A stretch of DNA of 64,000 nt, from positions 10,168,001 to 10,232,000 of the forward strand of contig CATOCA020000001.1 in NCBI GenBank assembly GCA_951406725.2, given 5' to 3'. Source of the stretch: Octopus vulgaris (Eukaryota). Each line of letters begins with the position of its first letter. Position 1 is the first letter of the stretch. Below are positions 1 to 64,000 of this stretch, piece after piece. Under the pieces are notes generated by a model, which worked only from the letters and a program-made list of their open reading frames with translations, was not told where the DNA came from and searched no databases. The translations under genes and the position numbers were made by a program.

Positions 1-336
1 CGAGAATACATAACATCGTGGTTAAAGGTGCTGCTCTCGATAACAAGGTCGTGATTTCAAATCCTGCAACGGGAGGTGTATTGCGCGCAAAACACTTCAT
101 CTCATGTTGCACGGACACCATTTCAACACTTGACGTGTAGGAATGGTGAATAGCTGGAAAATAGATTTAACTTCCAGATATTAAAGAATTTCAGCCAATC
201 ACAAACATCGAGGAAAATTACTGCCACTCTCGTTTTTAAAAAAAATAGAGAATTATTTCAAACGGGTATTTCATTGTGTATGCTTTTCGGATAGCAGCTG
301 AAACGTGAGACAAAAATCTTATATGATTCAATAGAA

Positions 337-600
337 TTAGATAGCTAGAGTTGGAATGACTTTATGCAAAACTACGATCAGGGCAAACAAAAGCGTCGAC
401 CACAACACCCTAAGTAAAATACAAAAAATCAAACAAACATATGTACTTAAAATTGGCCTCGGTCTCAGACTTTGTATCACCACACCAAACTCCGTAATTT
501 TCTGCGACAGTCTTTCTATCAGTACATGATACAACGCCATATCGTTAGCTGACGAGAGGCATCTCTTAGGAGTAACGCTCAGATCGTTTTGGGGATCCAT
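337..600 (-). CDS. Hypothetical small protein with C-terminal hydrophobic segment (copy A of a local duplication)
   Basis: 87-aa ORF, paralogous to 5143-5448 with one in-frame indel and no stops; plausible acceptor (cttatctactag) 33 nt upstream of the ATG. No clear sign of purifying selection. Confidence 0.3.
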   Translation of the reverse strand: MDPQNDLSVTPKRCLSSANDMALYHVLIERLSQKITEFGVVIQSLRPRPILSTYVCLIFCILLRVLWSTLLFALIVVLHKVIPTLAI

Positions 601-729
601 GAAAATTCAGTGGGTGTTGCTTCAGTAAAACGCCTAGTAGATAAGAGTGATTCCTGGGTTGCTGTCACACCTACATATGCCATGTACCATGTTTAATAAT
701 ATATTCTTCTATACACACCTGTGTATTAG

Positions 730-796
<67 letters not shown>

Positions 797-813
797 ATGT
801 ATTTATATGCATG

Positions 814-856
<43 letters not shown>

Positions 857-1509
857 ATGTATTTATATGCATGTATATATATATATATATATGTATGTAT
901 ATATATATATAAGGGTATTATTGCTTCCAATAATATCAGGTGGCAAGCATGCGTAAAAACAATCCCATAAGGTAAAGCCTCATTAATTAATAATTAAAGG
1001 TCCTACAAGCAGCAACAGCACACTAAAAATAGCTGCACGAAGAGAGAGACAGAGAGAGAGAGGAAGAGAGAAAGACAGGAGGAGAGAAAAAGAGAGAGAA
1101 AAAGAATGTGTGGAACACAGAGAGAGGGAAAGAAAATGAAAGAAATAGAGAAAGAGAGAGTTAAATCGAATAATAATTAGACAGATAAACAAATAGAAAC
1201 TTCTATAAATAGATTGATTGATAGACACACACACACACACGCACACACACACACACACACTCACACACACACTCATACACACACATACATATATAAATGG
1301 TAAAAAAACGCAATAGAACAATGAAAGATTCGGACTGATAGACGATAGAAAGGCGGACAGGAGAAACACCGATTAGAATGTCAGGCAAAAAAAGACGGCT
1401 CTTTCGTGGCTTTCTTTCCTCAGTCAAGTCCCAGAAGTCACGACCATCTCGGCCAGTTACACTTGAGATGGGTCGATCTGGTTGCCCCCATAAAAGTCTC
1501 TCTCTCTCC

Positions 1510-1547
<38 letters not shown>

Positions 1548-2015
1548 ATCTGTGTGTGTGTGTCTTTGTGTGTGTGTGTGTGTGTGTTGTGTATCTGCGT
1601 GTATTCATTCGTCTTTTTTCCTCCTCTCACCAATAAGGGGTTCAACACCCGCCAACGACCTTCGCTGACCATTCCGTCTACTTCCTGCCCGAATTTTTGA
1701 TGCAATAATCAACTTGCATTTGTCAAACGAGACATTTGCGTCGTTCAAAATCCGCTTCCCAAGTTTCTTAGCACTTGCAAACACTTACTAAATTACGTAG
1801 CTGCACCAAGTGGGAAATTCCGTTTTAACCAGGGAAATATGTACAATTGTTCCAAGTATAAATTATTTGATAAACAATCCACTTGACAAACAGTAGATAA
1901 GTAGACATTTAATAATTTTTAATCGAGAATAAGTGGAATAAGAAGAAACAGGTGGAGCAGACTGACGCCCAGGAGATCATATTATGTGAGACGAAAGAAT
2001 TTAAATAAACTAATG

Positions 2016-2073
<58 letters not shown>

Positions 2074-2075
<2 letters not shown>

Positions 2076-2536
2076 TTGATATGACTGTCCCAATCGATAT
2101 AAACGTATCTGTTAAGAGCTACCAAAAACTGAGCAAATATAAAGATCTTGAAATAGAAATCAGCAAAATGTGGAAGCTGAAGACTAAAACAATACCTGTT
2201 GTCATAGGTGCCCTGGGAATGATAGCGAAAGGGGCTGACTGCTACCTAACTCAGATACCAGGAAACCACAAAATGGCAGAAATTCAAAAGATAGTGCTCA
2301 TGGGAACTGCTCATATCCTACGCAAAATACTCTCTATGTAATCCCAAGGTTTAAAACAAACTTTTTTTTTCATTTATTTATTATTATTTTTTAATGTATT
2401 AGACATTCACTAGTACAACACCAAAAAAAAAAAAAAACCAATTATATGGCTCAGAACTTCCAACCTGTTGTCTCTTGAGGTCTCTGGGTGAGACTTGGAG
2501 CCAACTTGTACAGACATAAAGCAAAAGTCAAACATA

Positions 2537-2540
<4 letters not shown>
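2074..2540 (+). mobile_element. 5'-truncated R4/Dong-clade non-LTR retrotransposon (REL endonuclease end + 3' UTR)
   Basis: IDMTVP..KLSKYKDLEIEISKMW..TIPVVIGALG..IQKIVLMGTAHILRKIL; (TAA)n on both sides. Confidence 0.8.
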
Positions 2541-2621
<81 letters not shown>

Positions 2622-2659
2622 CACAATCACAATAATAATAATAACAATAATAACAGTCG

Positions 2660-2920
2660 TTCCAACTATAGGCACAAGGCCTGAAATCTTTTTGGGAGTG
2701 AGTTGGTCGATTACATAGCCCCTAGTACAGAACTGGTATTTAATTTATAGACATCGAAATGATGAAATGCGAAGTTGACATCGGGGGAATTTGAACTCAG
2801 AAACTAATGATGGATGAAATACCACCAAGCATTTTGCCCGGCGTGCTAACGATTCTGCCAGCTCTCCGCTTTAATAATAATAACAATAATAATAATATTA
2901 ATAGTAATAATAATAATAAC

Positions 2921-2951
<31 letters not shown>

Positions 2952-3021
2952 ATAATAATAATAATAATAACAACAATAACAATAATAATAACAATAATAA
3001 TGAAAATAATAATAATAATAA

Positions 3022-3052
<31 letters not shown>

Positions 3053-3058
3053 AATAAC

Positions 3059-3107
<49 letters not shown>

Positions 3108-3500
3108 TCTACTTGAAGCACATGGACAAGTCCATTACATCGATCCCAGTGTGTAACTGGTACTGAATTTATCGTCACCGAAAGGATGAAAGGCAAAGTC
3201 AACCTCGGCGGAATTTGAACTCAGAACGTAGTGAGAGGCGAAATATCAAATTCTTTACTACCCACAAGGGCAAATAAGGACAGACAAACGGATTGAGTCG
3301 ATTATATCAACCCCAGTGCGTAACTGGTACTTATTTAATCGACTCCGAAATGATGAAAGGCAAAGTTAACCTCGGCGGAATTAGAACTCAGAACGTAACC
3401 ACAGACGAAATCCTCCTAAGCGTTTCGCCTGACGTGCTAACGTTTCTGCCAGCTCACCGCCTTTTGGCAGACGAAATACTTCTAAGCGTTTCGCCCAGCG
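2660..3500 (-). mobile_element. Cluster of tRNA-derived SINE copies (family A: gagctggcagaatcgttagcacgcc...gagttcaaattccgccgaggttgactttgcc)
   Basis: Box A/B-like head; same sequence recurs at about 3665-3800(+), 22020-22235(+) and 51680-51885(-). Confidence 0.75.
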
Positions 3501-3944
3501 TACCAATAATAACAACAACAACAATAATAATAAAGTGAAGATCAAATATATATTGCGTGTGTTTTCATTGGCAACAGACGACCATCTCCAAATAGAAGAA
3601 TTTCTGTTTTTAACACCCAATTTCAAAAATGCATGAACGAAATAATATTAAATATTAAGTAGAAATATTCCGCCGAGGTTGTCTTTGCCTTTTATCCTTT
3701 CGGGGTCGATGAAATCAATATCAGTTATGTACTGGGGTCGATGCAATCAACTTACTCCCTCTCCCGAAATTGCTGTTGTGCCAAAATTTGAAATCAATGT
3801 GTAGGAGAAATAAAACAAAACACAGCATTACTCACTAATGGACACCATGTAAATGGTTTTAGCAAATTATAAAGTGAACGGCTTGGAGAGTGTCTCATCT
3901 TTTTGCGTGTTTCCTTGGATTGAATCTGTGTAGGGGGGCATGTT

Positions 3945-4620
3945 TAGGCGCGGCTGTGTGGTTAGATGCTTGCTTCCAAATCTGGTTTCGGGTTCATTTC
4001 CACTGCGTGGCACACTACGCACATGTCTTCTACTGTAGCCATTGGACTCTCAAAATCTTCTGGAGTGGATTTGGTAGATGGAAACTGAAAGAAGCCCATC
4101 GTGACTATTCTTTTACTTGTTTCAGTCATTTGACTGCAGCCATGTTGGAGCTCCGCCTTTAGTCGAACAAATCGACCCTAGGACTTAATCATTGTAAGCC
4201 TTGTACTTATTGTATCGGTCTCTTTTCCAGAACCGCTAGGTTAAAGGGACGTAAGCACACCAACATCGGTTGTCAGGGGATGGTGGAGGGACAAATATAG
4301 ACACACAAATACACACACACACACATAAGACTGGCTCATTTGTGTTTCCATCTATGAAATCCACTTACAAGGATTTGGTCGGCCCTAGCCTATAGCAGAA
4401 GACACTCAGCCAAGGAGTCACGCAGTTAGACCGAATCCGGAACCATGTGTTTCTTACCATACAGCCTCTCCTACAAGTATGTCTGCCTGGGTATATGTAT
4501 ATATGAACTGTGTTGGTGTGTTTACGTTCCGGTAACTTAGAGTTTCACCGAAATACTCCGATAAAATAAGTACCAGGCTTAAAAAATTAAGTACAGAATT
4601 AGTTCGACTCAAAACTTCTC
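3945..4620. mobile_element. tRNA-derived SINE copies (family B: ggctgtgtggtaag...gggttcagtcccactgcgtggcacc), + and - oriented
   Basis: Same family at about 5010-5145, 8606-8762, 12850-13110, 13855-14330, 14588-14735, 45960-46400 and 61910-62305. Confidence 0.75.
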
Positions 4621-5142
4621 AAACCAGTGGCATCTTTATATATACACATAATCCTTTCCGAGCCATGTTCGTTGAAGCAATTGTTCGTTACACAAGTAAT
4701 TGAAGCACATACAAATAGAAGAAATCCGTTTCATGCCACTCCCCAAAGCCACATAAAAGTATATATTATACCTTAACTTTCATACAAAAGAAAATCATGT
4801 AAAAGGTCGTATGTAGTGTGACTGTTCAGTTTGGTTTACCACTAAAACACCGGCTTGAACAGAAAAATGTGGTGCAGAAATTGTGTATCAAAGGTGATAT
4901 GAAGTGGTTGATCATTGAGCGGAGGGACATAAATTATAACAGATAATGATCAAGGAAAACATTTAGCGTTATTCAAGAACATTTATTTTATAATTTATAA
5001 TATAAGTATAGGTGCTGGAGTGGCTGTTTAGTAAGTAGCGTGCTTACCAATCACATGGTTCGGGGTTCAGTCCAACTGCGTGGCACCTTGGGAAAATGTG
5101 TTCTACTATAGCCTCGGTGCGACCAAAGCCTTTTTGGTGGAT

Positions 5143-5448
5143 CTAGAAGACATGGTTGCTAATGTTGGAATAAACAAAAATTAAGTTGGTTATAGTTGGA
5201 ATGCCCTTGTGCAAAATTACGAACAGTGCAAACAACAACGTCGACCACAACACCCTAAGTAAAACACAAATAACAAACAAACAAAGATATGTACCTAATA
5301 TTGGCCTCGTTCTCAGACTTTGTATCACCACACCAAACTCCGCAATTTTCTGCGTCAGACTTTCTATCATTACATGATACAACGCCATATCGTTAGCTGA
5401 CAAGAGACATCTCTTAGGGGTAACGCTCAGATCTTTTTGGGGTTCCAT
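5143..5448 (-). CDS. Hypothetical small protein with C-terminal hydrophobic segment (copy B)
   Basis: 101-aa ORF aligning end to end with 337-600; 3' end abuts a SINE fragment. Confidence 0.3.
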   Translation of the reverse strand: MEPQKDLSVTPKRCLLSANDMALYHVMIESLTQKIAEFGVVIQSLRTRPILGTYLCLFVICVLLRVLWSTLLFALFVILHKGIPTITNLIFVYSNISNHVF

Positions 5449-6169
5449 GAAAATTCAGTGGGTGTTGCTTCAGGAAAACGCCTAGTAGATAAGAAGGATT
5501 TCTGGGATGCTGTCACGCCTACATATGTCATGTACCATGTTTAATAATATAATTGGTGTCCAAGTCGTATGACCACGCTGTTAATGGTGCTGCATTCGCG
5601 ATAACGAGATCGCGTTTTCAATTCCCGGAGCGGGAGTTGTATTGCGTTCTTAAGCAAAACACCTCATCTCATATTACTTTGCGTCGTGCAGGAATGGTGA
5701 ATTGCTGGAAAATTGATTTATTTTCCGGATATTAAAATACATCGAATCGCATACATCGACAGAAACTACTGACACCGCTGTTAAAAAATAAAACTCACAC
5801 GTAACGGGTAATAACAAATGTGTACTTCGATCAGTACTCTTATCCGATACAAGCCGCAAAATGAGACAATAAACTTTCATGAGGTAATAGAATATTCAGA
5901 TAAGTGGAGAAACCCTATTTAATTTCTGTAAAAAATTAAAATTAAAGTCTTATTTGGAACCGGCATTATCGAGGAAAGTCAATCTTTGCTATTTTCCTGT
6001 TAAGATTTAAAATTAATTTTTATACACATACATATCTACACTGGCGAAATAAAATTTAAGACCGATGATAATAGTCCTATATCTAAAAAATATTTTGTTA
6101 CTAACACCATACCTATATTTTACACATTATGCAGAATATATTTCTCTTTCGAATGATGCAGACAATAAC

Positions 6170-6320
6170 TACTTTTATACAACTTGAAGAATGCATGAAA
6201 GTACTCGTTCAATCACAGTGGATATTTGATATTCTATCACTTCATTATGTTATCTTATCTTATCATATATTATTATAAGATTGTAAATAAATCATGAAAA
6301 TCAAAGTTGGAATATCTTTC
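6170..6320 (+). mobile_element. Penelope-like terminal-repeat fragment with degenerate minimal hammerhead motif
   Basis: Similar to the reverse complement of 59615-59780 (tgcatgaaagtact...ttataagattgtaaataaaa...gttggaat). Confidence 0.55.
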
Positions 6321-6365
6321 AGTAATGTATTCTTCCATACACAATCATACACACCTGTGTATAAG

Positions 6366-6448
<83 letters not shown>

Positions 6449-6749
6449 TATTGCTTATAATAATATCAAGTGGCAAGTATGCGTAGAAAAATGCCATAAG
6501 GTAAAGCATCATTAATTAATAATTAAAGGTCCTACAAACAGCACCAGCACACTAACATTAACAACACGAAAGAGAGAGAGAGAGAATGAGAGAAAGAGAG
6601 AAGGAGAGAAAAAGAGTGAGAAAAAGAAAGTGTGGAACACAGAGAGAGAGAGAAAGAAAAAAGAAAGAAATAGAGAAAGAGAGAGATAAATCGAAGAATA
6701 ATTAGACAGATAAACAAATAGAAACATCTATAAATAGATTGACAGATAG

Positions 6750-6784
<35 letters not shown>

Positions 6785-6987
6785 AATGGTAAAAAACGCA
6801 ATAGAAGACAATAAAAGATTCGGACTGATAGACGATAGAAAGGCGGATAGGAGAAACACCGATTAGAAGGACAGGCAAAAAAAGACGGCTCATTCGGGGC
6901 TTTCTTTCCTCAGTCAAGTCCCAGAAGTCACAACCATCTCGGGCAGTTAAACTTGTGATGGTCGATCTGGTTGCCCCGCACTGAAAG

Positions 6988-7064
<77 letters not shown>

Positions 7065-7150
7065 TATGTTATCATTACCTTTCTACGTGTATTTTATATT
7101 TTAATTCTGTAAATATATTTCTAATATACTTATTTATACATACATACATA

Positions 7151-7198
<48 letters not shown>

Positions 7199-7454
7199 TA
7201 TATGTGTGTGTTGTGTTTGTGCGTGTATTCATTCAAACAATTACTAAATTATGTAGCTGCACCAAGTGGGAAATTCCGTTTTAACCAGGGAAATATGTAC
7301 AATTGTTCCGGGTATAAATTATTTGATAAACAATCCACTTGACAAACAGTAGAAAAGTAGACATTATTTTTAATATGAAATAAGCGGAATAAGAAGAAAT
7401 AGGCGTAGCAGAGAGTCGCTGAGGTGATAGTATATGAGACGAAAGAATTTAAAC

Positions 7455-7480
7455 TAATAGTAATAATAATAATAATAATA

Positions 7481-7553
<73 letters not shown>

Positions 7554-7566
7554 TAACAATAATATT

Positions 7567-7620
<54 letters not shown>

Positions 7621-7711
7621 TATAATAATAATAATAACAATAATAATAATAACAATAATAGTAATAATAATAATAATAATAATAGTAATAATAATAAGCA
7701 ATAATATAAAA

Positions 7712-7784
<73 letters not shown>

Positions 7785-7850
7785 TAGTAATAATAATAAT
7801 AATAATAACAACAACAACAACAACAATAATAATAATAATAATAATAATAA
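7455..7850. repeat. (TAA)n microsatellite (others at about 2010-2075, 2540-2650, 2872-3105, 12730-12805, 18145-18277)
   Basis: Direct inspection. Confidence 0.95.
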
Positions 7851-8349
7851 TGGCGTTTGTTTTACAAAAAACCTTCAAGTAGATAAGAATATTCTCTGGG
7901 TGTTGCCAGGACATATGAAAAATAAATTTTGTAATATAAAAGAAGTCGAGTACACATGAAATGGTGATTAGGGAACAAGGTCGTGATTTCAAATACAGGA
8001 CCGAGATGTGTTTTGCGCACAAGATACTTCATCTCATGTTACACAGCGACCATTTCAACACTTGACGTGTAGGGATGGTGACTAGCTGGAAAATGGATTT
8101 ATTTTCCGGATATTAAAGAATTTCAGCCAATCACGTACCTCAAGGGGAAAATACTGCCACTCTCGTTTAAAAAAAATTGAGAATTATTACAACAGCGTAT
8201 TTCATTCAGTATGCTTATCGGATAGCAGCCGGAACGGGAGACTAAAAATTTATATGAGGCAATAGAATATTCAGATAAGTGGATAAAACTTTTAATTTCT
8301 GTAAAAAATTTGAAACTGAAGTAATATTTGGAGTCGGCGTTATAAAGGT

Positions 8350-14735
<6,386 letters not shown>

Positions 14736-14739
14736 TTTT

Positions 14740-16560
14740 ATGGGTTCTGTTGTTTTTGGGTAATCCTGTATATGTTGGACTGAAAGCAGAGCTGAGGCGA
14801 TTTTCTTCAAAGAATTGAATCTTTCAGGCAACGTCTCCCAGCGATTGAAGATGGCAACTGACTTCTCTAAGCTGCTTCTTTCAAGAGATTTTTGTAATTT
14901 CATAAAATTTTTCCCCATAATTCTGAAGTGGTTAATTCAATCATTTCCACTTCAAAACTATCCTGTATATTTGTTTTTTAGCCAAAATGTGAGAGATTAA
15001 ATGAGTTCGTTTTCAAATCCCTCAAAGTCGGGTTTGATGAGAAATGAAAATATAGGAACATCTGTTTCGAAATATTTATCTCACTTGGAAAATTCTTCTT
15101 TCAACGTTGCAATATATTTTTGAAGTTCGTTTTTATTAAATATTAAATCGATTTGAATAAGCTTTTACATTTGGAAAGTATTTTTATGTATTGCTAAGTT
15201 TATCACGCAAAAAAAATCTGATTTTAACAAAATCCTTTCCAGTATTCAAAAACATCAAGTACTGTTTGACCTCTCTCTTGTAAATGCAAATTTTAATCAT
15301 TCAAGTGACTGTCAGTTAGAAGCATCAGTTTAAATAAACCGTCTTTGTTGTTCAATTCTGGCAACTGTTTCCTTTCAAGAAATATTCTTCTAAGCATGAT
15401 ACAAATCTGTTCAAAACATTACCCCGACAAAGCCAACGGACTGTAAGGATCGTGCGATGCGAGTTGACAAGAATGGCTCTTTAGTACCACATCACACAGC
15501 CCTTACAATAAAGAGAAAATTGATAGTACCATCTATTTGCCAGATGGATAAAGGAGACAACCGCGTAGAATGATTAAAAGAAGATTTATTGATATGTTAA
15601 CAGATTAAATTGCGCCAATACCAACTAATCAGAGTAGTGGACAGAACGGGATCCAAATAGCGGCAAAAGGCTAGCTGTTCCGTGCTACTCTCGAATGCAC
15701 GTATATATAATAAATGGGAGAGAGAAATTTTAACCGAGTCTACGCTGCAGGACTTTACTGTGAAGTGGGAAGTCTGCATATTCGCTGTCCAGTTCTTGCA
15801 GAAGAGATTTAAATTGTCTGTGAGTCAGTGAAGAGCAAGAAACCATGAAGTTGACTATTTTAACAACAGTTTCCACGACAGAACTCAAGCTTTGTGACGA
15901 AAGTTTTGCAACTAAATTTTCCTGATGTACAATGCAATTAAAACACATTACACTGCGTGAAATGTGATTTTCAAGACGCTTAATAAATCTTTTTTTCCTT
16001 TCCACCCACTGCACGTGCACCACCAGTAGTAATACAAAATATTTTATTTGTATTAATGGCTTGATTTTCGAAATAATTTAGAAATGCAGTCAGAATGTCC
16101 TGTCCTGTAGATGTATTGGTAAGAGGAATAATCAAACAACATGATTCTTCGTAAATACGATCATTGTCCCAGTATCTTGCAACAATTGCTAGGTGCGCCA
16201 TGTCATTCACTTGAGTACTTTCATCGATAGGGGTCACTGAATGCAGCAGCTTTTTGTAATCTAACTTTCTGTGTTATAATTATGTTTTCAGCTATATCAG
16301 TTACACGTCTCTCAACTGATCATGCAGAAATTGGTATTTCTTGAATTCGAGACAGTATTTTTTCAGCGTTTGCTTAAACACTGAACAAAATTTTAGCAAT
16401 TCTCAAAAAAGTTTTTTTGATAAATTCTCCGGCTGTAAAAGGTTTACCTTTCTCAACTATACATTAAGCAATTGTCTAACTACATTATTTAGCTTCATTG
16501 TTGGTTCCAAGCATTTGAACAAAACCAGAAGTGCTTTTTTTGTAACTAGAAATAGCCCTT
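14740..16560 (-). mobile_element. Degenerate hAT (Charlie/SPIN/GTF2IRD2-like) transposase remnant
   Basis: DEST..D.AHLAIVARY, TG.DIL, CITT.GA, CIVHQENL, VVKIVNF, LTHRQFKSLL.EL, LHSKV/RWLCRG motifs spread over several frames with stops. Confidence 0.85.
15442..15749 (-). mobile_element. Solo LTR (308 bp), probably Gypsy-type
   Basis: TG...CA termini; 4-bp direct repeat GGAC on both sides (15438-15441, 15750-15753); TATA-like and AATAAA motifs on the - strand; removing it restores hAT frame PLHSKVRWLCRG. Confidence 0.8.
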
Positions 16561-17804
16561 TTTATGACTTGCCTTTTATCAACAAAATTTTTTCGATGAT
16601 CGCGCTTTGACAGTTCCATTTCAGATGTTTGCAACAACGGTGAAAAAATATCAATGTTAATTTATTGATGCATTTGGGCAAGTCTATGTCTGTATTGTCT
16701 GTGTGTTTTGGGTTCTGTTTCTTTTTCTTTTGTGTGTTCAGGCGACTACTTGCCATTTTGTCTTTCGTCGTCCCTATCCGCGCAAGGTATGTCTGAGTGC
16801 TCCGAACAGGGGAGGGGCAAATCTTGTGGAGCTTTTTGGCGTTGTCCTATTCATAACGTTGTTGCTTTTTTGGTGGTGGGGACCGGGGTTGATGCTGTTG
16901 TTTTTGCTGCTGCCCGTGCTGCTGCGATTAGTGTTGCTGCTACTGTTACTCTTAATTTTGTAGCCGCGATGGTCACCTGCCTCTGTTGGTGCTGTTGCTA
17001 TTGTTGTTATTGTTGCTGTGGTGGTGGCGGTGGTGGTGGTGTTGATGATGTTGGCAAAATTGAGAGGCTCCTTTCTCTAATTTGTTGTGGGCAATAGAAG
17101 AATTTTAGATGATTTGTGTTCCCACACAGATGATACCGAAACCATCAGCTTTCAAAGGCCACGTGGAGGTTGGTGCCAACGTGTGAATTTATGATATCTG
17201 AAATTGTGTCCAGACTTTGGCTGTCCATTTTCACCCACAATTTTAGGCCTTGACCCGAATAGTTTTGTTTGTAAAGTTTCCGCATCTGTAAGATGCTCGT
17301 TTTGCCCTATATGTCCAAGAGGACATCTACCACCAAGAATCAGCCGTCTATTTCTGGTGGTGTGTCTTCTTTTTAGGGTCAAACTGGATTGATTCCTTGC
17401 CTCCTCTTCATTTTTCTGTTATGTTTTTGTTGGTGCTGATGGTTGTGATGCTGTTGTTGTTGTTGCTACTACTGCTGCTGCTGCTGCTGTCTTTGCTATG
17501 TTTCTCAAAAATATTAACAAGCAGAGGTGACAAAACGTCAAAACGGATGATGTAAGAACCTTTATTGCCTCGATTTGGGAAGCCAGACTGAACTTTTTCT
17601 TTTTAAAATATAAATTTGTAGCTTTTAAAACTCAAACTTCACCTTTAAGGGGCGAATTCTGGCCACCGCAGCTAGCCCCGCTTACAGCGAGGTGGGTTCT
17701 GTCGTCAATAAAATTTTGAAAATAGACATTGGAAAAACAAATTCTAAAGAAAACTTAGAGCTCCGAACAACTAGTCTCCAAAACCGGACACAGATAAGAA
17801 TAAT

Positions 17805-18145
17805 AATAACAATAAAGAAATGGAAAAACTTTCAAAATACAAAGACCTAGAAATAGAGGTAACCATAATGTGTAATCTAAAAACAGAAACAATTCCTATC
17901 ATAGTAGGTGCATTAGGCATGATAAAAAAATATTCAGACAAATACATAACAAAAACACCAGGACTTACAAACACATATAACATACAGAAAATTGCACTAC
18001 TAGGCACTGCACACATCCTACGCAGAACACTTTCAATATAATAACCATCAGAGCATCACAACAAATCACAGCACATACCCAAGGCACACAGAGCTGCGCT
18101 CGGTAGTGAAGTAAAAGCACGCTATAAAAATAAAACTACTGAATG
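17805..18145 (+). mobile_element. 5'-truncated R4/Dong-clade retrotransposon (second subfamily)
   Basis: KEMEKLSKYKDLEIEVT.M.NLKTETIPIIVGALG...IQKIALLGTAHILRRTL; followed by (TAA)n; a 60-bp piece recurs at 20351-20440. Confidence 0.8.
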
Positions 18146-18151
18146 ATAATG

Positions 18152-18188
<37 letters not shown>

Positions 18189-18204
18189 CAAAATAATAAT
18201 AATA

Positions 18205-18279
<75 letters not shown>

Positions 18280-18280
<1 letters not shown>

Positions 18281-18836
18281 TGCCCTGATGCAGTACCAGG
18301 TAGTGGCTCTCATGGCTTCTGATCTTAACTGATTGGAAGTGTTATCATGTACATTGTTTTGTCTTGGTATAAAAGATGAGTTACAGCAAATATTCTGCTC
18401 AATACCACAGATTTGCTTGTCAGTTGTTTGACCTTAACCAGTTGAGCATGTCCCTTAGTGACTGACGATATGTGCATCTCTGATCACGAGCAGAAGTAGT
18501 AGGGGAGCATCATGGCCATGTGTTGAGAGGGATTCTTTGGGGTTTGAATAATTCACCTCTGGAAACAAGGGTGTTTTGTTCAACATCCTTAAACAACCCT
18601 TATTCAGGGACCTTTTGAGCGGGATGGGTTACTCGACCAGAAGAAAATTCTAACTGGGCCCCACCTGCAAGGTCATGTGCTGTTTATCTTGATATGAAAT
18701 CACCATGTTGCGCCCATATGGTTTTGATGCATGTGCCTTGTGTACCCTTATCAGACGGGTAGTCATGATGGGTATATTGGGTATCGTATATTTTACCCCA
18801 GTGTCACTTTGATGGCATGCACTGCTCTCTCACTCA
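18280..18836 (+). repeat. Unclassified ~550-bp higher-GC element bracketed by (TAA)n-type repeats
   Basis: Abrupt compositional block between two TAA/TGA microsatellites; no coding signal recognised. Confidence 0.4.
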
Positions 18837-18946
18837 ATAATATTAATGATGATGATGATGATGATGGTGATGATGATATTAAAAATAATAATGATAATAA
18901 TAATAATAAAATTAAAATAATTATAATGATGATAATAATAATAGTT

Positions 18947-18984
<38 letters not shown>

Positions 18985-19103
18985 TGATATGATGTGAGAT
19001 GATGTTGTGACGGTGTTGATGGCAAGTTGGTCAGTTGTGTTAAGTTCTTGAATGTAAAGGAAGGCTATTTTAATGTTAAGCAAAAACAACAAAATTAGAA
19101 ATA

Positions 19104-19163
<60 letters not shown>

Positions 19164-19591
19164 ATATATATATATACATACAGGGAGAATTCACAAAAAA
19201 ACGAAACAAAAGACGAAGACAGGTGGTGTAGAAGACAACCTGATGTATTAGTATAACGCTCGGGAAGTAAAAAAGTTTTTAACGTTTCGAGCCTACGCTC
19301 TTCCACAGAAAGGAACACGGAAAGAAATAGGGAGAGAATAAAAGAAAAAAAGTGGCTAGCGATCTATCAATACATACATACATACATACATACATACATA
19401 CATACATACATACATACATACATACATAGTACATACATACATGCATACATATAAAGAGAGAGAGAGAGAGAGAGAGTTTGAAGTGATGTACAGATATATA
19501 GTTATCGATAATGGAAGCAACCGCTAAAATGTAAATAGAATTTAAATACATATAAAATATATAATCATCCAACGTTTTGAATACCTTATTA

Positions 19592-19650
<59 letters not shown>

Positions 19651-20491
19651 CTATATATATGTGTCTGTGTGTGTGTGTGTGTGTATGTGTGTAAGGGGAG
19701 AGAGATGTATAAATTGTTAGATAAATAAATATTAGTGTATATGTAATTTTCTGAGCTTTTTAATTTGTTTTGCTGTCAATGTTTCTTTTGTTGTTGTTGT
19801 TTCCTTATCCACTTTCTTTATTTTCTTGTGTCTATTTGTGTCCCCAAAGAAATTTGCTTTGTTTGATGTAGGTCCATTTGTTCACTAGCAGTATTGCCCG
19901 GCTCGTGCGCTCGTGCGTTCTATGCACGCGCGAATTAAGCTAAACTTAGTTTTAAAATCAAGCATTTAATGCCCTCTATTTTTGCACTTATGTGTTCCAT
20001 TTCCTCAATAGGAAGTACGTATAAGTGTTTCATAAATTTTTGTTGATCAAATAATTGCATTGTTGAATTATTCTTTTAGATCAGTATTTCTCAACGGGGA
20101 TTTCAGAGGAGAGTTTCAGGGAGTCGCTGGCGATATATTGTGATGATCAAAAATCCGGCCTGCTAAAATTTGGTTAGTGATTCAAACTGCAGACTCAACG
20201 CAAAATGGTCACATTTAATTCAAAGCGTTAAAAATGTTATGAAAACAATTGGCATGAGTTCACAAAGTCCAAACGATTAATACGAAAAAACCCTCCAGGC
20301 TACATCCCGAAAATTCCTTTCTTAGACGAATTTCTACAATGTATGTGTGTAAAAACACCAGGACTTACAAACACATATAACATACAGAAAAATGCACTAC
20401 TAGGCACTGCACAAAGCCTACGCAGAACACTTTCAATACAGTAGCCATCAATACAGTAGCCATCGTTTTTATATCTTGATTATTTATTTTT

Positions 20492-20797
20492 CATGCAATT
20501 TACGCATGCTTGCATGCGGGGTAAACACAGTTCACGTCAAACAGCTGACTGAGTAAAGTTCACTATTCAATGCATGGGATAAGGCTTAAACAAACACATT
20601 ATCGATTTTTGCACTTGCGAGATGAATTTCGGAACAGAAATAGCGCAGTTCAATTTTCATTCGCCTAAACTTTAAGTGACCCATTTTTGGTGGTTCTACG
20701 ATTTGTTGGCTAGGAGGAGATTTGCCGGGAAGTTAAACACACAGGTACACACACAGATACACAGACAGACACACAAGTTGAGTTTTATATATATAGA
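20492..20797 (-). mobile_element. Putative non-autonomous Helitron-like element
   Basis: - strand starts TCTATATATATAAAA followed by a (TG/TCTG) microsatellite; GC-rich hairpin cgcatgc-aa-gcatgcg (20503-20518) near the 3' end; terminal CTRR not intact. Confidence 0.4.
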
Positions 20798-21081
20798 TTT
20801 ACGTTCATGCTTTATTCTTGTTTTCAGTAAAAAAAAGATTAAGTAAAAATGAAATCATGAAAGTGTATTTGAGGAAAAATTTGTATGAACGCTTCTAAAA
20901 CTGGGGTAAGGAAAAATCCTTCGTTACAATACAGTTGCTTGTGGGGTCCCATCGTATTTAACGACCCAACCGGGTTTACAACCACTGCGTATTTAGGGTC
21001 CACGAAACTCATGGTTCGTTAGTTTTGTAAATATATTAGATCCCCCGAGTATGGTTACAGATGTGTGTAGGAGTGCGTTTG

Positions 21082-21118
<37 letters not shown>

Positions 21119-21371
21119 TTTGGTGTTTTCTTTGATATTATTACGCGTTAAAAAAAAAGCTATAATATTTTTATAAATTTCTTCACACTAATTTATCGAA
21201 ATTTAATTTTTTAGCTTTAAATATCCAATCATGAAAACAAAAATATATTTGTCATGTGGAACAGGGGTGAATTTTAGTTCCTTCAGAGAATCTGCAATGT
21301 GAAGTTAATAACATTGAAATCTCTGACATTTCCTATTTTCTTCTTTTACAGATAAATCTACGCCTGGCAAT

Positions 21372-21562
21372 ATGTTTCACCACATAGTATCATATAGACG
21401 GTCTCTTGTGTTGATACTGTGTACGATATTGTTTTTGGAGACTCAAGCTGATTCAGATATATGCAATATATGTAATTGCAATTCACTTACAACGAGAATA
21501 AATTGTGGAGGTCGCAATTTACTATCAATTCCACAACCAATTCCGACGAATGTTGAATATTT
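21372..21562 (+). CDS. Coding exon 1: signal peptide + LRRNT cap (MFHHIVSYRRSLVLILCTILFLETQADSDICNICNCNSLTTRINCGGRNLLSIPQPIPTNVEYL)
   Basis: Acceptor ttcttttacag ends 21351; ATG at 21372; hydrophobic N-terminus; CxxCxC...INCxxRNLxSIPxPIP LRRNT motif; donor TT|gtaagt (phase 2). Confidence 0.9.
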
Positions 21563-23899
21563 GTAAGTATTTGACACTTTCTACGTATTTTCCACATCCA
21601 ATATTTTAAATTCTCATTGATTATGTTCTCAGCTAATCGCTTATGCTGTTTATCTCACAGCTTTAAGCACAATCTTATGTTAGAGTAAAACAAATCGATA
21701 TGTTACCTGCTGTGAAGTCAAATAAACTGTTACTTACCATATTGAATTTATAATATATAACATCGCATACACAGAGATTGGATATGACTAGTATCTGACT
21801 TTGATTTCATTTGTCTGAACTTATCAAATCTTACGGTATATTCAATGAACGGACAGTGTAAAAACTTTAGTGCTAAGAAAACGTGTATTCCACATAGTTA
21901 TATTATATCATTAATTAGTTGAATTGTTGCTTATTATTACAGTAATATGATATAATATCAGTTGATCGTGTCACAGAATAATTGTTAATTATTTTTTTTG
22001 TTAATTTTATAATAGAATATGCAGCGAGCTATCAGAATCGTTGTTCACGCCAGACAAAATGTTAAGCGGTATTTCGTTCGTCTTTACGTTTCGATTTTAA
22101 ATTCTGTCGAGGTTGACTTTGCTTTTCATTCATTTGGAGTCGGTAAAATAAATAGCAATTTATCTCTGAGATCAATGTAAAGGACTTGTCCCTTTCCCAA
22201 AATTTCAGGTTTGTTCCTATAGAAGAAATGATTATTTTTATAATTAAAAATGAAACAGATGGATTAAACAGCAGATAATGACGAGATCCGCTTAAATTGC
22301 CAAATTCTTAAAATACCTAAGTGAAGAAATCAAAATAGTGTTGTTTTAACAAATTATGAGGAATTTATTTTTGATAGAATGTCATCAGTAAAATTTACCC
22401 TATCATGAACACAATAAACCTTATTACAAAATTATGCAAGCTTAATTGAAGTGTCGGCTGATTGATGTATCCCCGTTCACCTGAAAATTTACGTAATTTT
22501 TAAGTAAATTATTAAAATTTAACATCTCAAGAAATGGAATAGAATAATACATGTTATGATACATGCAATCATAACAAATATTCTGTTGCAACACATTGCT
22601 CTTCCAGGTGATTATTTCCAGTTAATTGGCTTGCATCGTTGCATTAATCACCTTAAACTTTCAGTTTTAATCAAATATTCTAATACTAAAGTGGATCAAT
22701 TCATTCGATCAGATCTATTTCTCAAAACATTTGGAACGTTTTGACAAAATGAGAAATCCTAATGTAAAATAAAGAGAAAAGTTTCAATAATGGAATTTCT
22801 AAATCTCGTATAACTCAAGATGTTGAATAGTAAAGTTGAAGTTCTGTTTAATAAGTTAAGATATTCTCATCGTTCATAACTTGAGCGAGGTTTGGCACAA
22901 ATCATTTGACCGTCTAGCAGAATACATTGCGTTCTGACACACGGCAATCTGACTTCAAATCCCGCCAAGGTCAACCTTGGGTCATTCATTTCCGAGATCA
23001 ATAAAGAACCATAACAGTTCAATGAACAAATGCAACTATGAGGACCTCGAATAAGACACCTTGCAGTATATTGTCCAGGTGTTTGTGATCTGAGTTAAAA
23101 TCCCACACTTTTTATTTTACCGATTTTGGAGAAAGGATCAGACAAGTTTTTTAACCCCTGCAAGATCTCCAATACTTGTGAGACAGATATCATTAATATT
23201 CCGCTTGAGCTGTTGCAGGTCAACCTTTACAGAAATGATGAACAGGGATACTCTTCAGGAGATGAAGGATTTAGCATAGGTAGTTAATAATGGGAACAAA
23301 CAGAGGTTTAATACAGCAAGGGTAAGGAGCAAAGGGCTAAACAAAGACTAAAAAACTAAGGCAATGTATGTTGCCACATCCCTTTTTTAAATAACACCCT
23401 TAACCAGTTAAATCACCATGTAAGGTTGTTCTCCTTTGTAGCACATAACTCAAAATTAAATAAGGGTTTCCCCACTCTACCATCACCAATTCTATTAATA
23501 AATCCCTTTCTATTTCTGTTATGTTTTCCTTCCTAGTCTATTATTTCAGTCTTGACGTTTTGGGGGTTTATTTATTTTTGTGAAGAACTTTTATGCATCA
23601 ATTATACAAAGGAAAGGAGTTTACTTTTGCAAAGATAAATTACTTTTTACAGCAAAGTGTAATAACAAATAGAATGCTCATTGGACAGAAACAAGATATT
23701 TATAAATAAAGCTGACTTCTGAGATGATAAAAATATCTTCCACTGAAAACTGATGTTGCAACGAAGGCTTTGTAAATCTAATTCAAATCACAAATATTTT
23801 GAACATCCATTCTTCTCTCATATTTTACATGCATGTGTGTTTTTCATTCATACTTTACGTAGTGACTTAAATCTGTTTTATATCTTATATAATAAAATA

Positions 23900-24665
23900 T
23901 ACGTAAATGCAAACAGAACCTTCGTGAAGAAGAAAAGGAAGCTTACAAACTGAAGAAGGACAATTCAATCATCCTAAAAGAAACCGATTAGAGAAGGGTG
24001 ATAGCAGTCACGGACCAAGACTACTATAAAGATAAAATATTGGAAACAGACTAATCCTGCTCAAGGAAGAACCAAGACACCCGGAGAAAGTAATAGTGAA
24101 TACACTCAAAAGTCTGATAAATGAATACCAACGTTCGTTCCCAGATAAAGAGAAAGATTATTTATGCAGCTCTGTAATGAAAGAGAGTAATTTCTATGGA
24201 TCACCCAAGATCCACGAATGCTCCAAAATGCAAGGATCAGCATATAAAAGTACTAAGACCTACTGACATCAAATTGAGACCAACAGTTGCTGGACCTTGA
24301 GCCCCAACACAACAACTGAGCCATCTTTTGGATATACTCCTCAAACCGTTATGCCCATTAATGGCCAGCTATACCCGAGACGATAAGGATTTCCTCAAGC
24401 ACATTCCACCCACTGTCCCAGAACGTACTATACTTAAAATATTTGACTAATCTTTGTACTAATACATCACACTTTGGGCCTGGAAGCAATCAAACACTGG
24501 GTAGAAAAACATAGCGGACGGATGGACGAACGCTTCAAAACGCATTTCCAAAGACACACGCCGGGAACTAGAAGACAACACCTTTAGATTCGATAATAAA
24601 CTATATCGACAGGTAAAAAGAACACCACTACCGGGACGAGGTTCGCACACATTCTCGAACCCAGA
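23900..24665 (+). mobile_element. Degenerate Penelope-like RT fragment in intron 1
   Basis: Decayed motifs NSIILKE.D, NFYG.PKIH, LRP.VAGP, SY.RDDKDFL, FRFDNKLYRQVK...GTRFA with frameshifts and stops. Confidence 0.7.
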
Positions 24666-25549
24666 GGTAGATATACATATGTGTGTATGTGCGTATATAT
24701 GCATACATGTGCGTGTATGTGTGTGGATGTGTTTGTTGGTACATAGAGACGCGAAGCGGATACTCGAGGTTGTGCAAGTCAAGAAGGAAATAAACATGAA
24801 ACGGCTGTCACATTGAGACATTCTTCTCCTCCTGCTGTTTCTTCTTCTTCTTCTTCTTCTTCTTCTTCTTCTTCTTCTTCTTCTTCTTCTTCTTCTTCTC
24901 CGTCTTCTTCTTCTTCTTCTTTTTCTTCTCCCTCCTCTTCTCCCTCTTCGTCTTCGTCTTCTTCTTCCTTTTCTTCTTCTTCTTTTTCTTCCTTTTCTTC
25001 GTCTTCTTCCTTTTCTTCGTCTTCTTCTTTTTCTTCTCCCTCTTATTCTTCCTCTTCTTCTTCTTCTTCTTCTTCTTCTTCTTCTTCTTCTTCTTTTTCT
25101 TCTTCTTTTTCTTCTCTGTACTTTCTGCTTCGTCACTGGTCTCCCTCTTTTCCATTCTCTGCCAATTCTTCCTCTTATTCTCATTCTCCTGCTCTTCCTG
25201 CTCCTTCTGCTGCTACCCCCAGCTGCCCCTCCTCAGTCATCCCTTCCTTTGTCCTCCTCCTAACATCCCCGCCTCTCCACATCCTCCGCCTCCTCCACCT
25301 CCTCCGCCTCCTCCACCTCCTCGTCAATTCTCCTTCCTCTTTCTTCTTCTTCTTCTTCTTCTTCTTCTTCTTCTTCTTCTTCTTCTCCTACTCAACCTTC
25401 TTCTCCTCCTTCTTCTTCTTCTTCTTTCTTCTTCTTCTTCTTCGTTATCTTTCTTCTTTTTCTTCCTTTCATTCTGAAGTCAAAGTGTTTGATGTCGCAT
25501 CACAAATATTTTCCATATAATCTATTTTACTCTTTCTTTACTGCTATAG

Positions 25550-25621
25550 ATATCTGTACGAGAACAACATTGCAACCATCAAAGAAGGTACATTCACGGG
25601 GCTTTCAAATTTAAAAGAATT
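25550..25621 (+). CDS. LRR cassette exon 2 (YLYENNIATIKEGTFTGLSNLKE-)
   Basis: 72 nt, ctgctatag|A ... TT|gtaag, phase 2-2, typical 24-aa LRR consensus. Confidence 0.92.
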
Positions 25622-27784
25622 GTAAGTTCGTTTAATTTCTTGATACTATTTTCCGAAAGTAATAATTGATGCTGATATATAAGCTCACAAATGTATAAAA
25701 TTTCAGACTGCGCCAAACAAAATCAATTCGAATTTGTAGAATGAACAAGATTTAGGAAGATACAAAGAGAATATGAGAGATTGAGACAATGTGAAAGAAA
25801 GAGAGAGAATTTGAGACAGAAAATGAAATAATAGGAAAAATATAATGTTCCTTTATTGTAGTTGCTTTGTTTCAATTCGCATCTCAATAACTCATTTTTG
25901 TTCCCCAAATTTCAATGATTTTGATATGAATTTGTATTAGAAATGGTAACGTTTGTGAGTGTACATGTTTGCATCAAATATTTTTAGCTGAAGTATATGT
26001 GTATGTTCATATATAAGTGTAGTTCTGTGTGAAATATGAATATATTATTCCTTTATTTTATATTTTGCATCTTCCTCCATTTCTTATTTCAATATTCTCC
26101 TTCGTGTTTCGATATTATCATTCAATTTCGAATTTTGTCATTCACTTCACGTTATTTATGTAATAGACTAACTGAAGTGGAAGCGGAAAATATATATTCG
26201 AATAATATAGTCACATACATTCTATCTGTAAACCTGAAATACTTACTGTACTTGTAAGCTGGAATATTTGGCCTGATACAATGAAACAGCTGATATATTT
26301 CTTGTGAGCGTGTGTTTTCTAATATTCTTGTGACAATGAAGCGATATGAAATAAATAATCTCTCTCACCATATTTCCCTAAGGGTGAGTGGGAATATGTG
26401 TGATGTGAGTGTGCATACCGCATTCCGTCGTTGTTACTATGAATATAAGAATGCGTATGAGTGCATTTGAATATGTTGATTTCTGATTCCGTATATTCCC
26501 TGATTTTTCAGCCATGTCTTCTCGCCCAAAATTTATCGATCTATCCTTGAATTATTTCCTGATATTTTGAGAACATTTTCAGTTTCATCATGAACGCCAT
26601 GATTTTCAATGTGTCTTCTTCTTCTTCTTTTTGTTCTTTTTGTTGTTGTTGTTGTTCTTCTTCTTCTTATCTTCTTATCTTCTTCTTCTTCTTCTTCTTC
26701 TTCTTCTTCTTCTTCTTCTTCTTCTTCTTCTTCTTCTTCTTCCTCTGCCTATCCTCCTGCAACTCCTCCTGCTCCTTCTTTTTCTTCTATTCATCTTCTT
26801 CTTCTTCTACTTCTACTTCTTCTTCTGCTTCTTCTTCTTCTTCTTCTTCTTCTTCTTCTTCTCCTTCTTCCTCCTCCTCTCCTCCTTCTCCTCCTCCTCC
26901 TTCTTCTTCTTTTCTTCTTCTTCTACTCCTCCACCTCCTCATCCCCCTACTACTCTTTTTTCTATTTTTTCTTCATCTTCATCTTCATTTTCTTTTCATA
27001 ATTCTCTTCCTATCAATCTCCCTCGATCTCCTCCTCCTTTCTCTTCTTGTTATTCTCCTCCTCACATCCCTGTCCCCCTACTGCTCCTTTTTCTTCTTCT
27101 TCTTCTACTTTCCCTCCTCGTCTTCCTCCTTCTTTCCTTTTTCTTCATCTTCTCTTTCTTCAACTTCATTTTTTCTTCTCCTACTTCATCTACTTCTCCT
27201 CCTCCTTTTCTTCTTCTTATCTTCTTCTTCTTTTACTTCTCCTACTTCTCCTTCCCCCTTCAACCACCTCCTCCTCCCCCTTTTTCCTCCTCTTCCTTCT
27301 TCTACTTCTTCTGTTTTTTCTTCTTCTTTTTCTTCTTTCTTCTTCTTCTTCTTCTTCTTCTTCTTCTTCCTATTCTTTTTCTCCTTCTTCTTCTACTTCG
27401 TTTTCTTCTTCGCCTCCTCCTCCTCCTTCTTCATCTTGTTTTTCTTTTACTTCTTCGTTTTCTTCTTCTTCTTCTTGTAATTCTCCCTCTCCATCCTCTT
27501 CATCCTCATCCTTCTTCTTCTTCTTTTTCTTCTCCCTTCTTTTTTTTCTTCTTCTTCTGTCTTTCAATACTTTTTCGGTTTTCATCTTGAACACCTTCAT
27601 TTTCCATGTCTTCTTCTTCTTCTTCTTTTTCTTCTCTTCTCCTCCTCCTCCTCCTCCTTCTTCTCCTTCTTCTTCCTCGTTATCTTTCTTCTTTTTCTTC
27701 CTTTCATTCTGAAGTCAAAGTGTTTGGTGTCGCATCACAAATATTTTCCATATAATCTATTTTACTCTTTCTTTACTGCTATAG

Positions 27785-27856
27785 TGCTCTGCAAGAGAAC
27801 AACATTGCAACCATCAAAGAAGGTGCATTCACGGGGCTTTCAAATTTAAAAGAATT
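27785..27856 (+). CDS. LRR cassette exon 3 (ALQENNIATIKEGAFTGLSNLKE-)
   Basis: 72 nt, ctgctatag|T ... TT|gtaag, phase 2-2. Confidence 0.9.
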
Positions 27857-30486
27857 GTAAGTTCGTTCAGTTTCTTGATATTATTTTCCGAAAGTAATAA
27901 TTGATGCTGATATATAAGCTCACAAATATATAAAATTTCAGATTGCATCGAACAAAATCAATTCAAATTTGTAAAATGAACACGATTTAGGAAGATACAA
28001 AGAGAATATGAGAGATTGAGACAATGTGAAAGAAAGAGAGAGAAATTGAGAGAGAAAGTGAAATAATAGGAAAAATATAATGTTCCTTTATTGTAGTTGC
28101 TTTGTTTCAATTCGCATCTCAATAACTCATTTTTGTTCCCCAAATTTCAATGATTTTGATATGAATTTGTATTAGAAATTGTAACGTTTGTGAGTTTACA
28201 TGTTTGCATCAAATATTTTTAGCTGAAGTATATGTGTATGTTCATATATAAGTGTAGTTCTGTGTGATATGTGACTATATTATTTCTTTATTTTATATTT
28301 TGCATCCTCCTCCATTTCTTATTTCAATATTCTCCTTCGGGTTTCGATATTTTCATTCAACTTCGAATTTTGTCATTCACTTCACGTTATTTATGTAATA
28401 GAGCAACTGAAGTGGAAGCGGAAAATATATATTCGAATAATATAGTCACATACATTCTATCTGTAAACCTGAAATACTTACTGTACTTGTAATCTGGAAT
28501 ATTTCGCCTGATACTATTAAACTGCTGATATATTTCTTGTGAGCGTGTGTTTTCTAATATTCTTGTGACAATGAAGCGATATGAAATAAATAATCTCTCT
28601 CACCATATGTCCACAAGGGTGAGTGGGAATATGTGTGATGTGAGTGTGCATACCTCATTCCGTCGTTGATACTATGAATATAAGAATGCGAATGAGTGCA
28701 TTTGAATATGTTGATTTCTGATTCCGTATATTCCCTGATTTTTCAGCCATGTCTTCTCGCCCAAAATTTATCGATCTATCCTTGAATTATTTCCTGATAT
28801 TTTAAGAACATTTTCAGTTTCATCTTGAACGCCATAATTTTCAATGTATCTTCTTCTTCTTCTTCTTCTTCTTCTTCTTCTTCTTCTTCTTCTTCTTCTT
28901 CTTCTTCTTCTTCTTCTTCTTCTTCTTCTTCTTCTTCTTCTCCCTCTCCTTCTCCTTCTTCTTCTTCTTCTTCTTCTCCTCCCTCTTCTACTTCTTTTTC
29001 TTCCTCTTCCTCTCCTCCTGCTGCTCCTTCTCCTCCTTCTTTTTCTTCTCTTCTTTTTCTTCTTTTCCTTCTTCTTCTTCTTCTTCTTCTTCTTCTCTTC
29101 TTTTCTTTTTCTTCTCTTTCTACTCCTCTTACTCCTTCTTCCTCTTCTAATTTCTTTCTTCTTCTTATTCTTCATTTTCTTCTTTAAATTCTCTTCCCCT
29201 CCACTCCGCCCCTCCTCCTCATTTTTCTACTTGTAATTCTCCTCCTCCCCACCTCTCCTTCTCGTTTTTCTTTTTCTTCTTCTTCTACTTTATCTTCTTC
29301 CTCTTCTTCTTCTTCGTCTTCTTCTTCTTCTTCTTCTTCTTCTTCTTCTCCTTCTCCTTATTCTTTTTCTTCTTCTCTCGCTTCTACTTTTTTCTTCCTC
29401 TTCTTCTCCTACATCCTCTTCTACTTTCAACTTTTTCAACTCCTCCTCCTCCTCCTCCTCCTTCTTCTTCTTATTCTTTTTCTTTTTCTTCTACTCCTAC
29501 TTTTCCCCTTCATTGCTTCCTCCTCCTTTTTCCTTTTCCTTCTTCTACTTATTTTTTCCTCTTCTTTCTTTCTTCCCAATCCTCTCCGCCCCTCCTCCTC
29601 CTTTTTTTCTTGTAATTCTCCTCCTCCCCCTCCTCTCCCGCTTCTTTTTCTTCTTCTTCTGCGTTTTCTTCTTCTTCTTTTCCTCCTCCTCCTTTTTCTT
29701 TTCTTCTTCTCATTTTTCTACTCTTTTTTCTTCTTATACTTCTCCTTCTTCTTCTTCTTCTACTACTTTCTACTTCAACATCTACTTCTCCTCCTACTCC
29801 TCTTTCTTCTTCTTATATTCTTCTTTTTGTTATTCTCATCCTACTCCTCCTTCATCTTCTTCTTTTTCATCTTCTCCTACTTATTCTTTCCCATCATTCT
29901 CCTCCTTTTTCCTCCTCTTCCTTCTTTCTCTTCTTATTCTTCTTCTTTTTCTTCCTCTCCTTCTTTCTACTTCTTCTCCTTCTCCTCCTCCTCCTCCTCC
30001 TCCTCCTTCTTCATCTTCTTTTTCTTTTTCCTGCTTCTACTTCCTCTACGTCTTCTTCTTGTTCTTCTCTTCTTTCTTGTTGCAATTCTACTTCTTCCTC
30101 TCCCCCTCCCCATCCTCCTTCATTTTCTTTTTCTTCTTTTTCTTTTTCTTCTTCTTCTTCTTCTTTCTACTTCTTCATCTACTTGTCATCCTCCTCCTCC
30201 TCCTCCTCCTTCTTCTTTTACTTTTTCCGCTTCTACTTCTTCCCTTTTACCATCCTCCTCCTCCTTTTTCCTCCTAAACCTTCTTCTTCTTCTTTTTCTT
30301 CTTCTTCTTTCTTCTTCTACTGATTCTTATTCTTCTTCTTTTTCTTCTTCTTCACCTCCTCCTCCTCCTCCTTCTTCTTCGTCATCTTTCTGCCTTTTCT
30401 TCCTTTTTTTCTGAAGTCACAGCGTTTGATGTCGTATCACAAATATTTTCAATATAATCTATTTTACTCTTTCTTTACTACCACAG

Positions 30487-30558
30487 AGCTCTTTGGGGCA
30501 ACAACATAGCAACCATCAAAGAAGGAGCATTCACGGGGCTTTCGAATTTAAAAGAATT
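30487..30558 (+). CDS. LRR cassette exon 4 (ALWGNNIATIKEGAFTGLSNLKE-)
   Basis: 72 nt, ctaccacag|A ... TT|gtaag, phase 2-2. Confidence 0.92.
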
Positions 30559-32482
30559 GTAAGTTCGTTCAGTTTCTTGATACTATTTTCCGAAAGTAAT
30601 AATTGATGCTGATATATAAGCTCACAAATGTATAATATTTCAGACTCCACCAAACAAAATCAATTCAAATTTGTAGAATGAACAAGATTTAGGAAGATAC
30701 AAAGAGAATATGAAAGAGCGAGACAATGTGAAAAAAGAGAGAGAATTTGAGAGAGGAATTGAGATAATAGGAAGAATATAATGTTCCTTTATTGTAGTTG
30801 CTTTGTTTCAATTCGCATCTCAATAACTCATTTTTGTTCCCCAAATTTCAATGATTTTGATATGAATTTGTATTAGAAATGGTAACGTTTGTGAGTTTAC
30901 ATGTTTGCATCAAATATTTTTAGCTGAAGTATGTGTGTATGTTCATATATAAGTGTAGTTCTGTGTGAAATGTGACTATATTATTCTTTTATTTTATATT
31001 TTGCATCCTCCTCCATTTCTTATTCCAATATTCTCCTTCGTGTTTCGATATTATCACACCAACTTCGAATTTTGTCATTCACTTCACGTTATTTATGTAA
31101 TAGAGCAACTGAAGTGGAAGCGGAAAATATATAATCGAATAATATAGTCACATACATTCTTTCTGTAAACCTGAAATACTTACTGTACTTGTAAACTGGA
31201 ATATTTGGCCTGATACAATTAAACTGCTGATATATTTCTTGTAAGCGTATGTTTTCTAATATTCTTGTGACAATGAAGCGATATGAAATAAATAATCTCT
31301 CTCACTATATTTCCACAAGGGTGAGTGGGAATATGTGTGATGTGAGTGTGCATACCGCATTCCGTCGTTGATACTATGAATATAAAAATGCGTATGAGTG
31401 CATTTGAATATTTTGATTTCTGATTCCGTATATTCCCTGATTTTTCAGCCATGTCATCTCGCCCAAAATTTATCGATCTATCCTTGAATTATTTCCTGAT
31501 TTTTTAAGAACATTTTCAGTTTAATCTTGAACGCCATAATTTTCAATGTATTTTCTTCGTCTTCTTCTTCTTCTTCTTCTTCTTCTCCTCCCTCTTGTTC
31601 TTCTTCTTCTTCTTCTTCTTCTTCTTCTTCTTCTTCTCCTTCTCCTTCTTCTTCTTCTTCTTCTTCTTCTTCTTCTTCTTCTTCTTCTTCTTCTTCCTCT
31701 CCTCCTGCTGCTCCTTCTCCTCCTTCTTTTTCTTCTCTTCTTTTTCTTCTTTTCCTTCTTCTTCTTCTTCTTCTTCTTCTCTTCTTTTCTTTTTCTTCTA
31801 CTTCTACTCCTCCTACTCCTTCTTCCTCTTCTAATTTCTTTCTTCTTCTTATTCTTCATTTTCTTCTTTAAATTCTCTCCCCCTCCACTCCGCCCCTCCT
31901 CCTCATTTTTCTTCTTGTAATTCTCCTCCTCCCCTCCTCTCCTGCTCGTTTTTCTTCTTCTTCTTCTTCTTCTTCTTCTTCTTCTTCTTCTTCTTCTTCT
32001 TCTTCTTCTTCTTCTTCTTCTTCTTCTCCTTCTCCTTATTCTTTTTCTTCTTCTCTCGCTTCTACATATTTCTTCTTGTTCTCCTACATCCACTTCTACT
32101 TTCAACTTTTTCAACTTCTCCTCCTTCTCCTCCTCCTTCTTCTTCTTATTCTTCTTCTTTTTCTTCTACTCCTACTTTTCCCCTTCATTGCTTCCTCCTC
32201 CTTTTTCCTCTTCCTTCTTCTACTTCTTTTTTCCTCTTCTTTCTTTCTTCCCAATCCTCTCCGCCCCTCCTCCTCCTTTTTTCTTGTAATTCTCCTCCTC
32301 CCCCTCCTCTCCCGCTTCTTTTTCTTCTTCTTCTGCGTCTTCTTCTAATTCTTCTCCTTCTTCTTCTTCTTTCTACTTCTTCATCTACTTGTCATCCTCC
32401 TCCTCCTCCTTCTTCTTCTTTTACTTTTTCCGCTACTACTTCTTCCCTCTTACCATCCTCCTCCTCCTTTTCCCTCCTATTC

Positions 32483-32513
<31 letters not shown>

Positions 32514-33832
32514 TTCTCCTTTCTTCTTCTACTGATTCTTATTCTTCTTCTTTTTCTTCTTCTTCGCCTCCTCCTCCTCCTCCTTCTTCTTCTTCCTTTT
32601 CTTCTTCGTTATCTTTCTTCTTTTTCTTCCTTTCATTCTGCGTTTGATGTCATCTCGCCCAAAATTTATCGATCTATCCTTGAATTATTTCCTGATTTTT
32701 TAAGAACATTTTCAGTTTAATCTTGAACGCCATAATTTTCAATGTATTTTCTTCGTCTTCTTCTTCTTCTTCTTCCTCTGCCTATCCTCCTGCACCTCCT
32801 CCTGCTGCTTCTTTTTCTTCTATTCATCTTCTTCTTCTACTTCTACTTCTACTTCTGCATCTTCTTCTTCTTCTTCTTCTTCTTCTTCTTCTTCTTCTTC
32901 TACTACTTCTCCTTCTTCCTCCTCCTCTCCTCCTTCTCCTCCTTCTCCTCCTTCTCCTCCTCCTCCTTCTTCTTCTTTTCTTCTTCTTCTACTCCTCCAC
33001 CTCCTCATCCCCCTACTACTGTTTTTTCTATTTTTTTCTTCATCTTCATCTTCATTTTCTTTTCATAATTCTCTTCCTATCAATCTCCCTCGATCTCCTC
33101 CTCCTTTCTCTTCTTGTTATTCTCCTCCTCACATCCCTTTCCCCCTTCTTCTACTTTCCCTCCTCGTCTTCCTCCTTCTTTCCTTTTTCTTCATCTTCTC
33201 TTTCTTCAACTTCATTTTTTCTTCTCCTACTTCATCTACTTTTCCTCCTCCTTTTCTTCTTCTTAACTTATTCTTCTTTTACTTCTCCTACTATTCCTTC
33301 CCCCTTCAACCACCTCCTCCCCCCTTTTTCCTCCTCTTCCTTCTTCTACTTCTTCTGTTTTTTCTTCTTCTTTTTCTCCTTCCTCTCTTCTTCTTCTTCT
33401 TCTTCTTCTTCCTATTCTTTTTCTCCTTCTTCTTCTACTTCGTTTTCTTCTTCGCCTCCTCCTCCTCCTTCTTCATCTTGTTTTTCTTTTACTTCTTCGT
33501 TTTCTTCTTCTTCTTCTTCTTCTTCTTCTTGTAATTCTCCCTCTCCCTCCTCTTCATCCTCATCCTTCTTCTTCTTCTTTTTCTTCTCCTTCTTCTTCTT
33601 TTTTTTCTTCTTCTGTCTTTCAATACATTTTCGGTTTTCATCTGGAACACCTTCATTTTCCAAGTCTTCTTCTTTTTCTTCTTTTTCTTCTTCTTCTCCT
33701 CCTCCTCCTCCTCCTTCTTCTTCCTCGTTATCTTTCTTCTTTTTCTTCCTTTCATTCTGAAGTCACATTGTTTGATGTCGCATCACAAATATTTTCCATA
33801 TAATCTATTTTACTCTTTCTTTACTGCTATAG

Positions 33833-33904
33833 AGCCCTGTACGAGAACAAGATTTCAACCATCAAAGAAGGTGTATTCACGGGGCTTTCGAATTTAAAGA
33901 CATT
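33833..33904 (+). CDS. LRR cassette exon 5 (ALYENKISTIKEGVFTGLSNLKT-)
   Basis: 72 nt, ctgctatag|A ... TT|gtaag, phase 2-2. Confidence 0.92.
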
Positions 33905-35235
33905 GTAAGTTCGTTCAGTTTCTTGATATTATTTACCGAAAGTAATAATTGATGCTGATATATAAGCTCACAAATGTATAAAATTTCAGAGTGCATCGAA
34001 CAAAATCAATTCAAATTTGTAGAATGAACAAGATTTAGGAAGATACAAAGAGAATATGAGAGAGCGAGACAATGTGAAAAAAGAGAGAGAATTTGAGAGA
34101 GAAAGTGATATAATAGGAAAAATATAATGTTCCTTTATTGTAGTTGCTTTGTTTCAATTCGCATCTCAATAACTCATTTTTGTTCCCCAAATTTCAATGA
34201 TTTTGATATGAATTTGTATTAGAAATGGTAACGTTTGTGAGTGTACATGTTTGCATCAAATATTTTTAGCTGAAGTATATGTGTATGTTCATATATAAGT
34301 GTAGTTCTGTGTGAAATATGAATATATTATTCTTTTATTTTATAATTTGCATCTTCCTCCATTTCTTATTTCAATATTCTCCTTCGTGTTTCGATATTAT
34401 CACACCAACTTCGAATTTTGTCATTCACTTCACGTTATTTATATAATAGAGCAACTGAAGTGGAAGCGGAAAATATATAATCGAATAATATAGTCACATA
34501 CATTCTATCTGTAAACCTGAAATACTTACTGTACTTGTAAGCTGGAATATTTGGCCTGATACAATTAAACTGCTGATGTATTTCTTGTAAGCGTGTGTTT
34601 TCTAATATTCTTGTGACAATGAAGCGATATGAAATAAATAATCTATCTCACCATGTTTCCACAAGGGTGAGTGGGAATATGTGTGATGTGAGTGTGCATA
34701 CCGCATTCCGTCGTTGATACTATGAATATAAAAATGCGTATGAGTGCATTTGAATATGTTGATTTCTGATTCCGTATATTCCCTGATTTTTCAGCCATGT
34801 TTCTCGCCCAAGATTTATCGATCTATCTCTTCATATTCTTCTCCTCTTCATTTCCACTTCATTTCTTCTTCTTCTTCCTTTTCTTATTCTTCGTCTTCCT
34901 CTTCTTCTTCTTCTTCCTCCACCATTCCTCCTCCTCCTCGTCATTCTTTTTCTGCTTCCTCTTCTTCTTCTTCTTCTCCTTCTTCTTCTTCTTCTTCTCC
35001 TTCTTCCGCAATTCCTCCTGCACCTCCTCCTCGTCCTTCTTTTTCTTCTACTTCCTCTTCTTCTTCTTCTTCTTCTTCTTCTTCTTCTTCCTCCACCATT
35101 CCTCCTGCTCCTCCTCCTCGTCCTTCTTCTTCTTCTTCTTCTTCTTCTTCCTCTTCTACTTCTTCCTCCGCCATTCCTCATGCTCCTCCTCCTCGTCCTT
35201 CTTTTTCCTCTTCTTCTTTATCTTCTTCTTCTTCT

Positions 35236-35270
<35 letters not shown>

Positions 35271-35949
35271 TTCCTCCACCATTCCTCCTGCTCCTCCTCC
35301 TCTCGTCCTTCTTCTTCTTCTTCCTCCGCCATTCCTCATGCTCCTCCTCCTCGTCCTTCTTTTTCTTCTTCTTTATCTTCTTCCTCTCCTTCTTCTTCTT
35401 CTTCTTCTTCTTCTTCTTCTTCTTCTTCTTCTTCTTCTTCTTCTTCTTCTACTTCTTCTTCTTTCTACTTCTTCTTCTTCTGCTTCTTCTTCTTCTTCTT
35501 TTTCTCCTCCTCTACTTCCTCTTCTTGTTTCTTTCTTGTTCTTGTTCTTCTGCTTCTTCTTCTTCTTTTTCTCCTCCTCTACTTCCTCTTCTTGTTTCTT
35601 TCTTGTTCTTTTTCTTCTATTTCTTCTTCTTCCTTCTTCTTCTTCTTTTCTTCTTCTTCTTCTTCTTCTTTTCTTCTTCTCTTTCTTGTTCTTATTCTTC
35701 TACTTCTTCTTCCCTCCTTCTTCTTCTTCTTTTTCTTCTCCTCTACTTCCTCTTCTTGTTTCCTTCTTCTTCTTCTTCTTCTTCTTCTTCTTCTTCTTCT
35801 TCTTCTTCTTCTTCTTCTTCTTCTTCTTCTTCTTCGTCTTCTTCTTCTTCCCTTATTCGTTATACTACCATATAAATTCTTTCTTCACATAATGAACATT
35901 ATTCAATATTTCTTCGCAATTACATACGATGTGAAACTAAGCAACGTTT

Positions 35950-35990
35950 CTTCCTGCTTCATATATCTTCTGAACGATGACATTTTTTCG
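35950..35990 (+). pseudogene. Decayed LRR pseudo-exon (exon-7 type) with acceptor CAG mutated to CAT
   Basis: ttcctgcttcat|A TAT CTT CTG AAC GAT GAC ATT parallels ttcctgcttcag|A GGT CTT GGC AAC AAT AAA ATT of exon 7. Upstream (35880-35960 vs 39840-39919) and downstream (36030-36090 vs 40110-40180) flanks are also similar. No intact donor seen. Confidence 0.6.
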
Positions 35991-38083
35991 CATTTCCTTA
36001 ATATATCGACGAAGCAACTACTGGACTCTATTCATGATATATCTCTTTGAATGTGTCTGGACATGACAACGACTGGCAGTTATTTATCCGCATTGTCGTT
36101 AGATTAATTTCTTCTTCTTCTCCTTCTTCTTCTTCTTCTTCTTCTTCTTCTTCTTCTTCTTCTTCTTCTTCTTCTTCTTCTTCTTCTTCTTTTTCTTCTT
36201 CTTCTTCTTCTTCTTCTTCTTCTTCTTCTTCTTCTTCTTTTCTTCTTCTTTATCTTCTTCTTCTTCATTTCTTCTATTCTTCTTTTCTCTTCCACTTCTC
36301 CTTCATTTTCTTCTTGTAATTCTCTTCCACTTCTCCTTCATTTTCTTCTTGTAATTCTCTTCCACTTCTCCTTCATTTTCTTCTTGTAATTCTCTTCCTC
36401 CTCCTCTTCTTCCCCTCTCCCTCCTTTTTCTTCCCCTCTCCCTCCTTTTTCTACTTCCTCTTCTTCTCCTTCTTTTTCTCCTCCTTCTTCTTATTATTAT
36501 TCTTCTACATCTTCTCCTTCTTCTCCTCCACCTTCTTCTTATTTTTCTTCTACTCCTCCTCGTCTTCCTCCTCCTTCTCTTTCTTCTTCTTCTTCTTCTT
36601 CTTCTTATTCTCCTTCTTCTTCTTCTTCTTCTTCTTTTTCTTTTCTTCTTCTTCTACTTCTTCTCCCCCTCCTCCTCGTCCTCCTCCTCCTTCTTCCTCT
36701 TCTAATTGTTTTTCTTCTTCTTGTTCTTCTTGTTCTTCTTTATTTTCTTTATTTATTTCTCTTCCACCTCCTCTCCACCCCTCCTCCTCCTTTTTCTTCT
36801 TGTAATTCTCCTACTCCCCCTCCTCCTTTCCTGCTTTTTTTCTTCTCCTTCTTCTTCTCTTCCTCGTCCTCCTTCATTTTCTTCTTCTTCTTCTCTCTTT
36901 TCTACTTCTTTTTATCTATTTCTTTTTCTTCATCTTTTTCTCCTTCATCTTCTTCTTCTACGTCTTCTTCTTCTTCTTCATCTTAAACTTCTTCTTCTTC
37001 TTCTCCTTCTCTTTCTTCTTTATCCTCTTATTCTTCGTCCTCTCGCCTGCTGCTCCTTCTCTTTCTTCTTCTTCTTCTTCTTCTTATTCTTATTCTCTTC
37101 CTTCGTCTTCTACCTCTCCTCCTCGTCCTCCTTCTTATTCATTTTTTCTTCTTCTTCTTCTTCTTCTTCTTCTTCCTCCTCTTCTTGTTTTTCTTCTACT
37201 CCTACTTCTACCACTTTATCCTCCTCCTCCTCCTCCTTTTTCCTCTTCCTTCTTCTTCTATTCCTTTTTTTCCCCTTGTTTTTCTAGTTCTTCTAATTCT
37301 TCTTCTTCTTCTTCTACTTCTCCTCCTCGTTTTCCTCCTTCTTTTTTCTTCTTCTCTTTCGTCTACTTCCTTTTTTTTCTTTTTCTACTTCTTTATGTAC
37401 TTCTCCTCCTACTTTTTTCTTCTTCTTATCTTCTTCTTTTTGTTATTCTCCTTCTCCTCCTCCTCTTTCATCTTCTTCTTCTTCTTCTTTTTCTTCTACT
37501 TCTTATTCTTCCCTTTCATTCTCCTCCTCCTTTTTCGTCCTCTTCCACCTTTTTCTTTTCTTCTCCTTCTTCTCCTTCTACTTTTTCTTATTCTTCTTCT
37601 CCTCCTCCTCCTCCTTCTTCTTCTTCTTGTTGCAATTCTTCTTCTTCCCCTCCACCTCCTCATCCTCCTTCTTTTACCTTTTCTTCGTCTTCATCTACTT
37701 CTCCCCTTCCACTTCCTATTTCTTCTTCTTATATTCTTCTTTTTATTATTCTCCTCCTCCTTCTCCTTCTCCTTCTTCTTTTTCTCCTTATCCTAGTTCT
37801 TCTTCCCTTTTATCCTCCTCCTCCTCCTTTTCCTCCTAATCCTTATTCTTCTTCTTTTCTTCCTCTTCTTTTTCTTCTTCTCCATTCTTCTTCTTCTAAT
37901 TCTTCTTCTTCTTTTTCTTCCTCTTCGCCTTCTCCTCCTCCTTCTTCTCCTTCTTCTTGTTTTTCTTCTTCTTCTTCGTTATCTTTCTTCTTTTTATTCC
38001 TTTCATTCTGAAGTCACAGTTTTTGGTGTTTTCTCACAAATATTTTCCATATAATCTATTTTACTCTTTCTTTACTGCTATAG

Positions 38084-38155
38084 ATATCTTGGTTCCAACA
38101 ACATAGCAACCATCAAAGAAGGAGCATTCACGGGGCTTTCGAATTTAAAGGAATT
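38084..38155 (+). CDS. LRR cassette exon 6 (YLGSNNIATIKEGAFTGLSNLKE-)
   Basis: 72 nt, ctgctatag|A ... TT|gtaag, phase 2-2. Confidence 0.92.
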
Positions 38156-39919
38156 GTAAGTTCGTTTAGTTTCTTGATACTATTTTCCGAAAGTAATAAT
38201 TGATGCTGATATATAAGCTCACAAATGTATAAAATTTCAGACTGCACCAAACAAAATCAATTCGAATTTGTAGAATGAACAAGATTTAGGAAGATACAAA
38301 GAGAATATGAGAGAGCGAGACAATGTAAAAGAAAGAGAGAGAATTTGAGAGAGAAAGTGAAATAATGGGAAAAATATAATGTTCCTTTATTGTAGTTGCT
38401 TTGTTTCAATTCGCATCTCAACAAATCATTTTTGTTTCCCAAATTTCAAAGGTTTTGATATGAATTTGTATTAGAAATGGTAACGTTTGTGAGTTTACAT
38501 GTTTGCATCAAATATTTTTAGCTGAAGTATATGTGTATGTTCATATATAAGTGTAGTTCTGTGTGAAATGTGACTATATTATTTCTTTATTTTATATTTT
38601 TCATCCTCCTCCATTTCTTATTTCAATATTCTCCTTCGTGTTTCGATATTATCATTCAACTTCGAATTTTGTCATTCACTTCACGTTATTTATGTAATAG
38701 AGCAACTGAAGTGGAAGCGGAAAATATATATTAGAATGATGTAGTCACATACATTCTAATATATATTTAAGTACATTTTCAGTTTCGTCTTCAACACCAT
38801 GATTTTCAATGTGTCTTCTTCTTCTTCTTCTTCTTCTTCTTCTTCTTCTTCTTCTTCTTCTTCTTCTTCTTCTTCTTCTTCGTCTTCTTCTTCTTCTTCC
38901 TCTACTTCTTCTGTTTCTCCTCCTCTTTTTAATCTTCTACATCTTCCTATTCTGCTGTACGCTCTGCTCCTCCCCCTCCCTTCTTTTACTTCTTCTAATT
39001 CTTCTTCTTCTTCTCCTTCTTTTTCTCCTTCTTCTCTTTCTTCTTTTTCTTCTTCTACTTCTCCTCCTTGTCTTCCTCCATCTTTTTCTTTTATTTTTCT
39101 CTTTCTACTACTTTTATTTTTCTTCTTCTTCTTCTTACTTCTCCTTCTTCTTCTTCCCCTTCATCCGCCTCCTTCTCCTTTTTTCTCATCTTCTTTTTTT
39201 CTCCTTCTTTTTTTTCTACTTCTTCTTCTTCTTCTTCCTATTCTTTTGCTTCTACTTGTTATTCTTCTTCTCCTTCTTCTCCTTTTCCTTCTTCTTCTAC
39301 TTCTCCTCCTCGTCTTCCTTCTTTTTTCTTTTTCTTCTTCTCCTACATCTACTTTCTACTTGTTCTCTTCCTCTTTCTCCTCTTCCTCCTCCTTCTTCAT
39401 ATCCTTCTTCTTCTTCTTCTTCTTCTTTTTCCTGCTTCGTCTTCTTCTTCGTCTTCTTCCTTTTCCTCTTCTTCTTCTCCTTTTTCCTTCCTCTTCTTTT
39501 CTTTCCTCTTCTTCTTTTTCTCCTCACCGTCCTCCTTGTACTTCTTCTTTTTCTTCCTCCTCTTTTTAATCTTCTACATCTTCTTCTTCTTCTAGTCTAC
39601 CCTCTGCTCCTCTTCCTATTTTCCTCTCCCTCCTGTATCTTCTGGTCTTATTCCGTCCTCAACCTTCTTCTTTTCCTCCACTCCTTCTCCTCCATCTCTT
39701 CCTTTTTCTACCTCTTCTCCCCCTCCTCTTCCTCCATGTCTTCTTTTCCCCTTCTCCTCCCCTTCTTCTTTGTCTTCTTCTTCTCCTCAATCTCTTTCCT
39801 GTTCCTCTTCTTCTCGTATTATTTTCCTATAATTTTGTCCCTTTTCATAAAGAACAATATTGAATATGTTATCGCAATTCACACTATGTCAATCTAACCA
39901 ATATTGTTTCCTGCTTCAG

Positions 39920-39992
39920 AGGTCTTGGCAACAATAAAATTTCAAGGATTGAAAAAAGAGATGTTTCAAGGCCTTCACAACTTAGAGACATT
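39920..39992 (+). CDS. LRR exon 7, divergent type, 73 nt with apparent +1 frameshift (GLGNNKISRIEK/EMFQGLHNLET-)
   Basis: ctgcttcag|A ... TT|gtaag. Removing one A from the A6 run at 39952-39957 gives a 72-nt canonical LRR. Confidence 0.8.
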
Positions 39993-40657
39993 GTAAGTTC
40001 TTTCAATGTTGTCGTTTATACATGAGGAATATACTATGTCTTTAAATTTAATATCCCCTTATTTCCATGTTTTCTCACTCTCTATTACTGTAAATCATAT
40101 TCAGTTCTCATATTCGTGTTATATTTATTTGATTGAGTCTGAACATGTCAATGACTGTCAGTTGATAATTGTCTGCATAAAAATGTTATTCCTGAAAATA
40201 TATGTGTATGTTCATATGTATGTATGTATCTGCACTATTAATATAAGGTTTAGCTACTATTTTCTTACACATTGTTCTCTTGATTCTGTGCTGCCGTGTG
40301 GTTATTTATCCATACTTCCACCAAAATAAATTTTTGCTATTGTTGTTGTTGTTGTTTTGTTCTTCTTCTTGTAATTCTCCTATTCCCCTCCTCCTCCACC
40401 TCCTTCTCCTACTTTTTCTTCTTCTTCTTCTTATTGCAATTCTCCTCTTCAACCTCCCCTCTTCGTCCTACTCATCCTCCTTTTTCTTCAATTTCTTCGT
40501 TCTCTTCTATTCTTCTTCTTCATCTTCTTCGTCTTTTTCTTCTTTCCTTCTTCATCTTCTTCATGTTCCTCTTCTTCTACTTCTTCCTTTTCTTTGTCTT
40601 CTTCTTCTTCTTCTTCTTCTTTTTCTTCTTCTTCTTCTTCTTCTTCTTCTTCTTCTT

Positions 40658-40688
<31 letters not shown>

Positions 40689-41703
40689 TTCTTTTTCTTC
40701 TTTTTCTTCTCTGTACTTTCTGCTTCGTCACTGGTCACCCTCTTTTCCATTCTCTGCCAATTCTTCCTCTTATTCTCAGTCTCCAGCTCTTCCTGCTCCT
40801 TCTGATGCTACCCCAGCGGCCCCCTGCTCAGTCATCCCTTCCTTTGTCGTCCTCCTAACATCCCCGCCTCTCCACCTCCTCCTCCACCTCCTCCACCTCC
40901 TCGTCTATTCTCCTTCTTCTTCTTCTTCTTCTTCTTCTTCTAATAGAGCAACTGAAGTGGAAGCGGAAAATATGTATTCGAATAATATAGTCACATACAT
41001 TCTATCTGTAAACCTGAAATACTTACTGTACTTGTAAGCTGGAATATTTCACCTGATACAATTAAACTGCTGATATATTTCTTGTAAGCGTGTTTTTTCT
41101 AATATTCTTGTGACAATGAAGCGATATGAAATAAATAATCTCTCTCACCATATTTCCTCAAGGGTGATTGGGAATATGTGTGATGTGAGTGTGCATACCG
41201 CATTCCGTCGTTGATACTGTGAATATAAGAATGCGTATGAGTGCATTTGAATATGTTGATTTCTGATTCCGTATATTCCCTGATTTTTCAGCCATGTTTC
41301 TCGCCCAAGATTTATCGATCTATCTCTTCATATTCTTCTCCTCTTCATTTCCACTTCATTTCTTCTTCTTCTTCCTTTTCTTCTTCTTCGTCTTCGTCTT
41401 CTTCTTCTTCTTCTTCTTCTTCTTCTTCTTCCTCCACCATTCCTACTGCTCCTCCTCCTCGTCATTCTTTTTCTGCTTTCTTCTTCTTCTTCTTCTTCTT
41501 CTTCTTCTTCTTCTTCTTCTTCTTCTTCTTCTTCTTCTTCTCCTTCTTCCGCCATTCCTCCTGCTCCTCCTCCTCGTCCTTCTTTTTCTCCTACTTCCTC
41601 TTCTTCTTCGTCTTCTTCTTCTTCTTCTTCTTCTTCTTCTTCTTCTTCCTCCACCATTCCTCATGCTCCTCCTCCTCGTCCTTCATTTTCCTCTTCTTCT
41701 TTA

Positions 41704-41735
<32 letters not shown>

Positions 41736-44533
41736 TTCTTCTTCTTCTTTATCTTCTCCCTCTCCTTCTTCTTCTTCTTCTTCTTCTTCTTCTTCTTCTT
41801 CTGCTTCTTCTTTTCTTCTATCTTTCTTGTTCCCTCCTCCCCCTACCCCTCCTTCTTTCTACTTCTAATGTTTTCTCTTCTCCTTCTCCGTCTTATTCTT
41901 CATTTTCTTATTGTAATTCTCTTCCCCTCCTCCTCCTTTTTCTTCTTGTAATTCTCGCCCTACCCCTCCCCATCTCCCTCCTTTTTTCTTCTTCTTCTTC
42001 TTCATCTACTTTTTCTCACTCTTCTTCTGCTCCTCCTTCTTCTTCTACTTCTCCTTGTCTTCCTCCTTCTTTTTATTTTTCTACTTCTACTCCTTCTTCT
42101 TCTTCTTCTCTTCCAGCTCCTCCTCCTCCTCATCTTTCTTCTTCTTCTTCTCCTACTTCTTCTGCTCCTTCAACCTCCTCCTTTTTCCTCCTCCTCCTTT
42201 TTCCTCCTCTTCTTTCTTCTTCTTATTCATCTTTTTTCCTTCTTCTTCTTTCTCATCCTCTTCCTATTCTTCTTCCACTTCTTCTTGTACTTCTCATTTT
42301 ACTTCTCATTTCTCTTCTCCTTCTTTTTCTTCCCCTTCTTCTTCTCCTTCTACTTCTCCTCCCCGTCTTCCTCCTTCTTTTTCTTATTCTTCTCTTTCAT
42401 CTTTATTTTTCTTCTTCTTCTTCTTCTTCTTCTTCTTCTACTTTGTACTTCTTCATCTACTTCTCTCTCCCTCCTCTTTCTTCTTCTTATCTTCTTTTTG
42501 TTATTCTCCTTCTCCTCCTCCACATCCTCCTTCTTCTACTTCTTTTACTTCTACTTCCCCTTCATACTCCTCCTCCTTTTGTTTCCTCTTCCTCCTTCTC
42601 CTTCTTCTTTTCTTCTTTTTCTTCCTATTCGTCTTCTTCTTCTTCTACTATTACTCCTACTTCTTCTTCTCTTCTTTCTTCTTCTTCTTTTTCTTCTCCT
42701 TCTTTTCCTCTTTCTTCTTCTTGTAATTCTTACTCTCCCACTCCCCCCTCATCCTCATCCTTTTTCTTCTTCTGCTTTTTCTTTACTTAATTCTACTTTC
42801 TACTTCTTCATCTACTTCTCCTCCTCCTCCTCCTCCTTCTTCTTCTTCTTGTCTTCTTTCTTTTTATTCTCTTCCTTCTTCTCCTTTTCCACCTCCTTCT
42901 TCATTTCTTTCTTCTTTTTCATGCTTCTTCTTCTTCTTCTTCTTCTTCTTCTTCTTCTTCTACTTCTTCTCCTTCTTCTTCTTGTTTCTCTTCTACTCCT
43001 CCTTCTTCTTCTTCTTTTTTCTTCCTCTTCTTCTTCCTCTCATCACCCTCATCCTCCTCTTTTTAATCTACTACATCTTTTTCTTTTACTCTACCCTCTG
43101 CTCCTCCTCCTATTTCCCTCCCCCTCAATGCATCTCCTTGTCCTCCCCCGTCCTCATCCTTCTTCTATTCCTCCCCTCCTCCTCCAACTCCTCCTTTTCT
43201 ACTGCTTCTCCCCTCCTATTCTTCCTTGTCTTCTCTTTTTCCCTTCCCCCTCCACCACTTCTTCTTCGGATTCTACTTCTCCTTAATCTCTTTCCTGTTC
43301 CTCTTCTTCTTGTATTATTTTCCTATAATAAGTTTTAGCTACTATTTTGTTTCACGTTGTTCTGTTGATTCTGTGATACCGTGTGGTTATTTATACATAC
43401 TTCCACCGAAATAAATGTTTTGTTATATTTGTTGTAGTCTTTGTTGTTGTTGTTGTTGTTCTTCTTCTTCTTCTTCTTTTTCTTCTTTTTCTCCTTCTTC
43501 ATCTTCTTCTCCTTCTTCTTCTCCTTCTTCATTTTCTTCTTCTCCTTCTTCTTCTTCTTCTTCTTCTTCTTCTTCTTCTTTTTCTTCATTTTCTTCTTCT
43601 TCATCTTCTTCTCTTCTTCTTCTTCTTCTTCTTCTTCTTCTTCGTCTCCTTCTTCTTCTTCTTCTTCTTCTTCTTCTACTTCTTCTTCTCCTTCTTCTTC
43701 TTTTTCTCCTCCTCTACTTCCTCTTCTTGTTTCTTTCTTGTTGTTCTTCTTCTATTTCTTCTTCTTCTTCTTCTTCTTCTTCTTCTTTTCTTCTTCTTCT
43801 TCTTCTTCTCCTTTTCTTCTTCTCATTCTTGTTCTTCTTCTTCTACTTCTTCTTCTTCGTCTCCTTCTTCTTCTTCTTCTTCTTCTACTTCTTCTTCTTC
43901 TACTTCTTCTTCTTTTTCTCCTCCTCTACTTCCTCTTCTTGTTTCTTTCTTGTTCTTGTTCTTCTTTTCTTCTTCTATTTCTTCTTCTTCTTTTTCTTCT
44001 TTTTCTTCTTCTTCTTCTCCTTCTTCTTCTTTTTCTTCTTCTTTTTCTTCTTCTTCTTCTTCTTCTTCTTCTTCTTCTTCTCCTCCTCCTCCTCCTTCTT
44101 CTTCTTCTTCTTCTTCTTCTTCTTCTTCTATGTTAGCACTGAGGACATCCTCAATAAAATGAGTATTTTTGGTCACTCCAAGTTCTTCACATGTTGTGTA
44201 GTGGACACTAAGGACTTGATTCCCTCTACCCATCTATTGACATCGATTTTGCTGGAGTATAACGTAATGAGATTGTCTGTGAAATGTGAAGTGAGGTCAA
44301 CACGCGTGATCCGTGTCTCGTTCTTAGACTATATATTCTACCCCGCCAGATCACAGATTCTTAGACCACCTACCATCACTTCAGCAGTAAATAAATGCAC
44401 CACTGAGCGCTGGTGTGGCTTGACCCTACCCACCCAACTCCCTGAGAACAACAATTAGGAGAAAGGAAGGATTGCACAGGCAGTAAGAGCTAGCGTAAGA
44501 ACCACCTTGAAGAACCACAGACAAAAGTATAAC

Positions 44534-44966
44534 TAGTTTAGTTTAGTTTAATTTTTTGTCTCAAAAAGCAAAAGCAAGACCATGTAGAGGGACAGGGCGT
44601 TATGTACAGGGAGGGTGGTCATACAAAGAGTTCAGGCTATTTCTGGTCAAGAGAGACTTTGAACCGAGCGGTCGTCGGCATCTTCACTATCTCGTCCGGC
44701 AGCTTATTCCACGGATCCGCAACCCGGACGGAGAAAGCCCCTCTCCTTCGATTGAGATGAAATCGTCGTAGATAGAGCTTTTCGGAGTGACCCTGCAGCC
44801 GACGCTCTGGAGCAGGGGTGAAGAACAGCTCTTTCGATAGTTTACACTTTCCGCTTATGATGTAGTGAGCAAGAATGAGATCACCACGGCGTCGTCGTTT
44901 TTCGAGAGAACAAAGGTCGAGCGTTTTCGGCCTTCCTTCATAAGACAAATGCTTGAAACTATACAT
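44534..44966 (-). mobile_element. 3' fragment of a CR1-group LINE
   Basis: SLEKRRRRGDLI...RLQGHSEKL...RRGAFSVRVADPWNKLP; (CTAAA)n tail at 44534-44550. Confidence 0.8.
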
Positions 44967-45024
44967 GTAAGTTCAAGGTGCAGCCATTTGTGTTGGTGTA
45001 TCTGGAGATATTACCGGCCTCTTC

Positions 45025-45290
45025 ATGACCTGGTGGATCAGAAAACCTAAGCAATTCTTGGCAAAACGGTCCACAACTCTTCTAATTTTCTGTAGGTATA
45101 TAGATGGCATTAATATCACAGTTAAGACCAGCTCTAGTAACGGTAATGTGGAAACAGAGAGGAACATAATGGAGAGCATCCAGCAAGTAGCCAACTCCAT
45201 CCACCAAAGTATCAAGGTGACTATAGATTATCCCACCCGGCACCCCAACATTTGACACCCCGTCCTTGTTACTGAACTGCACTTAGTGAC
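45025..45290 (+). mobile_element. Short degenerate RT fragment, Penelope-like
   Basis: RYIDGINI (YIDD-like) followed by SIKVTIDYPTRHPN. Confidence 0.45.
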
Positions 45291-46143
45291 TGTGAACAAC
45301 AGATTGCAGCTCTTCCACTCCTATTACATGATTTAATTAGTAATTCAGCTCTCAACCTAATTAATTGCATCGTTTTGGCAATGATGATCGAGATGTAAGC
45401 TAGATTTCGAGCTAAAATAATTGGAAATTGATTCTTTAAAATATTTATTTCAAAGTTTTCGAGGTAAAAAATGGCAGCGTAAGACAAAAAAGTGACTTTG
45501 AATCAAAATATCTCAGTTATTTCCAAAGGAAATGTGTAGATTAATCAGATTTAAAAGAATGTCTTCATGGGGAAGACTCTTTTAGTAAAAATCCCGTTAT
45601 AAAAATCAACCAAGAAAAAAGCAGTGTGGCTTTTAGCGACGTAGAATTGGTAACAATTAAATCTACGTCGAAGTGTTCTAATGCTTCTGATATTTGTTTG
45701 CCAATGATTTCCAATAAAGTTTGATGAGCTATCCTTGTTCTTCATTGCCTTCTGAAGTGTTCAAATTGTAAAGTCAATTTATAGGTACACAGTATATATC
45801 TTCTACCAAAAGGTGACCATTGTTTTATGTACTTTGAATAGGATTCTGAAAGTTATGTACTAGCCTGATGATGGTCAATGTTATTGCAATAATTATTATT
45901 TTATTGTTTTGAAAACCTTTTTTATCATTACACTGCTACTGGAGTATGTACTTTACTATTCCTTGTTTCAATAATCAGATTGCGGCCATGCTGGGGTACT
46001 ACCTTCAAGCCTTTCCTCATCCTTACTACTGAATTTTTAAAATCTGGCACTTAATCAGTCGGATACCTTTTGCGGATCCACTGAGTTACGGGGAACGTAA
46101 ACAAACCAATATTGGTTATCAAGCGTTGGTGACAAGCACACGC

Positions 46144-46219
<76 letters not shown>

Positions 46220-46753
46220 ATATATATGTATATATATATATGTACATACGAAGGGAATCCACACAGTTTCCTGCTGCAAATTCACTCACAACGCTTAGTT
46301 GACCCAAGGTTATAGTAAATGTTATTTGTCCAAGGTGCCACACAGTTGGACTAAAGAATCCATGGATGTGAGAAGTAATTTTCCTGCCACAGAACCTTGC
46401 CTGTATGGAGGATGATATTTCTACCATAGATGAGAATGTTGACTAAAACCCATATTGTGCACATAAGAAAGTCTCCTTATTATTTTTTTTTATTTTTGTA
46501 TTTTATTCCCTTCCATCTTTTGCTGTTTTGTTATTAGGTTTTCACTTAGGATAATTAAGTTAGATTGAAGGAACCTATTCTTGTTCAAACAACACTTCCC
46601 AGAGAACTATAAAGCGAAATAAACAATTGTAGTGTGTAATATCAGCATTTACCCTGTTAATGTTGACTGAAACGCAATTTAGTACTGAACAGGAAAAACA
46701 TATTTATTTATTTTTACTTATTTTAAAGTGTGTAATATTTGTCTCTTTTTCAG

Positions 46754-46825
46754 ATTTTTGTATTACAACCTAATAGAAACATATGAAGATGGCGCTTTCT
46801 TATTCCTTCCCAGCATAGCTACAAT
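46754..46825 (+). CDS. LRR exon 8 (FLYYNLIETYEDGAFLFLPSIAT-)
   Basis: 72 nt, ctctttttcag|A ... AT|gtaag, phase 2-2, LRR consensus. Confidence 0.88.
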
Positions 46826-47147
46826 GTAAGCAAACAAGTTCTTTTTGGTTATAAGAAAATAAAAATAATAAAATGAGGTCATAAAATTCTCAATTCCTCG
46901 TTAAATGTTGTTGGTAATAAACAACAATGATTTGATTTAAATTTCAGTGGATCAACAGGATTTCAGAGCATTGTGTTTTATTATCGAAAAGTTTATGTTC
47001 AAATATCAGAAGGTTGATTTGATCTAGTTTCCTCCATGTTTATAAATACACATAATTAACTGGAGTCAAGAGAGTGGCCTACATACCAACCTACATGCAC
47101 ACATATATAAAGATTCCTGTGTGTATATGCGTATGTGCATATATAAG

Positions 47148-47227
<80 letters not shown>

Positions 47228-48634
47228 CATATTTACACACACACACACACATGTATATATATATGCGTGTGTGTGGAGAGGTAAAGAAAGAGAGGGAAAT
47301 TTAACACAATCCTATCCCTATTAAAGCTTAACCACACTGCTTGGAAAGGAGAACATTTTAAGGGAGATAAATAGTAGTAAAACTAACAACGTTTGTGCAG
47401 TATTTGAGGTTGGGAGGTATACAAGCAGATCTATTTAAAAATTGTAACTATCAGAACATTATAGAATTGCATTACGATGTAGCAAAATTCCTAAAAGGTT
47501 CAGAATATTCTCTTCTGAAAATCATATTCAATAAAGGAAGTGCCGAGGGAGAAAATATTTCCAATACCTACAATTTTAGATATATCTGCTACAATTTCTA
47601 GATATATTTAGAATGCTTATAAAGCTAAATCTCTCATGTCAAATATAACTGGTATTTTACTCAGCAATATTTCGCAGCTTCGCAATACCTATCAACTTTC
47701 GCCACAGCACTTATATGACAATACCGTTTGCCAACAGTAGCTCGTATGTCACTTATATCTTGTAGCTGATAATCTCTATATTGCAGGTTAGCTACATTTA
47801 GTAGATTTATCCATATCTTGTATGTCATCTCTTCAAACATATGATCTAAATATATCATAGTATGTCATCTGTCCAGTATATCATCTATATCTAGTATATC
47901 CTCTAAATCTAGTATACCATTTATATATTGTATGTCATCTATATATTGTATGTCATCTCTTTCTCCTCTATCAGGAGAAATCTGTTTGCCCAATACATTT
48001 TATTATATCATGTCTGTCTTAAGATTCAAATTTATATCTAGAATATCATTTAAAGATTCTCTAACCACATCCTACCTAATTTTATTTGGTATCTGTTATT
48101 TTCAATTATCATTTTCTCATTTCTTCTCTCTAATAAATCTACTGCAGTATGTAGTACAGAGTGGTGTGAATGGCTTACATTCATACCCCCATCTCTCTCT
48201 CTCTCTCTGTAACTCTAACTTTACTTTCTACTACCATATTCATGCTTGAATGTGTATGAAGATGTCTATGATTGCATGTGAAGGGTCAAATGAGAAGGTT
48301 AAACCTTCTTTTATTCATTTTCCCTCTACTCAGGCATAAGACAATTGAACTGAGAGGTTTTGGGCTTTAGCGATTACATGAGGACCTCCTCATCAATGGA
48401 TTATTTGGTTTTGGTCAATACACAGCGAATGAGACAGACCAATGAGGCAGCGAGAGCCTGGTCTTATGCAACAATGATCAGGCTTTCAGTGGTACGCTTC
48501 AAATCACCTCGCTCAAGCCATGCCCACGATGCTGTATTATCCTTAACATCCTGTTTATTCCTTTCAAACTGTCCATGCATTCTCATTTAAAGAATGTATT
48601 CTTTTCTCTTCTCCTAAGCACTTTGGATTATCCT

Positions 48635-48727
48635 ACTCATCCTCCCCCTCCCCCTCCCCCTCCTCCTCCTCCTCCTCCCCCTCCTCCTCCCCCTCCTCCT
48701 CCTCATCATCATCATTATCATCATCAT

Positions 48728-48762
<35 letters not shown>

Positions 48763-48906
48763 CCACCATCATCATCATAATCATCACCATCATAATCATC
48801 ATCATCATCATTATCATCACCATCACCATCATCACCACCATCATCATCATAATCATCACCATCATAATCATCATCATCATCATCATCATTATCATCATAA
48901 TCATCA
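48635..48906. repeat. Compound (CCT)n(CAT)n microsatellite
   Basis: Direct inspection; produces the spurious poly-Pro/His ORF. Confidence 0.95.
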
Positions 48907-48964
48907 TATGAAAACTCACAGCTTACTTTTCTGGGTTTGATGGAAAGTGTTACTTGTTTACTGT

Positions 48965-49150
48965 TTATACTTCAAGAACCCTACGAAGAATTCTTGCGTT
49001 CCAAGCAATACTGATTTCTTTTAGGTGTTCAACCTTCACACTTGTACCAATTGTTTTCAGTCATGCTGGGAGTTGAGTGCTAATACTTCCAAATGTACCA
49101 ATTACTACTGGTATCACCTCTACTCTCTTCATTGTCAACAACCTTCTATT
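48965..49150 (-). mobile_element. Degenerate R4/Dong-like REL 3' fragment
   Basis: - strand VEVIPVVIGTFGSI...KSVLLG..RILRRVL. Confidence 0.55.
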
Positions 49151-49283
49151 TCTCACTTCAAATAGTCATGATTGTTTAATTATTATTATTATTATTGTTG
49201 TTGTTGTTGTTTTTGTTGTATTTTTGTTGATGTTGTTGCTGTTGTTCTTGCTGTTGCTCTTTTTTAAAAACACTGAAAATATT

Positions 49284-49609
49284 GTATAATAGCCATCTCA
49301 ATATGGCTAACCACTGACGGTGGGTGTTACTGTAGCTTGTAGCCCCAGGAGATCATCGTCTCCAGCTGGCTTTAGGCACACTATCTGTGCCCTTATGGTA
49401 TTTGCAAAGGGAGGTCATCCCTCTGTCATAAGCCTAAGTGATACGCACGGACCGCAGTTTCGAGGTATTTGCCTCTTGTCAACGCACGGTATTCACCGGT
49501 TTACGATCGTAAACCGGTGATTACCGTGCGTTGACGATGATCTCCTGGGGTTAAAAGCTATAGTAACACCCACCCTTTGTGGTTAGCAACATTGAGATGG
49601 CTATTATAC
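49284..49609. mobile_element. MITE / foldback element with ~78-bp terminal inverted repeats and an internal 58-bp palindrome
   Basis: gtataatagccatctcaat...ccccaggagatcatcgtc mirrored by gacgatgatctcctgggg...attgagatggctattatac. Confidence 0.8.
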
Positions 49610-50214
49610 TTTACGTTGTCGAGCCGTTACTGTTTACATCTCGTTCAGAGATTTATTATTGACTGAAAATATTCAAATTGATATATCAAAATTGAATATT
49701 AATTTTCCCCTTCTTAATTAGGAGTATTACTATACATGTCTCTGCCGCTGAAGCTATAAAATGTACAACACTGTAATCTCTCAGTTTCTGCGCTGGTACG
49801 TCTCTAGTTTTAAAACCAGTTGCTACATAGAATAAACACGACCTTCTTAGCGCCAAAACCGCCCATCTAAACGAGTTTTCTCAGACAGAGCGGCGCAAGA
49901 TCCCTACCACCAAATTCCCGACACTAAAATGTCCCTAAACTACAATAAAATAGAATCGTTTTCAAGTGGCTAGTAATCTTATTTAAAGGTACTTTATTAT
50001 TCAATATCTAAGCTAAAAGAGAAAAGAACCTTAGTGCTTCCACTTTCTACTAGAAACCATTTCGCAATATTGATGCTATTAACAACACTTAAAAAAATGA
50101 ATGCCATAGCGTTTATAAACCTGCTCAAATTTTATAATCTTTGTTTCTTGTCAAATCACATAGGAATTTCTCTGTTGATCTGAAACGCATTCAGAGTTCT
50201 CTTTATTATTACAG

Positions 50215-50372
50215 TAACCTCCAATACAATAACCTTATGAAGTGTGGATGTCACTTGCCAGCCTTCGTTAAGTATATTAAAGATGTCTATAACAGAACTG
50301 TTGATATCTTTGGTACGTGTCAGGAAGGCTCAGGGAAACGAATACCTATACTGGATTATTCGCAATGTCAAA
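50215..50372 (+). CDS. Exon 9: final LRR strand + LRRCT cap (NLQYNNLMKCGCHLPAFVKYIKDVYNRTVDIFGTCQEGSGKRIPILDYSQCQ)
   Basis: attattacag|T acceptor, A|gtaagt donor; NxxxCxCxL...C...C four-Cys LRRCT pattern; phase 2-1. Confidence 0.88.
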
Positions 50373-50588
50373 GTAAGTAAAATTCTCATTTCTTCTTTTC
50401 TTTTATTATTAATACTAAGAAAATCGGGTTATTCTCTGAAGCTTACAATATCATGTCTTATGAAAGGGAAACTATAGATAAAGATATGAGGAATAAACGT
50501 TTTACCATTCGCACGCTTTACATTCACATCTTCGCTCTAACGAACTTATAGATTCAACTGTATCACACAAACCATCAACAGCACACAC

Positions 50589-50630
<42 letters not shown>

Positions 50631-51059
50631 GCGCGCGCGCACACAGACATACACAAACATACATACGCAAACATTCACAACGGTGCACACATGTATGTAC
50701 GCTCACATGTACACACACATATGCACACAGACATACTCTCTAACCCTCTCTCTCACGTACACTCTCTCTCATAACTACATAAGTATAGAACAAAAACAAG
50801 TATTCGAAGCGGTCACGATTGACAACAAAATGTCGCTAACAACCATAACTGGTTGATAGGTTAACCAAACGGTTAATCAAACATTCATTTAGTTAATTCG
50901 TTAACAAATTGTTAACAAAGTGACGAATAATAAAGTGAAATAGAACCAGTACATGTGTTTTTTATTGGCTTAATGACCCTCCCGAGATACAATAAAATGT
51001 TCCAGTATTCGAACCCCAGAAGAGGACAACTTGGTAACAAAGCCAAACACACTATCTTC

Positions 51060-51530
51060 AGTTTGGGTTTCGTGCCCATTCTCATCTGTTGTCATGAATA
51101 TTGGTTAACGACTGAAAGAGTCTGATCTCAAACAGAAGCGGCCGAAATGGGATTCCTCCGAAAAAACTGGAGTAGCTTTACTCGACACAGTGTGTACCTT
51201 GGAGATGAGGGAGTCTCTCCAGATCAGGTCGGTACTTTTCCGTATTGTGCCACTACATTTCCGGTAATGCGGACATGCGATTAGGATGTCACATGACAAA
51301 ATCGCAAGATCGATTCTTTAAAATGATGAAAAACAGCAGGGAATGTAGAGGTAGACCAAAAAGAGATGGCTAGAAAATATCCATAGCCTCATTTGGTCAT
51401 GCTTGAGAATTCAATCAGTATGCGTATTGGCAGTTGCCTCTGATAGTACCCTATGCAGGAGGTACCTGAGGCACCAGATGTCCTCATGACCCTCCCAGTA
51501 ATAATGAGCGTTGAAGATGGTAGATGGATG
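51060..51530 (+). mobile_element. Degenerate RTE-group LINE 3' fragment
   Basis: EAAEMGFLRK.GVALLD.V, GHAIRM and GRPKKRWLENI motifs; (TGGA)n tail. Confidence 0.6.
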
Positions 51531-53044
51531 GATATACAGAGTGTCGGTATTAAATATAACGATTTTATGTCCCATTATATTAAGGAAAACGTAGTGTATT
51601 GGTAAGCAAAGGCGTTAGAGAGCATAAAGTTGTAGCTGAGAAAAAAGCTGATATGGCGGACTGGAAGCCATCTAAATATTCTTTGCTACTCTAGGCACAA
51701 GGCATGAAATTTGGTGGGGAGAGGGCCAGTCGATTGGATCGACCCCAGTGCGCAACTGCTAACCCGAAAGGATAAAAGCAAAGTCGACCTCTGTGGAATT
51801 TGAACACAGAACGTGAAAAAACAGACGAAATACTGCTAAGCTTTGCGCCCGGTGTGTTAACGTTTCTGCCAGCTTGCCGCCTTGAAAGCCATCTAAATAT
51901 TGGAAGAGAGAAACCTGTATTCATGATAATTCATGACGGTTACCACAATTCAGACACCATCACTGCTGTTCAATGCTCTGGGAACACTGTAAAGTCAGCA
52001 AGACGTGACATGGACAGTTGCAGTAGAATCTATAGGATAAAAATCGAATAAGAGAGAAAAGTTGCTTCAGAAGATCAAATACCAAGACAAGAAAGGGCAA
52101 AATGCAGGCAAAACATTCAGTAATGTAAAATGTCTGAAAAGGATGGCACACTTCATGAAGGTCAAATAATGTAGACGGTACAAGCAAAGGGTTGGTACAC
52201 ATGGTTTAAGTGAGAGACAGAAAATGGCTGACGAAAGAAGGAGAGAAGAGCAAAAGTGGTTTTATTCGAAGAAGAGTGAACACGAATGGGAAGGGAGAGA
52301 AGAAGGGTGCGGTATGTGTGCGTATAGGGGAGGTAAACTGTTAGTAAGAGCCAAGCAGTAGTGGGAGGAAAAGGGAGGAGGAGGAGGGGGAGAGAGAGAA
52401 TTGAGTGGTTTAGAGATACAAAGCAAAACGTTGGGTGCAAAAGCGAATGTGTGAGGGCAGCACTTGTGAGTATGGGTATGTGTGTGTGAGTGTGTGTATG
52501 TGTTTGAAGAGTGAGTGTGCGGGAATATGTATGAGTCTATGTACGAGTGTGTATGCATTGTATGTGTGTGTCAAATGTAGAATATCCAATGGGACAAAGT
52601 TGTGTGTATGTGTGTGTGTGTGTGTGTGTTTGTCTTTGTGTGTAATAAAGTGTGCAGAGAGTAACTGTGCTACCGAAGTGAGATGTGTAGGTAGAAACTG
52701 TGGTCTAGCGTGTGAAGTGTGTATAAAGTGTAAATGTGGGCGGAGGGACAAATAATGTGAGGATGTGGGTTGGTAAGAGTGATGCTGCGGAGGAGAGAGA
52801 GGAAGAAAACGAAGTAGAGAGGTAAAGTATATATTTAGCGCTTAGCCAGGAAGACAGTCAATGCTCATGATCATTCAGAAGGCTGCTGTGATTGGTTGGG
52901 GGAAAGTAGGAAGATATCCTGAAACCAAAGACCTGCCTTGATTGTTTATAACGGAGAAGAATCCGGCATAAACAGCGAAGGTTCCAAATGACAGACTTAA
53001 AATGGGGTCCGATGAAGCACATCACTCGAGAAAATATATGAGTC

Positions 53045-53132
53045 AGTATGTATATGTATGTACATACGCACATACATACATACATACATACGTACATACA
53101 AACATACATACATACATACATACATACATACA

Positions 53133-53166
<34 letters not shown>

Positions 53167-53230
53167 CATACATACGTACATACGTACATACATGCATACA
53201 TACATACATACATACGTACATACATACATA
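53045..53230. repeat. (TACA)n microsatellite (also about 19370-19450, 54405-54590, 54810-54857)
   Basis: Direct inspection. Confidence 0.95.
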
Positions 53231-53299
53231 CTCATGGATGCTAGAAGCCATTCAGCTTGCTAAATTTCCAGTGAGCCATAATCAAAGCCATAGCTGACC

Positions 53300-54350
53300 T
53301 GATTTCATTGTGGGCCACCATCATGAAATTAAACACAAAGAGTGACTATTATCCCTGACAGAATACAATATCGCAAAGGCATATTCAAAGAGGACAACCT
53401 CGTTATGATGTTGTTTATACTTTCTGTAAACCTCATGTCATTCATGTTAAGGATATCTCATTGGTTCAAAAGGAAACAGAAATTACAAAATTGAACGCTG
53501 TTTCTTTGTGGATGACTTAAAAACTTTATGCAAAGAATATGGATGAGATGAAAAAGAGCTTTGACCAAGTTACAACATTCTCAAAAAATGTGGGGTTGGC
53601 GTTTGTTCAGGATAAATGTTATATGGTTGTGAAAAGGGCGAAAAATGTAAACCAGACTCGCAACATCACCATCAATGACCTGACAGTTTCCCCTATATCT
53701 GAAGAGGAATGTTACAGATATCTAGGGGTGGATGAAAATATATCTCATAACAGCACCTGTAACAAAACAAGTGCTTTTTTACAGGTACCATTAACTTACA
53801 GGTGTCATTAAAGTATAAACAAAGAACATTACAGCTGAATAAATAAAATTTCGACCTCAGAAATCTATGCATTCAATAAAACATTGGCCCACAACGTGTT
53901 TGCTGTGCAAGTACTCATACTGACATTTGGGCTGTTTTACTGGACACTTGATGAGATCCGAGCTGTTTATGTGAAAACCCGGAAAATACTGACAAGTACA
54001 CATAATTTCCACATAAACGGTGAAGTAGACCCCCTCTCCTTAAAACGAAAACAACGCGGCAGGGGCTTAACATCGATGCAAAATGTCTTTGAATGTCGTA
54101 TCATATCCTTTCGGTAACATCTTATAACCACAAATGTCAAAGTGCATCCCTTTACCAAGTTTGCATAATTCATAAGACTTGGAAGGCAGCTCCTTGAGCA
54201 ACATTCCTTATCTGATAACAGAATACATGCTCAAAGATGTCGCACGACTCTACCGCAACGTATCATTAGATGAACGGATGAGGATCTATAAACAGAAGAC
54301 TATGCATGGATATGTTGGTAGAAAGTTCCGAGATGATGGCAATATTGATG
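53300..54350 (+). mobile_element. Degenerate R4/Dong-clade RT fragment
   Basis: KGIF.EDNL (GIFQGDSL-like), FFVDDLK, YRYLGVDEN, AHNVFAV.VL..TFG...WTLDEI...VKTRKILT, LKRKQ.GRGL, KTMHGY. Confidence 0.75.
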
Positions 54351-54806
54351 TTGTTGAAATTCCAATGAAGGAGCCGTAGATGTAGGAAATAACAGTGAAT
54401 AATGACATGCATACATACATACTTACATAAATACACACATACATACATGCATACACACACACATACTTACATACATACACACATACATACATACATACAT
54501 AATACATACACACATACATACATACATACATACATACATGCATACATACATACATACATACATACTCACATACACACATACATACATAGAAACTCTCTCC
54601 TTCTCTATTGCCAACAAATCTTGAAATAACAGTGAATAATGACATACATACATACATAATACATACATGTATTATTATGGCTGCCCCCTTGTTACCGAGT
54701 ATGGCCATTGCACGAAGCTTAACTGTTACTGGTGCTGTGATCGAATGTGACTTTTTAGCCCAGCTAAATATCTACAATGTATTTTACAGGATTGGCAACT
54801 AAAACC

Positions 54807-54838
<32 letters not shown>

Positions 54839-55351
54839 CATACATACATACATACATAAATGTGTGTATATTGGAAAAAGCACAATATTAGTGATCATAA
54901 TTTTTATTGTTTATCCAAATATTGTTTTGCTCACTTCACATATTATGGCCTTCTTCACATACTATATGACATTGCAGCATAACTTAAATGAGATTCTCAG
55001 GTTTCATTAGGGAGTTCCACTGCAACAATGCTTGCAACTTACAAATTTAATCCCTTTATTTGACTTGTTCAACGATTTTCACGTGTTTGTTACATCAGAA
55101 TACTAAAAGGACAACAAGTGGCTTTCATGCTTCTCTCAGTTGAATTTGTGACATTATTGAAACGTTTCCGAATGAACATGAAAATAGGTTTATAGTCTTT
55201 GTTAATAATTTGCTTTATATGTCTAACATGTATTGATTTCAATACTAACACGCATACATTTGTTTTTACATCTGAAAGAAAATATTTCTTGTTATTGCTA
55301 TGCATTGCATTATTTGGTTCATAAATACAGATATTTACTTGTATTCTGTAG

Positions 55352-55443
55352 ATTACTCGTTATATCAACGGAATTTACAGTGTCAAACATGTTCAGGAAT
55401 TAAATGCAATAAATCGGAAGTGACAAGCTGTCCAGAAGCAGAG
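55352..55443 (+). CDS. Exon 10: start of Ly6/uPAR-like domain (NYSLYQRNLQCQTCSGIKCNKSEVTSCPEAE)
   Basis: attctgtag|AT acceptor, GAG|gtaaac donor; phase 1-0; LxCxxC start typical of LU/three-finger domains. Confidence 0.82.
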
Positions 55444-57420
55444 GTAAACTGGAATGTTACTTTCTTCCTTTTCGTTAAAATATATCCACAGCCGTCACTC
55501 GAAAGCCATAAAGTCCACATAGATTGTAATATGCTTTCGCTAGTTTTTTTTTATGTGCCCGCGTAGACATACACACACCCTGTCGATCTTCTTATTCATG
55601 ACTCAATGGGAAAACAAGGATGTGACGACGGAAGGGAGAAATAGATGAACATCACTAGGTTGGGATACATTTCCTTCGATTGGACTGGAACAAAGTGAAA
55701 TGAAATGCCTTCTTCAAGGACACAATGTTCTTCCCTGTCCAGGAATCCCTATTCAAGAACCGAACACACAAACTTAAAGTGAGCTTTCTCCGACAAAACA
55801 TGGCTGCCCTTAGAGTAGGATGTATGAATGTATGTGGCCAGAAGTCAACTTGGGATCAAGATTCCTTATCGAATGACCTCGGGCCACTAACCTTAGAGGG
55901 GATAACTGCATGTTGGATGTGGTCCTACCATCTTGCAGAGATTAAAGGGAGCGGATTAAGGAAAAAGTTAAGAAGTAAATGACCGTCTCCTTCGTCTGTT
56001 GGCCATAGCAAAAGTGGTTGTTTGATAGACAAGATTATGAAATGTTCGAAACAGATTAAATCTGCCCTCACATCAAGAAGTACAATAAGCTTCACAGAAC
56101 ATAACGGATGGGGGTCATATTATTTCAACAGGAATAGATGAAAGCTATACGATTAAACGCAGCTAAAACACAAATTAAAATTGCCAGGCATATCTCTGAA
56201 TACACAGTTGTACATTGGTGAAAGAAACACAAGAGAAACAATAAAAGACACCGGTAATGACACAGATCAATGCTTCACATTAACTGATCTACGAGAATAT
56301 AGGAGAATAGAGCGTGACATAAGAGCATGGCTGCAATCTGTTGCCTGTTTCTTTGTCTGTTCTGATCTCAGACCTTTCTGTTTTCTTGAAGCTGAGTTAG
56401 CTTATGTAATGATTCATTCATTTGCAATCACAGACTCCATTGGCTCTTTTGAAGACGCCAGCCTTCGGACACTATCATTGGTTATTTTTTCATGACATCC
56501 TCACTCAGTTTGGGAGATCCAATTTTCTTTCTAAAACTTTTCCAACATTGGAAGAAACAAGTTTCAATTTCAAACTAAGGCAATGCAAATCTTATTTCTA
56601 ACTTCAATGTCTACATTTTCATTGCTTTTATTATCGTTAGGTGTTTGCGATTATTAATTGCGTTTTCGTGATGGATTCTTTTCTTTAAATATTCTTCTCC
56701 ATTTCTGATATTTTTCGTTTTCAGAATGTCCCTTATTAAGTTAACAAGACCTTGGTTGTTTTCTCTCCAAATTTTATACTAATATACCGTATTTTCATAT
56801 AAAATATACTTGCAAAATAAAACGAAGTTTCTCTTGTGTTCATTTTATGTATTTTCTGTTTTATTTGCTTGGACTGGGGAGTTCAATCTGACAATTATAT
56901 TTCATTTTCATCTTTGGGTACGGGCGTATTAGTTTCTCTTGTTGGTGAGTTTTGTACGCATGATTTTCCGTAAATTTTATATGAAAAATTCCTCTTGAGC
57001 ATTCCTCCAGTAAGAAGAAATTTTAGAGAATTGATACATCTTTATTGGGATAATTTGACCTATTTTAAGTTTGGTGACGGGTGACAGTGCGATGCGGTTT
57101 TCATACAGACCGTGAGCCGATGGCCATATCTACTTGTGATCCGAGAGGTTTGGACACTGTAAGCATTTAAAACATGATTTTTGAATACTAAATAGCAATA
57201 ACTTTTACGGAATTTTACTTATGCTTTTAACTTTCAACAAATCGTCAACTCTTTTACGGTTTCATTTATTGCTTTTGGGTATTTTAAAGCAATGATTAAA
57301 CTTTCTTGCATGGTAAACATCCCCAGCGGTGTTGTTTCTGTTGTTGTTGCTGTAATTAGCAGTAATCGTCCTAATAAATATTGTTGTTGTAGTGTATAAT
57401 TTTCATATCTATTATTACAG

Positions 57421-57604
57421 CCTGTATGCCGATTCGCAATATCAATGAACGGTGATAAACTGAAGACTGAAAGGTCCTGCAGCACATACAGAAAATGTGT
57501 TGAAGCTATGAGAAACAATACCCTTACATGCAATAAACGGACGAATGGCACGTCTTGTACTGGTTGTTGCGTCGGACACTTATGTAACAAGAATGATTTC
57601 ATTG
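57421..57604 (+). CDS. Exon 11: rest of Ly6/uPAR-like domain (PVCRFAISMNGDKLKTERSCSTYRKCVEAMRNNTLTCNKRTNGTSCTGCCVGHLCNKNDFI)
   Basis: attattacag|C acceptor, G|gtaagt donor; phase 0-1; ends in the CCxxxLCN signature. Confidence 0.88.
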
Positions 57605-57717
57605 GTAAGTGTTATTTATTGTCTAATATAACACTAACAAGTTTATTACAAATTGATAGTTAATAAGAACATTTTATAGTAATTAATATACGGGAAGATA
57701 TTTTGATGTGTGTATAC

Positions 57718-57755
<38 letters not shown>

Positions 57756-58026
57756 ATAATTATTATTATTTGAGTGAATAAAATCCAAACTTACAAGGGA
57801 AAAATTAAATTTAGAAATACTAAATCAAATTTCACATAATATAAGATATATATAAAAAATTAAAATAAAAAACCCAGCTTTTATCAATTCAAAATGAACA
57901 ATTAAATTACACCATCTAGAAAATTACATATAATAGAAATATAAAAAATAAATAACAATTAAATGTCAGTGCTTAAGTAAATTGCAAATAATAATAATAA
58001 AAAAACCTATATAATAGGTAGAATAA

Positions 58027-58078
<52 letters not shown>

Positions 58079-58197
58079 TTTTAAGTGTATATGTGATTAT
58101 GAATGTATATTTTTATCTACGTATGTGGGTTTTATGTGCATCTATGACGTGTGTCTCATTTATAAACGCAGCGATTATTTTCTATATCAATCCATAG

Positions 58198-58280
58198 GCT
58201 GGACCAAATCCCTCGTATTTCGTTTGATTTTTAAAAAGTTCAACGAATATAAAATCCCTGCTGAGAACATATCAAGAGCC
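58198..58280 (+). CDS. Exon 12 (GWTKSLVFRLIFKKFNEYKIPAENISRA)
   Basis: tccatag|GC acceptor, GCC|gtgagt donor; phase 1-0, exactly the phases needed to bridge exons 11 and 13. Confidence 0.72.
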
Positions 58281-58651
58281 GTGAGTAGATATCTGCCCTC
58301 TCTCTCTCTTTCTCCGTACACAGACGCGCGTGCGCGCACACATATGCACTGAACATGCGCACACATGCATACACATACACACTCTCACGCACACATACAC
58401 ACACACACATGCATATTTTATAGAAGAAATGTGAAACGTCAAATAAATAGTGAGGTTTCATGAAATTCAGACAATCAACTCCATTTACTGATAGTAAACT
58501 ATTACATAAAACTTTCTTTTTTAACTTACTGAATTTTTTCTGGTCAATAAAAAGACTGTTCTATCCACTATTTTGTCTTAATATATTCCGTGATATAATT
58601 TCCGATTCTGACAGTAAATAAAATCCTACTCAAATATTCACTAATCTTGTG

Positions 58652-58688
<37 letters not shown>

Positions 58689-59249
58689 ACACACATAAGA
58701 ACATATGTAATCACACACTTCCTTTTGGTAATATTTTTCTTCTCAACATTTTCGTTTTCCTTTCTGAAAAAGAGATATGCTCGGAACATTAAAAACCCTC
58801 TCATTTCCCCCACTTTACCGAGTGTCAAGCTAATATATTTATATATAATTATATTCTCAAACGCAGGATAATGCTAATAGTATAGCATGAACAGGATAAC
58901 GTATTCACCTGTTGCCGAAAACTCTGTCGGCGGCCAGATTACGCGTCTTATAAAGCTAGATGTATATAGCCTAACTTTGCAGAAGTATTTGTCGTTCGCG
59001 CAGTTTAGCTTAATGGTAAAGCACTTGAAGCGTAATCACAGGGGTGTGAGTATAGTCACATAGCTGGCTGACGACAGATTTATCTGCAAATTATGGATAT
59101 TTCATGCGGTTCACGTTATATCATTAGCATTATCCTGCGTTTCAGAATAAAATTATTTCTTTAATTTTCAATACATCTCAACGCTTTTAAATCAAGCTTT
59201 GTTTCTTGAATTTAATGTATATATATATATATACATCCGGCTTTTGCAG

Positions 59250-59302
59250 ATTGAGCATGACCTTTCAACCGTGACGGGAACATTTAGAGTTGAAGACTGT
59301 GG
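59250..59302 (+). CDS. Exon 13 (IEHDLSTVTGTFRVEDC-)
   Basis: cttttgcag|ATT acceptor, GG|gtaagc donor; phase 0-2. Confidence 0.72.
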
Positions 59303-59515
59303 GTAAGCAAATGCTTCTAACACATTTATTCAAATTTATTTGGTTTTGTTCCAAACATTCGATTTTATCGCATGTATTATACGTCACAATAATCAACAGT
59401 GTTGTACTTGTGACCCAGAATATATTAATTCATACATTCAATGAAATGTTTAAATGTTTTATCCATGTTTTATTATACAAAGGACAAACAAACCCATATA
59501 AAGATACAGAGAGAA

Positions 59516-59575
<60 letters not shown>

Positions 59576-59614
59576 GTGTGTGTGAATGTGTATAGAAGAA
59601 TATATTAATAAAAG

Positions 59615-61094
59615 AATTCCAACCTTGTCTGATTTTCACGTTTTATTTACAATCTTATAATGATATATTATAAGATAATATATTATAATTGAGTAAAATA
59701 AAATGAAATAGTAGAATGTTAAATATTCATTCTGATTGAACTAGTACTTTCATGCATTGAATTCTGCAATCTTCGGGTTCATGTAGTAGTGTTGACAGTC
59801 ATGCTTCACAATTTTTGACTGTAGCAAGATGAGTGATTCTGTGCTATAAATACAGCTGGGTAGGCTCCAGAGTGCTAGGTTTTGCAAACTGTATTCTGAC
59901 CAATCAGTGTGTAGTATCACTCAATTACTTAAGCTGATTGGTTGGTTGAGCTGATTGGTTTAGGCATCACGCTTTGTTGGACAGGTCAAGAGTCCTGTAT
60001 CTTGACCCTGGCCGAAGCAGCAATTGTTGGGTTATTTTTAGAAATGTTGTAAATATCCTTTGTCAGAGATTTTTATATTTTTATATTTCAATTGTCATCA
60101 TCATCATTGTCAGCACCTTAATTATTGTTGCTAGTGGTGATGGTGGTGGCAATAGAACTTTTAACCCTAAATAAGATAATTTTCCTGCTATCTTCGTCTT
60201 GATCACCTTTAGTATTGTTGTTGTTGTTAGTGGTCATGGTCGTAGCAGTGGAAGTAATACCTCTAAGTATTATTATTATTGCTTATTTAGCTTGGGTTCG
60301 AATTTATCAATAAAATTCTTTTCTCTGATTTTCCTCTCGATTTCACTTGGGCTGTGTAATTTGTAGAATGGAAATATTATATATATTTTCCGACCACATG
60401 TTGCTAGGTGGTTACTCAAAGGTATCTGACGGACCTCTGGGTCTCTAATCTGTTGCCGGTGTACACGTGAGCGTTCTAATAGTGCGTTTCCCGTCTGACC
60501 TACATATATTTCTTCACAATTTGGGCATTTGATGCAGTAAATTAAATTTCTGCTTTTGCAGTTCATATTCGCGTTTGTGAATATTTTCCCGGTTTTTGTG
60601 TTTATATATTGACCGGTATGTATGAATTGGCATGTGCCACATCGGCTATCATTGCATTTAGATACCGTGAATGTTTGGTCTTTGTTGCTGAGGTCAAATT
60701 TTGCCTTTGTTAGTAATGTTTTCAAGTTTTAGGCTGTCTTTTACTAAGCACCATAGCTCGATCCTTGATTATGTCTTTTAATTCATTACTTTGGGCAATG
60801 ATTGGAAGGTTTGCTTTGGCAATGTTGAAGATATTCTGGTGACATGGGTTGTGTGTCACTATGAATGGTATGACTTGTTCTTGTTTTCCTCTTCCTTGGG
60901 TTGTCCTAAGTTGTTGTATAGGTATTTTTATAGCCCGCTGTATGCCATTTTCTATAAGTAGAGATGGGTATTTTTGTTTGAGCAAAATTCTCTTAGTTCT
61001 ATTAGGCGTTTGTTCCTGATATTTGCATCTTCTACAATAGTACAAATTCTTCTGGCTAGGCAGTATGGGATGTTACGTTTTGTATGTGGTGGAT

Positions 61095-61100
<6 letters not shown>
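59615..61100 (-). mobile_element. Penelope-like element 3' part: RT C-terminus, GIY-YIG endonuclease, terminal repeat
   Basis: CHPPHTKRNIPYCLARRICTIV; C..SRCGTC..I...NCKSRNLIYCIKCPNC..IYVGQTG...R...H (ORF 60276-60725); frameshifts present; (TA)n on both flanks. Confidence 0.9.
59737..59781 (-). ncRNA. Minimal type I hammerhead-like motif (variant core) in Penelope terminal repeat
   Basis: TGAAC-CCGAAGA-tTGCA gaattcaa TGCAt-GAA AGTACT A-GTTCA: perfect stem I, stem II, palindromic stem III; core has C in place of U4. Confidence 0.55.
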
Positions 61101-61132
<32 letters not shown>

Positions 61133-61844
61133 CGCATTGAGTCGAAACAGGGCCAGCTGAAGAAGGGAATTTTCCTTGTATTGTTTGTCCTGTTTTTCGT
61201 TGTTGGAAAAAGTCCGTTTCCTTGTTTGATTTTTTGTTTTCGTTTCTCGTTGTGTTCTACGCTTTTTTGTGGTGTCCTGTACTCATATATATATGTATAT
61301 ATACGTATAGATGTAGGTATGTACATATATGTATGTATGCATGTGTTTTATTTATTAAATTGCTGTATATATATGTATATATATATACATACATATACAT
61401 CACACATATATATATACACACATATATATACACACATATATATGGGTGTGTATATATATAAATTGAGGTGGGTATCGGCAATTTGAAACCAACAAGGAAA
61501 TAATTCACAGTCACTAAGTGTGAAAAGAGTGCAGTGAGCACCAGTATTATTAGAAATATTAGTCATAGACTCCTTAGCCACAAAAAGACATATGGTCTGT
61601 TTGCATTGACAGTGGGGAGAACATTCCCCACGGTAAGCCAGATGGATTAGATTAGCATGGTAATTTCTTATAGGAAGTTAATACTCATCAGCAATGCTCA
61701 CTCCATTACGGCTGGTGGAGGCTAACTCACGCCTCTCAGTATCATTGAGAATGCCATAGGAATTAGGGATTGATTTCACAAAATGGCAATGTGAAGATTA
61801 TAAAATATTGAAGGTAGCTAACACACATTTTAAAACCAACCAGG

Positions 61845-61903
<59 letters not shown>

Positions 61904-61909
61904 CTTTCT

Positions 61910-62305
61910 CACTTTTTCTCTCTTTTACTTGTTTCAGTCATTTGACTGCGGCCATGCTGGAGCACCACCTTTAATCGAGCAAATCGACCCCGGGACTTAT
62001 TCTTTGTAAGCCCAGTACTTATTCTATCGGTCTCTTTTGCCGAACCGCTAAGTGACGGGGAGTAAACACACCAGCAATGCTTGGGAGACAAACACAGACA
62101 CACAAACACACACACATACACACACACACATATATATACATATATACGACAGGCTTCTTTCAGTTTCCGTCTACCAAATCCGCTCACAAGGCATTGGTCG
62201 GCCCGGAGCTATAGCAGAAGACACTAGCCCAAGATGCCACGCAGTGGGACTGAACCCGGAACCATGTGGTTGGTTAGCAAGCTACTTACCACACAGCCAC
62301 TCCTG
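61910..62305 (-). mobile_element. Full-length SINE (family B)
   Basis: Head ggagtggctgtgtggtaag (box A) and gggttcagtccc (box B), central (TG)n, 3' tail ccagcatggccgcagtcaaatgactgaaacaagtaaaaga. Confidence 0.85.
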
Positions 62306-62926
62306 TATATGTATAAATACATATATAAAGTGTATTCAAAGATTTCTGCAGGGAGTGAAGACCTTCATGTGGATTTCTTAGTGGACGAATATATTCTTAA
62401 GACCAACTTTTAGTCACCCGCTTGTAGTTCGAGCGTCCTTCACTAATTCTGTTCTCAACCATACTGAATGCGGTTATTTTAGCTATGATAATCCAATCCT
62501 GAGCTATGTTTGAATATAGTGATAGAAAGCGATGTGAAAGACAGTGGTGATGGTGGTGGAGGTGAAAGTGATGAAAAGTATTGATGGTGATGGCGTCAGA
62601 AGTCTGGATGGCGTGTGTATTGCAGATATGGTGGCGATGGTTGTGGTACTGTTGATTATCATGAAGCTTTGCAATAAGTTCCGAGTCGACAAATTATATC
62701 ATTGCTTTGATGAAAATTGTTCATTGCTTGAGAAATATTCATGTTTCATGAAATTTAATATGTACTCAATGCATGGTGTCATTGTTGGACCCAAGGATTA
62801 ACAGGGCAGCTATAAACGAATGTATACATATATATATATCAATGTATGTATATTTCTAGCTAGCTAGCTAGCTACATACATACATACATACCGACATACA
62901 TGTATGTATTTATTTTTTTATTTCAG

Positions 62927-63081
62927 CTCAAACAGAAATAAAATATTTGCTATTTACTGTACAGTATTTAGCGAAATGACTGAAAGTCAACTGCGGCGCA
63001 ATATCTCCCAAGTTTTGAACAATTCCCAGGAATTGCTTAACTTAGGAGTTAAGAAAAGCCACATGAAATTCATTGATGAAA
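62927..63081 (+). CDS. Exon 14 (GSNRNKIFAIYCTVFSEMTESQLRRNISQVLNNSQELLNLGVKKSHMKFIDE)
   Basis: ttttttatttcag|C acceptor, A|gtaagt donor; phase 2-1; open frame matches ORF 62904-63104. Confidence 0.78.
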
Positions 63082-64000
63082 GTAAGTATCGTGTTTCTTA
63101 TTAATTTAATCATCATTACCGTCATAATTAGCTTCATCAATCACCAACCTCTTAGTCGTTGTCGCCATCATCAACCACAGTAGATGATACCAAGCACACA
63201 GACTCTCTCCCCCTCTCTCTCTCTCACACACACAACTATTTATTTACATTTTCTCAACGCTTGGATAATTTCAGAAAAAAGCATTTTATTTTGCGCTTTT
63301 CCGTTTCTTGTCCCTACGGAACTGTTTGTCTTTGCTCAGTTTCTTTTTAATTATACCAATTAACCGAGGGCAAAAATGTTTTCTTCTAATTTTGTATAGA
63401 AGTAGAAGATGCAGACTCTACTGGGCAGAATAATTCAAACAATTCCAGTACTTGCTTTAATTCAAACAGGAAAACTATTTAGTGCTGCAAATAATTTTCC
63501 TCAGCGAAAATTCATTTTGTACGAAGTGATCATATTAATTTTTGAATTAGGATCGATAGATACACACACACAGCTCATACGCTTTAAACAGTGTCTAAGA
63601 GATATAAGAGAGGAACAAATCATATCCCATTGCCGGAAAAGGATATATTTTCACTTCGTTTCCATTCATTTCATTTTACCATCGCCAAATCAATATAACA
63701 TCTACCCTATTTCTAGCGTACATTAGGTTTTGCGCTTCCGGTCAGTATGTCTAAAGAGTGATCAATATATTGACGAAATTCAACACTAGAGGCCGCGAAA
63801 CAGACTAGCATTCTGAGTAGTCATATCCCGTAACCAGTTATATATTGCTCGAGAAAATATAAAAATATATATATATACATATGCACACACCTCTATTTCT
63901 ATTTTATTTATTGTTTTTTAAGAATATATAAGAAAATATATATATAAGATATATATATATATATAATCTACAGGATATCAAGTAGTTATGCAGTTTCAAT

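Follow-up and report, generated by a model that had tools for sequence, protein, structure and literature searches.

A putatively secreted, LRR-bearing offshoot of the Octopus vulgaris adhesion-GPCR family

Human LYPD1 (Lynx2) and LYPD6/6B are single Ly6/uPAR three-finger (LU) domains with a GPI anchor, and vertebrate proteins of this type modulate receptors. Lamprey VLR, a receptor type assembled somatically from flanking cassettes, and mosquito APL1/LRIM1 are LRR solenoids that are secreted and vary on their concave faces. The adhesion GPCR ADGRG6/GPR126 carries CUB and pentraxin domains. In self-cleaving SEA domains of the MUC1 type, Gly-Ser is followed by a hydrophobic strand (GSVVV).

LU-bearing GPCRs have already been published in starfish (LyAr2; PMC11595613), where the LU domain is reported as 58% similar to human Lynx2/LYPD1, and in molluscs and arthropods (PMC13719153, 2026), where a figure legend gives GPS and LRR among the domains. 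As in the family described here, the LU domain stands in the extracellular N-terminus; the accessible portions of both texts name no octopus, SEA, HormR, expansion or form without 7TM. The group 3 expansion of Ritschard et al. (2019; PMC6408891) comprises octopus receptors of the class B/adhesion type that have GPS and 7TM; 5 of its 22 sequences have LRR, and the group shows positive selection and is expressed outside the brain. The accessible text mentions no LU or SEA domain for this group (Ly6, 0 occurrences), and that of PMC10138644 does not name an octopus LRR–LU family.

Exon map and ectodomain modules

The window, the whole stretch of 64,000 nt of O. vulgaris contig CATOCA020000001.1 analysed here, contains 14 exons on the + strand with AG/GT boundaries and matching phases, as originally predicted. 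They agree exon by exon with P0005 (559 aa), the public model of this same gene, which skips exon 7. Exon 1 (21352..21562) holds the ATG (21372), a signal peptide (core LVLILCTILFL, 11-residue hydropathy peak of 2.9) and an LRRNT (Pfam E 0.0024, under the cut-off). Type-A LRR cassettes make up exons 2 (25550..25621; 72 nt, phase 2-2), 3 (27785..27856), 4 (30487..30558), 5 (33833..33904) and 6 (38084..38155), followed by a type-B LRR in exon 7 (39920..39992), the last LRR in exon 8 (46754..46825; 72 nt) and the LRR C-terminal cap in exon 9 (50215..50372). Exon 7 is one A longer than usual (73 vs 72 nt), a frameshift within an A run, so that an open frame requires either the skipping of exon 7 or an assembly error at this base; 27 of 29 type-B LRR exons measure 72 nt, exon 7 and one other 73 nt. 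With exon 7 skipped, the germline LRR exons splice in frame.

Exons 10 (55352..55443) and 11 (57421..57604) encode the LU module, contributing four and eight cysteines, respectively, from LQCQTC at 55375 to CCVGHLCN at 57565, and end in the CCxxxxCN pattern of LU domains. The 12 cysteines are spaced 2,4,7,6,16,5,10,8,2,0,4. Exon 11 gave a Pfam UPAR_LY6_2 match at E 0.24, and single-exon Pfam searches yielded sub-threshold hints only. All 12 cysteines align with those of human LYPD1 (E 0.055; the first PDB match); the predicted count of 12 stands, the supposed extra pair is not unusual, and, judged from the alignment, the arrangement is of the known LYPD1/LYPD6 type. Haemagglutinin rows in the same search (E 0.2–0.9) were weak and were taken as chance. 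The fold was modelled on a close paralog, P0006, whose LU domain is 93% identical to the window copy (LU pLDDT 67–90). A structure search with this model returned six rows confined to residues 93–178, all LU domains: Prod1 (Z 7.7, rmsd 2.9, 71 aligned), CD59 (7.2, 2.4, 69), LYPD6B (7.0, 3.5, 80), GPIHBP1, LYPD1 (Z 7.0) and PSCA, every Z being below 8. These matches bear out a predicted three-finger fold for exons 10–11; unlike the GPI-anchored single domains of LYPD1 and LYPD6/6B, the octopus LU is an internal module.

Exons 12 (58198..58280), 13 (59250..59302) and 14 (62927..63081; ending in phase 1) encode 96 residues, against about 95 in the original prediction, and the P0006 model (pLDDT 82–94; Z 7–9 to ferredoxin folds) predicts for them the expected ferredoxin-like β-α-β-β-α-β fold. 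SEA-bearing rows (6v55, Z 7.8; 2e7v, Z 7.5; TMPRSS6, Z 7.4) score level with MscS-type folds (Z 8.9) or below them, and no canonical SEA entry appeared among the top 50 of a wide structure search with this model. With a second model, Foldseek listed generic ferredoxin folds, none of them matching at E ≤ 0.001, ESM Atlas returned no usable match for the SEA-like part, and Pfam SEA matched one of 15 proteins, an Argonauta relative (E 0.013). A SEA identity is favoured because the domain stands before HormR. The sequence FRVEDCG|S, placed by the prediction at the SEA GS turn, is present across an exon junction, but it is no conserved cleavage motif: of 33 aligned SEA-like domains, only 8 retain the GS, and a polar loop (NRNK) comes after it; self-cleavage at this site was rejected on both counts.

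Intron 14 (63082..64000) continues past the window end, and the window itself contains no GAIN, TM or TIR exon, as had been noted before. A HormR exon starting in phase 1, anticipated downstream, lies just outside: in continued window numbering, HormR exon 15 is at 64495-64609 (+ strand, 495 bases past the window end) and exon 16 at 66014-66156 (+ strand, 143 nt, 2,014 bases past). A 100-N assembly gap follows at 67643-67742 (3,643 bases past), and the DNA beyond it is unrelated. Pfam HRM matches P0005 below threshold (E 0.022, 15.6 bits vs a cut-off of 26.2); in relatives the match is better, reaching E 5.7e-7, and 11 of 44 members have it. The SEA–HormR order is that of GPR126, whose zebrafish ectodomain (PDB 6v55) is the top Foldseek match of the LU–SEA–HormR model (E 3.6e-5; Z 7.8, rmsd 2.6, 83 aligned), although GPR126 has CUB and pentraxin where the octopus family has LRR and LU.

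Adhesion-GPCR descent and age of the ectodomain

Paralogs P0027, P0030 and P0013 carry GPS and 7tm_2 (P0030 GPS, E 1e-11), with a secretin-like 7TM present in P0027/P0030. The window copy is 68–93% identical to receptor paralogs in LU and 72–84% in HormR, and the tail exon of the membrane-less genes is homologous to the receptors' last exon. By these sequence relationships, the gene belongs by descent to the octopus adhesion-GPCR expansion. Proteins with the order LRR–LU–(SEA-like)–HormR–GPS–7TM occur in Nucella, Plakobranchus, Aplysia and Lamellibrachia, with a partial one in Argonauta; the LRR–LU–SEA-like ectodomain is therefore old, being shared with gastropods and an annelid, and a lineage-specific origin was rejected. 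Of the earlier idea of a lineage-specific adhesion GPCR, family membership survives, the lineage restriction falls, and the window copy is probably not a receptor. The domain combination that drew attention to this locus is old and partly in print.

From their common traits rather than from accession matching, the octopus family appears to be group 3 of Ritschard et al., as far as the accessible text describes it. According to that text, the survey picked its sequences by Pfam signatures of GPCRs, 7tm_2 among them, which left membrane-less paralogs outside it; 7TM-based GPCR surveys miss such genes in general.

A membrane-less subfamily and the place of the window copy

Exon maps were drawn for ten loci and three more, together with two receptor loci that do have GAIN, GPS and TM exons. 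In each of the 13 close paralogs so mapped, HormR is followed by a degenerate, shortened second SEA domain (SEA2) and then by the receptor's last exon (ETNF-stop), with GAIN, GPS and TM exons absent between HormR and tail. The frame is open through ETNF-stop in 11 of the 13 (one is frameshifted in SEA2 and one was not resolved), which says little, since the copies are very young (intron distance 0.038). SEA2 is unconstrained (pN 0.052, pS 0.039) and has a low-confidence fold; the first structure model, built on a 30-row alignment, gave both LU and SEA2 at low confidence. Membrane-less models also exist in O. sinensis (P0004, P0014).

The joint between SEA2 and the tail exon (3958>5357, GT..AG) is spliced in contigs of four of four runs, from four studies and two species labels, the runs being only guessed to be RNA (none is on record as such) and their reads not assignable to one copy. 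These contigs cover SEA/tail joints rather than LRR-to-LU joints; one links SEA1c to SEA2c across 433 letters, which is what window-type exons should give. The intron at this joint is chimeric, combining the post-SEA intron with the last intron of a receptor, and marks an internal deletion; at four receptor loci, tail exons 87–91% alike lie 3–5 kb behind TM5-7 exons. A TM-length hydrophobic segment is absent in seven of eight TM-less models, P0021 peaking within its first 109 residues. A Toll-like receptor was rejected, there being no TM segment, and a GPI anchor was rejected in view of the hydrophilic C-terminus of the membrane-less models. In literature searches, whose reach excluded most subscription journals, we found no publication on membrane-less octopus members; it is this expanded, spliced set of adhesion-GPCR paralogs ending before GAIN that was not found in print. 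Their soluble ectodomains would arise from gene structure and not from cleavage.

Since its 3′ end is lost in the assembly gap, the window copy's place in this subfamily rests on similarity. Exon 16 and the gap are separated by 1,629 bases, which can be aligned over their full length with each of the ten paralogs tested (93.5–97.9%), and exon 16 shares a 27-nt deletion with ten membrane-less paralogs. SEA2 starts 3.6–11 kb downstream in these paralogs, which places the gap within that intron. In a tree without HormR-less receptors, a 100/98 branch splits the P0005 clade from every TM-bearing row. Against this, the HormR-less receptors P0012/P0013 have an LU domain 93% identical to the window copy. 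On this evidence from sequence comparison, the window copy most likely belongs to the subfamily without GAIN, GPS and 7TM.

Diversification and possible roles

Among type-A LRR exons, 49 different peptides occur in 55, with change focused on the concave face, whose codons change about 5–6 times faster than introns in a set that mixes receptor and membrane-less genes and in which recombination inflates parsimony counts. LU, HormR and tail are conserved while this face diversifies: pN is 0.021 for HormR and 0.005 for the tail vs an intron distance of 0.038, and 0.025 for LU vs 0.091 (few sites; pairs not independent). In having variable concave faces on putatively secreted LRR solenoids the family resembles lamprey VLR and mosquito APL1/LRIM1; unlike these, the octopus LRRs are ordinary germline exons of a multigene family of adhesion-GPCR origin.

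We favour, with a probability of roughly 55%, the reading that the product of the window gene is secreted and acts as a diversifying recognition protein, and that the gene belongs to a young octopus subfamily which descends from an adhesion GPCR and lacks GAIN, GPS and all seven membrane helices. The subfamily would go back to an internal deletion, possibly one at a TA-rich repeat, and the window copy would end like its paralogs, with HormR, SEA2 and the ETNF-stop tail. Secretion is suggested by the signal peptide combined with the lack of a hydrophobic segment and of a GPI-type tail. The variable LRR face might bind fast-changing non-self ligands at body surfaces, and the constant LU–SEA–HormR stalk might space that face or bind a constant host partner. 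With its rapid change, the predicted binding face would be suited to recognising diverse targets, microbes for example.

The original prediction saw instead the N-terminal part of an adhesion GPCR or similar receptor; for a full adhesion GPCR, the gap would have to hide the GAIN–7TM exons. The family does have TM5-7 exons, with at least 43 matches (43 of 51 scored), the gap comes after exon 16, and subfamilies recombine: the LU–SEA of P0025 groups with receptors, yet this paralog ends membrane-less. However, none of ten mapped loci with a 143-nt HormR exon has a same-strand GAIN, GPS or TM exon before the tail, the 118 kb after exon 16, interrupted by the gap, contain no GAIN or TM exon, and tblastn with queries from receptors and from SEA2/tail gave no match beyond the gap, which leaves a full receptor very improbable. 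Better placed, but still improbable, is a reading in which this duplicate has died or is dying and the membrane-less subfamily arose mainly as a side effect of segmental duplication driven by repeats. The frameshift in exon 7, the exon deleted from a type-B LRR unit near 43328, the frameshifts of some paralogs, the youth of the copies and the lack of constraint on SEA2 all fit such decay. But an extra base in an A run is a typical long-read error and here sits in a symmetrical, skippable exon; the other 15 of exons 1–16 give 535 codons with no stop, the subfamily joint is spliced in every run, and the pN of HormR, tail and LU lies below the intron distance, within the limits given above.

A different role for a secreted product, which we regard as unlikely, would be that of a decoy or soluble partner tuning the animal's own LRR–LU adhesion GPCRs in a wiring or adhesion code of arm nerve cord, suckers or skin. 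Its LU belongs to the LYPD1/LYPD6 type, and receptors with a nearly identical LRR–LU head exist. In the accessible text, group 3 is expressed in axial nerve cord, suckers and skin, and a protocadherin-like role is suggested (PMC6408891); the same text places expression in gill and skin in another octopus, which speaks against such a code. The 49 distinct peptides among 55 and their concave-face focus seem more in line with an arms race than with a self ligand that stays the same.

The recognition reading has a broader version, which we hold only tentatively: an old LRR–LU–SEA adhesion GPCR could, through one deletion of its signalling half, have given rise to some 19 or more secreted copies, each with its own hypervariable one-exon LRR cassettes and paired with same-headed membrane receptors. 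If so, an antibody-like soluble arm and a signalling arm would have come out of one GPCR family. Little is known of immune receptors in cephalopods, and the membrane-less genes, with their hypervariable LRR faces, are concrete candidates for diversified recognition that can be put to the test.

The label 'G6-like' on family members is a name by similarity. Many membrane-less models bear the name adhesion GPCR G6, and the accessible text of PMC11431876 reports a protein of that name in O. vulgaris skin mucus, a finding in keeping with secretion, though the protein may be a shed receptor; the database label 'adhesion GPCR G6-like' may mislead such proteome work.

Exon organization and module folds of the window gene

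A splice-site scan recovered the 14 exons of the original prediction, extending from 21352 to 63081 of the window. From 5′ to 3′ they code for a signal peptide with the LRRNT, seven LRRs (one repeat per exon, each exon in phase 2-2), the LRRCT, the LU domain (two exons) and the SEA-like domain (three exons). HormR is encoded by two further exons outside the window, at 64495–64609 (exon 15) and 66014–66156 (exon 16) when the numbering is carried on past its end. Splicing 15 exons, with exon 7 omitted, yields 535 codons and zero stops. Since 27 of the 29 exons of the same type (type B; exons 2–6 are type A) measure 72 nt, the 73 nt of LRR exon 7 point either to a true frameshift or to a miscounted A run in the assembly. 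The remainder of the 120 kb fetched yielded no exon for GAIN, GPS, TM, a second SEA or the tail. A 100-N gap lies 1.5 kb past the last HormR exon; in ten paralogs the exon following exon 16 is 3.6–11 kb away, placing this gap inside the intron after exon 16 of the window copy.

In several O. vulgaris public models of this family, exon 9 starts 51 bases earlier, at an upstream AG (residues 209–225 of P0005, the public model of this locus). The O. sinensis models read here are without the extension, making the shorter exon 9 the likelier version. Intron 13 contains a 150-codon frame on the minus strand (60279–60728), resembling the GIY-YIG endonuclease of a Penelope-type element. On the minus strand, 8881–12345 holds a broken LINE-type element, recognised from translated frames that look like an endonuclease and a reverse transcriptase, and long satellite arrays start ~27 kb past the window end (about 10.26–10.35 Mb of the contig).

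A structure model of the close paralog P0006 was built on a 44-row alignment (mean pLDDT 78.8). In a wide structure search, all six listed matches confined to its cysteine-rich part were LU domains (Prod1, CD59, LYPD6B, GPIHBP1, LYPD1 and PSCA; Z 6.9–7.7). A profile made from 12 family sequences and run against PDB sequences returned human LYPD1 first (E 0.055). All 12 cysteines align with those of LYPD1, so the extra pair belongs to a known 12-cysteine type. The 96 residues after the LU domain are predicted to adopt a ferredoxin-like fold, in agreement with the proposed SEA-like domain. The GPR126 ectodomain was the top Foldseek match of the model of P0004, an O. sinensis membrane-less protein (E 3.6e-5). 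Against the 96-residue module, SEA-bearing chains scored Z 7.4–7.8 and generic ferredoxin folds up to Z 8.9, and Pfam SEA matched weakly in 1 of 15 proteins; "SEA-like" is a fair label. The GS proposed as the SEA turn did not hold up as a cleavage-type feature: it is shared by 8 of the 33 domains aligned, with a polar loop right behind it, which makes self-cleavage at this position unlikely.

Gene structure and splicing of the membrane-less subfamily

Exon 16, together with its flank, has 95–99% matches at eleven other places; for ten of these, the 40 kb behind was mapped. In every one, a second SEA domain in shortened form (three exons, SEA2a–c) is followed 1.4 kb later by a tail exon, and nothing encoding GAIN, GPS or TM intervenes; in three, the opposite strand carries a TM exon of another gene beyond this point. 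Three more loci, whose HormR exon is 170 nt, show the same SEA2–tail layout free of GAIN, GPS and TM exons. Of the 13 loci, 11 keep an open frame down to the ETNF-stop, with one broken and one without a resolved frame. The final 1,629 bases of the window copy, from exon 16 to the gap, align over their full length with all ten mapped loci (93.5–97.9%). O. sinensis models share this membrane-less end, so a fault of a single assembly does not explain it.

For the tail plus flank, at least 19 matches reach 92% or above (19 of 40 scored), and four tail matches at 87–91% sit 3–5 kb behind receptor TM5-7 exons. Within the intron before the tail, bases 1–870 match the post-SEA intron (80%), bases 1317–1458 match a receptor's last intron and tail (76%), and a TA-rich repeat occupies 765–870. 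The simplest reading is that an internal deletion of GAIN-7TM made the subfamily.

Part of the tail and its 3′ flank was present in 19 of the 24 sequencing runs listed, no run being on record as RNA. Four runs whose RNA origin is a guess, drawn from four studies under two species labels, were compared with the SEA2c–tail stretch of one paralog. Contigs in all four skip the 1,398-base intron at GT..AG, and in three the SEA2b–SEA2c joint was seen as loose ends. In another comparison of lengths, one contig has 433 letters separating SEA1c from SEA2c, which agrees in length with what the window-type 143-nt exon would give. These contigs show splicing of the subfamily at the SEA2c–tail joint, not of the window copy.

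Four sites, most of them close to a contig end, pair a membrane-less gene in tail-to-tail orientation with a receptor's final TM exons (C1:216.65–216.68 Mb, C7:0.62–0.65 Mb, C14:0.04–0.08 Mb and C31:1.51–1.53 Mb), probably as a duplicated two-gene block.

Diversification of the LRR exons

Among the window's five type-A exons, pN is 0.65 and pS 0.49 at codons 1, 3 and 4, with a pN of 0.04 in the other codons and differences of 3–6% between the downstream introns. Across 60 fetched loci plus the window, a set mixing receptor and membrane-less genes, there are 49 distinct peptides among the 55 open type-A exons and 25 among the 27 of type B. At codons 1, 3 and 4, pN is 0.61 (type A) and 0.59 (type B), compared with 0.10 and 0.08 elsewhere, and pS is 0.40 and 0.10; intron distances are 0.125 and 0.10, respectively. 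Tree-based counts gave 11.9 (type A, n = 50) and 6.8 (type B, n = 27) changes per site at the first two positions of codons 1, 3, 4 and 23, compared with 1.9 and 1.3 at intron sites; the codons had been picked after viewing the window's exons, and recombination inflates the counts. We take these four codons to be concave-face positions, by known LRR structure. HormR, tail and LU show mild constraint, and SEA2 none.

Within 25250–41101, each type-A exon lies in its own tandem unit with ~1 kb of flank 91–94% identical between units, the units being separated by kilobases of CTT/GAA-rich simple sequence. A type-B unit at 43114–43480 lacks its exon and ~400 bases besides, the upstream and downstream flanks being joined: a lost cassette.

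Receptor relatives and possible function

The genome holds at least 40 matches to the LU exon (40 of 40 scored places) and at least 43 to the TM5-7 exon (43 of 51). The paralogs P0027, P0030 and P0013 are full adhesion GPCRs; GAIN, GPS and TM exons are present at two receptor loci, one of which also has a separate short last exon ending in ETNF. Searching 1.84 billion representatives with protein P0025 gave 59 matches. The ten looked up include LRR...GPS-7TM proteins of Nucella, Plakobranchus, Aplysia and Lamellibrachia that share the cysteine module; Argonauta contributes a partial protein of this kind. Judged from these shared modules in gastropods and Lamellibrachia, the ectodomain is at least lophotrochozoan in age and not, as had been proposed, lineage-specific. 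Close relatives in word-based database searches were all from Octopus. P0063, a relative of 1,155 aa encoded as a single protein on one 4.2-kb sequencing-run contig, speaks for the modules being spliced together in that relative.

The octopus expansion of adhesion GPCRs with LRRs was described by Ritschard et al. (PMC6408891), and LU-bearing GPCRs are reported from starfish (PMC11595613) and from molluscs and arthropods (PMC13719153). The literature searched yielded no paper on the membrane-less octopus subfamily.

What is directly observed is the exon anatomy, the way the subfamily genes are built, the spliced joint and the diversification of the LRRs. As to function, we rank first, at a probability of about 0.55, recognition of non-self at body surfaces by a membrane-less protein. 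The window protein would be secreted, would carry its variable LRR head on a stalk of constant LU, SEA and HormR domains and would have no signalling of its own, its ETNF end being a putative relic of the receptor's cytoplasmic tail. A protein that goes by the name adhesion GPCR G6 has been reported in the skin mucus of O. vulgaris (PMC11431876). A role in modulating the family's own receptors comes second and seems unlikely; that the gene is a dead copy ranks third and is doubtful. Least probable is a full receptor: the predicted adhesion-GPCR N-terminus was right as to family, but the window copy most likely falls in the membrane-less subfamily.

Modules are shuffled in the family proteins P0001, P0003, P0009, P0013, P0043, P0054 and P0073, which have two to three LU domains in tandem or lack HormR, SEA or LU. 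In P0051, a family receptor of O. bimaculoides, the 7TM is followed by a C-terminal Death domain (Pfam E 3.3e-6), a hint of immune or apoptotic signalling. In P0058, HormR is joined to a tail resembling that of another receptor clade, apparently a second membrane-less form of independent origin, though it may be a gene-model error.
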